Shown: one piece after another, positions 1 to 45,608 of the stretch | How positions within the stretch are numbered: the first letter of the stretch is position 1 | How the letters are laid out: every line of letters begins with the position of its first letter | Assembly: GCA_043815085.1 (NCBI GenBank) | Contig: JBDRJG010000005.1 | Coordinates: 1-45,608, forward strand | Length of the DNA: 45,608 nt | Direction of reading: 5' to 3' | Origin: Candidatus Iainarchaeum sp. | GTDB lineage: Archaea > Nanobdellota > Nanobdellia > Pacearchaeales > GW2011-AR1 | The notes under the pieces: model-generated | The model's input: the letters and a program-made list of their open reading frames with translations, nothing else | Told to the model about the DNA's origin: nothing | The model's database searches: none | Made by a program: the position numbers and the translations under genes

Positions 1-111
1 ACACGCCCCGACCGAGAATATAACTTTTTGTTAGGTTCCCACTTTTGAGGAAATTAAGTCAAGATTTTCTCCATTTTCTTTATAAAGAAATACTTTACGT
101 TCCAAAGCTCA

Positions 112-163
112 CGCCGACACTGGGAATTGAACCCAGGAGCCCCGAAGGGCCGAGATTAGCAAT
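112..163 (-). tRNA. 3' half of interrupted tRNA-Ser(GCT) (partner of 1315..1351)
   Basis: Minus strand reads ATTGCTAA-TCTCG-GCCCTTCGGGGCTC-CTGGG-TTCAATT-CCCAG-TGTCGGC-G: anticodon loop, 3' anticodon stem, long variable arm, T arm, acceptor 3' strand and G73. TGTCGGC pairs with GCCGACA at 1345-1351. Confidence 0.9.
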
Positions 164-164
164 A

Positions 165-1091
165 TTATATAAAATTGTTTTTGCATTCTAAAAATAATTT
201 ATTGGATATTTCTAATTTTTCTTTAACTAACTTTTTACTAATATTTTTTATTCCCAAAACTTTCATAAGTGATCTATTCAAAAATTCTCTCTTTTCTTGT
301 TCAATTGAATTATCAAATGTCCAGAGAGTTAAGCAACAAACTATAAATCTGTAAGCAAATATAAAAGGATATTCTTTGAATGTTTTCTTTAGATATTCTA
401 AATTATATTTTACTTTTAATTTACCTTCCTTCTTTATTCTAAGATAATATGCTTCTGAAAAGCTACCCATTATTTCCTTAATTTTTTTATTATTAAATTT
501 GTAGAATTCTTCAAATAATCCATAAAACTTTGTATTTTTATTTTTATCTATAGATTTTATAGAATTTAATAATCTAAAACTTGGAAAAGGAAGGTTAAAT
601 CTTGGGGGCAAAGAGTGCATCATTATAAAACTTGGACTTTCCATACTATACAAATAATAAAATGCTTTTTCATAATCTCCTTTTTTAAAATCACTTTCTG
701 CTAATTTCTGAAATTTCTTTGCTTGCTTTAAAGAATCTTTAAATTTTTTCTTAGCTAATTTTTCATTGAACTTTGGAATTTTTATTTTTCCTGTTTTGCC
801 ATAAATAATCTTTTCTTCAGGCAATAAATTAGAATTTTTTAAATCCTCAATACTAAAATAGTGTTCTTCTATACATTTTCCTTTAAATTTGTAAAATCCT
901 CTTTTATTTTCAGGAAGGTCTTTTTTCTTAACATAAAATACAATATCTATATCACTATGTTTTGTTTCATCTCCACGAGCAACACTTCCTCCAAGAATAA
1001 CTGCTTGGATCGGTTCTTTTTTAATTTTTTCATTTACTAAAGAATTAACAACATCCATGAATTTTTGATGAATCTTTCTCTCTTTTTTCAT
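165..1091 (-). CDS. Pol-beta superfamily nucleotidyltransferase-domain protein with helical C-terminus
   Basis: Motif LGGSVARGDETKHSDIDIV. Start moved to ATG 1091 (MKKERK) because the longer ORF overlaps the tRNA; TTTAAA lies about 25 bp upstream. Confidence 0.8.
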   Translation of the reverse strand: MKKERKIHQKFMDVVNSLVNEKIKKEPIQAVILGGSVARGDETKHSDIDIVFYVKKKDLPENKRGFYKFKGKCIEEHYFSIEDLKNSNLLPEEKIIYGKTGKIKIPKFNEKLAKKKFKDSLKQAKKFQKLAESDFKKGDYEKAFYYLYSMESPSFIMMHSLPPRFNLPFPSFRLLNSIKSIDKNKNTKFYGLFEEFYKFNNKKIKEIMGSFSEAYYLRIKKEGKLKVKYNLEYLKKTFKEYPFIFAYRFIVCCLTLWTFDNSIEQEKREFLNRSLMKVLGIKNISKKLVKEKLEISNKLFLECKNNFI

Positions 1092-1125
1092 AAATCGTAT
1101 AAGCTTAATAAGTTTAAAAAATAAA

Positions 1126-1228
1126 CGCCCAGAGCAGGATTCGAACCTACGCACCCCGAAGGGTCAAGATTTTCGCAATCAAACAAAATCATAGCAATCT
1201 TGTGCGTTAACCACTCCGCCATCTGGGC
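1126..1228 (-). tRNA. tRNA-Ser(GCT) with 21-nt canonical 37/38 intron (1171..1191)
   Basis: GCCCAGA/TCTGGGC acceptor stem, CAAGA/TCTTG anticodon stem, GCT anticodon, long variable arm, GTTCGAAT T loop. BHB: TTGC pairs with intron GCGA, with 3-nt bulges TAT and AAA. Confidence 0.92.
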
Positions 1229-1314
1229 ATGAATATAATGTGATTTTTGATGATTTAAACTTTTTGATTGTTATTTTTAATAATTTACTAACTGCCCTAT
1301 TTTTGTTTACTAGT

Positions 1315-1351
1315 TTAGCAATCTCGTGCAATACCACTATGCGATGTCGGC
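1315..1351 (-). tRNA. 5' half of interrupted tRNA-Ser(GCT)
   Basis: Minus strand reads GCCGACA-TC-GCATAGTGGTATTGC-A-CGAGA-TTGCTAA. TTTAAA lies about 25-30 bp upstream. Confidence 0.9.
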
Positions 1352-1443
1352 TTAATTCTATAGAATATTTTAAGAATTTAAAGGTTTGCGTTGTGAATGA
1401 AAAGAAAAATAGAATATTTAATTATGAAACAAACAATAAAATA

Positions 1444-2319
1444 TTAATATAATGCTCGGATTCCTGCAATATCTCCACTTGCTAAGTCTCTTTTTGAGAT
1501 ATCTCCATTCCAAGAATAACCATACATTGTTTGGTCAGAGCATGCACTATTATACAAATCATCCATCCCAACTGCATGTCCAAGCTCGTGTGTTGCTATG
1601 TTTTCAAAATCCATCACTGATGAATTAATCGTTGCGTCACCCCATATAAAGTTATCATTGAATACCATATCCCATTCAACTAATTCTCTGTTACTAGGCC
1701 TTCCTCCGAAAATACCCCACACAACTGTAAATGCTATTGTATCACTTGCACCCAAATCATCAAAATATACTTCATTTTTATTATCAGTTGTATAAAAGTC
1801 TGCTACTAAAGTTTCATTAGTAGAACTTCCTGTTCCAAGAATATCATAATTTGCTGCAGTTTCCCATTTGACAATACTATCTGCTAAATTGCCTGTTATA
1901 AATCCTTCACTTAATCCATCCTCATTATTTGTATTAACAATATAATTTTCAACTGATTTCCATTTTGCTCCTTTTGATAAAAAGCCATAGCAAGAACTTG
2001 TATCTGGTTCTGTTGGATCTTCTCCTCCACCACAATCAAGTGGGCATTTATTTATATTTTCACCGGGCTCACAAATCCCATTACCACAAACAGTCCCTGG
2101 TTTTGCAAACTTTTCTTTATCTCTAATCATAAAAGCATAACCTTCTACAACTTTTCCTTTGTCAATTGTCTTACCAAGATAAAAAACTCCTGGGGAAACC
2201 TCTACTGCATGTTTTGGAAGATTAAATTTCTGGTTTTGATTTTTTGCAGAAGCAACCACAAGTCCAACAGAAATCATTAACGTAAACACTACACATAATG
2301 CTATTATTGTTTTTTTCAT
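1444..2319 (-). CDS. Secreted matrixin/metzincin-type zinc metalloprotease
   Basis: Signal peptide, HELGHAVGMDD zinc motif, Met-turn QTMYG, Cys-rich CGNGICEPGE..CPLDC module. Confidence 0.85.
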   Translation of the reverse strand: MKKTIIALCVVFTLMISVGLVVASAKNQNQKFNLPKHAVEVSPGVFYLGKTIDKGKVVEGYAFMIRDKEKFAKPGTVCGNGICEPGENINKCPLDCGGGEDPTEPDTSSCYGFLSKGAKWKSVENYIVNTNNEDGLSEGFITGNLADSIVKWETAANYDILGTGSSTNETLVADFYTTDNKNEVYFDDLGASDTIAFTVVWGIFGGRPSNRELVEWDMVFNDNFIWGDATINSSVMDFENIATHELGHAVGMDDLYNSACSDQTMYGYSWNGDISKRDLASGDIAGIRALY

Positions 2320-2420
2320 ACTATAACAGGGAAGTTCAGATATTTAAAACTAACCCCCCAATAGAATAGCAGGTTTTAGGTTTTAGATAAATTTAAATAT
2401 TCTTTTTTTCTTAAGCAATT

Positions 2421-4664
2421 ATGTTGAAAGAAAGAGGTAAGTTATTTGGCATTATATTAATTAGTGTTGTTTTACTATCTATGTTTTCTGTTATTATTGT
2501 TTCTGCTCAGGAGGATAATGCCACAACAGACCAACCACAACCCAATTATACTGAGACCGATAAAGAAGGAGAGGATGTTAAGGAAGGAAATTGTTTTGAT
2601 TATTGTAATGATTATTGGTCTGTTGCAATGCCTACATGTCCTGGAGATTATGTAGTTGATGGCACATATCCTGATTGTACTTGTGAATGGTTTTGTTATG
2701 AAGATGATGAAAGTTATAGATGTGAAGATATGGATAAAGAAGATTGTGAATCAGCAGATGATTGTGAAAGTATTTTAGGATCTAGTTTTTGTGAGGGAGA
2801 TACTTGTACTACAGATATGGTTTGGAAAGGTTGTAGATATAAAGGTGATGAGTTTTTTGAAGATTATGAAGGTGAAGAACTAAAACAAGAAGCAGGAACT
2901 ACTCCCGGTGATGCTTTTTATTTTATAGATAAGTTTTTTGATAGATTTGGTGATCAATTAGATGTAAAAGAAGAAAGAGTTGCAGAAATTAAAGCAATGG
3001 TTGAAGCAGGAGATTTAGAATCTGCAAAGATAGCTTTAGAAGAATATATGAAATTAGCAGAAGAGCTTGAGCATGAAATTGACCCTGAAAGAAAAGAAGA
3101 TGCAAAAAGAAGTGCTGCTGCAATTAGAGCTACTATGAAAGATATTAAAGGTCAACTTCCTGAAGGAGAAAGAGGGAAATTTGTTAGTGAGATTATGAGT
3201 AAAGAACATTCAATAGCTACTGCGGCTGAAATTTCTTCTAAGATTAAAGAATTATGTGTTCAATTAGCTGAATTAGATCCATTAGAATATGAGAAAATGT
3301 GTAAGACTGATGATGATGCTCCTAAGTGGCAGAAAAGACTTGACAAGGATTTAACAGAAGAGCAAGAAAAAATAGCTAGAGAATTTGTAAGTATAATGAA
3401 ACAATGTTTTAAAACTTCTGGCCAAGATTGTAAATGTAAAGATATTCCTTTTTATGATTTTTCAATTGCTTGTTCTAAAGCAGCGCCTTTAGCTACTGCT
3501 TGTGATATTGGGGAAGATGAAATAGCTTGTGATGAATTAGATAATTTGGATATGCCTGAGTTGCCTGATTGGTTGCAACCAATTTGGGAAGATTTGGAGG
3601 GGGGGATGAAAGAAGCCCAGTATGATATGCATATGCCTCCTGAATGTGTTGAAGAAGGAGCTACAACTCCAAAAGAATGTAACAAGATTATGATAAAAAC
3701 ACATGCTCCTCTTGAATGTAAGGCAGCATTATTAGCAGCAGATATTCAAACTGAAAATGAAGGAAAAAAAATTTGTGATAGAATTATGTTTGAATTACAT
3801 ACTCCTAAACAATGTATTGATAAAGGAATAACAGACCCTGATGAATGTGCAAAATTTATGGATAGTTTTAGAGGACCTACGAGTCTTGGAGGAGGACCTG
3901 GATTTGGTCCTGATTGTATGAGTATTGAAGATCCAATGAAAAGATTGGAATGTTATGATAATAAAGGTAGTGAGATGGGAGAATTTTATGGTCCTATTGG
4001 TGAAGGAGAAATGCCTGAAGGAGAAATAACTTGGCAGTGTAAAGAGAACAGAATACACTGGCCTCCTGATTGTGAAACTTTTATGAGAGAAGAATGGCCT
4101 GAGCAAGAAAAAATGAGAATAGAAGAAAGTGAACAAAGAAGGGCAGAGGAACAGGATTGGAGAGTACAAGAAAAAGAATGTGCAGCAAGTTGTGACTTAG
4201 TAAATGGATGGTGGGATTTCCGTGAAGGAAAGTGTGTATGTTATGCTAATGAAGGTACTGGCCCAAAACCAGGAGAATGGGGTAGTGAAGAATGGGAAGC
4301 TAGTGGTGGTGGCTCTGGATGTGGTGATTGTTCTAGTCAATGCCCTGCTGGCGCTTATACTGATTGTGTGAATGATAAATGTGTGTGTGGAGAAGTACCC
4401 ACTGGCCCACAATATGGCGAAGGAGAAGGTCTAGAGAGCCCGGAGATTTTGATAATACAGGAGAAACCTCCTGAAGAAACATATACAGAGCCCGACAATA
4501 CAGTAGAACCCCCAGAGACTACTCCTGAACCTGAACCGACCCCCGAACCAGAACCAGAACCGGAACCAGAACCGGAACCGGAACCAGAATCGGAACCAGA
4601 ACCTGAACCAGTAACAGGAAATGTTATTACTGGAAATGCATTTTTAGATTATTATTTTAGATAA
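2421..4664 (+). CDS. Large secreted acidic Cys-rich surface protein with DUF5667-like helical region and PE-repeat stalk
   Basis: N-terminal hydrophobic signal, many Cys pairs, AGTTPGDAFYFIDK..EERVAE segment, (PE)n near the C-terminus. Confidence 0.7.
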   Translation: MLKERGKLFGIILISVVLLSMFSVIIVSAQEDNATTDQPQPNYTETDKEGEDVKEGNCFDYCNDYWSVAMPTCPGDYVVDGTYPDCTCEWFCYEDDESYRCEDMDKEDCESADDCESILGSSFCEGDTCTTDMVWKGCRYKGDEFFEDYEGEELKQEAGTTPGDAFYFIDKFFDRFGDQLDVKEERVAEIKAMVEAGDLESAKIALEEYMKLAEELEHEIDPERKEDAKRSAAAIRATMKDIKGQLPEGERGKFVSEIMSKEHSIATAAEISSKIKELCVQLAELDPLEYEKMCKTDDDAPKWQKRLDKDLTEEQEKIAREFVSIMKQCFKTSGQDCKCKDIPFYDFSIACSKAAPLATACDIGEDEIACDELDNLDMPELPDWLQPIWEDLEGGMKEAQYDMHMPPECVEEGATTPKECNKIMIKTHAPLECKAALLAADIQTENEGKKICDRIMFELHTPKQCIDKGITDPDECAKFMDSFRGPTSLGGGPGFGPDCMSIEDPMKRLECYDNKGSEMGEFYGPIGEGEMPEGEITWQCKENRIHWPPDCETFMREEWPEQEKMRIEESEQRRAEEQDWRVQEKECAASCDLVNGWWDFREGKCVCYANEGTGPKPGEWGSEEWEASGGGSGCGDCSSQCPAGAYTDCVNDKCVCGEVPTGPQYGEGEGLESPEILIIQEKPPEETYTEPDNTVEPPETTPEPEPTPEPEPEPEPEPEPEPESEPEPEPVTGNVITGNAFLDYYFR
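4524..4610 (+). repeat. Coding hexanucleotide repeat (ccNgaa)n encoding a Pro-Glu stalk
   Basis: gaaccagaaccggaacc... tandem copies are directly visible. Confidence 0.9.
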
Positions 4665-4828
4665 TTTTATTATTGAGATATTTTTCTTTTTTTGAATCTT
4701 TTTCTGATTATTAATAATTCCTAGTATAGTGCCACTTTTATAGTTCTGAATATATGGTTTTCGGTTTGATGTTTATCCCAAAAACATTTATAATCTCAAA
4801 AAAATTATATTTCTTAGAAGAGGGGAAG

Positions 4829-5392
4829 ATGAACAAAACACTAAAACTACTTATAATATCAGATATATTTGTAATAAGTGGTTTTGGACTCATTGCTCCT
4901 ATTCTTGCAATTTTTATAAAAGACAATCTCGTGGGAGGAACAATTATTGCAGCAGGTGTCGCAAGTGCAATATTTTTAATAACTCATTCTCTTTTGCAAA
5001 TACTTTTTTCATATAAATTCAATCCAAAAGACAGGTTGTGGATGCTTAGAGTAGGAACTGCTTTAATAGTATTTATTCCATTTGGATATATCTTCTCAAC
5101 TCATATTTATCATATTTATTTTGTCCAGTTCATATATGGTGTTGGAGCAGCTTTTGCTTATCCATCCTGGTCCAGCTTTTTTACTTCTAATTTAGAAAAA
5201 GGAAAAAGAGGATTTCAATATTCTCTTTATTCTTCATCAGTAGGTATAGGAACAGCAATCACAGCAGGGATTGGAGCTTGGCTTGCTGAAAAAACAAGCT
5301 TCCAGCTTGTATTTATTTTAACAGGAATTCTTGCAATAATCGGGTTCTTAATATTATTCAGATTAGAAAAGAGAATTCTGAGAAGAATATAG
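4829..5392 (+). CDS. Half-size MFS-type membrane transporter (about 6 TM)
   Basis: Hydrophobic helices with MFS-like segments QFIYGVGAAFAYPSW and KRGFQYS. ATG 4829 follows GAGGGG. Confidence 0.7.
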   Translation: MNKTLKLLIISDIFVISGFGLIAPILAIFIKDNLVGGTIIAAGVASAIFLITHSLLQILFSYKFNPKDRLWMLRVGTALIVFIPFGYIFSTHIYHIYFVQFIYGVGAAFAYPSWSSFFTSNLEKGKRGFQYSLYSSSVGIGTAITAGIGAWLAEKTSFQLVFILTGILAIIGFLILFRLEKRILRRI

Positions 5393-5436
5393 AAAAATAT
5401 AAAAAAGAAAAAGATAAAACAAAATTAAATTAAAAT

Positions 5437-6042
5437 TTACCAGTTACCTAAACCTGCTCTTGTTGGACTAACATATTGCATTCCATGTAATCCTGCACAA
5501 GCATCATTTTCTACTTGTTGAATTATTGCAAATGCACCCCATATTACAGGACCAATTTCTGTTCCATCTGCAGTATACCAAACACCAGCAGTTAAAACAG
5601 CATCTGCTGGAGCAGCAACTATCTTTACAAAATAGTTCCATTTACAAATTTCTCCATCTTGTTCATACTCTCCACTCTGATGATTTGTTAACCATGCACC
5701 ACTTCCAATATATGAATCAAATCCATAATATCTGTCAAGCAAACCATCTCCATCACAATCTTTATTACTTAACCAAGCATCATTCCATTTCATAGAAAGC
5801 TTTATATCCTTGTATGGTTGACACCATTCCGCATCTCTATATGAATCACAATAGAATCCATTAAACAAATGTGCTTGATAATTATATCCCCCTTGGTCAT
5901 ATCCGGTTTCTATAACTGAACCATCGCTTGCTAAAAGCTCCCCACTTTGAATCGTTGTGCATTCATCTTTCTTAGCAACAACTATTCCAACAGAAACAAG
6001 CAACATAGAAGCAATCAATAAAGTCATTAATATTTTTTTCAT
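5437..6042 (-). CDS. Secreted hypothetical protein
   Basis: Signal peptide, GGGGGTGA SD, DCDGDG Ca-binding-like motif. Confidence 0.7.
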   Translation of the reverse strand: MKKILMTLLIASMLLVSVGIVVAKKDECTTIQSGELLASDGSVIETGYDQGGYNYQAHLFNGFYCDSYRDAEWCQPYKDIKLSMKWNDAWLSNKDCDGDGLLDRYYGFDSYIGSGAWLTNHQSGEYEQDGEICKWNYFVKIVAAPADAVLTAGVWYTADGTEIGPVIWGAFAIIQQVENDACAGLHGMQYVSPTRAGLGNW

Positions 6043-6150
6043 TTTTTCACCCCCTTACATTTCTCTATATCATAATATTAAAATTCATTTAAAATCTTTG
6101 TTGTGTTCTATTAGTTAGTTTTAAAAGTAACCAAATTTTAGATTTTATAT

Positions 6151-6226
6151 AGCGGGATGGAGCAGTCTGGAGTGCTCGCCGGGCCCATAACCCGGAGATC
6201 GTGTGGTTCAAATCCCACTCCCGCTA
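6151..6226 (+). tRNA. Initiator tRNA-Met(CAT)
   Basis: A1-T72 pair, three consecutive G-C pairs in the anticodon stem (CCGGG/CCCGG), CAT anticodon, GTTCAAAT T loop. Confidence 0.93.
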
Positions 6227-6840
6227 TCCTTCCGGCGTGGGCGTATTGTTACTTTTAAGTTAATACAAAATAGGAAGATTTAAAAACCAATTTATATTTG
6301 ATTTTTTATGAAAGAAATAGATCTTAATGAAGCTGAAAATAAAGGATTAGTTGCACTAACAAAAGTACTTGTTCCTGGAACTATTATTACGAGTGCTGAA
6401 AAGTTAAAATTTCTAGGTAACGAAGAATTTCCTGACGCCACACATTATTCTTTTTTAGGAACAAGTTCTAAAATGAAAGAAATAAAAACTCCAAGAAAAT
6501 TAAAACCTTTTGGAATTACAACTTACAAAAAACAGAAAAGAATAGAAGATCTCTCTACATATATTCTTTGGTCAGACAATCAAAAGGTTTATGAGAGATT
6601 TAATCTTAATCCTTCAAAACCAGAAAAAGAGACTAACAATATTTCTAACTAACAATAAAAACTCCCTAACAGAGAGTAGAACGTTCAACTCCCTTTAGTC
6701 TTCCGGCGTGGGCGTAAAACATTCTATTTAACGCCCAAAACAGAGCGTTATTTTTATATACAAGTTAGATAATTGAAAAGGATAAAAAGGCTTAAAATCT
6801 CGGTATTCCTACTTTTAATAACCTACCCACTCCCGCTATC
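6214..6840. repeat. att-like direct repeats: 15-bp tRNA-iMet 3' end (6214-6228, 6826-6840) enclosing a nested 17-bp repeat (6229-6245, 6700-6716)
   Basis: Exact copies of cccactcccgctatc (x2) and cttccggcgtgggcgta (x2). Confidence 0.85.
6308..6652 (+). CDS. Hypothetical protein (passenger between the repeats)
   Basis: 114-aa ORF; GAAGATTTAAAAA promoter about 25 bp upstream. Confidence 0.65.
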   Translation: MKEIDLNEAENKGLVALTKVLVPGTIITSAEKLKFLGNEEFPDATHYSFLGTSSKMKEIKTPRKLKPFGITTYKKQKRIEDLSTYILWSDNQKVYERFNLNPSKPEKETNNISN

Positions 6841-6942
6841 TGATTGGGATTTGAAAGGAGTTTTGTGTAATCTATATTTTTGTACTAATTTAATAGTAGT
6901 TAAAAACATAGTCTTTATAAACTCGAATCTTTCTGAGATATA

Positions 6943-7374
6943 ATGGAAACACAATCTACAGATTATTCAGACATAGAAATTTGTCCTTATGAGAGCCCTG
7001 CTTATTACATAGCAGAAAGGTTAAAAGAAAGAGGTTATGAAATAGCAGACCGCGGAGGATGTAGAAGAAAAAAACCCATTCCGGGTTTAGTTGGAATTCT
7101 GAAAGAAAGAGAGCAGATTCAAAAAAGTTTTCTTGGAATTAAATGGAATAAAAACCAAAGAGCACTTCATATTGGAAATCTCTTGATTCACGATGAATCA
7201 AGAGGAGCAATCGAAGATAAAAAATGGGTTTTGCTAGTCTATGGGGAAGAATATAAACCAGAACTAACAAAGATTGTTAAAAAGATTTCAATACCCTATC
7301 AAATAGAAATAATAGTCAAATTAGACAAGGAAATTCCAAAAGAAGAGATTTCTTTGTTTGATTATCTTAATTGA
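6943..7374 (+). CDS. Hypothetical protein
   Basis: 143-aa ORF; TTTATAAA upstream. Confidence 0.65.
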   Translation: METQSTDYSDIEICPYESPAYYIAERLKERGYEIADRGGCRRKKPIPGLVGILKEREQIQKSFLGIKWNKNQRALHIGNLLIHDESRGAIEDKKWVLLVYGEEYKPELTKIVKKISIPYQIEIIVKLDKEIPKEEISLFDYLN

Positions 7375-7426
7375 ACGATTATTTTTAAACAACAATTCTT
7401 AAAAACCAATTTTCTTTAACATCTAT

Positions 7427-8092
7427 ATGTGGATATTGGGAATTGATGAAGCAGGAAGAGGTCCGGTGATAGGTCCAATGGTTCTGGCAGGGTGTTTAAT
7501 CACAGAAGAGGCCCAACTGGAATTAAAAAAGCTTGGAATTAAAGACAGCAAGGAATTAACACAAAAGAGAAGAGAATATCTGTCAGAAAAAATAAAGGTG
7601 ATAGCAGAAACTTTTGAAATAGTTCTTTCATATCCAGTTGAAATAGACCTCTCTCTTAATGGTGGAACAAATTTAAATAAATTAGAAGCAGCAAAAATAG
7701 CAGAAATAATTAATAAAGTAAACAGAGGATACGGGAAGATAAGAGTAATAATTGACTGCCCCTCTGTAACAATTGAAAAATGGACAGACCATCTGAAAAC
7801 AAAAATAGAAACTCTGCATAATCTTGAAATTGTTTGCGAGCACAAGGCAGATAAAAATCACGTTGCTGTTTCAGCAGCTTCTATTCTTGCAAAGACTATC
7901 CGCGAGAAAGAAATGGACAAGCTCAGAGAAATACATGGAATTGAAATCGGCTCTGGATATACTTCTGACCCCTCTACAATTCGCTTTCTCGAACTAAATG
8001 CAGATAATAACAAGAATTCTGACATCTTTAGAAAGACTTGGGAAACTTGGAAAAGAGCATCTGACAAACTCATTCAGAGAAAATTATTTTGA
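7427..8092 (+). CDS. rnhB: Ribonuclease HII
   Basis: GIDEAGRGPVIGP, DSKEL, HKAD..VSAASILAK, GSGY; C-terminal PIP-box-like QRKLF. Confidence 0.97.
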   Translation: MWILGIDEAGRGPVIGPMVLAGCLITEEAQLELKKLGIKDSKELTQKRREYLSEKIKVIAETFEIVLSYPVEIDLSLNGGTNLNKLEAAKIAEIINKVNRGYGKIRVIIDCPSVTIEKWTDHLKTKIETLHNLEIVCEHKADKNHVAVSAASILAKTIREKEMDKLREIHGIEIGSGYTSDPSTIRFLELNADNNKNSDIFRKTWETWKRASDKLIQRKLF

Positions 8093-8193
8093 AATTTCCA
8101 AGAATTTTTAAAAATCAGTCAAAGGAAATTGATTTAGTATTATGATGATTATAGGACATAAATGTTTATAAAATATTAATTTATGTAGGGATT

Positions 8194-8892
8194 ATGGAAA
8201 CACAATTTCCGGGGGGAAATTCTCTTGAGGGAGATTTTAGGAAAAGATTTTTAGAAAATTATCGTGGAGTTGTCAAGTCCAATTACAAAAATAATTTAAA
8301 TCTAAAAGTTTCGGGATTTAGAGATAACTTGGTAATGGGTTTAAATTCTTATTCACTTGTTCTTGTAAATAATCTTTTAGAAAAAGAAGGATTAAGAACA
8401 TTGGCTCCTGTGGATATTCCAAATATAAATGACAGAGATAAAAATCTTTTAAAAGGATTTGATATTAATTTTGGTTTGGTTCTAAGCGTTGAGAAATATG
8501 CAAATGGATACTTAGCGAAGCAATTAGCAAAACAGGTGAAGGAAAGAAAATATGAATTTTCTTCTGATAATCCTCTTGTTTTCAAACCGTCTGATTTGGA
8601 ATTAATTTTTGATAGGAGATCTTCTTCAGGACTTGGATTTAAAATAAAAGAAAGTGCGAATCTGTTTAATGCTCCTGAGTTAAGTTTTAAAAATAATAAG
8701 AGAAAGTTTAATAATATAAATGATAAATGGTCTCCAATTTTTGATGAAAATGGAAGTGGAACTCTCTATGCAAGAGAAAATGGTTTGTTTAGGCTTGACT
8801 TGTCTAAATATGGCGACTTATGTTCTTGGAATAACAATCTTGTTACATCAGACACTGGCAACCTGCTAGTTGCTTTGAATGATTCTAATTAA
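8194..8892 (+). CDS. Hypothetical protein resembling DPANN DGR variable (C-type lectin fold) proteins
   Basis: C-terminus TLYARENGLFRLDLSKYGDLCSWNNNLVTSDTGNLLV recalls GLSRLxL..L.S..NL..S..GRVVV termini. Recognised from memory only. Confidence 0.5.
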   Translation: METQFPGGNSLEGDFRKRFLENYRGVVKSNYKNNLNLKVSGFRDNLVMGLNSYSLVLVNNLLEKEGLRTLAPVDIPNINDRDKNLLKGFDINFGLVLSVEKYANGYLAKQLAKQVKERKYEFSSDNPLVFKPSDLELIFDRRSSSGLGFKIKESANLFNAPELSFKNNKRKFNNINDKWSPIFDENGSGTLYARENGLFRLDLSKYGDLCSWNNNLVTSDTGNLLVALNDSN

Positions 8893-8949
8893 AACTAAGT
8901 GTTTAAATTATCCTGAAAATCTTAAAAACCCAAAAATCTTCTGGACCTT

Positions 8950-11808
8950 ATGGCTTATATAAAGAAGTTGGTGATGCATGGTTTCAAAAGTTTTCCAAAA
9001 AAAACAGAAATTCCATTCACCTCAGGCATCAATGTTGTTCTCGGTCCAAATGGTTCAGGAAAATCAAATATTTCAGATGCTTTGTGCTTTGTATTGGGGA
9101 GATTGAGTATTAAATCCATGCGTGCAGCAAAAGCGAGAAATCTTATTTTTTTGGGAACAAAGGCGGCTTCTCCTGCAAAAGAAGCAGTTGTCGAAGTTGT
9201 TTTTGACAATTCAGATAATGTCTTCTCTGTTGAAGGGCAGGAAGTTTCAGTAAAAAGAATTGTAAGATTAAACGGACAGAGTATTTACAAAATAAATAAT
9301 GAAACTAAAACAAGGCAGGAAGTTCTCTCCCTCCTCGCTCAGGCAGGAATAGATCCAAATGGATTTAATATAATTCTTCAGGGAGAAATTCAGAGTTTTG
9401 TTAGAATGCATTCAGAAGAAAGAAGAAAGATAGTTGAAGAAGTCTCTGGAATTTCTATCTATGAAATGAGGAAAGAAAAATCCTTGAGAGAGCTTGAAAA
9501 GACAGAGGATAAATTAAAGGAAGTTAGTTCAATATTGAGAGAGAGAACAACCTATCTGAATAATCTTGAAAAAGAGAGAGAGCAGGCATTAAAATATCAA
9601 AAACTCGAGAAAGACATAAAAAAATTCAAAGCGAGCATAATTAATGTTGATTTGTTAAAAAGAAAAAAGCATCTGGGAGAGATTAATGAATCTGCTAATA
9701 AAAAGAACAAAGAAATAGAAAAAATAAAGCACGAGATATTCAATCTGGAAAAAGAGATAAAGAATTTCGAAGAAAAAATAAATTTAATCAACAAGAAAAT
9801 ACAGGAATCCACGGGCTTGGAGCAGGAAAAGCTGAATCAGGAAATAGCAAATACAAGAGCAGAAATTGCTGGACTGGACGTGAGAATTGAGAATTATAAG
9901 AGTAAGCTTTCAAGCATAGCAAAGCAAAAACAGGAACTTCAAGCGTTGATAAAAAACAGTGAAGCTGAGATTAACGATTTAAAAAAGGAATTTCCTTCTG
10001 GGACGAAAAAGGAAAAAGAAGTAAATTTGAAAAAGCAGGAATTGGAAAAATTAGAAGAACAAAGAAAAAAATTTTATATGATTAAGTCCGAATTAAAATC
10101 CATAAAAGAAAGATTTGAGGATAAAAAATCTCTTTTGCAGAGCTATAATAACGAATCAGGATTTTTAGTAAAGCAGATTGATTCTCTTTCAAGAGAACTC
10201 TTTGATAAGAAAACAATTCCAGAAAGAGTTGAAGAATTAAAATTAGTTTTAGCGGATAAAAAGGAATTTTTAGAGAGTTTTTCCAAACGCGAGAGAGAAC
10301 TGGAGAAAATAAATTACTCTCATGAAAACGAGATAGAAAAGCAGAACAAAATAATGGGCACTATTTCAAAAATGGATATCTGCCCCCTCTGCAAGAGCAA
10401 AATAACAAAAGAACACCTAGGGCAAATTAACAATGAAATCTTTCCAATAATTAATTCTCTAAAAAAAGAGCTGGAAAATTCAGATAAAGAACTGAGCCAG
10501 ATAGGGAATAAAAAAGAAATGTTAAAACAGGAGATAGAGCAACTCGATGTTGAAATTTTGAGGAGAGAGCAGGATTTGATAAAGATTTCAAATGTGAATG
10601 ACAAAAAAAACCAGATAAAAAATATCAATGATAAGATGTTGATAGCAAAAAAAGAATTATCTGAGCTCGAAAAATTAAAAATTAATCTTGAGAAAAATTT
10701 TGAAGAATATTCCAATGTAGAGCAGAAATACGAAACAGCAAGAATAGAGGTGCAGGAAATTTCTTTGAGAACAAAGGAGAATCTCAATTCTGAAATATCT
10801 TTTAAGCAGAGAGAATATGAGCGCTCAAAGATTTCTTTGAAGCAGTTTTCAAGAGAAGAAGAGGATATAAACGGAGAACTTTCCTCTTTAAAGAAACAGC
10901 TGGAAGAAAAAGGGAATTATCTGAATAAAAAAAGAAAACAGGAAGAAGAGTTGACAGAAAAATTCCATAAACTTATTGGTGAGAGAGATTCATTTCAGAC
11001 AAGAATAAGAAAAAATGAGCAGGACTCTTCTATTAAAAAGAATCTGGTCTATAATATTGAACAAGAAGTAAATAATGTAAAGATTGAGAAGGCGAGAGTG
11101 GATGCAGAAATTGAAAATTTCGAGATTGAGATGCTTGGATTTCCTAATGTGGAATTAATAAAAGGAAGCAGAGAGTTTCTGGTCGAGAGATTAAATAAGA
11201 CTCAAGACATATTTTCAGGTTTAGGTCCTGTAAATATGCGTTCTTTAGAGGTTTATAATGAGATAAAAAAAGAATATGATTTAATCAGAGAAAAAGCAGA
11301 TAGCATAAACAAAGAAAGAGAGAGCATTTTGACGATAATTCATAATATCGATGTAAGAAAAAGGAAGATTTTTCTTAAAACATTGGAGAGTTTAAATAAG
11401 ATTTTTTCTGAGAACTTTGCGCGTATAAGCACTAAAGGACAGGTTTCGCTTGAATTGGAAAATAAAAAAGAGCCGTTTGAGGGAGGAATTGGAATTTTAG
11501 TAAAGACAGGACACGGAAAATATTTTGATGTAACTTCTCTTTCAGGAGGAGAGCAGACAATGGTTGCCCTTTCCCTTATTTTTGCGATACAGGAGTTAAA
11601 TCCTTACTGTTTTTATATTCTTGATGAGATTGATGCAGCTCTTGACAAGAGAAATTCAGAGAGGCTCGCAAATCTGCTGAAGAGATATATGCAAAAAGGG
11701 CAATATATTGTTATAACCCATAATGATGAGGTAATAACGAGAGCCACTAATCTCTACGGAATTTCTATGCACGAAGGTGTATCTAAGGTTGTGAGTTTGA
11801 GAGTTTAA
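8950..11808 (+). CDS. smc: SMC-family ATPase with central CXXC zinc hook
   Basis: GFKSF, GPNGSGKSN, LSGGE, LDEIDAALD, long coiled coils, CPLC at residue 478 of 952. Confidence 0.88.
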   Translation: MAYIKKLVMHGFKSFPKKTEIPFTSGINVVLGPNGSGKSNISDALCFVLGRLSIKSMRAAKARNLIFLGTKAASPAKEAVVEVVFDNSDNVFSVEGQEVSVKRIVRLNGQSIYKINNETKTRQEVLSLLAQAGIDPNGFNIILQGEIQSFVRMHSEERRKIVEEVSGISIYEMRKEKSLRELEKTEDKLKEVSSILRERTTYLNNLEKEREQALKYQKLEKDIKKFKASIINVDLLKRKKHLGEINESANKKNKEIEKIKHEIFNLEKEIKNFEEKINLINKKIQESTGLEQEKLNQEIANTRAEIAGLDVRIENYKSKLSSIAKQKQELQALIKNSEAEINDLKKEFPSGTKKEKEVNLKKQELEKLEEQRKKFYMIKSELKSIKERFEDKKSLLQSYNNESGFLVKQIDSLSRELFDKKTIPERVEELKLVLADKKEFLESFSKRERELEKINYSHENEIEKQNKIMGTISKMDICPLCKSKITKEHLGQINNEIFPIINSLKKELENSDKELSQIGNKKEMLKQEIEQLDVEILRREQDLIKISNVNDKKNQIKNINDKMLIAKKELSELEKLKINLEKNFEEYSNVEQKYETARIEVQEISLRTKENLNSEISFKQREYERSKISLKQFSREEEDINGELSSLKKQLEEKGNYLNKKRKQEEELTEKFHKLIGERDSFQTRIRKNEQDSSIKKNLVYNIEQEVNNVKIEKARVDAEIENFEIEMLGFPNVELIKGSREFLVERLNKTQDIFSGLGPVNMRSLEVYNEIKKEYDLIREKADSINKERESILTIIHNIDVRKRKIFLKTLESLNKIFSENFARISTKGQVSLELENKKEPFEGGIGILVKTGHGKYFDVTSLSGGEQTMVALSLIFAIQELNPYCFYILDEIDAALDKRNSERLANLLKRYMQKGQYIVITHNDEVITRATNLYGISMHEGVSKVVSLRV

Positions 11809-11856
11809 TTTCAAATAATTCAAACAATTTAAATAAAAGTAAGGCCTTTGTATTTG

Positions 11857-12468
11857 ATGAATAAAGAGCAGTTAATTGTCCTTTTAAAGCGCGAAGGGTT
11901 TGAAGAGAAAATTGTAAGAGCATTTGAAAAAGTTCATAGAGAAGATTTTGTTCAGGAGAATATGAAGAAACTTGCTTATGAAAACATTGCTCTTCCAATA
12001 ACAGAGTCTGAAACTATTTCTCAGCCTTCTACAATTGCACTTGCTCTTTCAATGCTCAAACTTAAAGAGAATCAAAAAGTTCTTGAGATAGGTTCTGGTT
12101 GTGGTTATGTTCTTGCTTTGATAGCAGAGATTGTTGGGCAGAATGGAAGAGTTCTTGGAATTGAGATTGTAAAAGAGCTTGCAGAAAAGTCAAAAAAACT
12201 TTTGAAAAATCACAAAAATATAGAAATTTTTAATAAAAATGGAAATAAAGGGTTTCCAGAAGAAGCACCTTTTGACAGAATTGTAATAAGTGCGGCTCTA
12301 GAGAAAGTTCCAAGAGAGATATTAGAACAACTAAAGGAGAAAGGAATACTGGTTGCTCCAATTGGACCCGGATTTATGCAGACTCTTACTTCAATAAAAA
12401 GAGCAAAAGATGAATTTATAATCACAAAAGAAATTCCGGGATTTATATTTGTTCATTTTGTAGAATGA
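11857..12468 (+). CDS. pcm: Protein-L-isoaspartate O-methyltransferase
   Basis: TISQP, VLEIGSGCGY, APFDRIVISAA, LKEKGILVAPIG. Confidence 0.93.
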   Translation: MNKEQLIVLLKREGFEEKIVRAFEKVHREDFVQENMKKLAYENIALPITESETISQPSTIALALSMLKLKENQKVLEIGSGCGYVLALIAEIVGQNGRVLGIEIVKELAEKSKKLLKNHKNIEIFNKNGNKGFPEEAPFDRIVISAALEKVPREILEQLKEKGILVAPIGPGFMQTLTSIKRAKDEFIITKEIPGFIFVHFVE

Positions 12469-12493
12469 ATTTTAATTCCCCCTACTTTTACTT

Positions 12494-12964
12494 TTATATG
12501 GGAATATATTCTTCCTCTCCGTTTAGTAAAACTTTTTTATAAGGGTTATCTCTTATATGCATAATTTCTTCAATTGCCTCTGCCCAGATAGAATCATAGT
12601 AAATATTAAGCATTTTTTCTCCTGTTAATATTCCTTTTCTATCTAGAATGTCATATATTAAATCTTTCAATCTTTTCCCCTTTATTGAGGAATTATCTTT
12701 AAGAATTTCATCTAATTTTTTATTAAACTCTTCATTAGGGAAATTTATTTGATATCCCTTCATTTCTGGTTTCTTTTGAACTTTTCCATTTTCTCTTCTC
12801 CACTTTTCAAAACTTATATCCATTTTAGGATTTCTTTTCTTTTCACTTAGGTATTCCCTCCAATCTCTTCCATAATTTTCAGGTTTTTCTTCTTCTGTTC
12901 CCGGTTTTCTCCTCCTCCTCCTCATATACATTTTCATATAATCATTCCAATTTAGATTACTCAT
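12494..12964 (-). CDS. Hypothetical protein
   Basis: 156-aa ORF with own TTTAAATA promoter and an Arg-rich N-terminus. Confidence 0.6.
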   Translation of the reverse strand: MSNLNWNDYMKMYMRRRRRKPGTEEEKPENYGRDWREYLSEKKRNPKMDISFEKWRRENGKVQKKPEMKGYQINFPNEEFNKKLDEILKDNSSIKGKRLKDLIYDILDRKGILTGEKMLNIYYDSIWAEAIEEIMHIRDNPYKKVLLNGEEEYIPI

Positions 12965-13126
12965 TTTACTTCATGCGTTCTTCTTATATTTAAATATTAT
13001 TATAATTTATTTTTACTTTGAAAAATAATAAAAGAAAAAGGTCCTCGGTTTCCCCGGGGCTTCCATTCTTTTAAAGAAGAATGTAAGGAGAAAAGACTAA
13101 ATAAAAAATAAAAATAAAAAAGGAGT

Positions 13127-14350
13127 TTAGTAGTAACTTTCTCCAAATTCTTCTGTTTTTTGTGGTTTCTTTCCGATTAATACAATCAAAACAACCAGCA
13201 ATACCAAGAAGATTATTGCCAAAACAACTGTTAAAACAACAATTGGATTTACTGACTTTCCTTCAACTTTCAAGTTAAGAGCAACTTGACTAACAAGTTT
13301 CTCTCCAGAAAGAACATTAACTTTGAAGTTATAGTCCCCTTCTGTTTTAGCGCTTGCAGTTATTGTAACTGTCTTGCTTGAACCTGCTGAAACAGCAACG
13401 AAAGTACTGTCAACATTTGAAGAAAGATCTCCGCTAGATTCTGCTACAATTTGATATACCTTTAAACTGTTTGTAGGGTTTACAAGTAACAAACTGTATT
13501 CAGCATTCTCGCCAAGTGCAACTCTCTTTCCTGATGTCATTACAATAACGTTTTCAGACAATTCGTTTTCAATAACTATTTGTCTAGCAAATTTGGAAGT
13601 TACATCATCGTTTGTGACTTTAACTTCTAGAGTATAAACTCCAGCTTCTGCAGTGTAAGGAACTTCTAAGAAAATTCTTCCACTAACAGTATCTTTTTCT
13701 TTTTCATCACAGCCACTTGTGCATGTTTCCAATGTAACCAAGTCTCCGAAGTAAGATGTTCTTTCAATTCCTAAAGCAGGAATTCCAACAATTACATAAA
13801 CATCTTCTAAGTCATTGTAGCCTAAGTTTTTCAATACAACATCAACTGGAAATGTTTCACCAGCATTAACTGATTGACTTGTGCTTACAGACTTAACAAC
13901 TGGATTGTATGAGGGTCTTTGAACTTGTAAAGAAAAATCTTCTTCGTATTCATTGTCCCCATTCCATATTCTAACAGTAAGAGTCACATCATCAGAAAGC
14001 ATATCCTTAAGTTCAAAAGGAACTTCAATGCTCAAAGTTTTTTTGTATGTGTATCCAGCCTCAACATCAAAATTAGTTGTTACTGTATTTACATCAGCTT
14101 TGTCGCCTTCAATACTTACTTTTATTCTAACATTTGATGCATCTTCAAGAGCTGTAAACATTACTTTAACAGCAACTGTTTCACCAGCTATAACACTTGG
14201 ATTGTCAACCAAATTAATTCCGTCGACCTCAATTGTTGGCGCATCACTTGTCATTGTGTTAGAAGCACTAACTGTAACAACCAAAAATAACGCTATTGCG
14301 ATTGTACAAATTGAAACCATAAGTTTCTTTGTATTCATTTTTGTTATCAT
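13127..14350 (-). CDS. Membrane-anchored cell-surface protein with Ig/CARDB-like beta domains
   Basis: Signal peptide, beta-rich repeats (LKNLGYNDLEDVYV), C-terminal TM helix and ESYY tail. Confidence 0.75.
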   Translation of the reverse strand: MITKMNTKKLMVSICTIAIALFLVVTVSASNTMTSDAPTIEVDGINLVDNPSVIAGETVAVKVMFTALEDASNVRIKVSIEGDKADVNTVTTNFDVEAGYTYKKTLSIEVPFELKDMLSDDVTLTVRIWNGDNEYEEDFSLQVQRPSYNPVVKSVSTSQSVNAGETFPVDVVLKNLGYNDLEDVYVIVGIPALGIERTSYFGDLVTLETCTSGCDEKEKDTVSGRIFLEVPYTAEAGVYTLEVKVTNDDVTSKFARQIVIENELSENVIVMTSGKRVALGENAEYSLLLVNPTNSLKVYQIVAESSGDLSSNVDSTFVAVSAGSSKTVTITASAKTEGDYNFKVNVLSGEKLVSQVALNLKVEGKSVNPIVVLTVVLAIIFLVLLVVLIVLIGKKPQKTEEFGESYY

Positions 14351-14541
14351 TTTTATTTAATTGCCTAGAAAACATCGTTTTCTATTAATCGTTTACATCA
14401 AATATCCTTTATAAACTTTACCTTTGTTGTAATTTAATAGTTACACTATAGTTACCCCTTGTCCGGACAACTAGTGAACATTTACTATTTTTGCTTGTAA
14501 TAAAACCAGTCCATGTTACTAAGTGTTAGGAAAAATAAAAA

Positions 14542-14560
14542 CAAGGGATTAAATCCCTTG
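14542..14560. terminator. Hairpin downstream of dnaG
   Basis: caagggat-taa-atcccttg inverted repeat, followed by a T-rich run on the minus strand. Confidence 0.45.
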
Positions 14561-14571
14561 CATTAAAGATA

Positions 14572-15714
14572 TTAAAAACTCAGTAATTGAATCTTTTCAC
14601 TTGTTGCAGAGAAATTCTTTGCAATAATTATCTGACATCCTGCGTCTTCAGCAGATTCAAGAACTGAACTTGTAACTGTTCCGTCAAGAACAATCAGAGA
14701 AGGGGTTTCATCTATTCTCTTTAGACTTCCACTCAATCCTCTTGCTGAAACTTCTTTAATTTCTTCTAAAGAATCATCTAAAAGAATTGCTTTTCCAGAA
14801 CCTTCAATTTGTTTTGAAATTCTTTTCAATCTTTCCTTGTCTTCTTCATTCAATTCTATTTTTGAAAGCGTCTTTTTGTTTTCTCTTTTCTGCATTCCCT
14901 CTTTTCTAAGAAACTCATTTAATAAAATTTTCTTTCTTAAATTTATAAGAATTTCTTTTCCAGCCAATTCCTCAACTTCTTTTCCATCAGGAGCAATTGC
15001 AATGTAATCTATGTTTGCATTGTCACTTGCATTTTGTATGATTAATCTTCCGCCTCTGTCACCATCAACAAAAAGAGTAATCTCTTTTTCTTTTCCAAGT
15101 TCTTTTATTGCATCAGGAAGTTTTGTCCCATTCATTGCAATAACATTGTTGATTCCAGCCCTCAAAAGATTTACAACATCTGCTCTTCCTTCAACAACAA
15201 TAATCTCTTTTCCAGAGATATCTCCGCAAGGAAGTTTCTCATTTCCGTATTCCTGAATGTTTGCGGTCTTGGCAGAGTCTTTAATTTCGTTTGAGATTTC
15301 TCTTGAGTCAGTTGAACCTTTTATTTCAGACATTAATTTCTTGGCTCTTTCAAGAATGTAATCTCTTTTGCTGCCTCTAACATCTTCTATTCTCTCAACT
15401 TCAATCTGTGAATCACTTGGACCTATCCTCTCAATTGTTTCAATTGCAGCGGCAATTAGAGTTGTTTCAGATTGGTCTAGAGCAGTGGGAATTTTTATAT
15501 TTCCAATTGTTCTCTTATCCTTCCTCTCCAAATCAACTTCAATTCTTCCTATTTTCCCTTCTTTCTGCAATTCTCGCATTTCAAGTTCTGCACCGAGCAA
15601 TCCTTCTGTTTGTCCGAATATAGCTCCGATTACATCAGGTTTTTCCAAAGCACCTTCAGCTGTAAAATTTGCATGTATCATGTATTTTATTGATACTGGA
15701 CTTATTTTTGCCAT
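14572..15714 (-). CDS. dnaG: Archaeal DnaG (TOPRIM, exosome-associated)
   Basis: KPDVIGAIFGQTEGLLG, IIVVEGRADV, DGDRGG, APDGKEVEEL. Confidence 0.96.
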   Translation of the reverse strand: MAKISPVSIKYMIHANFTAEGALEKPDVIGAIFGQTEGLLGAELEMRELQKEGKIGRIEVDLERKDKRTIGNIKIPTALDQSETTLIAAAIETIERIGPSDSQIEVERIEDVRGSKRDYILERAKKLMSEIKGSTDSREISNEIKDSAKTANIQEYGNEKLPCGDISGKEIIVVEGRADVVNLLRAGINNVIAMNGTKLPDAIKELGKEKEITLFVDGDRGGRLIIQNASDNANIDYIAIAPDGKEVEELAGKEILINLRKKILLNEFLRKEGMQKRENKKTLSKIELNEEDKERLKRISKQIEGSGKAILLDDSLEEIKEVSARGLSGSLKRIDETPSLIVLDGTVTSSVLESAEDAGCQIIIAKNFSATSEKIQLLSF

Positions 15715-15963
15715 ATTTATTTGTCTCCATTTATTTAATCAAAATCTTACGATTTTGATGCACTCGAACAAAGTTCGAATTATAGAAAAATACCGCTAAT
15801 TACAGCACTTCACTCAGGCAATAAAGCCCACCTAAGCAACCTTAGGAATTTACTAACTCTCAATTTCACTTAAGTTAAACTTAAGACTATCAAATTTGAA
15901 TGTGATGTGATATCGTGATAATAATTGAAAACGATACTTTTCTTATTTATATTGTTGGAGTGG

Positions 15964-15977
15964 TTTTTAAAGCTTTC
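15964..15977 (-). promoter_or_regulatory. BRE-TATA promoter facing dnaG
   Basis: Minus strand GAAAGC-TTTAAAAA. Confidence 0.6.
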
Positions 15978-15986
15978 TTATCTCTT

Positions 15987-16774
15987 AACACAGTCCGATA
16001 AGTAAATAGTGTCCGAAAACTGTCCGAAGAGCAGACAAGCTTTCAAACCAAGCATTAGATGGAGAATATGAATATAAAGAATAATTTTTAGTTTAAGAAT
16101 ATATTAATTTAATAATAGTAACAATATAGAAAGATTTAAATAATTAAAGTTATCAAGAAAACCATGAGATTAAAAACAATTGATGATAAAATAATTGAAG
16201 AAAGGCTGTCACGGTTTGAAGGAAGACATTTTAGATTACTTAATAGGCTTGCTACAAAAAATCTGAAAGAAAAAATTTCTGATAATAGTTCTCTTAGAAA
16301 TGTAAATAATCATCTAAAACAATATTTTGGATCTGAATACAGTTTAATAAAAGGGGTTAATTCTGCAATATATTCCAAATTAAATGGAAGTATAAAATAT
16401 ACGCGATTTAATGAAGCAAATTTGGGTTTAGTTATTGAAGGCAATGATGTCAACACAAAATATCACATAAAAGATTTAGAATCATTTATGAAATTTTCTG
16501 GAGTATATAATTCAGATATTTTTAAAAAACAGAAAATAATAAATTCAGGAATTGCAGGTGGAGCTACAATAAATAGTTCAGATGTTGCATATAATGCTAC
16601 AATAAATAATTCACATGTTGCAAGTGGAGCTACAATAAAGGATAATTCACATGTTGCAGGTGGAGCTAAAATTAAAAATTCATATATTGGGGAAGATGCA
16701 AAAAAAGATTCTTCCTCAAAAATTGCTTATAATATTAAATACATTTAGTCTTTAGGAACTTTTCGGACTGAGTT
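15987..16774. mobile_element. Non-autonomous TIR element (788 bp) with perfect 9-bp TSD and one passenger gene
   Basis: TIRs aacacagtccgataagt (15987-16003) and acttttcggactgagtt (16758-16774) match at 15/17. ttatctctt occurs at 15978-15986 and 16775-16783. Confidence 0.85.
16164..16748 (+). CDS. Hypothetical protein with C-terminal left-handed beta-helix-like repeats
   Basis: IAGGATINSSD VAYNATINNSH VASGATIKDNSH VAGGAKIKNSY repeats; own BRE-TATA. Confidence 0.7.
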   Translation: MRLKTIDDKIIEERLSRFEGRHFRLLNRLATKNLKEKISDNSSLRNVNNHLKQYFGSEYSLIKGVNSAIYSKLNGSIKYTRFNEANLGLVIEGNDVNTKYHIKDLESFMKFSGVYNSDIFKKQKIINSGIAGGATINSSDVAYNATINNSHVASGATIKDNSHVAGGAKIKNSYIGEDAKKDSSSKIAYNIKYI

Positions 16775-16805
16775 TTATCTCTTGCAGAAAAAAATAATTT
16801 TTATT

Positions 16806-17345
16806 TTAAGCCAATTTCTTACCAAACTTGCCAAGTTGCTCGTATAGAATCAAAAGTTTCTGCTTAATTTCCCCTCTTTCACTATCTGAAATTTTCATAA
16901 TCAAGAGTTTTTCGTATATTTTCACAGCATTGTTTCTCTTTGATTCTTTCTCGCAGATTTCCGCTTGTTTTTTGTAGACGTTCTTTATATTATTATAGAT
17001 TTCAGCTTTCTTAATAATTGTTGAGAGTTCTATTGCTCTTCTCATTGCAGAATCTGCTTTCTCAAAATATCCTGCTTTTATATAATACTCTGCTTCTTTT
17101 ACAAAATAATCCACTCTTTCAGGATAAGAGAGAGAATTAATTGCAAGTTGCTCATACATTCTTGCAACATCATTGAACATTCTTTTATTTTCATAGATTT
17201 CAATGAGCTTCATAAGTGCGAATTTCTTAATATGAATCGCGGGCTTTTTATCAATAAATTTTGTAAGATAATCAATCTGAACAAAATCTCCTTTTTCTCT
17301 CAACTCTTTTTCAATCTCGCTTTTAGACATGTCTTTATCGAGCAT
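16806..17345 (-). CDS. TPR-like helical protein
   Basis: AEYYIKAGYFEKADSAMRRAIEL and AVKIYEKLL TPR-like motifs. Confidence 0.7.
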   Translation of the reverse strand: MLDKDMSKSEIEKELREKGDFVQIDYLTKFIDKKPAIHIKKFALMKLIEIYENKRMFNDVARMYEQLAINSLSYPERVDYFVKEAEYYIKAGYFEKADSAMRRAIELSTIIKKAEIYNNIKNVYKKQAEICEKESKRNNAVKIYEKLLIMKISDSERGEIKQKLLILYEQLGKFGKKLA

Positions 17346-17401
17346 AATAAAAACAGAATTCTTGGGTTTTTAAGCATTGTTGAGATTTTAAAGTGAATAA
17401 T

Positions 17402-17683
17402 TCATTTGGAATTCTTATAAGGGTTATTCATATAATTTTTACATATGTAGCAAACTTCCTCAATTGTTTTGACAACTAAATATAATGCTATTGACAATCT
17501 TTCCAGACCTGAAGACAGATTACCTCTTTTTTTATCTTCTTTTGATTGTTTTTTATACTCCCTACTTAATTCTTTGAAACATTCTCTCTGATAAAAGTAA
17601 TTAGTGTTCCCAAATTCTTTTGCAAACTCTTTTGGAGTTAATTCTTTAAAATGAATAGGGTGCTCATCATACTCTTTTCCCAT
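17402..17683 (-). CDS. Hypothetical protein
   Basis: ORF; likely start MGKEYD directly after the upstream stop. Confidence 0.55.
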   Translation of the reverse strand: MGKEYDEHPIHFKELTPKEFAKEFGNTNYFYQRECFKELSREYKKQSKEDKKRGNLSSGLERLSIALYLVVKTIEEVCYICKNYMNNPYKNSK

Positions 17684-17684
17684 T

Positions 17685-17870
17685 TTAAGCCCTCGGAAAT
17701 TCATCATTTATATCAAAAGAATTTATCATGTTTTTTCTTGGAATATAACAATCTTCTGGATTTACCTTATCATCTAGATTTCTTCCGAAACCATCACAAT
17801 TTTCGCATGCTTTTCGTGTTCCATATTTTACGCATTTGTATTCTTCTGGTTTTATTTCTTGTTCTTTCAT
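17685..17870 (-). CDS. Small Cys-containing hypothetical protein
   Basis: 61 aa with CENCDG; GAGGGT SD upstream. Confidence 0.5.
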   Translation of the reverse strand: MKEQEIKPEEYKCVKYGTRKACENCDGFGRNLDDKVNPEDCYIPRKNMINSFDINDEFPRA

Positions 17871-17889
17871 TTTAATTATTTTTACCCTC

Positions 17890-18153
17890 TTAATTTCTTA
17901 GCAATTTCTTTATTTTTTCATATCTTTCTATGCATTCAAAAGAACTATAAGGATCATTCTTTGCATCATGATTAGATTCACAACATCCAACAGTATAACC
18001 AAATTCCATTGCTTTTTCAATTAAACTTTTTGTTGATTCATCTGTCTCGGGGTTTTTGACAACTTCCTCTAATTCTTTTCCAAGAGCACTAATAATTCCT
18101 TTTTTATCTGTCATCTTAATAAATTCCATCTTAATAAATTCCAATAACCCCAT
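17890..18153 (-). CDS. Hypothetical protein (start uncertain)
   Basis: 87-aa ORF; the 5' end contains a 15-bp tandem duplication (18112-18141). Confidence 0.5.
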   Translation of the reverse strand: MGLLEFIKMEFIKMTDKKGIISALGKELEEVVKNPETDESTKSLIEKAMEFGYTVGCCESNHDAKNDPYSSFECIERYEKIKKLLRN

Positions 18154-18253
18154 ATTTTTCTTTCATTAACTTTCCTTCAACACCAGAATTAAATTTTTTA
18201 AACTCCTCCCCTAAACCTACTTTTTCTGAAATTTCTTTTGCACTTTGCGTCAT
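18131..18253 (-). CDS. Possible 40-aa hypothetical protein (MTQSAKEISEKVGLGEEF...)
   Basis: Manually translated ORF filling the gap after EF-1A; below the ORF-track cutoff. Confidence 0.35.
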   Translation of the reverse strand: MTQSAKEISEKVGLGEEFKKFNSGVEGKLMKEKYGVIGIY

Positions 18254-18287
18254 TTTAATCTTTAGCAGAACTATTCTCTGAAGCCAA

Positions 18288-19571
18288 TCACTTCTTTTTT
18301 ACAATCTCAGCGCAGAAACCAGCAGCAACTGTTATTCCTGCGTCTCTTATAGCAAACTTTGACATATATGGGTTTTCTTTCTGAGTCTCTAAAGCTAAAG
18401 CTCCCTGTGGTCTAATTTTTACTTTAGCAGAGTCCCCATTTTTCAAGAAATCAGGATGTTCTTTTATAACTTCACCTGTTCTTGGATCAATCTGAGAAAT
18501 TAATTCTGTAAACTGGCAAGGAACTTGTGCAGTATGAACATGAAATACAGGGGTATATCCTTTAGCTAAAACAGTTGGATGATTGATTACTGTAATTGTC
18601 GCAATAAATTCCTCTACAATTGATATTGGATAAGCAGCGTCGCAGATAACATCCCCTCTTGCAATATCTTTCTTCCCCAATCCTCGAATGTTGACCCCAA
18701 CATTATCTCCGGCAAGAGCTTCAGAATGAGATTCATGATGCATTTCAATTGTTTTTACTTCTCCTTGAACTCCTTCTCCAGTTCTTCCAGGTATGATTTT
18801 GACTTTTTGCCCGACTTTCATAATTCCAGTTTCAATTTTCCCAACTGGAACAGTTCCAATTCCCGTAATTTCATAAACATCTTGAACAGGCATTCTCATT
18901 GGTAAATTTGTAGGCAATTCAGGGGCAGGGAATAAATCAAGTTGTTCCATTAAAGTAGGCCCCTTGTACCAAGGCATATTTGTTGATTTTTTGAATATAT
19001 TGTCTCCTTTTAATCCAGAAGCTGCAACAAAAACAGTATTTTCTGGCTTGATTCCAACCCCTTGCAGTAATTTTCCTATATCTTCTTTAACTTTGTTGAA
19101 TTTAGCTTCATCATATCCTAAAGCATCCATCTTATTTATTATAATAGCAATATTTTTGACACCCATAGTTCTCAAAAGCCATAGATGTTCAGTTGTTTGC
19201 AGTTGAACTCCAGCGGGAGCAGCAATAACTAAAAATGCAGCATCTGCTTGTGAAGCACCAGTAATCATGTTTTTAACAAAATCTTTATGTCCAGGAGCAT
19301 CAATTATTGTAATTTGAAATTTATTAGTCATAATTTTTCTATAAGCTAAATCAATTGTAACTCCTCTTTCTCTTGATTCTCGAATTTGATCCATAATATA
19401 AGCGAATTCAAAACCAGCTTTTCCATGCTTTTCAGCTTCAGCTTTTAATTTTGTCATTTCTTGTTCTGAAACTATTCCACTGTCGAACATTAATCTGCCC
19501 ACGCAAGTAGACTTGCCAGCGTCGACGTGCCCTACGAACACAACATTCATGTTTGGTTTTTCTTTAGCCAT
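18288..19571 (-). CDS. tuf: Translation elongation factor EF-1 alpha
   Basis: GHVDAGKST, ERGVTID, DAPGHKDFVKNMITGASQAD, NKMD. Confidence 0.98.
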   Translation of the reverse strand: MAKEKPNMNVVFVGHVDAGKSTCVGRLMFDSGIVSEQEMTKLKAEAEKHGKAGFEFAYIMDQIRESRERGVTIDLAYRKIMTNKFQITIIDAPGHKDFVKNMITGASQADAAFLVIAAPAGVQLQTTEHLWLLRTMGVKNIAIIINKMDALGYDEAKFNKVKEDIGKLLQGVGIKPENTVFVAASGLKGDNIFKKSTNMPWYKGPTLMEQLDLFPAPELPTNLPMRMPVQDVYEITGIGTVPVGKIETGIMKVGQKVKIIPGRTGEGVQGEVKTIEMHHESHSEALAGDNVGVNIRGLGKKDIARGDVICDAAYPISIVEEFIATITVINHPTVLAKGYTPVFHVHTAQVPCQFTELISQIDPRTGEVIKEHPDFLKNGDSAKVKIRPQGALALETQKENPYMSKFAIRDAGITVAAGFCAEIVKKK

Positions 19572-19748
19572 TTTTTATTTCCTTAGTTTAAAATGGATAG
19601 AAATCGTTAGATTTCTTTAGCCATAGTTTAACTTAAAAAAAGTGGATTTATAAACTTTTTGCTTTATTTTTTGAGATCTTTTCCTGTAATTTTATCATTT
19701 TTTATCATTTATCATCGGGATAATCTGACTAGGAATTAAAATTAAATA

Positions 19749-20054
19749 TTAAATGCAATTTTGGATTGACGCTTCATATGCTGTTTTCTTTTCCGAAACA
19801 CTTAAAATTATTCTTTGTTCATATTTTCCTGTATTTACATTAATATGATAGTTTCTTGATTTTTCATCATATCCAATAATCTTTATACCAGAACCATTGT
19901 TTGAATTTCTATGATTCCCGAAATCAATGTGTTTAACAAAATCTAATCTTTCAAGTTTTTCAATAATTGAACAAATCTCTTTTGGAACATGATTCTTTTT
20001 TCCACATTTCTTTCCGTGAATGTTTTTTACCTCTTTTGATTTTATTTTTGACAT
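19749..20054 (-). CDS. Hypothetical protein
   Basis: 101-aa basic ORF. Confidence 0.55.
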   Translation of the reverse strand: MSKIKSKEVKNIHGKKCGKKNHVPKEICSIIEKLERLDFVKHIDFGNHRNSNNGSGIKIIGYDEKSRNYHINVNTGKYEQRIILSVSEKKTAYEASIQNCI

Positions 20055-20108
20055 TTTTGTTTCAAAATTATATACTTTAAAAAAATTGTGGTGTTAATTA
20101 GTTCATTT

Positions 20109-20387
20109 TTAAAGTTCTTCATATTGGACAGTTTTTTCTAATCGGTCCCCGCTTTTCTTCTCTTCTTTTTTTTCTATAAAATTTTTAATATAATTAACAG
20201 GATTCCATTCTTTAGTTACAATTCCTGTTCCAAGATATGTTATCTTTATTATAAATGGAATAGCATAAACACTGAATCCGATGGTTCCCAAAATACTTCT
20301 TTTACTTTTTGGTTTTTTAAACTCCCTGTAAACTCCGACACCAGGAACTACATACCCTGCGTAGTAAATAGCTTTTTTCCAATTCAT
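20109..20387 (-). CDS. Small hypothetical membrane protein
   Basis: Hydrophobic segments, GAGGA SD, TTTATAAA upstream. Confidence 0.6.
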   Translation of the reverse strand: MNWKKAIYYAGYVVPGVGVYREFKKPKSKRSILGTIGFSVYAIPFIIKITYLGTGIVTKEWNPVNYIKNFIEKKEEKKSGDRLEKTVQYEEL

Positions 20388-20422
20388 AAGTCCTCAAAGA
20401 GAAAAATTGTTTATAAATTTAA

Positions 20423-22621
20423 TTATTGATTCTCAGCCAATCCCTTTCTATCCCTTATCTTTCTTATAACATCATCTTGCAATGATGCTGGAATCTTCTC
20501 AAACTGCTGGTCCATTAATGATGATGTTCCACGTCCTTCTGTCGCTGAGCGCAAATCACTGCTCCATCCAATCATTTCTGCAACAGGAATCTTTGCTTTT
20601 ATTTGTGCCAACCCCATTTCTTGTGTCATGTCAAGTAGTTGTCCTCTCTTTCCCCCAATAAGTTTTGTAGCAGCGCCCATAAAATTCTCTGGAACTTCTA
20701 CCAAGTGAACTTGCAGAGGTTCAAGCATTGTAGCATTTGCACCTCTCATTGCTTCGGTTATAGCCTCTCTGACAGCAGGATAAACTTGTGCAGGCCCTCT
20801 ATGGATGGCATCCTCATGCAGCCTTATATCCTCCAAAATAACTTTCATTTTCATGCATGGCTCTCTTGCTAAAGGCCCCTGATCCATAACCATTTCAAAT
20901 GCATCCAAAACCATTTCAATTACTTCTCCAATATGAACTTCCCCCCTTGTTTCATCAAAGAACATATTTCCTTTGTAAATATCTTTGACATTTCTTATTT
21001 CATCACTTCCCCAACCCTTATTTGAGAGAACATTTGTAACTGTTTCACTTTTTTTCTTGATTCTTCCTTCAGGAAGCTCCCCTTTTTCTATTAATTCATC
21101 TAATTCTGGGCTTAAAGGTTCAACTTTCATGAAAAAACTATTGTGCTTGTTTGGACTTCTTCCTTCAAATGCCTGTCCTGAAGATTTTCCAACTGACTCC
21201 CTATAAACAACAATTGGATTTGAAGTCTTTACTTCTAGGCCTTTTTCAGTTTTAATTCTGTTTTCAATAATTTCGAGATGCAATTCCCCCATTCCTGAAA
21301 TTAAACTTTCTCCAGTCTCTTCATTTATTGTGACTTTTATAGAAGGGTCTTCTTTTGAAACTTTTTTCAATATATCAATAAGTTTTGGCAGGTCTGCAGT
21401 TTTAACAACTTCAATTGATTTTGTAATAACTGGCTGGAATATGTGCCTTATTTCTTCAAATGAAGTTTCTTCTTTTTCTGTAATCGTCTCTCCAACATCC
21501 AGATTCAATCCACTAACAGCAAGGACATTTCCTGCAGGAACACTTTCCAATTGTTCTGGTTTTATTCCATTATAAATAAGAACCTGTTGTATCTTCCCCG
21601 GGCTTTTCGCATTATTTGCATAAACATTCATTCCGCTTTTTATTGTTCCTGAATATATTCTTCCTGCTGAAATCTCTTTTCCAGAACGAGGGTCAATTAC
21701 AATTCTTGTTATAATAAATGCTAATTCTCCTTTCTTGTTGCAGTTCATTAAATCTTTTCCAAATTGACTTTCTAAGTCTCCTTTCCATATTTTTGGTATT
21801 CTGTATTTTTGCGCATCTATAGGATTGGGAAGATGTTTAACAGCCATATCAAGAATAACTTCATAGAGAGGAGCATTTGCCCAAACCCATTTATCTCTCT
21901 CTTCCGGGGACATAGTTCCATCATATAATTTATATATATCTTTGAAACTTATTTTCTTTTTTTTCATAAATGGAATAGAAAGTGCCCAGTTTTCTCTCGC
22001 AGAACCAAATGTAACACTTCCGTCTGAAACACTTACCTTGAATTGTTTTGCAAATTCTTTTTCAGCAATCTGATCAATTAAATGATTAAATCTTTCAATT
22101 ATTTTTTTAAATCTTTCCTGCATTTGTTCAGGAGTTACCTGCAGTTCGTTTATTAATCTGTCAACTTTATTTATGAATAAAACTGGCTTTACTCTTTCTT
22201 TAAGAGCCTGTCTTAAAACTGTTTCAGTTTGAGGCATTATTCCCTCAACTGCACATACAAGAACGAAAGTCCCATCAATTGCTCTCATTGCTCTTGTAAC
22301 ATTTCCACCAAAATCAACATGTCCGGGGGTGTCAATTAAATTAATCAAATACTCTTCCCCTTGAAAATTGTGAACCATAGAAACATTTGCAGCGTCGACA
22401 GTAAGCAATCTTTCCTGCTCGTCAGAATGCTGCCATGTAGCCATTCCTTCTTCCAAATCTCCTGCATTCTTAGAAGCCATCATTCCTGCTGCAGCGAGCA
22501 AATTGTCTGTAAATGCAGTCTTACCGTGATGAATGTGCGCGCTCGTCGCTACATTTCTTATGTTTTCCTGTTTTGAAATTAAACGTTTAATTTTTTCTAA
22601 ACTTGTTTCTTTGTCTGCCAT
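20423..22621 (-). CDS. fusA: Translation elongation factor EF-2
   Basis: DTPGHVDF, NKVDR, GMGELHLE, diphthamide loop LHEDAIHRG. Confidence 0.98.
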   Translation of the reverse strand: MADKETSLEKIKRLISKQENIRNVATSAHIHHGKTAFTDNLLAAAGMMASKNAGDLEEGMATWQHSDEQERLLTVDAANVSMVHNFQGEEYLINLIDTPGHVDFGGNVTRAMRAIDGTFVLVCAVEGIMPQTETVLRQALKERVKPVLFINKVDRLINELQVTPEQMQERFKKIIERFNHLIDQIAEKEFAKQFKVSVSDGSVTFGSARENWALSIPFMKKKKISFKDIYKLYDGTMSPEERDKWVWANAPLYEVILDMAVKHLPNPIDAQKYRIPKIWKGDLESQFGKDLMNCNKKGELAFIITRIVIDPRSGKEISAGRIYSGTIKSGMNVYANNAKSPGKIQQVLIYNGIKPEQLESVPAGNVLAVSGLNLDVGETITEKEETSFEEIRHIFQPVITKSIEVVKTADLPKLIDILKKVSKEDPSIKVTINEETGESLISGMGELHLEIIENRIKTEKGLEVKTSNPIVVYRESVGKSSGQAFEGRSPNKHNSFFMKVEPLSPELDELIEKGELPEGRIKKKSETVTNVLSNKGWGSDEIRNVKDIYKGNMFFDETRGEVHIGEVIEMVLDAFEMVMDQGPLAREPCMKMKVILEDIRLHEDAIHRGPAQVYPAVREAITEAMRGANATMLEPLQVHLVEVPENFMGAATKLIGGKRGQLLDMTQEMGLAQIKAKIPVAEMIGWSSDLRSATEGRGTSSLMDQQFEKIPASLQDDVIRKIRDRKGLAENQ

Positions 22622-22635
22622 TTTGTATTTTTTGT

Positions 22636-23238
22636 TTATCTCGCACTATCAGCTTGTGCCTCGCTTTCTTTCTTTTTTCTTATCGCAAGGCTTTCACCAT
22701 TTTTGTCAGCAGCCATAATTATCTCTTCTGCTAAAGTTTGAGTTATTGTCTTTTTTTTATTAAATGCTTTGTCTGAAGCTCCGTGAATCAGATGTTTCAG
22801 AGACAAATTTACTCTTCTTATTGGTGAGACATCAACTGCCTGCGGATATCTTGCACCACCATATTCAATTACAGTGATTTCATCTCTTGGAGCAGCATTT
22901 TCAATTGCATCCACCAAAACTTGAACAGGATTTTTCCCTGTTTTCTTTTCCACAATTTCAAGAACATCCAAAATAATTTTCATATTTTTTGTATACTTTC
23001 CTGTTGCTCTTCCTTTCTCAATCTTGTGTTTTTTCCCTCGATGTCCGCCAACAGCAAGCCTATTCATCAATCTTTCAACAAGATTAACTTTTGTCTGCCC
23101 GAGTTTAACAACATTTCTTCCCTGGCTTTTCAATATTAATTTTGGCTTGAGGTTTATCACTTGTTTTAATCCAGGATCTTTAACCTCTATTTTGGATAAA
23201 TCATATTTGTCAAATATTTTGAAATTTTGTTCTGTCAT
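22636..23238 (-). CDS. rps7: 30S ribosomal protein S7
   Basis: NPVQVLVDAIENAAPRDE, YGGARYPQAVDVSP. Confidence 0.97.
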   Translation of the reverse strand: MTEQNFKIFDKYDLSKIEVKDPGLKQVINLKPKLILKSQGRNVVKLGQTKVNLVERLMNRLAVGGHRGKKHKIEKGRATGKYTKNMKIILDVLEIVEKKTGKNPVQVLVDAIENAAPRDEITVIEYGGARYPQAVDVSPIRRVNLSLKHLIHGASDKAFNKKKTITQTLAEEIIMAADKNGESLAIRKKKESEAQADSAR

Positions 23239-23239
23239 T

Positions 23240-23452
23240 TTAATTTTTCTTTGTTAATTTCTCAAGTTTATTAATAGATTTACCAAATTCATCAATTTTT
23301 ATTTGTAATTCTTCTGTTTTTGGGATAAAATAATTGTTAGGCCAATTATTAAATCTTTTAAGGGTCTTTTTCTTTTGTAAATTAAAATATATGTTTACCC
23401 CTACACCCACCAATGCAATCCCCCCCATAGCAATTAATTGATATTCATCCAT
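23240..23452 (-). CDS. Small hypothetical membrane protein within the rps12-rps7 operon
   Basis: N-terminal TM; 1-bp gaps to both neighbours. Confidence 0.6.
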   Translation of the reverse strand: MDEYQLIAMGGIALVGVGVNIYFNLQKKKTLKRFNNWPNNYFIPKTEELQIKIDEFGKSINKLEKLTKKN

Positions 23453-23453
23453 T

Positions 23454-23738
23454 TTATTTTGTTAACTCCTCTAATTTTGAAATAATCTCTGGATGATCTG
23501 TTTCAACAAAAATTTTAACTTTATTATCAAATTGCATTAAATTATTTTCTTTCTTGCAAACAAAAGAATTCAATGAAACTATTACTCTTCCACCAAAATC
23601 AGATAATTCATCCTTAGGAGTATAAAAGATACTTGGGATTTCTGAACTATTTTTTGCACCTGCCCCATAGGTCTCCAATAGATATTTTGAAACTTTTGAA
23701 TTAAATTGTTCAAGACTACACAGATATTCTCGTTTCAT
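23454..23738 (-). CDS. Hypothetical protein within the rps12-rps7 operon
   Basis: ATG overlaps the rps12 stop (TAATG). Confidence 0.6.
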   Translation of the reverse strand: MKREYLCSLEQFNSKVSKYLLETYGAGAKNSSEIPSIFYTPKDELSDFGGRVIVSLNSFVCKKENNLMQFDNKVKIFVETDHPEIISKLEELTK

Positions 23739-24160
23739 TATCGTCTACCCTTCTGTATTCTTCCAAGCCATAATCTGTCGAGAGGCTGGTCATTTACTTT
23801 TATAACTTTATATCTAACACCCGGAATATCTCCTTTAGAACGCCCCTGTTTTCCACCTATTCTTTCAATCATAACCTCGTCGTGTTCATCTATAAATCTC
23901 TGTGCCAGATTTCCTGGAATAAATGCAGTAACACTTCGTCCGTTTTTTGTTAGCTGAACTTTGCAGCATTTTCTCATCGCTGAGTTTGGCTGTTTAGCTT
24001 CTTTTTGAATTTTTGAAAGAACAATTCCTTTGGCTTGATTTGCACCCCCCAAAGGATCTGATTTAGCATAAAGACCTAAAGTTCTAACTTTGTATTTTCT
24101 ATCTTTCCATTGAAATTTTTTTCTGTCTTTTATTTTTTTGAAAGCACTCTTTAATCCCAT
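23738..24160 (-). CDS. rps12: 30S ribosomal protein S12
   Basis: [22 protein letters not shown]. Confidence 0.97.
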
Positions 24161-24205
24161 TGTGAATATAAATTAATTAGAAAATTAGTTTTTAAAGGTT
24201 TTTAT

Positions 24206-24622
24206 TCAAACAATCCTAAAATCCCTCTTGAAAAAATCTTTCACTATGCTCCGCATTTCAATAACTCTTCTTCGATTTCTTCCAATAAGTGCAGCTTTAC
24301 TTTGCATTCCCGCTGTTAGAACTATTTCATTTGGAAAAATCTCTAGACTTTTGAAAGTTACAGGACTAACTACTGCTTCAATAAATAATTTTATGTCTTT
24401 AACCTCTTTTGGAAAAGGAACTACTTTTATTCTCTTTTTAAGAATTTCACTCATTCTTCTAATATTTCTTGCGTCTGGCCCAAGGGATTTTGAAATTAAA
24501 TTTCTTGGAACAGAAAAAATTATTGCATTATTATACTGAAAACAATAACGGGTGATCACGCCTGTTATTCTTTCGAAGAGATCTAGATATCTTAAATCCT
24601 GCATATTAAGTGTATTTACCAT
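24206..24622 (-). CDS. nusA: Archaeal NusA-like KH-domain factor
   Basis: Two KH domains (LIGRNRRRV); conserved position between rpoA and rps12. Confidence 0.88.
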   Translation of the reverse strand: MVNTLNMQDLRYLDLFERITGVITRYCFQYNNAIIFSVPRNLISKSLGPDARNIRRMSEILKKRIKVVPFPKEVKDIKLFIEAVVSPVTFKSLEIFPNEIVLTAGMQSKAALIGRNRRRVIEMRSIVKDFFKRDFRIV

Positions 24623-24668
24623 TTTTTATTATTGAGTTTTTAGAGGGTTTTGTTTTATAAATTTATTG

Positions 24669-27600
24669 TTATTTATTCACATTTTCAACAATTTTAGAAT
24701 CAGCTGTTTTCTTTTCAGATTCTTTTTTTGTCAAAGGTCCGATAACTTTGACGAGCAAACCAGGCAATCCTGTTCCAACAGGAACTGGTTGATTCAGAAT
24801 TATATTTTCAATGACACTCAATAATTTATCTTCGCTTCCTTTCACAGTTGCTTTCACAAACTGAGTAACAGGAGTCTCGAAGGTTGCCCTCGCCAATATA
24901 GAAGACTTTTGCGCAATAATCCCCATTCTCGTAACCCCTTTTATTTCTCCTGAATTTGTCATGGCATCAGTGACGAGTTTAAGATGCCTTATATCAATAT
25001 CTAATCCCTGTGTCTTAAGAACTTCTTTTATTTCGTTTATTAGCAATCCCCTTGCAACCTCAATTCCAAATATTTCAGCAACTTCATAAAAGTCATTGGA
25101 AATTGTTTTATCTTTATTTACTTCCTTTAATTTTATAATCTCTTTCAAATTGGTTCCAAGACTCATAATTATAAAGTTCTTGTCTCTCTTAACAACCAAA
25201 ATCTGCTCAATTCCTTTTATTCCTGAAATAGTCACTTCTTTTAATTTTTCTTTGAGTTTGTAAAGTTCCTTGAATCCAATTTCGCCAGCATTTAATACTA
25301 TTGAATCTTGTTTTTCTTTAAGATGAAACCCTAATTCGTGCAATTTTTCTATAATTCTCTTTATTGTTGTATGAGTTTGCCTCAATCCTTCTTTGTCGAT
25401 TTTTATTTCAATTTTCTTATCGCTGAAGTCCAGAATAATCTCAGAAGATATTTCCTTTAATTTAACTTCTTTAATTTTTTCAGCAAGAATTTTTGATCCC
25501 TTTTCAGCATTCCATTCTTTGTTAAGATGAATTTCCATCTTTGGAGAAGAAGGTTTTTTTCTTGCATCAAAAATTTCTATAAGTCTTGGAAGTCCCTGTG
25601 TAACCTGCATTTCTGCAACACCCGCCATATGGAATGTTCTTAAAACCATTTGTGTAGAAGCTTCTCCAAAAGATTGTGCTGTTACAATTCCAATTGCCTC
25701 CCCAGAATCTAATTTCTCTTTTAGATGAAGTCTTGTAACATCCAGTCCGTCATCTCCGTATTTGAATTCTATTATGTTATTGTTGCTGTCTCTTACTGTC
25801 TCATCGTATTCAACTCTTAAGTCTTGAAGAGCATTTGCAAGTCTTCTATATAAATAACCAGATTTTGGGGTTCTTAATCCAGTATCCATAAGAGAATCTC
25901 TTCCTGTTACTGCTTGAAAGAAGAATTCATCTGGCCTTAATCCTCTTATGAATGAACTTCTTATGAATCCTCTCGCTTTCGGAGATAAATCTCCTTTTTT
26001 GAAGAAGGGCAATGTTCTTTCATTGTATCCAAAATCAATTCTTTTGTTTCCCATTGCTTGTTGTCCGACACATGAAGCTATTTGAGTAATATTCAGAATA
26101 TTTCCTCCGCCTCCAGATTTAATCATGCTGTTTACAGGATTATTTTTTGGGAATTCTCTCTTTACAATCTCTCCGATTTTTGTTCTTACTTCATTTAAGG
26201 TCTGAAGAATTCTTATCTCTCTGGATTCTTCTTTTGTCTTTCCTGGAATCAGTTCAAAAGAGGAACTGTTGTAAGATTCAATTATCTCCTCTGCTCTTTT
26301 CTGCGCTCTTTCAATAACTTCTCCGCATTCTTTAAGAATATTTTCATTTAAATCCAAATCATTCACAGAAATTGTTATTCCTCTATCTGTGAGATAATTT
26401 TTTCCTAAATCAAACGCCTTCTTAATTATTTTGAAAGTCTCTTCTCTTCCAATAACTTTGTCAAGAACCTTGATTAAGTCCCCATCTTCTACTCCAAGAA
26501 CAGTTTTGTCAATGATTCCTTTTGTCACCTCCCCATCTTTTATAGTGATAGAATCATTGGAGAAACTAACATTATTTGGAAATATCTTTGAAAAAATTTC
26601 CTTTCCAGAAACCACTTTTTTAGAAAAATGCCCGTCTATATTTGAATTAAATAAAAGCTGATTTGCATAATCTGAAGTAAATTCTTCAAGCCCTAAAAGG
26701 TAATTTCCTGTTATTGAATCACTTATGCATCCAACAAGATTAGTGTTATTTTTTGGAGAAATCAAATTTCTTTTTACATCCAGCAATATTTTTGCTTCAG
26801 CTCTCGCCTCTTCATTTTGAGGAGAGTGAATATTCATTTCATCACCATCAAAGTCAGCATTGTATGGAGTTGCAGCAGCAGGATGCAATCTAAATGTTCT
26901 TCCTGGAAGAACTTTTACAAAGTGAGCCATTAAGCTTCCTCTGTGCAGGCTCGGATGCCTGTTGAATAAAACAATATCTCCATCCTGTAAATGTCTTTCA
27001 ACTTGATATCCAGCAGTAAGTTCATTTATGATTTCTTCTTTTAAGTCAATGGAAATCTTTTTTCTTTTTCCATCAGATCTTATGACATAACTCGCACCAG
27101 GATATTCCTCCCCTTTTTCAATTAATTTTTTCAATTTTTCTATATTCAAATCATTCACAGTTTCAGCAACTGTAACAACTTTTGCAATTTCCAAAGGTAT
27201 CCCGACTTCATTTATATTAATGAACGGATCAGGCGAAATCACTGTTCTTCCTGAATAATTTACTCTCTTTCCCGCAATATTTTTTCTTATTCTTCCTTCT
27301 TTACCTTTTATTCTTTCTGTAATTGTTTTTAACGGCTGCCCGCTTCTGTGTCTTGCAGGAGGAACTCGGGTTATAGTATTATCGAAGAAAGTTGTAATGT
27401 GATATTGTAATAAGTCCCATAAATCCTCTATAATAACTTCCGGAGCACCTGCATTCAGATTTTCCCACAATCTTTGATTAGCTCTTATAATATCAGAAAG
27501 TTTATGTGTTAAATCATCTTCAGAACGCTCTCCTGTTTCAAGAATAATTGAGGGCCTAACAGTTACCGGAGGAACTAAAAGCGAAGTAAGAACAGCCCAT

Positions 27601-28160
27601 TCTGGCCTGCATGTAGAAGGATTAACTGCAATCTTTCTTAATTCATCGTCGGGAATTTTCACCAGCATTTCTCTTATTTCTATAGGGAATATTCTTATCT
27701 TTCCCTTATAGAAAGTTGTTGGTTTGTCCAGTTTTACTCTTTCTTGAACAGCTTGGCAATGAGGGCATTTCTTAGTATCTTTTGCTTTCTTCGCCCTCTG
27801 AGTTGAAGTGTATTTGTCCAAATCTTTATCAGAAATCATTAACTTTCCACATTCTTGGCAGAAACATCTCAAACTCATTTCAATTAGGGGAACATATTTT
27901 AGATGAATAATTGATCTTGCCAAATCAATGCTTCCTGGATGTCCTAGACACTCTTTTATTCTCCCTCCACAGGTTCTGCATCTTACCCCCGGATCAACTG
28001 CACCAAGCCTCAAATCCATCAAACCTCCGTCGACAGGATATCCATCTATGTCATAAAGTTCTGGTGTGACTATTTTTGCACATGAGACTTTTTTAATTTG
28101 CTCAGGGTTGAGCAAACCAAATCTTATTTCTCCTATTTTTTTCTTTACGAATTTTCTCAT
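24669..28160 (-). CDS. rpoA1: RNA polymerase subunit A, A' and A'' fused
   Basis: NADFDGD, zinc-finger Cys residues, AQSFGEASTQM..GLPRLIE and ARATFET in one ORF. Confidence 0.96.
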   Translation of the reverse strand: MRKFVKKKIGEIRFGLLNPEQIKKVSCAKIVTPELYDIDGYPVDGGLMDLRLGAVDPGVRCRTCGGRIKECLGHPGSIDLARSIIHLKYVPLIEMSLRCFCQECGKLMISDKDLDKYTSTQRAKKAKDTKKCPHCQAVQERVKLDKPTTFYKGKIRIFPIEIREMLVKIPDDELRKIAVNPSTCRPEWAVLTSLLVPPVTVRPSIILETGERSEDDLTHKLSDIIRANQRLWENLNAGAPEVIIEDLWDLLQYHITTFFDNTITRVPPARHRSGQPLKTITERIKGKEGRIRKNIAGKRVNYSGRTVISPDPFININEVGIPLEIAKVVTVAETVNDLNIEKLKKLIEKGEEYPGASYVIRSDGKRKKISIDLKEEIINELTAGYQVERHLQDGDIVLFNRHPSLHRGSLMAHFVKVLPGRTFRLHPAAATPYNADFDGDEMNIHSPQNEEARAEAKILLDVKRNLISPKNNTNLVGCISDSITGNYLLGLEEFTSDYANQLLFNSNIDGHFSKKVVSGKEIFSKIFPNNVSFSNDSITIKDGEVTKGIIDKTVLGVEDGDLIKVLDKVIGREETFKIIKKAFDLGKNYLTDRGITISVNDLDLNENILKECGEVIERAQKRAEEIIESYNSSSFELIPGKTKEESREIRILQTLNEVRTKIGEIVKREFPKNNPVNSMIKSGGGGNILNITQIASCVGQQAMGNKRIDFGYNERTLPFFKKGDLSPKARGFIRSSFIRGLRPDEFFFQAVTGRDSLMDTGLRTPKSGYLYRRLANALQDLRVEYDETVRDSNNNIIEFKYGDDGLDVTRLHLKEKLDSGEAIGIVTAQSFGEASTQMVLRTFHMAGVAEMQVTQGLPRLIEIFDARKKPSSPKMEIHLNKEWNAEKGSKILAEKIKEVKLKEISSEIILDFSDKKIEIKIDKEGLRQTHTTIKRIIEKLHELGFHLKEKQDSIVLNAGEIGFKELYKLKEKLKEVTISGIKGIEQILVVKRDKNFIIMSLGTNLKEIIKLKEVNKDKTISNDFYEVAEIFGIEVARGLLINEIKEVLKTQGLDIDIRHLKLVTDAMTNSGEIKGVTRMGIIAQKSSILARATFETPVTQFVKATVKGSEDKLLSVIENIILNQPVPVGTGLPGLLVKVIGPLTKKESEKKTADSKIVENVNK

Positions 28161-28186
28161 TTTATGATGTTTTTTCGTTTGACATT

Positions 28187-31100
28187 TTATTCGTATTTAT
28201 TTTTCAGTTTAAATGAAGTGTTTATGTGTAATCCCTGCAGCTCCTCTAAGAGAAGTTTGAATGCGTATGAAACCTCAACAGGCTCGATATCTTCGCTGTT
28301 GCAGATAGGGCAGAAAGTCTTTAATCTTATATTGTCTTCAATTGCAATTGCTCCGCATTTTGAACAAATAGGAAGAACAACCTTATCTGAATCATATCTT
28401 TCTTTCAATAACAATGAAGCTCCATGAGCTACGAGAGCCTGCTGTTCCATTTCCCCAAGTCTTAATGCTCCTCCTCTCGACCTTCCTTCAATTGGCTGTC
28501 TTGTCAATAGAGCAATCTTGCCTGAAGCTCTTCCGTGCATTTTGTTCCCAACCATATATTTAAGTTTCAAATAATACAAATTTCCTATGAATATTTTAGA
28601 AAGAATTTTCTTTCCGGTTATTCCGCTGTACATTGTTTCTTTTCCATCAAACCTAAATCCTAATTCTTCGAGTTGTTCTTCCAGGTCTTTTTTTCCTATC
28701 CCGCAAAAAGAAGTTCCGTCTATAATCTCTCCTTTCAAACATCCAACTTTTCCTGCTAATAATTCCAATAAATATCCAACAGTCATCCTTGAAGGCAGAC
28801 CATGCGGATTGAATAAAATATCTGGCCTGATCCCTTTTGAAGTGAAAGGAAGATCTTCTTCAGGAATAATCATACCAATAACTCCTTTCTGTCCGTGAGA
28901 GGTTGCAAATTTATCTCCCAACTCAGGAATTCTCTGGTCTCTTGTTTTAACCTGAACAATTTTATTTCCTTCGTTATCTTCTGTTATAAAAACAGATTCA
29001 ACAATTCCTTTTTCTTCCTGCCTCATTGTCACACTTGATTCTTTCTTTGTTCTTATTGAAATTTCCCTCGCTTCTGATAAGAATTTTGGAGGAGACATTT
29101 TTCCAATCATAACTTCTCCCTCGTTTATCGCTGCTTCGGGGTAGATTATTCCATCATCTTCTAAAAATCGATAAGCAGATTCTACCTTATATCCAGAAGA
29201 ATCTTTTTCAGGAATTGCAATTTCATCTTTCAATCCTCCTGCATAATTCATTTCAACTGCAGAATAGGGTCTGAAATAAAAGCTTCTTCCAACCCCTCTG
29301 TCTAAACTTCCTTTATTGAAAACTAAAGAATCTTCCATATTGTATCCTTCATAACTCATAATAGCTACGACAAGGTTTTGCCCTGCAGGATAAATATTTA
29401 GGGTGTCATACACAAAACTTCTTACAATGGGTTTTTGTGGATATTGCAAAATGCTTACATCAGTATCCAATCTGCATAAATAATTTGCAGCATATAAGCC
29501 AAGAGCCTGCTTTTGTGTCTTGCTTCCTCTATTCAATCTTGAACTCTGGTCGTGGTTTCCATACGGAACAAGGCTAGTCACAGTTCCAAACAAAGAAACA
29601 GGATCAATTTCCAAATGGGTGTGTTCTTGTGTCAAACTTTCTTCATTTAAAGTAATCAAAGCATTTTCTTCTTCAGCAGCGTCGAGATATTCAATTATTC
29701 CTTTTTGGACCAAATCATTCCATTTCATCTCTTCTTGTTCTATCTGCACTAAATGTTCACTTTTTATTTTAGAGATTCCATTTTCAACAACTATTAGGGG
29801 CCTTAAAACTCTTCCCGCTTCAGTCGAAATATAAATTGTTTTAATTCCCTCATCTTCCCTGAAATTCATTTGTGCAGGAAGTTGGTTTTCTCTTCTTTTT
29901 TCTCTTATTTGTTTCACAAATTTCTTTCCATCCTCGACAGTTCCTATAAACATTCCATTAAAAAAAACATCATAATTTCCAATTCCTTCTCTATCAAATC
30001 CAAGAGCTTCCAAATCTTTGATAAATTTATTTTCATCTAATTCAACTCTCGTAGAAACTCTGCTTAATATTGCAAGATTTTTTCTCAATCCAATTTCTGT
30101 TCCTTCTGGAGTTTCAATTGGGCAGAATCTTCCATAATGAGTTGGATGCAGTGTTCTTGCCATAAAATTTTCCTGGTCACCTGGAAGCATGCTTGAAACT
30201 CTTTGCAACTGCGAGATTGTAGCAAGATAATTTGTCTTGTCAATATTTTGTGTAATCCCGCTTCTCTCTCCGGTCCAAGAGCCAGTTGCGATGGCAGATT
30301 CAATTCGATGTGAGAATAAAGTTGATTTAGCTAAAACTTTTATTGAAAAGAATTTCTTTCTTTTCGAGGATTTTTGAAGAGAATACTGTATATCTCTCAC
30401 TAAAATCCCTAAATTAACTCTAAATAGGGTTGCAAGCAAATCTCCTGAAAGTCTGACTCTCTTGTTCGCATAATGGTCTTTGTCTGTTCTTAATTTTGGA
30501 TTTTCTTTTGCAATCAAAAATTGTTTTATAAACTTGCAGAGGGTTATTGCTTTTTTCATTCTGTCTTCTTTTTTCTGGCCAATGTGGGGAAACAAATAAG
30601 AATCAATTCTCTGCTTTACCCTGTCTAAAATTTCTTTTTTGGTTCCCTGAAGATTCGTCTTTTCAGCAATGTACATCATTGCGTCTTCTTTCTCTGCCAA
30701 ATTTACAAATTCATAAAGATTAATTATCACGATATCATTCTCTTTTCCTACATATTTTTGAATATCAGATTCTTTTGTCAGACCAAATGCTTTTAAAAGA
30801 ACAACTGCAGGAATATCCTTAAATCTGCTGAATGAAACATTTAGAATTCCCTCCTTGTTTTCTGTTATTGTTACTGGAATTCTGTAGGTCCCTTTTAATG
30901 AGAATAATTTTAGAGTCAAATCTCCTTTCTTGTTGTTTTCTATGAATGGCTGATTTTCTGCCAAATCTTCTGCCATAATCATTACTCTTTCATTTCCTTT
31001 TATTATGAAATATCCTCCAGGATCCAGAGGGTCATCATAATTCTGGATTAATTCTTCCTTAGACATTCCAACTGTGTTACACACTTTGCTCTTTACCATT

Positions 31101-31447
31101 ACAGGAATCTTTCCTATTTCAACAATCTCAGAATCAACCTGTCCGTCTTTTTTGACAGTCAATTCAAGAGTTATTGGAGCAGCATAAGTCAAATCTCTCA
31201 GTTGAGCTTCTATTGGTGTTATAAGTGAAGAGCTCCCATCTGCTTCTACAACCTTTGGTTTTCCAACCTGGATTTTTCCAAGATTAATTTCAAATTCTTC
31301 ATTAATTATTGTTTCAGAAATCTCATCTACAATTTCCTGAAGTCTTTTGTCTATAAAATTGTTAAAAGAAGTTATATTTGATTCAACTAAGGAGTGTTCT
31401 TGTAGATAATTCTTTACAATTAAATGATTTTGCTTTTCAAAAACCAT
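28187..31447 (-). CDS. rpoB: RNA polymerase subunit B (single polypeptide)
   Basis: CPIETPEG, GDKFATSHGQKG, GGALRLGEME. Confidence 0.97.
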   Translation of the reverse strand: MVFEKQNHLIVKNYLQEHSLVESNITSFNNFIDKRLQEIVDEISETIINEEFEINLGKIQVGKPKVVEADGSSSLITPIEAQLRDLTYAAPITLELTVKKDGQVDSEIVEIGKIPVMVKSKVCNTVGMSKEELIQNYDDPLDPGGYFIIKGNERVMIMAEDLAENQPFIENNKKGDLTLKLFSLKGTYRIPVTITENKEGILNVSFSRFKDIPAVVLLKAFGLTKESDIQKYVGKENDIVIINLYEFVNLAEKEDAMMYIAEKTNLQGTKKEILDRVKQRIDSYLFPHIGQKKEDRMKKAITLCKFIKQFLIAKENPKLRTDKDHYANKRVRLSGDLLATLFRVNLGILVRDIQYSLQKSSKRKKFFSIKVLAKSTLFSHRIESAIATGSWTGERSGITQNIDKTNYLATISQLQRVSSMLPGDQENFMARTLHPTHYGRFCPIETPEGTEIGLRKNLAILSRVSTRVELDENKFIKDLEALGFDREGIGNYDVFFNGMFIGTVEDGKKFVKQIREKRRENQLPAQMNFREDEGIKTIYISTEAGRVLRPLIVVENGISKIKSEHLVQIEQEEMKWNDLVQKGIIEYLDAAEEENALITLNEESLTQEHTHLEIDPVSLFGTVTSLVPYGNHDQSSRLNRGSKTQKQALGLYAANYLCRLDTDVSILQYPQKPIVRSFVYDTLNIYPAGQNLVVAIMSYEGYNMEDSLVFNKGSLDRGVGRSFYFRPYSAVEMNYAGGLKDEIAIPEKDSSGYKVESAYRFLEDDGIIYPEAAINEGEVMIGKMSPPKFLSEAREISIRTKKESSVTMRQEEKGIVESVFITEDNEGNKIVQVKTRDQRIPELGDKFATSHGQKGVIGMIIPEEDLPFTSKGIRPDILFNPHGLPSRMTVGYLLELLAGKVGCLKGEIIDGTSFCGIGKKDLEEQLEELGFRFDGKETMYSGITGKKILSKIFIGNLYYLKLKYMVGNKMHGRASGKIALLTRQPIEGRSRGGALRLGEMEQQALVAHGASLLLKERYDSDKVVLPICSKCGAIAIEDNIRLKTFCPICNSEDIEPVEVSYAFKLLLEELQGLHINTSFKLKNKYE

Positions 31448-31653
31448 TATATGACCACCCGATAATATAAATTTATTTTTTCATTCTCGTTTCTTTCAAT
31501 TTTTATTACATCACCGACGTTGCAATTTTCAGGAAGACCAGCATCATCCAAAAGAATTTTTGGCAGTTGTGATCTAGAGATGTTCAATCTATTTATTAAT
31601 TCTTGAGCCTCTTTTTCGCTTAATTTTGTATGTTTTGGTTGTAGAATGTGCAT
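31447..31653 (-). CDS. rpoH: RNA polymerase subunit H
   Basis: HILQPKH, QLPKI, GDVIKIER, YYRVV. Confidence 0.95.
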   Translation of the reverse strand: MHILQPKHTKLSEKEAQELINRLNISRSQLPKILLDDAGLPENCNVGDVIKIERNENEKINLYYRVVI

Positions 31654-31742
31654 CTTTTTGTGTTTGGCATTTAATCCTCAGCACCAAGGCCACAGGATAA
31701 ATATTTAACAACTGTCTGATAATAAAAGATACCAAGATTTGA

Positions 31743-31756
31743 TTTAAAAACCTTTG
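31743..31756 (-). promoter_or_regulatory. BRE-TATA promoter of the rpoH operon
   Basis: Minus strand CAAAGG-TTTTTAAA. Confidence 0.6.
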
Positions 31757-31894
31757 GGTAGCGGGGGCTTTGCACAATAAGTCAGAGTTGCACAAAAAGT
31801 CCTTATGAAAGAATTATGCACAAAAACCACGCCTGCTTACCAGAACACGCTGTATTATGTAAGGAGAATTATTGAATATGATATATGTGATTAA

Positions 31895-32212
31895 TTAATC
31901 TTTTTTTGGGAGCTTGAAATAATTGATGCTCTGATAAAATTTAGAAAATTGGGATTTTGATAAATCTTCAAAAGAATTAGACTCACCAAGACAATATGCA
32001 TTTACTCCAAAATATCTTTTATCTTTCTTTTGTAAATCTTGTAGTTTCTCAGGAATCTTATTTTGCAACTCTTCATTCTGCCTTTCCCAAGTCGAGAAAA
32101 GTAAAGTGTCTATAATTGTTGCACTTCCGATTTGCTCATGATTAACTCTTTTTCCATTTCCATTTACAAATTTTCCATTTTTCCAAAATATTGGTTCTAG
32201 ATTATTTTCCAT
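31895..32212 (-). CDS. Hypothetical passenger protein
   Basis: ATG 32212 follows GGGGAG SD. Confidence 0.6.
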   Translation of the reverse strand: MENNLEPIFWKNGKFVNGNGKRVNHEQIGSATIIDTLLFSTWERQNEELQNKIPEKLQDLQKKDKRYFGVNAYCLGESNSFEDLSKSQFSKFYQSINYFKLPKKD

Positions 32213-32387
32213 AATTCTCCCCACTTTTTTAAAGTTTTTAAACTTTTCTACTTTGTTATAATTTGAGAGTGATAATTGATTTTAAATCAATCTTCTCCCA
32301 ACACAATTTTAAACTGAATGCCTCTAAAGTGCCTGTGAATCTTCTGTTTAAAAAGTAGGCTCGAATTTAGACTTATTAAACAAAGCC
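32208..32387 (-). repeat. Element-internal segment shared in inverted orientation with 44975-45018 and 45485-45607
   Basis: Shared blocks ttttaaacagaa, ttgtgttgggaga, attatcac and the exact 18-mer agtggggagaattatgga. Confidence 0.85.
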
Positions 32388-32417
32388 GGTAGCACGTAGC
32401 ATGTCATCAAAAGGGAT

Positions 32418-32711
32418 TTATAAAATAACACTATCTGGTTTTAAGATTATTTTCTGGGGTTTTTCTACTAATTCTTCTAGTTTACCTGCAACTTCCTTTG
32501 AAAGACCAGTACACATTAGCTTGATTTCCGCGCCTTCTGGCTGTGTAATAACTTGGCCATTGTTCTCCAAATAAAAATAAGTTGCTTTTTCTCCTCTATC
32601 TGTCTTATGACCTTCTTTTATTTGATTTAAGTATTCTGTCACTTTACCTATTTCAAAAAGATTTGTTTTTAAAATACCTTGGTAGATTCCCTGAACTTCT
32701 TTTAAAGCCAT
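32418..32711 (-). CDS. Hypothetical passenger protein
   Basis: 97-aa ORF. Confidence 0.55.
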   Translation of the reverse strand: MALKEVQGIYQGILKTNLFEIGKVTEYLNQIKEGHKTDRGEKATYFYLENNGQVITQPEGAEIKLMCTGLSKEVAGKLEELVEKPQKIILKPDSVIL

Positions 32712-32739
32712 CCCACATCAATAAATTATTCCTTTTTAA

Positions 32740-32945
32740 AGATTTCTGTCATTGAGATTCTCAAACCAAAAGGAATAGAAATTGCTATTGCCCTATCTAA
32801 TAGGGATGATAGTAAGAAAGTATTAAAATATACAAAAACAATTAGAAATTTAACTTGGGTTATGGTTGGTGTGGTTATTTTAAATTTAATATTGATAATA
32901 TTCGGCACATCTTTTGGGCAAGAATTAATCAAAATATTATTTTAA
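32740..32945 (+). pseudogene. 5'-truncated membrane-protein gene remnant
   Basis: Open frame ..EILKPKGIEIAIALSNRDDSKKVLKYTKTIRNLTWVMVGVVILNLILIIF..* with no upstream ATG after the stop at 32703. Confidence 0.4.
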
Positions 32946-32975
32946 CTCCCGACATTTGACAACCCTTTTATGCGA

Positions 32976-33557
32976 TTAATATTCTTGCCATAACCAAGGT
33001 CTGTGCTTTCTAGCCCCCATAAACATTTCATAACCAGAATCACCATATTTTCTTGGATTATAAGTAGGATACTTATCAACTCTGAAATTAGAATCTCTTA
33101 ATCTTCCTGGAAAAAATTCAGTCAAATCTTCATCAACTAAAGTATCCAATCCTATTTCATAAGCTTTTTTTGCCAATTTTTCTACACAATCCCACATATG
33201 AAATCCTGCAATTCTTATTATTCTTCCATTATTTAGTTGGTTAAGAATATAATCTTGGTTTGGGTAAAGATATTCTCCATTCGGTTGCTTCTTTATATGT
33301 GTTTCAAAATCCAAACCCACTTCAATAATTTTATCTGATTGTTGAATTTCAATGACATCAGAAATTTCATGACCATTGAATAATGCATAATTTATATCAA
33401 AACCTTTTTGTCTATACCTAAAATCAATACATTTGTTCAAGGTGGATTTGTATCTTTGTCTAAATGCATCCACCCCGTTTTCTTCAGCCCATCCGTGATT
33501 TTGAATTTCAAAATTAATTATCTCTGGAATTGGGTATAAAAATACAAATGTTTTCAT
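32976..33557 (-). CDS. Hypothetical protein, possible isochorismatase/cysteine-hydrolase-like fold
   Basis: IRIAGFHMWDCVEKLAKKAYEIGLDTLVDEDLT resembles the family's catalytic-Cys region. Confidence 0.55.
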   Translation of the reverse strand: MKTFVFLYPIPEIINFEIQNHGWAEENGVDAFRQRYKSTLNKCIDFRYRQKGFDINYALFNGHEISDVIEIQQSDKIIEVGLDFETHIKKQPNGEYLYPNQDYILNQLNNGRIIRIAGFHMWDCVEKLAKKAYEIGLDTLVDEDLTEFFPGRLRDSNFRVDKYPTYNPRKYGDSGYEMFMGARKHRPWLWQEY

Positions 33558-33708
33558 TTTCTATTTCTTAGTTAGAGATTATATACTATTTTAAAAACTT
33601 AACTAGTAGACTTTTTAAACAGGGCTTACTTTATAAACAAAGCCGGTAGCGAGGGTTTTTAATCAGAAAGGAGCAGTACCCCTATAAGTCTCAACAAATT
33701 GTGAAATT

Positions 33709-34095
33709 TTACCCTTTAGGATATTCCCCTGTAAGGATGAAGTTATTTAGGGCATCTAAATTCAATATTTCATTCGATTCAAGGTTTTGAGATGAAGAAA
33801 CCTTAATATCTATCCCTAATTTTCTTGGTCTTTCTGTTATACTAAACTTCCTTCCCTTAAGCGTATGATCTCTATAAATTTTATACATCTCGCTATAGGA
33901 TATCTTTTCAACTTTTCTTAGATAATCATAGAATTTACATTTTTCCTCTTCTGGATTATTGTACATTCTACTTTCAATATTCTCCCTAATAATTGGAAGA
34001 ATTTCTTTTTCAAATCTTAATTTTCCTTCAAGAATTGTTTCTGTTCTTCCCGAGGTTTCTTTTTGAGTATACTTTTTATATATAATCATAAACAT
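33709..34095 (-). CDS. Hypothetical protein
   Basis: 128-aa ORF with GGGAG SD. Confidence 0.55.
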   Translation of the reverse strand: MFMIIYKKYTQKETSGRTETILEGKLRFEKEILPIIRENIESRMYNNPEEEKCKFYDYLRKVEKISYSEMYKIYRDHTLKGRKFSITERPRKLGIDIKVSSSQNLESNEILNLDALNNFILTGEYPKG

Positions 34096-34191
34096 TCCAG
34101 AAATACTCCCTTTTTAACAATTATTATGTTTAAAGAGATACATATACATTAATAAATAAAATATTATAAACTTCATATTAGAGACTAATCC

Positions 34192-34533
34192 ATGGAAAAA
34201 CCCTACATAAGAAAAGAAAGATATCCCTGCCCTTTTTATGGTTTTTATGGAGATAATATAATAGAGATTATGATGGAACAAGAGGGAAATAAATGTGCTT
34301 TAATAGCATCTTCTCATTCTCCATGTCGTATGGAAATAGATAAGAAAACTCCTGATTGGAACAAATGCCCAATTAATCCGGAAGAGAGTGGAGGAAAACC
34401 ACTTATTGATTCTACAAATAATATTAAAGTTTTTCCAAAAGAATTTCACCCCCAAAATAAACGTTCATGGGGTGGAATGGATTTCAAAGACTGGATGAAT
34501 TATGTTATGGAAGGAAGCGATTCTAATTTATAA
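34192..34533 (+). CDS. Small Cys-rich hypothetical protein
   Basis: 113 aa with four Cys; TTATAAA upstream. Confidence 0.6.
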   Translation: MEKPYIRKERYPCPFYGFYGDNIIEIMMEQEGNKCALIASSHSPCRMEIDKKTPDWNKCPINPEESGGKPLIDSTNNIKVFPKEFHPQNKRSWGGMDFKDWMNYVMEGSDSNL

Positions 34534-34592
34534 TCAAAAATGGCCCCGAACTGAAATTAAAATTTCGTTTGCTGTTCCATAAACAAGTTTTA

Positions 34593-34667
34593 TGGCCCCG
34601 AAGGGATTTGAACCCTCGACACCTGGATTAAAAGTCCAGTGCTCTAACCAGACTGAGCTACGGAGCC
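34593..34667 (-). tRNA. tRNA-Lys(TTT)
   Basis: GGCTCCG/CGGGGCC acceptor stem, CTGGA-CTTTTAA-TCCAG anticodon arm, GTTCAAAT T loop. Confidence 0.95.
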
Positions 34668-34825
34668 GTATTATCAACTTGCTCTATATTCAGGATGGTT
34701 TGTGCTTTAGCACTTTAACTAGACTGAGCTACAGAGCAATCATACCATTTTTATTAGAAAATACTTTATAAAATTATCTTATAGAACACAATTATCTTTA
34801 TAATTCATTAAAAACACAGAAAAGC

Positions 34826-35551
34826 ATGGAGTTTGAAGCTAAATTTGATAGGCTATTTGCTAGTAAGCCAATAATAGGGATGGTTCATCTTGCTGGGAAT
34901 AATAAAGATGAAAAAATTAAAAGAGCTTTGGAAGAATTATCTATCTATGAGCAAGAGGGAGTTGACGGGGCGATAATTGAAGACTACCACGGGCCTGCAG
35001 AGTATATCTATGAGACTTTAAAAGAAGTACAAAAAAATAATTATAAGATAATTCTTGGTGTTAATAATCTTAGAAACCCCTATGCCAGTTTTCATTCAAA
35101 AAATCTTGGGGCAAAATTCGTACAATTTGACAGTGTTCAAAACAAAGATTTAAACTTAGAAAATTATAATGAATTTAGAAAAGTTTATGCTGATATGATT
35201 GTTCTTGGAGGAATTAGATTTAAGTATACCCTGCCTACTGGAAACTCTCTAGAAAAAGATTTAGATGAGGGAAAATTAAATTGTGATGCAATTGTTACAA
35301 CAGGAGAAGGAACAGGCATAGAGACTCCAATAAAGAAATTAAAAGTATTCAAAAGTTATCTTGGAGACTTCTCTTTAATTATAGGTGCAGGATTGAATAC
35401 AGAAAATGCCTATGAGCAACTTCAAATTGCAGATGGGGCAATAGTAGGAAGTGCATTTAAGCCAAACAAAAATACCAGATTACCTGTGGATAAATATCTT
35501 GTTAGGGAATTAATTGATATGGTAAAGGAGGTTAGAAAAAATGGAATCTAA
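34826..35551 (+). CDS. btpA: BtpA/SgcQ family TIM-barrel protein
   Basis: IIGMVHL, DAIVTTGEGTG, ADGAIVGSAFK. Confidence 0.85.
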   Translation: MEFEAKFDRLFASKPIIGMVHLAGNNKDEKIKRALEELSIYEQEGVDGAIIEDYHGPAEYIYETLKEVQKNNYKIILGVNNLRNPYASFHSKNLGAKFVQFDSVQNKDLNLENYNEFRKVYADMIVLGGIRFKYTLPTGNSLEKDLDEGKLNCDAIVTTGEGTGIETPIKKLKVFKSYLGDFSLIIGAGLNTENAYEQLQIADGAIVGSAFKPNKNTRLPVDKYLVRELIDMVKEVRKNGI

Positions 35552-36332
35552 ACCATATATTGGAATAACTGGGCCTGTTTTAAAAGAGGAAGTTTTAGGT
35601 ATCTGCGGGTTGTTTGAAGATTTTGGATTTTATGAGAATCGTTCAGTCAAACCTATGATCGGAATTCTTGCTTCTTACAAAACACTAAACAACATAAAAA
35701 TAGAAAATAGGAGATATCCCAAATTAAAAATTATATCAGAATTAATAAAAGAGATGAAATCGGGGACATTTAGAACAATCCACTACAACACAAGAGAATT
35801 TGGGTCCTTATCTAAACAAGTCTCAGAATTAATTTATTTCCCTTATCACAAAATCCCCCTGGATGGGATACAATTAAACATTACTTACCCCCCAATAGAT
35901 CAAATTGAAAAAATAAAAAAAGAATTTCCTGAATTAGAAATTATTTTTCAGGCAAACTCGGAAGTTTTAAATTCTGGATCAAAAAAAGAAGTAGCAAAAA
36001 GAATAAAGAATTATGGGGGATTAATTGATTATGTTCTTATTGATTCTTCGGGAGGGAAAGGAGAGAATTTAGACATACCCTATTCAGCGGATTTAGCAAA
36101 CGAAATTAAAGATTTGAGCCCAAATATAAATATTGGATTCGCTGGGGGATTTAAAGGTTCTAATGTTAAAGTAAATTATCATGATTTGATTAATAAGTGC
36201 AGAGGTTTTGCTTTTTCAATTGATGCAGAAGGAGGATTAAGAGACAAATTAAGTGAAAAGTATGGTGATGATTTATTAAACATAAACAAGGTTAGGGAAT
36301 ATATTCAATCTGCCTCTTCATTTTTAATATAA
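35541..36332 (+). CDS. TrpF (PRAI)-like TIM-barrel protein
   Basis: GIQLN, YVLIDSSGGKG, FAGG, IDAEGG; overlaps the btpA stop. Confidence 0.65.
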   Translation: MESKPYIGITGPVLKEEVLGICGLFEDFGFYENRSVKPMIGILASYKTLNNIKIENRRYPKLKIISELIKEMKSGTFRTIHYNTREFGSLSKQVSELIYFPYHKIPLDGIQLNITYPPIDQIEKIKKEFPELEIIFQANSEVLNSGSKKEVAKRIKNYGGLIDYVLIDSSGGKGENLDIPYSADLANEIKDLSPNINIGFAGGFKGSNVKVNYHDLINKCRGFAFSIDAEGGLRDKLSEKYGDDLLNINKVREYIQSASSFLI

Positions 36333-36350
36333 AATTATTGTAGTGAATAT

Positions 36351-36662
36351 TCACAAGAACTTCTTTAGTTTCTCACTAAAATCTTCCTCACTCATTGCCC
36401 CAACAAAATTAGTCACAACTTTCCCATCTTTCAACAAAACAAAATTGGGAATTGAAGAAACCCCAAACTTTTGGGCAATTTCATGTCCGTCTTCAACATT
36501 AACTTTCCCAACCTTAAGCTTTTTGCTGAATTTATCTGCAACATCATCTATAATTGGACCCATCATAACACAGGGCATACACCAGTCAGCATAAAAATCA
36601 ATTAGGACATTTCCTTCTTTTATGAATTCATTAAATTCTCCGTTTGTTAATTCAGTTACCAT
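36351..36662 (-). CDS. trxA: Thioredoxin
   Basis: DFYADWCMPC, SIPNF. Confidence 0.95.
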   Translation of the reverse strand: MVTELTNGEFNEFIKEGNVLIDFYADWCMPCVMMGPIIDDVADKFSKKLKVGKVNVEDGHEIAQKFGVSSIPNFVLLKDGKVVTNFVGAMSEEDFSEKLKKFL

Positions 36663-36766
36663 GTTCCATAATTTTATTGTAGAATAAAGTGATTTATAAA
36701 AGTTTTTATTTGAAGTATGTTTTATAGCATATATTTATTTAAAAAAGAATAATCTCTTAGATTAAT

Positions 36767-37900
36767 ATGGAGCAATATTTGAATCTTCTGAAAGAGATTT
36801 TAACAAGAGGAGATGTTCAATATGAACCAAGGACAGAAGAGTATACTATAGGAATCTCTTCATTTTCGAGTACATATGATCTAAGAAAAGGGTTCCCGTT
36901 ATTAACCACAAAAAATGTTCCATCCAGACTTCCGTTTGAAGAATTATTCTGGAAACTTAGAGGAGAAAGGAATGTTAAAACATTGGTTGATAAAAATGTT
37001 AATATATGGACTGCCAATGCATTTGACAGATACTTAAAAACAAATGGATTAAATGAAAAAATTCCAAAACATTCTTCCCAGTGGAATGAAGAATTTGAAA
37101 AATATTCACAAAGAATAAAAGATGACCCAAAGTTTGCAGAAAAGGCTGGAGATTTAGGTCCTGTTTATGGATATCAATGGAGACACTGGCCTGTAAAAAG
37201 GGAAGGGTGGGGCTTACTTAGGCAATTTTTTAATGAAGCGATTGCCGGAAAAAAAGAGAAGGTTGATCAGCTTGAAACTTTGTTAAAAGGTATAAAAAAA
37301 AGTCCCGGGTCAAGGTATCATGTTCTTAGTGCTTGGAATGTAAGCCAATTACATGAGATGGCTCTGGGGCCTTGCCCTTTTTGGCACCAATTTAGTGTAT
37401 TTGGAGATAATTTAGACTTAACAATGGTTCAAAGAAGCAATGACTCTTATCTTGGCGATCCTTTTAATCAAGCACAAGATGCCCTGTTATTGGAAATGGT
37501 TGCAAAAGAAACAGGATTTAAACCAAGATTTTTCAATTATCAAACTATCAACACTCACATTTATCTTGGGGTTGTACCAAGATCAGATTTTTGGAAAAAT
37601 GAAAAGAATATAAAAGAATTCCAAAATAATTTTAAGGAGATAAGTAAAAGAGAAGAATATCTTAATTTAAGGGAGTGGTATCTTAACCAGGTTCCTGCAG
37701 AGAGTGAAGGAAATGAAAGAAAAGATCATCTTCCATTTGTTTTAGAACAGCTTTCAAAAGAACCAAAAGAATTACCTTTTTTGAAAATAGAAAAAGACAT
37801 TCCTTTGTTAGAGGCTATTCAAATGTCGCCTTTGGATGTAGTAAAAGTAAATGGATACAATCCCCACAAATGGGATTCAAAGGCAGAGATGGCTGCGTAA
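36767..37900 (+). CDS. thyA: Thymidylate synthase (divergent)
   Basis: GFPLLTTK, DLGPVYGYQWR, SAWN, MALGPC, QRSND, HIY. Confidence 0.9.
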   Translation: MEQYLNLLKEILTRGDVQYEPRTEEYTIGISSFSSTYDLRKGFPLLTTKNVPSRLPFEELFWKLRGERNVKTLVDKNVNIWTANAFDRYLKTNGLNEKIPKHSSQWNEEFEKYSQRIKDDPKFAEKAGDLGPVYGYQWRHWPVKREGWGLLRQFFNEAIAGKKEKVDQLETLLKGIKKSPGSRYHVLSAWNVSQLHEMALGPCPFWHQFSVFGDNLDLTMVQRSNDSYLGDPFNQAQDALLLEMVAKETGFKPRFFNYQTINTHIYLGVVPRSDFWKNEKNIKEFQNNFKEISKREEYLNLREWYLNQVPAESEGNERKDHLPFVLEQLSKEPKELPFLKIEKDIPLLEAIQMSPLDVVKVNGYNPHKWDSKAEMAA

Positions 37901-37901
37901 T

Positions 37902-38621
37902 ATGGAAAGAGGGAAGATAATATTAATTGAAGGAACTGATTCTTCTGGAAAAGCTACTCAAACAGAATTGCTTCTTAATAAGTTTGAAGAAAAGGGGATT
38001 CCTTGCAAAACAATAAGTTTTCCAGATTATAATACTCCTACAGGAAGAATTATTGGACAATGTTATTTAGGAAAAAAAGATTTAGGTCAGGAACTTGGGT
38101 GGGAAGGAGATTATTCGTGGCTTGGAAATGCAGATAAAGCAGATCCAAAAGTTATTTCTCTTTTTTATGCTGCAGATAGAAAAGCAGCTGTTTCTAAAAT
38201 AGAAAAGACTGTCAATTCTGGAGAACATTTAATTATAGACAGATGGGTAGAATCCAACATGGGGCATCAGGGAGGAAAAGCAAAAACCTTAGAAGAAAGA
38301 GAAGAAATAATCAATTATATAGAATCTTTAGAATATGATTTATTAAAACTTCCAAAACCAGATTTAACAATCTTTCTTTATATGCCCACAGAAGTTGCTT
38401 TTGAATTAAGAAAAAAAAGAGATGGGGGAAATAAAAATCTAGATGGGCATGAAACCAATCTTAATCATTTAAAAAATGCAGAAGAAGCTTATTTACAGTT
38501 AGCTAATTTGTACAATTGGACAAAAATAGATTGCGTTGAAAATGGAAAAATAAGATCTAGGCAAAATATCGCTGAAGAAGTTTATTTTGTTGTTAAGAAC
38601 CTTTTTAAAATCAAATCATAA
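37902..38621 (+). CDS. tmk: Thymidylate kinase
   Basis: IEGTDSSGKATQ, IIDRW, PKPDL. ATG 37902 follows the thyA stop. Confidence 0.92.
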   Translation: MERGKIILIEGTDSSGKATQTELLLNKFEEKGIPCKTISFPDYNTPTGRIIGQCYLGKKDLGQELGWEGDYSWLGNADKADPKVISLFYAADRKAAVSKIEKTVNSGEHLIIDRWVESNMGHQGGKAKTLEEREEIINYIESLEYDLLKLPKPDLTIFLYMPTEVAFELRKKRDGGNKNLDGHETNLNHLKNAEEAYLQLANLYNWTKIDCVENGKIRSRQNIAEEVYFVVKNLFKIKS

Positions 38622-38740
38622 ATTTTTCTTAGTTGTTCCATATATTGAAGATGGTTTGGAAAAAATGAAATCTTTGTATATCCCTAAAATAAATGAATTG
38701 TTTAGTTTATAAATTTGTTAAAGAAATTTTATTTTAATAT

Positions 38741-39175
38741 CTATTTGTTACCAGTATGGCCAAATCCTCCTGGACCTCTTTCTGTATCTGATAACTCCCC
38801 AACTTCTTTAAGAACCATTTTTTCAACTTGACTTAAAACAATTTGAGCAACTCTTTCACCTTTTTTAACAGAATAAGTTTCATTACTATGATTTATTAAA
38901 ATAACTCCCAACTCCCCCCTATAACTAGAATCAACTGTTCCAGGAGCATTTAAAACAGTTACTCCCTTTTTTATTGCAAGTCCTGATCTTGGCCTAACTT
39001 GTATTTCATACCCTATTGGGATTTCAAACACCAAACCAGTTCTAACTAATTCTCTTCCACCAGGTTTTAATTCACAATCATTTACTGAATAAACATCCAT
39101 CCCAGAATCACCTTCGTGAACATATTCTGGAATTATTGCTTCTGAATTTATTTTTTTAACTTTTACATCTGTCAT
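38741..39175 (-). CDS. dut: Trimeric dUTPase
   Basis: RPRSGLA, GTVDSSYRGE, RGPGGFGHTG. Confidence 0.96.
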   Translation of the reverse strand: MTDVKVKKINSEAIIPEYVHEGDSGMDVYSVNDCELKPGGRELVRTGLVFEIPIGYEIQVRPRSGLAIKKGVTVLNAPGTVDSSYRGELGVILINHSNETYSVKKGERVAQIVLSQVEKMVLKEVGELSDTERGPGGFGHTGNK

Positions 39176-39233
39176 TGCATATTAATTATAATTTACTATA
39201 AAAACATTTATTTTATTAATTATATAATCCATT

Positions 39234-40259
39234 TTAATATCTCTCAATCTCATCATTTAAGATATCTAATTCTATTCCTGCTTGTTTAAACATTTCTTCA
39301 GATTCTTTATCAGCATGATATCTTTTTTCACAAACAACTCTTTTTATGCCAGCATTAATGATCATTTTTGCACAAACAAGGCAAGGAGTCATTTTACAGT
39401 ATAGGGTGGCATTGTCAATAGCAATTCCTAATTTTGCTGCCTGACAGATTGCATTTTGTTCTGCATGAGTTGTTCTCACACAATGTTCTGAGATAGATCC
39501 GTCTTCGTGAATTGTTTTTTTAATTTGGTGCCCTATTTCATCACAATGAGGCAATCCTTTTGGAGACCCAACATATCCTGTAACCAGAATCTGCTTATTT
39601 TTCACAATAATACATCCGCTCTTACCTCTGTTACATGTAGCTCTCTTAGCCACAGCTCTTGCAATTTCCATAAAATATTCTTCCCAAGAAGGACGAGGAA
39701 TTTTTCTTTCAATCTCCTCATACAATTTACTCATCTTTTCTTTAATTTCTTCTAAACTTCCAGGATTTATTAATACAAAATCTGCTTGTTTCATACATTT
39801 CTCTACAGCTTGTCCTGTTTCAAGTTCTCCTATCCCTTTATCTCTGTCATCAACCTCAACAAATTCTTCCCATGTTTTTGGATCGCTCTCTCTGTTTCTA
39901 GAAATTAATCTCTGAAATCTTATTTCCTGCGAAGCATCAACAGAAACTAAAAAGAAATTCTTCAATTGTCTTAAAACTTTTATTTCTGCAGGATTTCTTA
40001 TCCCATCTACAATAGCTCTTTTATATTCTTGATTTTGGATTTTATCTAAAACTTTTTCAGCAAGAATTCCTACCCCGAAATTTTCTCTTAACCAATTTCC
40101 TAAATCCTGTAAATTTTTCCTTATAAGTTCAATTTTTCTTTCTTTAGCAATTTCTCTTAATTCATCAGATAGGGATAAATAAACAAAACCTTTTTCTTTT
40201 AAAAAATCAGAAACAATACTTTTTCCAGCACCCAAACTTCCGGTCAACCCAATTATCAT
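39234..40259 (-). CDS. P-loop nucleotide kinase fused to dCMP deaminase (ComEB-like)
   Basis: GLTGSLGAGKS and DGIRNPAE at the N-terminus; RPSWEEYFM, HAEQNA and PCLVC at the C-terminus. Confidence 0.88.
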   Translation of the reverse strand: MIIGLTGSLGAGKSIVSDFLKEKGFVYLSLSDELREIAKERKIELIRKNLQDLGNWLRENFGVGILAEKVLDKIQNQEYKRAIVDGIRNPAEIKVLRQLKNFFLVSVDASQEIRFQRLISRNRESDPKTWEEFVEVDDRDKGIGELETGQAVEKCMKQADFVLINPGSLEEIKEKMSKLYEEIERKIPRPSWEEYFMEIARAVAKRATCNRGKSGCIIVKNKQILVTGYVGSPKGLPHCDEIGHQIKKTIHEDGSISEHCVRTTHAEQNAICQAAKLGIAIDNATLYCKMTPCLVCAKMIINAGIKRVVCEKRYHADKESEEMFKQAGIELDILNDEIERY

Positions 40260-40302
40260 ATAGGATAATTAATCTTCTTCTTTTATAAGGATTATTGTGA
40301 TA

Positions 40303-41055
40303 TTATCTTATTTTAGCATTTGGCAAGTATTTTAACACCCTTTCTAACATCTCTTTTAATAATCTTTTAGGAGTCTCATGCATTTCCTCCGGAAGATTTT
40401 CTTTAGTAAATTTTTCATTAATCATGTCTTCTTCTCCTCTTGCAATAAATCTTTGCAAGAAATATTTGTGGTCTTTAGTTCCTGTAGTTTCATAAATAAA
40501 TTTTGCAATATCTTCAACTTCTTCCACAGTCATAAAATTTATATCTTTATTCTCTCTTATTATTGGAACAACTGTGGTTCTAAATTCATAATCTGGAAAT
40601 TGGGAGACAATCCCCATTCCTTTTTGTAAGTCATCTCTTAAATCAATATATTCTTTTCCTACAGCTTGCGCATATAGATAAGGGGGGGCTTTAATATCCA
40701 TTGCAACATAATCTATTAAATTCTCTTTTTTTAAATCTTGTAGAACACTATAATTACTGCCGTTTGTATCTAGTTTAACTTCTAATCCTCTTTTTTTTAA
40801 TTCTCTTACAAAATGAATTAAATCTAATTCTTGGGTGGGTTCTCCCCCAGTTATTACAACTTTATTTATATGTTTATTTCTTCTATCAAGGAGATTTAAT
40901 ATTTCTTCATTATTATATGGTTGGATTTCACCATAAACTAATCTTTTATTGTGACAAGTAGGGCATTTATAGTTACATTTAGAAGTAAATATGACAGAGC
41001 TTAACCCTTTATCATAGTCTTGAAAACTTTCATTAAGAAATCCTTTTATTTTCAT
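40303..41055 (-). CDS. nrdG: Anaerobic RNR activating enzyme (radical SAM)
   Basis: CNYKCPTCHN, TGGEPT, KLDTNG, YEFRTT; adjacent to nrdD. Confidence 0.93.
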   Translation of the reverse strand: MKIKGFLNESFQDYDKGLSSVIFTSKCNYKCPTCHNKRLVYGEIQPYNNEEILNLLDRRNKHINKVVITGGEPTQELDLIHFVRELKKRGLEVKLDTNGSNYSVLQDLKKENLIDYVAMDIKAPPYLYAQAVGKEYIDLRDDLQKGMGIVSQFPDYEFRTTVVPIIRENKDINFMTVEEVEDIAKFIYETTGTKDHKYFLQRFIARGEEDMINEKFTKENLPEEMHETPKRLLKEMLERVLKYLPNAKIR

Positions 41056-41058
41056 TTT

Positions 41059-44000
41059 CTAATTAGTGACAGGGGCATAATCAACAACTTTCTCAAGCAT
41101 CGTCTTAAAAATAGGAGAGTTTATTGTTCTGGTTTTCCCATTGTATTCAGAACTAAATCTTTCTACTTTATCTCCTTTATGAACAACTATTGTAGGATAA
41201 GTATCAATTGGAGCATTGTAAATTGCAGCAATAACTCTGTCATCTTCATTTCTTAAATCATATTTAACAAGCTCTATATTTTCTGCCATTTCTTTTGGTA
41301 ATTTTTTAATCTGCCTTTCTGCAATCTCTTGAGCCCGAGTACATTGGGGGCATTCAGGAGTTCCTAAGATTCCCACTCTTATTTTGCCTTCTTCAATAAT
41401 ACTTTTATATAATTCTGCTTCTAAATCATGTAAAGAAGAAGCTTCACCCACATAATGTTCCATTGCTTTTTGTCTATCTTTTAATTCTCCTTTCTTGCTT
41501 TTATTCCATGATCTAGGATCGCTAAAGTATCCAACAATCCTTGTTTTTTGAGAAATTTGTGATGAATCTTCATTTCCACATTCGGGGCATTTATCTACTA
41601 ATCCTCTTGTGTGGTTTCCACATGCACAGCAAGAAGTATGTTCGCCTGAAAAAACAACTTGTGAAGACTGGGTGTTGTAATAAATTGATTTAACAAAATC
41701 ATATGTAGCATTAGCTTTGTTCTTTTTTTCACCTGTAAAAAGATGGGTAATTGCTCCCGCCTCAATCATAGGATTTGTTTTAGCCTGTAAGATTGCTCTA
41801 TCTAAACCAGAAACTTTTGCATCTGGTCTTAAGTGAGCAGAGTTTGTATAATAAACTTCATCCTCTTCAATATTTCCTTTAATTATTGGTTTTGTTTCTT
41901 CAGGATATCTAATTAAATCAAGTTTTGCAAATCTTCTATTAGCAGACTCTCCGGGAGTCTCTTCAATTATAAACTTCATTTTGTATTTTTCAGACATTTG
42001 GTTCTTCATAGAATGCATATGGGAGATAATCTTCAATCCAAGTTTATATGCTTCAGCATCTTCATGCAATTCTTTACCTGTTAAATGTTGAACTAATTCA
42101 TTTAATCCAATAATTCCTATTATATAACTAGCTTTATTTAAGTCAATATAAGGTTCTCCATCATCAGAATTAGCACCCATATCCCTTAACGGACTTCCTT
42201 CTGTATCAAGGAGATTTTGTATGTATCTTCGTTTATTTGTGTGTGCCTTTAGAGCATATATCATGGATTTATCAATTTCCCCTAAAGTTGATTCTAATTT
42301 TTCTTCTAAGTTTTCTCCTTTTGCATTATATCCTGTTTGAGGAAGGTTTATTGAAACATTTTGAAATCCACAAAATCTCATTTTTTCAGGATGTTTTAAC
42401 ATGTAGGGGTCTGTGATTCTTTCTCGCAATCTACAGCATTGAGCAACATTCATACCATCTCCCCGATCAAACATAAAATAAACAGAATCATTATGTTCTA
42501 CAACTTCACAAGCTTTTTGCAATAATCTTTCTTGCGCAGGATCATTAAAAGTTTCTTCTCCAACATGTACATCACATTTTGGGAAATTAAAAGGAACCCC
42601 ATATTTATCACCCTCTTTAAAGATTTCTAATAATGCTTCTGCAAAATCTTGAGAAGCTTTTTTCACAAGTTCATGACCATATGTCATATAAACTGTTCCA
42701 TCTTCGGGTTGAATCACATCTTCATCTTTGTTTCTCAGAGGTTCTTGTTTATTTCTTTCAACAATTTCCCATTCCCCCCTTTTGTTTTGTTTTGTTTTTA
42801 TGTATGTTGCTTTAGAAAAAAGTGCAGGAATATTCTTTACATAGTTTGGCGTACTTAAATCAATATTAAAGTCAATAAATAGAGTTTGCCCTCCTCTTGA
42901 AAAAGCAGATTGTGATGCTCCAAAAATAAGGTTTTGAGCTACTTCTTTTAATTCTTTCTTAGAATATTCTTTTAACATTTTATAAGAGTTCGTCTCTTTG
43001 AATTCAAAAAGAGGAAGAGGAACAAAAACACCTTCTTCATCTTCAATAGTATCTATAAATCCTCCTTCCATTCTTTTTACTCTTTCCTTTTCTTCTTCTA
43101 ACTTTTCTTCTAAATTCTCTCTTTTCATTCTTCTAGGAATTTCTTTTTCTATTTTTCCCCCACTATTCCTTAGAATTTCTTTTCCTTCTACTACTTTAAT
43201 TTCTTTTAATAAAGAGGGGCCATATAGAGTATTTAACATTGGAAATCCTAATGCTCCAGCATAAGAAGATTGAATTGCAGCAAGAAAAGTGTGTATATGG
43301 TTATTCAATACCTTCGGATCATCTCCTGCTGGGTGGCTTTTTGAATCTAAGTTTGCAACGGTTTTATCTAACCCATATTTTTTAATAAATTCAACAGAAT
43401 GGGCTGAACAATAAACTCTATCAGGATATCCTAAATCGTGCAAATGAATTTTTCCATTTTTGTGTGCTTCTGCAACATCTTCATCAAAGATTTCTCTTAA
43501 TGCATATTCTTTTAATGCAAGTTCAGCAATACTTAGATTAACAGCTTCAGGATTATTTGCTTGAATATTGCTATTTTCAACAGATCTTGAATAAATTATT
43601 TGCTCAATATCATCTAGAGATATATTGACTCTTCTTCCGCCCAAAAGATCTTTAGGAGCATATCCTAATTCCATTAGTGAAGAATCAACAATAGAGAGTA
43701 GTTCTTCTTTTTCAACTAGTCTGCTAGTTTTTCTATTAGCTAAGATTTCTTCAAGTCTTTTAACGGCTTTCCTAGCATCTTCATAACTTACAGAAGTGTT
43801 TTCTACAATTAAAAGTTCCATAACATCAGAATTAAATTTACTCGCGGTTCCATTATCAAGAGCATGAATTCCTAATTGTTTATCTGTAGAATCAAAATCA
43901 ACAGCAAAAGGAAGATTAATTAACTTCTCTCTTACTAATTCTCTTCCTTCTTTATATCTTCTGTAAAATGCACCAGTAGAATCAACTCCCTTGACCATTT

Positions 44001-44391
44001 CTCTCATTTTAGGTAATATTTTATTATATTCTACAGAAGACCATTCATCAGAAATAGATTTTGAAAGGATTTCTGCATTTAGATCATCAAAAGTTTCAAA
44101 AACAGCTTCTTCAACATCTTCAACTCTGGGGGTTTTTTTCTCACTATATTTAAAGAACCCATTCTCTTGTGTTACGGACTGAAGTTTCTCACCAACTCTC
44201 ACAACAAAGTTCTTGAGATGTTCTTCATTATAATTTATTCCAGAGGCAACAGAAGCTTTTCTCACTGCATCTACAATCTTTTCGGGGGTATATTTTACAG
44301 TCTTTGTCTTTTCTCCTCTTTTTATGATTGCTGTAATTGGTTTACCTAGTTTTGGTGTTAATAATTCATCTAACGAATCTGGTATTTTCAT
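41059..44391 (-). CDS. nrdD: Class III ribonucleotide reductase with N-terminal ATP cone(s) and C-terminal thioredoxin-fold domain
   Basis: IHLHDL, QCCRL finger loop, ETPGES, zinc ribbon, RIVGY glycyl-radical loop, then CPQC..TYPT. Confidence 0.93.
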   Translation of the reverse strand: MKIPDSLDELLTPKLGKPITAIIKRGEKTKTVKYTPEKIVDAVRKASVASGINYNEEHLKNFVVRVGEKLQSVTQENGFFKYSEKKTPRVEDVEEAVFETFDDLNAEILSKSISDEWSSVEYNKILPKMREMVKGVDSTGAFYRRYKEGRELVREKLINLPFAVDFDSTDKQLGIHALDNGTASKFNSDVMELLIVENTSVSYEDARKAVKRLEEILANRKTSRLVEKEELLSIVDSSLMELGYAPKDLLGGRRVNISLDDIEQIIYSRSVENSNIQANNPEAVNLSIAELALKEYALREIFDEDVAEAHKNGKIHLHDLGYPDRVYCSAHSVEFIKKYGLDKTVANLDSKSHPAGDDPKVLNNHIHTFLAAIQSSYAGALGFPMLNTLYGPSLLKEIKVVEGKEILRNSGGKIEKEIPRRMKRENLEEKLEEEKERVKRMEGGFIDTIEDEEGVFVPLPLFEFKETNSYKMLKEYSKKELKEVAQNLIFGASQSAFSRGGQTLFIDFNIDLSTPNYVKNIPALFSKATYIKTKQNKRGEWEIVERNKQEPLRNKDEDVIQPEDGTVYMTYGHELVKKASQDFAEALLEIFKEGDKYGVPFNFPKCDVHVGEETFNDPAQERLLQKACEVVEHNDSVYFMFDRGDGMNVAQCCRLRERITDPYMLKHPEKMRFCGFQNVSINLPQTGYNAKGENLEEKLESTLGEIDKSMIYALKAHTNKRRYIQNLLDTEGSPLRDMGANSDDGEPYIDLNKASYIIGIIGLNELVQHLTGKELHEDAEAYKLGLKIISHMHSMKNQMSEKYKMKFIIEETPGESANRRFAKLDLIRYPEETKPIIKGNIEEDEVYYTNSAHLRPDAKVSGLDRAILQAKTNPMIEAGAITHLFTGEKKNKANATYDFVKSIYYNTQSSQVVFSGEHTSCCACGNHTRGLVDKCPECGNEDSSQISQKTRIVGYFSDPRSWNKSKKGELKDRQKAMEHYVGEASSLHDLEAELYKSIIEEGKIRVGILGTPECPQCTRAQEIAERQIKKLPKEMAENIELVKYDLRNEDDRVIAAIYNAPIDTYPTIVVHKGDKVERFSSEYNGKTRTINSPIFKTMLEKVVDYAPVTN

Positions 44392-44406
44392 TTTTCTACC
44401 ATCTTA

Positions 44407-44844
44407 TTATAATCTTCTCAATTCTTGTTTAAAATCTTTTATGTCCTCGAATTGTCTATATACAGATGCAAATCTTATATAGGCTATATTATCAATTTTC
44501 TTTAATTTCTTCATAACTGTCTCTCCAATAAGCGAACTTTGGATTTCTTTCTTTCCGTATTTTCTTATTTGTTCTTCAATTTCGTTTAGCATCTTTTTTA
44601 TTTTTTCTTGCGAAACAGGGCGCTTTTCAAATGCTCTTTCAATTCCAGCTTCAAGCTTTTTTAAATCAAACTTTTCACGCCTGCCGTCTTTTTTTATAAC
44701 ATATAAATCGCCTCTTTCAATTCTTTCATATGTTGTAAATCTCTTTTTGCATTTCAGGCACTCTCTCCTCCTCCTTATTCCATCTGGAGAACCTCTTTTA
44801 TCGGTCACCCTTGATTCGAGATGTGTGCAGTATGGACAATTCAT
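44407..44844 (-). CDS. nrdR: Transcriptional repressor NrdR
   Basis: MNCPYC, IRRRRECLKCKKRFTTYE, ATP cone, AYIRFASVY. Confidence 0.96.
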   Translation of the reverse strand: MNCPYCTHLESRVTDKRGSPDGIRRRRECLKCKKRFTTYERIERGDLYVIKKDGRREKFDLKKLEAGIERAFEKRPVSQEKIKKMLNEIEEQIRKYGKKEIQSSLIGETVMKKLKKIDNIAYIRFASVYRQFEDIKDFKQELRRL

Positions 44845-44856
44845 ATTATTTATAGC

Positions 44857-44904
44857 ATACAAGATGTTGTATGTTTAGTACCTCTGTATTACCACAGGTT
44901 GTAT
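44857..44904 (-). promoter_or_regulatory. Tandem NrdR boxes (44857-44872, 44889-44904)
   Basis: ATACAACATCTTGTAT and ATACAACCTGTGGTAA resemble acaCwAtATaTwGtg and lie 32 bp apart. Confidence 0.8.
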
Positions 44905-44974
44905 CTAGTGAAATACTCTTAAAAATAGGTACTATTTAAATATTTACAACTATTTAATAAAAGTGACAGGATTA

Positions 44975-45608
44975 GGCTTTGTTTAAAAAGTCCTGATTTG
45001 GTTTGACTTATTAAACAGGATTTCTTTCTCAGCCTATTTCTTAGCGTAGTTGTTGAAGAGTACAAATATTTATAAATTCTTAAAGTTTTGTTAAAAAATG
45101 GGTAGAGTAGAGATTGGAAAACAAGTAGATTACAAAACTTTAGAAACAGCACTTGTTAAAGCAGCAGAGGAGATTGGGTGGAAAGCCAAAGTTCAAGATA
45201 AATTTGAAAGGAATTACAAACTTGGTTCTGTTCAGGAAACACAAGATTATAGTCATACAATGGTTAATTTAAGAGGAAGAGTGTTTCCTGCAATGAAAGT
45301 ATATATTTCTAATAAAAGTCCTACAGACAGATTTTATGTTTGGCAAGGCTTTCCGTGTGGTTTAGTTTCTGAAAGAAAAATTCAAGAATATCTAAGTGCT
45401 GTTTCTAGAAATCTATAAATTCTTCAGCAATTTTGTTAAAATCTTGTTAGACAAAGTTTAAAGAAAAAAGAACTTAGAATTAAGTTTTAAACAGAAAATT
45501 CACCGATACTTTGGAGGCATCCGGATTAAAAAGTTGTGTTGGGAGATGTTGATAATTTATTATCACAATAAAATTTAAATATGCAAAAGAGTGGGGAGAA
45601 TTATGGAT
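44975..45608. mobile_element. End of another TIR element, apparently running off the window
   Basis: ggctttgtttaaaaagtc TIR, 12-bp spacer, inverted inner site gacttattaaacag; homology to 32208-32387. Confidence 0.65.
45098..45418 (+). CDS. Hypothetical passenger protein
   Basis: 106-aa ORF; TTTATAAA about 25 bp upstream. Confidence 0.6.
   Translation: MGRVEIGKQVDYKTLETALVKAAEEIGWKAKVQDKFERNYKLGSVQETQDYSHTMVNLRGRVFPAMKVYISNKSPTDRFYVWQGFPCGLVSERKIQEYLSAVSRNL

Follow-up and report, generated by a model that had tools for sequence, protein, structure and literature searches.

How does a tRNA gene come to be split by a second, complete tRNA gene of the same specificity, and which of the two would then serve the cell? 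The question is raised by a 45,608-nt stretch of archaeal DNA, here called the window, from a genome of 0.6 Mb that is 84% complete. All features of the locus lie on the minus strand. The 5' half of the resident, or outer, tRNA-Ser(GCT) gene (1315..1351) comprises the acceptor strand, the D arm, and the 5' strand and loop of the anticodon stem, and a promoter-like box read from the sequence, TTTAAAT (1376..1382), precedes it. The 3' half (112..163) holds the 3' strand of the anticodon stem, a long variable arm, the T arm, the acceptor strand and a discriminator G. The final 8 nt of the 5' half (1322..1315) recur as the start of the 3' half (163..156); we refer to this 8-mer, ATTGCTAA, as the core, and with its flanks 10 of 11 letters are identical (153-163 and 1312-1322). 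The locus has the form left by tRNA-targeting elements, an insertion inside a tRNA gene with a direct repeat at both ends. When joined in silico, the outer halves fold into an 81-nt cloverleaf (-36.3 kcal/mol). Both aligned stretches are 100% identical to the exons of the orthologous tRNA of a congener, G018, and on reading all 81 nt agree; a chance origin of the halves is excluded because of this exact match. An earlier sequence-only reading had described the two halves and the duplicated 8-mer, both of which we recovered, and had placed the halves 1159 bp apart; 1159 is in fact the spacing of the repeats, and the insert proper measures 1151 bp (164..1314).

The insert consists, in order, of a spacer, a second tRNA gene, a nucleotidyltransferase gene and a conserved arm. 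Its left end of 86 nt (1229..1314) contains a TTTAAAT box (1259..1253) that, like the box of the outer gene, lies 24 nt ahead of the tRNA 5' end. This spacing recurs at several other tRNA genes of the genome, in which the boxes lie 20-28 nt, and mostly 24 nt, before the 5' end. The inner tRNA gene (1126..1228) is made up of exon 1 (1228..1192), a 21-nt intron (1191..1171) and exon 2 (1170..1126), and is followed directly by a T-rich run read as a likely terminator (1116..1125). It scored 52.7 bits with the Rfam tRNA model, belongs to class II, carries the anticodon GCT and has an intron with a full BHB (4 central, 5 outer and 4 inner pairs); it differs from the outer tRNA in the acceptor, D and T stems. 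The inner gene is thus the complete and different tRNA-Ser(GCT), with its own intron and box, that the sequence-only reading had seen there. Its nearest relative is the intronless tRNA-Ser(GCT) of G001, from which just 5 exon positions differ, and its D-arm type is also found in G627; beyond A/T richness, its flanks showed no homology to the G001 locus. ARAGORN shifts the intron and so labels the inner tRNA Phe(GAA). That the split gene was overlooked and its replacement misnamed by standard tRNA finders should serve as a warning for annotation.

We found no intact tRNA-Ser(GCT) other than the inner one in this 84%-complete genome, in which a second copy is possible, and this agrees with the earlier claim that the insert supplies a replacement. 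AGY codons account for 28% of 9376 serine codons. The genome encodes the splicing endonuclease (PF01974, C17:30482-30736, 97.6 bits), which does not discriminate between the readings discussed below, and ARAGORN reported introns of up to 131 nt in 11 of its 28 tRNAs. Judged from these genes and codon counts, the outer gene would be inactive and the host would depend on the inner tRNA.

The outer type of tRNA-Ser(GCT) is whole in all 18 relatives examined. In 13 of these it is intronless, and in five it has an intron of 46-55 nt at the same position as the insertion, with a BHB of 4/5/1-2 central, outer and inner pairs and a sequence unrelated to the insert ends. The insert is present in a single copy in the genome, and its GC content of 25.4%, against a genome mean of 31.1%, falls within the lowest 0.58% of 2912 genome windows. 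Together with an enzyme gene found in none of the 60 relatives searched, this low GC makes the insert look foreign. The event also looks young, one of the possibilities that had been proposed: the halves are identical to the G018 exons though the flanks are unalignable, and the GC of the insert is still deviant. We considered a DDE transposon or MITE, which the 8-bp duplication by itself would fit, and set it aside on the single copy and on the lack of terminal inverted repeats at the insert ends among the 25 pairs shown of 56.

The nucleotidyltransferase ORF (165..1091) encodes a two-domain protein of 308 aa and is the sole ORF of the insert with homologues or a family match. It matches PF01909 (E 1.3e-8, 35.5 bits against a cut-off of 21) and PF18765, and it retains the G-S...D-x-D motif of the nucleotidyltransferase domain, with G35, S36, D47 and D49 invariant in 25 sequences. 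A structure model (pLDDT 92.8) has a fold like that of KNTase, ANT(4'), LinB and HalB, and the top Foldseek hits were HalB, LinB and ANT(4') at TM 0.28-0.37; searching PDB sequences with the enzyme profile gave weak nucleotidyltransferase hits only. We found 47 homologues at 37-79% identity, the closest being P0002 (79%) and P0003 (76%), and none in the 60 relatives (0/60), in the 400 genomes of a phylum sample (0/400) or in viral contigs. Elsewhere the gene is chromosomal and sits among housekeeping genes, with exosome, enolase, S2, Dus or MacB neighbours. A tRNA gene, for Ile, lies directly upstream of it at one locus (L052) of the 27 scanned, a set that took in two bacterial hits to the nucleotidyltransferase motif (L032 and L033); with ordinary chromosomal neighbours at the other loci, we rejected the enzyme as a marker of the element. 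We also rejected a CCA-adding enzyme, the canonical archaeal one being encoded on C21 and the insert's family not having been found in the 60 relatives, and a defence or toxin protein, for which the NCBIfam and PADLOC matches covered the nucleotidyltransferase motif alone and were all below cut-offs. As a comparison we used the MenT/AbiEii type, which we take to be a family of nucleotidyltransferase toxins that modify the tRNA acceptor; no match to it appeared in Pfam, NCBIfam, PADLOC or the Foldseek hits.

The stop codon of the enzyme gene (167..165) lies one base from the core repeat, as the sequence-only reading had stated. Homologues end in ...EC(E/K)KLK and the insert's enzyme in ...ECKNNFI, and the divergence starts exactly at an A/T-rich arm (164..184) that abuts the core and encodes the last residues (KNNFI) and the stop. 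Arm and core together form a 29-nt site (184..156, minus strand), GCAAAAACAATTTTATATAATATTGCTAA. We found the same arrangement in related genomes. Of 251 family genomes, 7, the source genome included, have displaced 3' halves of tRNA-Ser(GCT) that begin at the core, against 0 hits for a reversed control, and G006 has them as well; in the seven genomes other than the source, the half starts at the same core and is preceded by a conserved A/T-rich arm. The insert shares with them an arm abutting ATTGCTAA, followed by the 3' half of a tRNA-Ser. Its arm agrees with that of G006:C28 at 18 of 21 positions, a value reached by 0 of 200,000 random genome 21-mers. Over the last 15 nt of the arm, 14 are identical in G006:C28, 13 in G627 and G591 and 12 in G035:C34, against a probability of 2e-5 for at least 13 among random genome 15-mers. 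We note that the pattern used to find G006:C28, G627 and G591 required the arm, so that the independent evidence at these three is the tRNA half that follows. Four further pattern matches that lacked a tRNA half (G007:C3, G024:C5, G626:C15 and G619:C5) were judged to be chance. The probable membership of the insert in this family depends on the core and a 21-nt A/T-rich arm in DNA of 31% GC, a point that counts against it; the sharing of one core supports its being a recurrent recombination site.

The related cassettes show what is usual at this site. In G006:C25, G627, G591 and G035:C51, the displaced half has a complete tRNA-Ser(GCT) 0.6-1.5 kb upstream of it, and a 3' half borne by the cassette next to the other copy of the core rebuilds the tRNA. 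This 3' half is absent from the insert. At attL the core is followed by non-tRNA sequence, so the tRNA gene is not restored; the first 3 nt beyond the left core (ACT) resemble the TCT of the tRNA, and the left end has no likeness to those of the other cassettes, which begin with a tRNA 3' half. The unit of G006:C28 is of comparably small size but has a fragment of a tRNA 3' end as its border, while two displaced halves lie 6.4 kb apart in G035:C34 and no complete tRNA occurs within 1.5 kb of the displaced half in G601, G621 and G619. The cargo varies among the cassettes and includes MazE/ParE, an RHH pair, a serine hydrolase and unknown proteins. The cassette of the insert was not seen elsewhere, and a search of viral contigs for attP-like patterns had 0 hits.

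Where a recombinase would come from was less apparent. The sequence-only reading had taken the crossovers of tyrosine integrases as its background, and on this point it was not supported: no integrase is encoded in the insert or in any related cassette, and no recombinase in the C11 island, G035:C34 or the cassettes. PF00589 matches of the source genome are on C9 and C15, and across five att-bearing genomes none was on an att-bearing contig; a second tyrosine recombinase of the C9 type was found at at least 80% identity in 5 of 23 congeners and was not found in G006. A resolvase-like match on C11 (8523-8726) was weak and below threshold. We infer site-specific recombination by a recombinase that acts in trans. 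In the att-bearing genomes, integrase genes often lie at contig ends. The surroundings of the locus also held other repeats and genes. The first 141 nt of the window overlap the end of C11, which carries the locus on downstream of the tRNA and holds two further copies of the last 21 nt of the tRNA, 2.3 and 5.6 kb downstream, with accessory genes around them (Fic, HNH, PD-(D/E)XK-like and others). Upstream, the locus has an extra 3.4 kb relative to G018, G013 and G002, with no copy of the tRNA 5' part at its far end. A 104-nt repeat was without an Rfam match, and its neighbours on C16 were uninformative.

We consider it the best reading, with a probability of roughly 60%, that an integrase-less cassette of this family recombined into the anticodon loop of tRNA-Ser(GCT), left the gene unrestored and makes up for it with a whole tRNA. 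Against this count the lack of a recombinase gene in this and the related cassettes, the single copy of the cassette and a left end unlike that of other members. A foreign cassette of 1151 bp would have entered the resident single-copy gene in its anticodon loop by a crossover within the 8-nt core, which now stands at both junctions. The family would comprise small integrase-less units that pile up at tRNA-Ser(GCT) in related genomes and have as their hallmark the arm abutting the core; their size would be about 0.6-1.5 kb where the rebuilt tRNA is on the same contig, with 6.4 kb between the displaced halves of G035:C34. In an ordinary member, a tRNA 3' half beside the core would rebuild the gene and the old 3' half would be pushed downstream. 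The insert would instead bring a whole tRNA-Ser(GCT) from a different lineage, equipped with promoter and intron, together with a nucleotidyltransferase gene that was captured and had its final codons exchanged for the arm. As the cassette has no 3' half at that place, the resident gene would stay split, and without a BHB motif it would not be spliceable. AGY codons would then be read through the cassette's tRNA, and losing the cassette in any way but exact excision would kill the cell. A more far-reaching version, which we hold to be doubtful, casts the anticodon loop as an integron-like capture site of this archaeal family, at which a recombinase in trans, possibly that of the host, stacks small promoter-bearing cassettes that all end in the arm and core. 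With its whole tRNA in place of a 3' half, the insert would destroy the resident gene and render the host dependent, and might then be a minimal 'tRNA-swap' addiction element without a recombinase or toxin of its own.

Other accounts of the locus have to be weighed against this reading, beginning with an assembly artefact in which two tRNA-Ser(GCT) loci or strains were stitched across common tRNA words. The contig does begin 111 nt from the 3' half, its 141-nt overlap with C11 reflects a graph break, and many related tRNA-Ser sequences occur in the same samples. The assembly word was 141, however, and the common tRNA pieces, the outer halves of 37 and 52 nt, are far shorter, so that each word crossing a junction comes from one read and each junction is spanned by single reads. 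In addition, an independent, k=31-based Logan contig of run X1 leads from C11-side sequence into the window and follows positions 1-955 without a mismatch, and in X1 the insert has a depth of 9.2, on a par with the 6.8-9.2 of the flanks. X1 contigs leave 956-1100 uncovered and one departs 8 letters before 1315, and an X2 contig ends at 163 plus 3 unlike letters; both sets of unlike letters can be explained by k=31 words common to the tRNAs of relatives. Runs X2 and X3 contain both flanks at 100% identity and leave 201-700 uncovered, but X1 itself has its hole at 956-1100, which deprives such holes of weight for or against an empty site. X3 also has a joint from 155 to 1315 that skips 1159 letters (8 common letters, side 29), with loose ends at 112 and 1356 that are unlike the flanks of the window, and this joined form probably comes from a relative. 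We regard an artefact as so improbable as to be nearly negligible. It is also highly improbable that the outer tRNA is still made, either with the 1151 nt as a giant intron, an alternative that had been named from the start, or from halves transcribed as separate RNAs and then joined in trans. Neither half shows decay and the promoter box of the 5' half is still in place, the genome encodes the endonuclease and has many tRNA introns, and five congeners have an intron at exactly this position. Yet the outer junctions form no BHB in any of the 9 equivalent splice registers that give the mature sequence (best canonical geometry 2/5/0), in a test that all six true introns passed (those of the inner tRNA and the five relatives), and the insert ends are unrelated to the congeners' intron. 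Co-folds of the junctions likewise contained no BHB; in one of them the 3' junction is paired to the insert at about +21 to +40, a non-BHB structure that destroys the anticodon stem. The sequence after the 5' half and that before the 3' half form no BHB with each other, as split tRNAs would have, and the 3' half has no promoter at working distance: the sole TATA-like run before it ends 3 nt, and not the usual 24 nt, ahead of the core. The T-run terminator after the inner tRNA would lie inside the supposed intron, and an 8-nt duplication is expected of recombination and not of an intron. With the gene whole in 18 of 18 relatives and no BHB at the junctions, an insertion and not an intron splits an intronless gene, as the sequence-only reading had held.

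Two further accounts accept the insertion and differ on its origin. The insert may be what remains of a larger plasmid or virus that integrated with an integrase of its own, targeting this anticodon loop, and later lost that gene, deletions having left the tRNA, the enzyme gene and one att arm, and would then not represent a self-contained type of cassette. The locus is an integration hot spot, with the two copies of the tRNA end and the accessory genes downstream on C11 and the extra 3.4 kb upstream; the 6.4 kb in G035:C34, the lack of a nearby complete tRNA in G601, G621 and G619 and the position of integrase genes, often at contig ends in these genomes, point the same way. We nevertheless think a stump unlikely, as the units in G006:C25, G627, G591 and G035:C51 measure 0.6-1.5 kb and have one or two intact genes reaching the arm, with G006:C28 likewise small, the enzyme gene of the insert runs in frame into the arm, and we saw no phage or plasmid genes and no attP-like pattern in viral contigs. 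Alternatively, a stray fragment of the chromosome of another archaeon could have entered once by illegitimate recombination at microhomology, with no dedicated recombination system, and survived by means of its tRNA-Ser(GCT). A junction identity of just 8 bp, the single copy, the lack of an integrase and of inverted terminal repeats, an enzyme that is an ordinary chromosomal gene elsewhere and an inner tRNA that resembles chromosomal genes of G001 and G627 would all suit such an accident. It would not lead us to expect displaced 3' halves that begin at the same core in seven other genomes, an arm this close to that of G006:C28 when random 21-mers never reach its 18 matches, or an enzyme C terminus replaced exactly by the arm, and we consider it improbable.

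If the insert is a cassette of the proposed family, the locus is a caught-in-the-act case of the splitting and replacement of an archaeal tRNA gene, with both old halves perfect. It also offers a natural test of the idea that introns protect tRNA genes from integration. The suggestion that the intron of the inner tRNA shields the att core is weakened by G006:C25, in which the displaced 3' half has an intron directly after ATTGCTA: the crossover was therefore 5' of the canonical intron site, and the intron, which stayed with the displaced half, did not prevent recombination. More widely, the locus directs attention to a family of cassettes that lack a recombinase and have a defined 29-nt site, which might serve as a tool for site-specific integration in organisms without genetics.

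Small units without a recombinase are known from other settings: integron cassettes, CIMEs, which lack an integrase and are flanked by att sites, and IMEXs, which use the Xer recombinases of their hosts. As in these, the units described here have one or two genes and a conserved end site, are stacked at one site and would need a recombinase acting in trans. Unlike in these, we found no integron integrase, attI or attC, the site lies inside an essential tRNA gene, and the genes have promoter-like boxes of their own. Crossover in the anticodon loop and direct repeats at both ends are also features of tyrosine-integrase islands in tRNA genes (Islander, PMC4383910; archaeal review, PMC8371274), and the related cassettes of G006, G035, G627 and G591 rebuild the tRNA and displace its old 3' part as islands do. 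Islands, however, carry an integrase and restore the gene, whereas the insert does neither, and our units are 10-100 times smaller. Archaeal split and permuted tRNA genes, too, have two tRNA halves encoded apart, and tRNA genes have been noted as sites of rearrangement and integration (Chan, Cozen & Lowe 2011, PMC3218864); true split tRNAs have complementary flanks with a BHB and are joined, whereas this locus has no BHB and holds a complete replacement gene between the halves.

Two precedents come closer. [quoted passage not shown] 2012, PMC3293823). There, too, a tRNA fragment lies beside a complete tRNA of the same anticodon and different intron content, an insert of 1-2 kb separating the two; but the fragment is a 5' one, placed upstream of the rebuilt gene, and a putative recombinase is encoded in the insert, whereas here both old halves remain on either side of a complete tRNA unrelated to them, and a recombinase is missing. 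We found no case in the open-access literature of an archaeal tRNA gene that sits whole inside the anticodon loop of its isoacceptor. The combination of a split tRNA with a replacement copy supplied by the element has so far been described just for some bacterial viruses. In the tRNA-dependent lysogeny of actinobacteriophages, which is genetically proven, integration proceeds through a short core, the tRNA is not rebuilt and a tRNA of the element complements the loss (Guerrero-Bustamante & Hatfull 2024, PMC10865867). The insert shows the sequence features of this process: integration in a host tRNA gene by way of a short core, about 10 bp there and 8-11 here, and a tRNA that is not rebuilt. 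The element there is a whole temperate bacterial phage with its own tyrosine integrase; ours is an archaeal unit of 1.15 kb, known from sequence alone, with one enzyme gene, a BHB-intron tRNA and no integrase or phage genes. If our reading is right, a strategy proven so far only for actinobacterial temperate phages, in which an essential tRNA gene is disrupted and the damage made good with the element's own copy, is also at work in ultrasmall archaea, where a unit of just two genes would use it.

All features of the locus lie on the minus strand in the first 1.4 kb of the window. The resident (outer) tRNA-Ser(GCT) is split in its anticodon loop into a 5' half (1351..1315) and a 3' half (163..112), and both junctions carry a copy of the 8-mer core, ATTGCTAA (1322..1315 and 163..156, spacing 1159); extended with its flanks, the repeat matches at 10/11 positions. 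The 1151 bp between the halves consist of an 86-nt spacer, a complete inner tRNA (1228..1126; Rfam tRNA, 52.7 bits), a T-run and a 308-aa nucleotidyltransferase ORF (1091..165; PF01909/PF18765 domains), the stop codon of which is one base away from the right core copy. The inner tRNA is of class II with anticodon GCT and has a 21-nt intron whose full bulge-helix-bulge (BHB) forms in the GCT register only. A TTTAAAT box is found 24 nt 5' of both the outer and the inner tRNA, a spacing that recurs among the tRNA genes of this genome. Without its intron option ARAGORN detected neither tRNA-Ser(GCT) (inner, 1126-1228; outer, within 112-1351), and with introns it called the inner tRNA Phe(GAA) through a shifted intron; it missed the split outer gene, where the only Rfam match was that of the T arm to tmRNA (120-137).

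The split halves with their duplicated loop 8-mer, the different intron-bearing tRNA-Ser(GCT) between them and the enzyme ending 1 bp from the repeat had been claimed by the sequence-only reading, and all were recovered. It had named misassembly and splicing of a giant intron as refutations. The archaeal source genome (616 kb, 32 contigs, GC 31%, completeness 84%, contamination 3%) contributes the window as one whole contig, and contig ends overlap by 141 nt, the end of contig C11 being window 1-141. At 37 and 52 nt, both tRNA pieces fall well short of this 141-nt assembly word, so each word across a junction comes from one read. A 1899-nt Logan contig of sequencing run X1 confirms the 3' junction, matching window 1-955 without mismatch and extending 944 nt past the window start, and the depth of the insert in X1 (9.2) equals that of its flanks; an assembly artefact is a very improbable source of the split tRNA. 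Gaps in Logan cover are seen even in X1, contigs end at 163 (run X2) and 1315 (X1), and an exact joint occurs in run X3; the ends and the joint can all be explained by near-identical tRNAs of relatives at k=31. An intron reading was scored with a script for the canonical BHB geometry, in which two 3-nt bulges enclose a central helix of 4 bp and which also has one outer and one inner helix. Central, outer and inner pairs number 4/5/4 in the inner tRNA and 4/5/1-2 in the introns of five congeners, and 2/5/0 in the best canonical register at the outer junctions, where the motif failed in all nine registers permitted by the 8-nt repeat and co-folding of the junction regions gave no BHB. The genome encodes a splicing endonuclease, so true introns would be removable, and the insert is no substrate for it; the giant intron was thus rejected as very improbable. 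The structure is real and unusual.

The insert appears to be of foreign origin. Its GC content is 25.4% versus a genome mean of 31.1% (SD 2.4), which places it within the lowest 0.58% of 2912 equal-length genome windows. Other small archaeal genomes yielded 47 homologues of the enzyme (37-79% identity, the two closest at 79% and 76%), and none was found in 60 relatives (E <= 1e-5), in a sample of 400 genomes of the phylum (E <= 1e-20) or in viral contigs; elsewhere the homologues are ordinary chromosomal genes beside exosome subunits, enolase and S2, Dus, or MacB-type permeases. The inner tRNA is nearest to the intronless tRNA-Ser(GCT) of relative G001, differing at only five exon positions, and its D-arm type is that of the resident gene in family genome G627. 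The structure search proposed for the enzyme was run on a confident model (pLDDT 92.8), and the best matches were two-domain nucleotidyltransferases (HalB, LinB and ANT(4')/kanamycin nucleotidyltransferase) at TM 0.28-0.37; the match to known families is confined to the NTase motif. A canonical CCA-adding enzyme is encoded elsewhere in the genome. The enzyme is probably cargo rather than machinery, with putative nucleotidyl transfer activity. On one metagenome contig (L052, Ga0114931_10164048), a homologue (1258-1761) lies 229 nt 3' of an intron-bearing tRNA-Ile(GAT) (905-1029), oriented as in the insert.

We compared the locus with relatives by searching 60 genomes with the region and inspecting 18 tRNA-Ser(GCT) genes. 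The gene was whole in 18/18, intronless in 13 and interrupted in five (G018, G003, G013, G004 and G007) by a canonical 46-55-nt intron; these introns form one family with covarying hairpins that is unrelated to the insert ends. The family (respectively loci L018, L008, L014, L015 and L021) is present in 5/23 congeners, and its two hairpins vary by compensatory changes. Since the remaining 18 congeners, whether examined or matched, lack an intron at the site, intron gain or loss is frequent at tRNA-Ser(GCT). The exons of G018 are identical to both halves in the window, its flanks are not alignable and its neighbouring protein is 85% identical. The halves are thus undecayed since insertion, as had been claimed, which in sequence terms argues for a young event. 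Compared with the window's own genome (G000), G013, G002, G020, G003 and G017, the G018 gene (G018:C76; L018 5109-5244) has the reverse orientation with respect to the conserved neighbour gene.

The tRNA-Ser(GCT) locus is an integration hot spot. The usual order is a conserved gene (homologue of window 4817-5392), tRNA-Ser(GCT), 1-2 kb and a D-aminoacyl-tRNA deacylase gene, from which G000 departs in three places: 3.4 kb have been added upstream, the loop contains the insert of 1.15 kb, and an island of 5.6 kb lies downstream on C11. The upstream addition (1352-4816) separates the tRNA 5' end from the conserved gene, a distance of 45-120 nt in G018, G013 and G002; it encodes a secreted matrixin-like peptidase on the minus strand (1444-2319) and, on the plus strand, a secreted Cys-rich protein of 747 aa (2421-4664); at its far end, the 5' part of the tRNA is not repeated. 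The island is edged by two 104-nt direct repeats, 99% alike and 3293 bp apart (G000:C11:16727-16830 and 20020-20123; L001 8728-8831 and 12021-12124), that begin with the last 21 nt of the tRNA, from the T loop onward (window 111-131; 20/21), a stretch that comes last when the repeat is read in tRNA sense. Between and beside them are genes for Fic, a 270-aa unknown protein, a Zn-ribbon protein, a PD-(D/E)XK-like protein, an HNH endonuclease and a matrixin-like protein, and the distal repeat adjoins the deacylase gene. The repeats look like tandem T-loop-type integrations. Their 71-nt non-tRNA core recurs on G000:C16:7112-7182 (99%), with a second, weak copy at 4076-4126; it was not found in the 60 relatives, and the stretches searched had no Rfam match. 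Elsewhere in the genome, tRNA-Lys(TTT), tRNA-Lys(CTT) and a tRNA-Thr (window 34593-34667; G000:C9:12878-12952; G000:C19:5006-5094) have a common conserved 5' leader with no TATA-like box at the usual place, and the two tRNA-Lys genes have an identical 25-nt 3' flank, which hints at a joint processing signal or a duplicated unit.

Following up partial tRNA matches from the search of relatives led to G006, in which other cassettes abut the core. Contig G006:C25 carries, in this order, a complete tRNA-Ser(GCT) without intron, a 0.58-kb MazE/ParE pair, an arm rich in A/T, ATTGCTA, an intron of 24 nt and a displaced 3' half that does not differ from the one in the complete gene; G006:C28 has an RHH pair, then an arm, ATTACTAA and a 3' half that has decayed. 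Genome G035 has two displaced 3' halves with identical arms 6.4 kb apart, a third at a contig end and an additional decayed one behind an ORF of 167 aa that extends into the core. An arm-free pattern (four A/T, core, variable arm) matched 7 of the 251 family genomes, G000 included, with 0 matches for the reversed control, and added G621, G601 and G619 to G627 and G591 as genomes with displaced halves. A complete tRNA-Ser(GCT) lies upstream of the displaced half at 0.6 kb in G627 and 1.45 kb in G591, the cargo being a serine hydrolase and unknown ORFs, respectively, and in both the deacylase gene is 3' of the displaced half. The T-arm region of the displaced halves in G627 (L095 ~7407-7495), G591 (L094 ~10686-10780) and G621 (L097) contains an extra 35-45 nt, which stems from decay or from a non-canonical intron that the former gene had.

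The arm adjoining the core (164..184, minus, in the window; 29 nt together with the core) is conserved across unrelated cargo. G006:C28 matches the window at 18/21 nt, a score reached by 0/200,000 random genome 21-mers; over the last 15 nt the identities are 14 (G006:C28), 13 (G627 and G591) and 12 (G035:C34), with random 15-mer probabilities of 2e-5 for >=13 and 2.2e-4 for >=12. G006:C28, G627 and G591 were found by an arm-requiring pattern, and for these three the subsequent tRNA half is the independent evidence; no such requirement was involved in finding G006:C25, G035, G621, G601 and G619. The family homology of the enzyme stops exactly at the arm start (...EC(E/K)KLK in homologues versus ...ECKNNFI in the window), so the arm is a module in its own right that has been fused to a gene captured by the cassette.

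These cassettes bear on the proposal that tRNA introns shield against integration. The core is located 5' of the canonical intron site (37/38), and the displaced half of G006:C25 retains its intron directly after ATTGCTA; either an intron-bearing gene was the recombination partner or the working copy lost its intron through recombination. A simple shield at the site is thereby disfavoured, in keeping with the view of Sugahara et al. (PMC3293823) that integration moves introns in and out. The inner intron does interrupt an 11-mer common to the mature inner tRNA and the target, so that observation stood; its special meaning did not, as any canonical intron would do the same.

We propose that a circular form comprising arm, core, left end, tRNA and enzyme gene would recombine with the anticodon loop of the chromosomal tRNA-Ser(GCT) gene. 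Ordinary family members rebuild the tRNA gene because a tRNA 3' half follows their core; in the window's cassette that place is taken by an unrelated stretch of 86 nt and a whole tRNA, and so the resident gene stays split. AGY codons, which account for 28% of the 9376 Ser codons, would then have to be read by the cassette's tRNA, the only intact tRNA-Ser(GCT) found in the 84% complete genome. No recombinase lies inside any cassette, and a serious rival is that the insert is a larger parent element reduced by deletion. G000 encodes two tyrosine recombinases: an XerA-like one on C15, of a type near-universal among the relatives searched, and a second (G000:C9:23184-24008) with 43% identity to it. 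Orthologues of the second at >=80% identity (80-87%) occur in 5/23 congeners, several at contig ends, and none was found in G006; it is a candidate mobile-element integrase. In five att-bearing genomes, none of the tyrosine recombinases is on an att contig, and several of them are located at contig ends.

In the open-access literature, main texts only, we found no complete tRNA nested in the anticodon loop of an isoacceptor in Archaea; the mechanism is a variation on already known ones. Ordinary cassettes resemble tyrosine-integrase islands, in which the tRNA gene is rebuilt (PMC8371274; Islander). The window's cassette differs from tRNA-dependent lysogeny (PMC10865867) in having neither phage nor integrase, yet by analogy it most likely follows the same logic.

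Follow-up and report, generated by a model that had tools for sequence, protein, structure and literature searches.

Archaeal IS5-type elements that insert at the upstream edge of BRE-TATA promoters, and their probable transposase-free derivatives in Candidatus Iainarchaeum

A family of archaeal IS5-type elements inserts with its duplicated 9 bp abutting the upstream edge of BRE-TATA promoters, and the promoters are those of housekeeping genes. We found no description of a promoter-edge targeting rule of this kind for archaea in the literature searched. The window, the whole stretch of DNA analyzed, is positions 1-45,608 of contig JBDRJG010000005.1 from Candidatus Iainarchaeum sp. (GCA_043815085.1), 45,608 nucleotides; the contig stops at 45608. 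Three loci in the window have transposase-free cassettes bounded by inverted repeats: 15987-16774, 31766-33644, and from 44975. These very probably derive from an archaeal IS5-family insertion sequence that has IS903-like ends and inserts at promoter edges, and are non-autonomous. With the same high probability they are mobile insertion cassettes, with inverted repeats, a 9-bp duplication, one to three passengers with their own promoter, and no transposase.

The spacing between repeat and promoter was the same at all three loci. At each, an A/T 8-mer had its start precisely 23 bp outside the repeat (15964-15971, 31743-31750, and 44952-44959). This leaves the 9-mer plus 6 bp between the repeat and the TATA-like box, with 15 bp separating the repeat tip from the box's first T. 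A sequence-only reading of this DNA had cited six ends, all of which lay where it had placed them, and its 9 + 6 bp spacing was exact at dnaG and rpoH, with BRE-like GAAAGC and CAAAGG. The end pattern had six matches in the window versus 0.46 expected, which is not an independent test because the pattern was derived from those sites. The independent tests of the pattern and the spacing are scans of other genomes.

The cassette upstream of dnaG (locus 1) has a perfect 9-bp duplication. The features are:

15964-15977, - strand: host promoter beside cassette 1 (sequence; conservation in congeners)
15978-15986: target duplication, left copy TTATCTCTT, 9/9 identical to the right copy
15987-16030, + strand: left end of cassette 1, with a 17-bp AAC-type terminal repeat at 15987-16003
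16129-16142, + strand: cassette 1's own BRE-TATA (GAAAGA + TTTAAATA; sequence)
16164-16748, + strand: passenger ORF, 194 aa (ORF list, repeat and profile search)
16758-16774, - strand: right terminal inverted repeat (repeat search)
16775-16783: target duplication, right copy TTATCTCTT, a perfect 9-bp direct repeat

The dnaG TATA box (15964-15971, TTTTTAAA on the + strand) and the BRE-like 6-mer (15972-15977, GAAAGC on the - strand) point to a conserved leader of ~250 nt and then dnaG (14572-15714). This promoter stretch was kept in congeners up to 15977 and not beyond, and one relative (G170) has a 7.8-kb element at the corresponding dnaG promoter. Of the 17 positions in the inverted repeats (15987-16003 and 16758-16774), 15 match (88% complementary), and subterminal GTCCGA repeats are at 16011 and 16022. 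The cassette's own promoter stops 21 nt before the ATG at 16164, matching the 21-22 nt mode of box-to-start spacing elsewhere.

At rpoH (locus 2), cassettes are stacked upstream of a promoter that serves the rpoH-rpoB-rpoA block, which rpoH opens. The features are:

31447-31653, - strand: rpoH, RNA polymerase subunit Rpo5/H (PF01191, 8.4e-16)
31743-31756, - strand: host rpoH promoter (sequence; conservation in congeners)
31757-31765: 9-mer copy 1, GGTAGCGGG (repeat search)
31766-31801, + strand: left end of cassette 2a, with an 18-bp GGC-type terminal repeat at 31766-31783
31895-32224, - strand: passenger ORF of cassette 2a, 109 aa (ORF list)
32342-32387, - strand: right end of cassette 2a, terminal repeat 32370-32387
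32388-32396: 9-mer copy 2, GGTAGCACG (repeat search)
32418-33557, - strand: cassette 2b passengers, 97 aa (32418-32711), 68 aa (32726-32932), and 193 aa (32976-33557)
33609-33644, - strand: right end of cassette 2b, which also closes the whole insert, terminal repeat 33627-33644
33645-33653: 9-mer copy 3, GGTAGCGAG, 8/9 versus copy 1

The TATA box is at 31743-31750 and the BRE-like 6-mer (CAAAGG on the - strand) at 31751-31756; this stretch was kept in 11/11 congener loci shown, and similarity ends directly after it. Locus 2 has one left end (31766-31783) and two right ends that stop at 32387 (internal) and 33644. There is no left repeat after 9-mer copy 2, so cassette 2b lacks one. Subterminal copies of the repeat are direct at 31788-31801 and 33609-33626, and inverted at about 32343-32355. 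The 109-aa passenger likely starts at the ATG at 32212, behind GGGGAG. From the three 9-mers, the outer pair therefore matches at 8/9 and the inner pair at 7/9, so that of the duplications claimed at two loci, the one at locus 1 is perfect but that at locus 2 is not. The 9-mers of locus 2 thus differ at one or two positions, and the copies may be old. In one metagenome contig (run X1), copy 1 reads GGTAGCAAG, with changes at 31763/31764; the metagenome contigs had no clean filled/empty polymorphism.

The flank near nrdR (locus 3) is the weakest of the three cases in the window. The features are:

44407-44862, - strand: nrdR, the host gene nearest the third insertion (Zn_ribbon_NrdR 7.8e-17, ATP-cone 1e-23)
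44952-44974: flank of cassette 3a (sequence)
44975-45018, + strand: left end of cassette 3a, terminal repeat 44975-44992
45063-45418, + strand: cassette 3a's own BRE-TATA (45063-45076), then a 106-aa passenger ORF (45098-45418)
45440-45608, + strand: degenerate end-to-end junction (~45440-45470), then a second cassette, inside which the contig ends

The flank has the TATA-like 8-mer (44952-44959) that had been noted here, at 23 bp, but the 6-mer (44960-44965) between it and the 9-mer (ACAGGATTA, 44966-44974) is not BRE-like. The conserved nrdR TATA sits ~20 bp further on than this 8-mer. In two relatives (G011 and G018), the sequence continues beyond a similar 9-mer without an element. The left end of cassette 3a has an inverted subterminal copy at 45005-45017 (92%). 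The interior of the second cassette resembles the reverse strand of 32208-32353 (78% over 45485-45575; 85% over the last 38 bases).

The cassettes carry orphan passengers, as proposed from the sequence. Profile and PADLOC searches gave no family for the 109-aa, 106-aa, and cassette 2b passengers, although the 193-aa protein of 2b groups into unnamed protein clusters. The 194-aa passenger of cassette 1 has 33-nt internal repeats and no PADLOC match; its weak hexapeptide (left-handed beta-helix) signal, below the Pfam cut-off, is the one Pfam match among window passengers.

The spacing held well beyond the window. A TATA box began 22-24 bp outside the inverted repeat in 41 of 95 non-redundant ends in the scan of relatives (background of 0.5-1.9 per offset window). 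These counts overstate independence: many ends belong to related genomes, and at sites hit repeatedly, rpoH for example, some insertions may have been inherited. GGC-type ends had a box in 29/70 (background mean 1.9, maximum 5) and AAC-type ends in 12/25 (background 0.5, maximum 2). In a separate scan of named records, there was a box at 9/27 archaeal ends and at 0/56 bacterial chance matches to the same 17-mer. The flank consensus, ACC|RAAA-NN-TTTAWAAA, is a canonical BRE-TATA directed away from the element. The last duplicated base was C in 63% of targeted sites, compared to 21% of the 84 generic BRE-TATA matches taken from this genome. No box was present at roughly half of all ends, as expected for the far end. 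Some complete elements also had none: by a strict rule, 20 of 28 pairs with a duplication had a box on at least one side, and at least four of the remaining eight had, by eye, TTTATATA, TATATAAT, or AATTTAAG in its place.

The targeted promoters belong to the host and serve housekeeping genes, in agreement with the proposed delivery next to essential genes. An outward ORF was within 400 nt in 39 of 41 box-side flanks, and in 15 of these 39 the start codon was 18-35 nt after the box. Genes behind targeted promoters included rpoH (six genomes), uL3, L7Ae, EF-1alpha, uS12, S17e, TFB, proteasome beta, RNase HII, and DnaG. The promoter is directed away from the element and left intact. The targeted box was conserved in relatives without the element, and therefore belongs to the host; unoccupied sites, which the sequence-only reading had called for, were present in relatives. 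Random insertion, with selection alone sparing copies just upstream of promoters in tiny, gene-dense genomes, is a very unlikely source of the pattern. The genomes span 0.5-1.7 Mb, their spacers are short, and insertions in genes would be purged. However, copies at gene 3' ends or in longer spacers would do just as little harm, and selection cannot produce a 1-bp phase: in 69 ends, the TATA-like 8-mer started at -23 in 25, -24 in 15, and -22 in 20, with no more than three at any other offset. This phase was equal for 48-bp mini-elements and 8-kb transposons.

The repeats are transposon ends, since related elements with matching repeats have DDE transposases and perfect 9-bp duplications. Elements of both end types (GGC and AAC) were present in related genomes, in both orientations, and included a 1.2-kb insertion sequence, 5-8-kb transposons with restriction and other defense genes, and 48-99-bp mini-elements. 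Among 52 candidate end pairs, the duplication was 9/9 in 24 and 8/9 in four. One element of 1213 bp (L056, in G341) encodes a 306-aa PF01609 protein; its 17-bp repeats are perfect and its duplication is 9/9. The larger elements encode DDE_Tnp_1 transposases, and PF01609 transposases were also inside L059, L060, L130, and L133 (E-values 6e-18 to 6e-22). The L060 protein scored 142.9 bits against the NCBI IS5 model NF033579 (cut-off 140). Transposases of GGC-type and AAC-type elements were 32% identical (9e-38).

Two other accounts of the repeats fit these elements poorly. It is extremely unlikely that they are transcription factor sites at a fixed distance upstream of promoters. The fixed TATA spacing, the paired direct or inverted subterminal copies, and solo copies beside the rpoH promoter in G011 and G109 would suit such sites, but 24 pairs are flanked by perfect 9-bp duplications of unrelated sequence, identical ends bound the 1.2-kb element with its DDE transposase, relatives keep the promoter without the motif, and contigs break at multi-copy ends. 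Equally improbable is placement by a site-specific recombinase, as for integron cassettes or integrative elements, with the tRNA-Lys next to rpoH as a hot spot. The 12 ORFs scanned at the three loci included no integrase, the 9-mers are wholly different between loci and genomes while the TATA spacing is constant, inverted repeats are at both ends, and autonomous relatives encode DDE transposases. These observations stand against tandem cassettes that each end in a similar site and then GGTAGC, an end-plus-inverted-copy hairpin like an attC site, and partial tRNA-Lys copies nearby in several relatives.

Mobilization in trans is unsupported in this genome. A DDE transposase acting in trans had been proposed; such transposases are in the elements of relatives, but none was found among the cassette ORFs, in the rest of this genome (84% complete), or, with the L060 protein as query, in 11 congeners (0/11). 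The window copies may therefore be old, fossils rather than trans-mobilized cassettes, and would have been placed by a transposase that this genome has lost or that its assembly lacks.

TBP and TFB may have a role in positioning, and we give roughly even chances that the transpososome either captures promoter DNA to which TBP/TFB have bound and which they have bent, or contacts TFB on the BRE. Pointing to a protein landmark, two transposase clades with unrelated repeats and different repeat specificities share one target phase, the signal is confined to one side of the duplication, and targeted sites have a fuller BRE (the C at the last duplicated base). The main alternative, which we consider possible, is that the transposase itself reads BRE-TATA as a one-sided, sequence-specific target, with TBP and TFB playing no part and the anatomy unchanged. 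The target consensus is sharp, its ACC preference is missing in generic BRE-TATA matches of this genome, and the transposases are small (306-422 aa), the shortest (306-344 aa) having little room for an extra domain. DDE transposase dimers are expected to prefer symmetric targets, whereas this signal is one-sided, which would argue against direct reading. The tolerated box variants (TTTATATA, TATTTAAA, and CTTATAAA) resemble TBP tolerance. None of the points against direct reading, the phase shared by two clades included, is decisive, and the observations fit protein-guided and sequence-guided targeting alike.

Each insertion would regenerate its target, a promoter with a single 9-mer copy beside it. 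The site could then be hit again, so that cassettes pile up upstream of one promoter, which would explain locus 2, locus 3, and a relative (G299) with a promoter, a 9-mer, a 739-bp element, an identical 9-mer, and then an older end remnant. Stacking needs later decay to account for cassette 2b without a left repeat and the degenerate right end of cassette 3a.

The elements resemble IS903 and the IS5-family insertion sequences of bacteria. The likeness to the IS903 end noted in the sequence-only reading was borne out: the 18-bp terminal repeats start with GGCTTTG, and the window repeat matches that of IS903B at 16/18 positions (PMC10569121). Also shared are the 9-bp target duplication and a single DDE_Tnp_1 transposase of ~300 aa, which in one relative passes NF033579; judged by their ends, the elements may belong to the IS903 subgroup. 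By tblastn, IS5-like elements were on 1064 plasmid records at ~25% identity. Unlike these bacterial sequences, the archaeal elements include a second end type (AAC...GTCCGA), carry passengers and subterminal copies of the repeat, and are phased on one side to a BRE-TATA promoter; their hosts are archaea.

Mobile insertion cassettes (MIC231 of Bacillus cereus and the qnrD mic), as described in passages of PMC3913671, have the repeats of a cognate IS, a target duplication, and a passenger that replaces the transposase, all of which the window cassettes share. Those in the window are archaeal, from an IS5-type parent whose transposase was not found in this genome or 11 congeners, promoter-phased, and stacked in tandem. 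The 48-99-bp archaeal relatives are MITE-like.

According to the passages of PMC3942029 consulted, TnGBS, ISLre2, and ISKra4 insert at sigma-A promoters, 15-17 bp upstream of the -35 box, and the one archaeal remark there is that ISH6 duplicates an AT-rich motif. As portrayed in those passages, they share with the archaeal elements the DDE type, a set distance upstream of promoters, and the capacity for large cargo with genes spared, but insert in one orientation rather than both and target a bacterial sigma-70 promoter instead of BRE-TATA. The Mutator-like analogy drawn earlier (IS256/ISLre2) did not hold: TnGBS, ISLre2, and ISKra4 belong to that superfamily, whereas the archaeal transposase is IS5-type (PF01609).

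In yeast, the position of Ty3 integrase is set by TFIIIB, a factor that includes TBP and Brf1, the homologue of TFB; TFIIIB guides other elements as well. If TBP/TFB guide the archaeal elements, Ty3 would be the nearest mechanistic parallel, although it is a eukaryotic retrotransposon that inserts at Pol III gene start sites and the archaeal element is a DNA transposon upstream of the BRE.

All of the terminal repeats that a sequence-only reading had proposed were found at their places in the window, where they delimit cassettes of two repeat types (AAC-type at locus 1, GGC-type at loci 2 and 3):

15987-16774, locus 1, near dnaG: a 788-bp segment with 17-bp inverted repeats agreeing at 15 of 17 positions, flanked on both sides by TTATCTCTT (a 9/9 direct repeat) and carrying a single ORF (194 aa) that has a BRE-TATA of its own 21 nt ahead of the ATG
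31766-33644, locus 2, near rpoH: one left end (31766) and two right ends (32387, closing cassette 2a, and 33644, closing cassette 2b, in which a left repeat is absent); a variant of GGTAGCNNG borders every end, and the outer pair agree at 8/9
44975 onward, locus 3, near nrdR: an end at 44975, a 106-aa ORF, a decayed end-to-end junction at about 45450 and then a copy of the interior of locus 2a, of which only the first part is present, as the contig ends inside this second cassette

The genome (G000) is assembled in 32 contigs (616 kb, ~31% G+C, estimated completeness 84%), and a fifth GGC-type end lies on another of them, C12. The passengers in the window had been described as orphans, and this held: none had a Pfam or PADLOC family (PADLOC was run on seven proteins), the sole domain signal being a sub-threshold hexapeptide match. 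A protein atlas tied one passenger protein to Nanobdellota, and Rfam found tRNAs alone over the whole window. Groundwater metagenome contigs over 15200-35100 bridged the junctions at 31766, 32387 and 33644, and one contig began at 16775. These contigs contained no clean element-skipping joint and no filled/empty polymorphism; one had a joint from 31882 to 32283 (side 30), and one X4 contig departed from the window at 31759. Separately, the promoter and leader of cassette 1 (~16090-16205) had 30-90-nt matches of 78-97% identity at many sites in congeners, some at contig ends. We considered these matches, and those upstream of a 109-aa ORF (G018, G012), as element copies and rejected them, as no repeats surrounded those that we opened; the stretch looks like a shared strong promoter/leader module.

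The elements lie at a fixed distance from a TATA box. The spacing had been proposed from two exact cases, and it recurred when we scanned related genomes. We called boxes with a home-made rule (an A/T core with T at three or more of the first four positions and A at three or more of the last four), under which TTTATATA and TATTTAAC go uncounted. Identical flanks counted once, and we left out ends with an N in the flank and ends lying 45-70 bases or less from a locus edge. When 69 non-redundant GGC-type ends were aligned on the repeat tip, the start of the box was most often at -23 (25 ends), with 20 ends at -22 and 15 at -24, and every offset outside this range had three or fewer. The pooled proportion of ends with a box at -24 to -22 was 29/70 for the GGC type (background mean 1.9) and 12/25 for the AAC type (background mean 0.5), end counts that are inflated by kinship among the genomes. 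About half of the ends having a box is the expectation if each element faces a promoter with one end. The orientation was not fixed, as either a direct-type or an inverted-type end may face the box. In a separate scan of named records (80 loci examined, L147-L226, of 119 found), a box was present at 9 of 27 archaeal ends, from Micrarchaeota, Nitrososphaerota, Pacearchaeota and Woesearchaeota, and one further end had TTTATATA; as a control, 56 bacterial matches to the same 17-mer, mostly chance matches, had none.

The same phase was seen in pairs of ends with target duplications. Among 52 candidate pairs, the 9-mer was duplicated at 9/9 positions in 24 and at 8/9 in 4, and 20 of these 28 had a box by the strict rule on at least one side. 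Inspection by eye of that place in the other eight found TTTATATA in L177 and L203, TATATAAT in L245, AATTTAAG in L228 and a weaker box in the Nitrososphaera pairs. At locus 3 in the window, the 6-mer is not BRE-like and the conserved nrdR box is farther along. Between that conserved TATA box and nrdR, the window and congeners share two palindromic boxes (44860-44905; ACAAGATGTTGTAT-like and CCACAGGTTGTAT), which are probably NrdR boxes for autoregulation. We also considered whether the terminal repeat mimics a promoter, or lands at a repeat-like target, as the GGC-type tip resembles a CTTTYG beside the box. However, AAC-type ends keep the phase without this likeness, and we rejected the idea. 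We conclude that the TATA spacing is genuine.

To judge by what lies around them, the boxes are working host promoters. Read outward from the element, the flank consensus is ACC followed by RAAA-NN-TTTAWAAA, that is, an archaeal BRE and then a TATA box, with the final duplicated base as the C of the BRE. This base was C in 63% of the targeted sites, compared to 21% of 84 generic BRE-TATA matches in G000. An outward ORF (at least 60 aa, within 400 nt) was present in 39 of 41 box-side flanks, and in 15 of these flanks a start codon was 18-35 nt past the box, as with leaderless mRNAs; on the far sides, 32 of 52 had an ORF, at spread distances and with no cluster of start codons. The genes behind the boxes include rpoH (six genomes), uL3 (three), L7Ae (two, one of them on C12 of G000), EF-1alpha, uS12, S17e, TFB, proteasome beta and RNase HII, and DnaG both in the window and in G170, a genome of another genus. 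A Pfam check of ten target genes confirmed nine, and the tenth, at L048, was without a family.

Several features of the dnaG upstream region were seen alongside these results. The dnaG start codon is ~250 nt from the targeted promoter, and the stretch that separates them (15715-15963, minus strand) is conserved in congeners, has the same spacing of 249/250 nt in G170 and holds a hairpin around 15910-15940. There was no Rfam match at 15690-16000, and the stretch may therefore serve as a long leader or encode a small RNA not yet described. In five congener loci (L076-L078, L081, L084), a second BRE-TATA, pointing the other way, lies only 5 bp from the dnaG-side promoter and drives a divergent gene missing from the window; paired promoters of this kind may account for elements with a TATA box on both flanks (L052, L060). 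In four congeners (L074, L079, L080, L083), a short repeated unit of ~40-55 nt with CTTCGG hairpins adjoins the dnaG promoter and may be another miniature element.

The TATA box belongs to the host and not to the element. That it might be part of the element was rejected, as the box is conserved in relatives that have no element. Unoccupied sites, for which the earlier reading had proposed a search, were seen in relatives. At rpoH, in 11 of 11 congener loci, the rpoB-rpoH region matches as far as the BRE and no farther, and a tRNA-Lys follows after ~140 bp, preceded in G017 and G023 by a homologue of the window ORF at 33709-34095. At the locus 1 site, the promoter in G003 passes directly into the 3' end of a TPR gene, and the match in G004 extends to the first four bases of the 9-mer. 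At the locus 3 site, G011 and G018 have a similar 9-mer and then shared sequence with no element.

Solo end remnants adjoin the rpoH promoter in G011 and G109, and the order in G299 is promoter, 9-mer, 739-bp cassette, identical 9-mer and older end remnant, as predicted by repeated insertion into a rebuilt target. We infer that locus 2 arose in this way. Several relatives have partial copies of the tRNA-Lys ends, of 18-26 nt, on the flanks of the tRNA-Lys beside rpoH (34593-34740; L003, L010, L011, L012), and a partial copy in the window is at ~34713-34737. These copies look like scars of integrase-type insertions, which would make the rpoH spacer a hot spot for another type of mobile element as well. 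The tRNA-Lys in four relatives (L002, L007, L010 and L065, from G011, G016, G005 and G299) is interrupted past the anticodon region by ~40-46 nt that are probably an intron; the window copy has no such insert.

Elements with the same ends in relatives encode DDE transposases, for which a search had been suggested. Of 401 genomes sampled from the order, 231 had the GGC-type motif, often as inverted pairs or at contig ends, and records under the names Woesearchaeota and Pacearchaeota contained exact matches to the end motif. Relatives have the AAC-type motif of locus 1 as well; within the genus, a search with the A-type motif did no better than the reversed control except in G000, G007 and G019. 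In G341, a 1213-bp element (L056) with perfect repeats and a 9/9 duplication encodes a DDE_Tnp_1 protein of 306 aa (PF01609, 1.6e-9). Larger elements (4.8-7.8 kb) have the same ends, 9/9 duplications and DDE_Tnp_1 proteins of 325-422 aa; the transposases of L059, L060, L130 and L133 matched PF01609 with E-values of 6e-18 to 6e-22, and that of L060 passed the IS5 model NF033579 (142.9 bits, cut-off 140). The transposases of GGC-type and AAC-type elements are homologous (32% identity). At the other extreme, mini-elements of 48-99 bp are made up of the two repeats plus a single subterminal copy. The L056 transposase as query had no plasmid match. In a further search, the best plasmid matches were ISRm33-, ISAba10- and ISSod12-like, with ~25% identity. 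An enterobacterial match (L270) is an unannotated IS5-like stretch beside armA and, by the annotation table, not IS903.

The larger relatives L059, L060, L133 and L134 (from G242, G378, G170 and G386) carry defence genes. The kinds of cargo are a Dam/Dcm/HindVP restriction set (two-methylase, HindVP-like), an MmeI-like enzyme accompanied by a PD-(D/E)XK nuclease, and a primase of the TOTE type together with NurA and a HerA-like ATPase; L134 is a 6-kb AAC-type element with a GmrSD-HNH enzyme, and no transposase was identified in the two of its six ORFs that were scanned. Defence islands in these tiny genomes thus ride on promoter-seeking transposons.

The window copies are mobile insertion cassettes of an IS5-type family. 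In the definition given in PMC3913671, a mobile insertion cassette is bracketed by the inverted repeats of a known IS, has a target duplication and passenger gene(s), and lacks a transposase. Based on the ends, the duplications and the transposases of same-ended elements in relatives, this describes the window copies: cassette 1 in every respect and cassette 2 through its outer pair; cassette 3 is cut off by the contig end. Since they have no transposase, they are derivatives and not autonomous IS5 members. The PF01609/IS5-type DDE transposase is found in the same-ended elements of relatives, terminal repeats of ~17-18 bp with a GGC tip, as in the IS903 group, are present at 31766, 32387, 33644 and 44975 (the tip at locus 1 is AAC), and 9-bp duplications are present at locus 1 (9/9) and locus 2 (8/9). 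A likeness to the IS903 end had been noted, and the window repeat indeed equals the repeat of IS903B, an element with 9-bp repeats, at 16 of 18 positions (PMC10569121); the likeness is through repeats and duplication, and the cassettes are called IS903-like. The earlier pointer to Mutator-like IS256/ISLre2 elements did not stand, as Pfam and NCBIfam gave only DDE_Tnp_1/IS5-type matches and no Mutator-like (p-MULT) transposase. Integron gene cassettes, which have an attC site at one end and depend on an IntI tyrosine recombinase and attI, are disfavoured by the repeats at both ends, the varying sequence of the 9-bp duplications and the absence of a recombinase among 12 ORFs scanned at the three loci. 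There was no transposase homologue in the 84% complete G000 assembly, and the L060 query found one in 0 of 11 congeners, compared to 110 of 401 genomes of the order; the window copies may thus be old fossils.

What the transposase recognizes could be the promoter sequence itself or the promoter bound by TBP and TFB, and we lean to the protein-bound promoter, at odds of roughly even. Three observations favour it: the phase is common to two transposase clades whose repeats are unrelated, only one side has the signal, and the fullest promoters are those targeted. A broader model, which we hold more tentatively and judge somewhat short of an even chance, is that an archaeal IS5-type lineage lands by the TBP/TFB-occupied basal promoter. 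The lineage, spread among Woese- and Pacearchaeota-like Nanobdellota, Micrarchaeota, Nitrososphaerota and other archaeal phyla, would insert one and a half helical turns upstream of the TATA box, leave the promoter unharmed and rebuild the target at each insertion, and by that rebuilding cassettes and defence islands would stack ahead of the strongest housekeeping operons.

If TBP/TFB is the landmark, then the transposase would be reading the archaeal pre-initiation complex. If the broader model is true, the system would be the counterpart of an integron, without an integrase, and would parallel, as a DNA transposon, the targeting of Ty3 through TFIIIB. In uncultured archaea, the phase rule shows to within 1 bp where real promoters have their upstream edge; it also accounts for variable gene islands at rpoH, uL3 and similar operons of very small genomes, and suggests a natural safe-harbour insertion tool for archaea.

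Insertion with a promoter as landmark is known in a few Mutator-like elements of bacteria and in yeast retrotransposons. For archaea, we found no description of TATA/BRE-phased insertion in the main text of openly available papers. A word search of a 2026 survey of archaeal insertion sequences (PMC13343696) found neither promoter, TATA nor target site. The relevant passage of a 2019 survey of Thaumarchaeota (PMC6563490) classed passenger-carrying DNA transposons as undetected in archaea; the family described here shows cargo-bearing DDE transposons in archaea, with restriction-modification, GmrSD and TOTE-primase/NurA/HerA-like sets. The nearest working parallel is TnGBS/ISLre2, Mutator-like elements that, in the account of their targeting in PMC3942029, insert in a fixed orientation 15-17 bp upstream of the -35 box of sigma-A promoters. 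The cassettes here resemble them in action but are not members: the enzyme family, the promoter type and the orientation rule all differ, and the fixed distance seen here is to the archaeal TATA/BRE.
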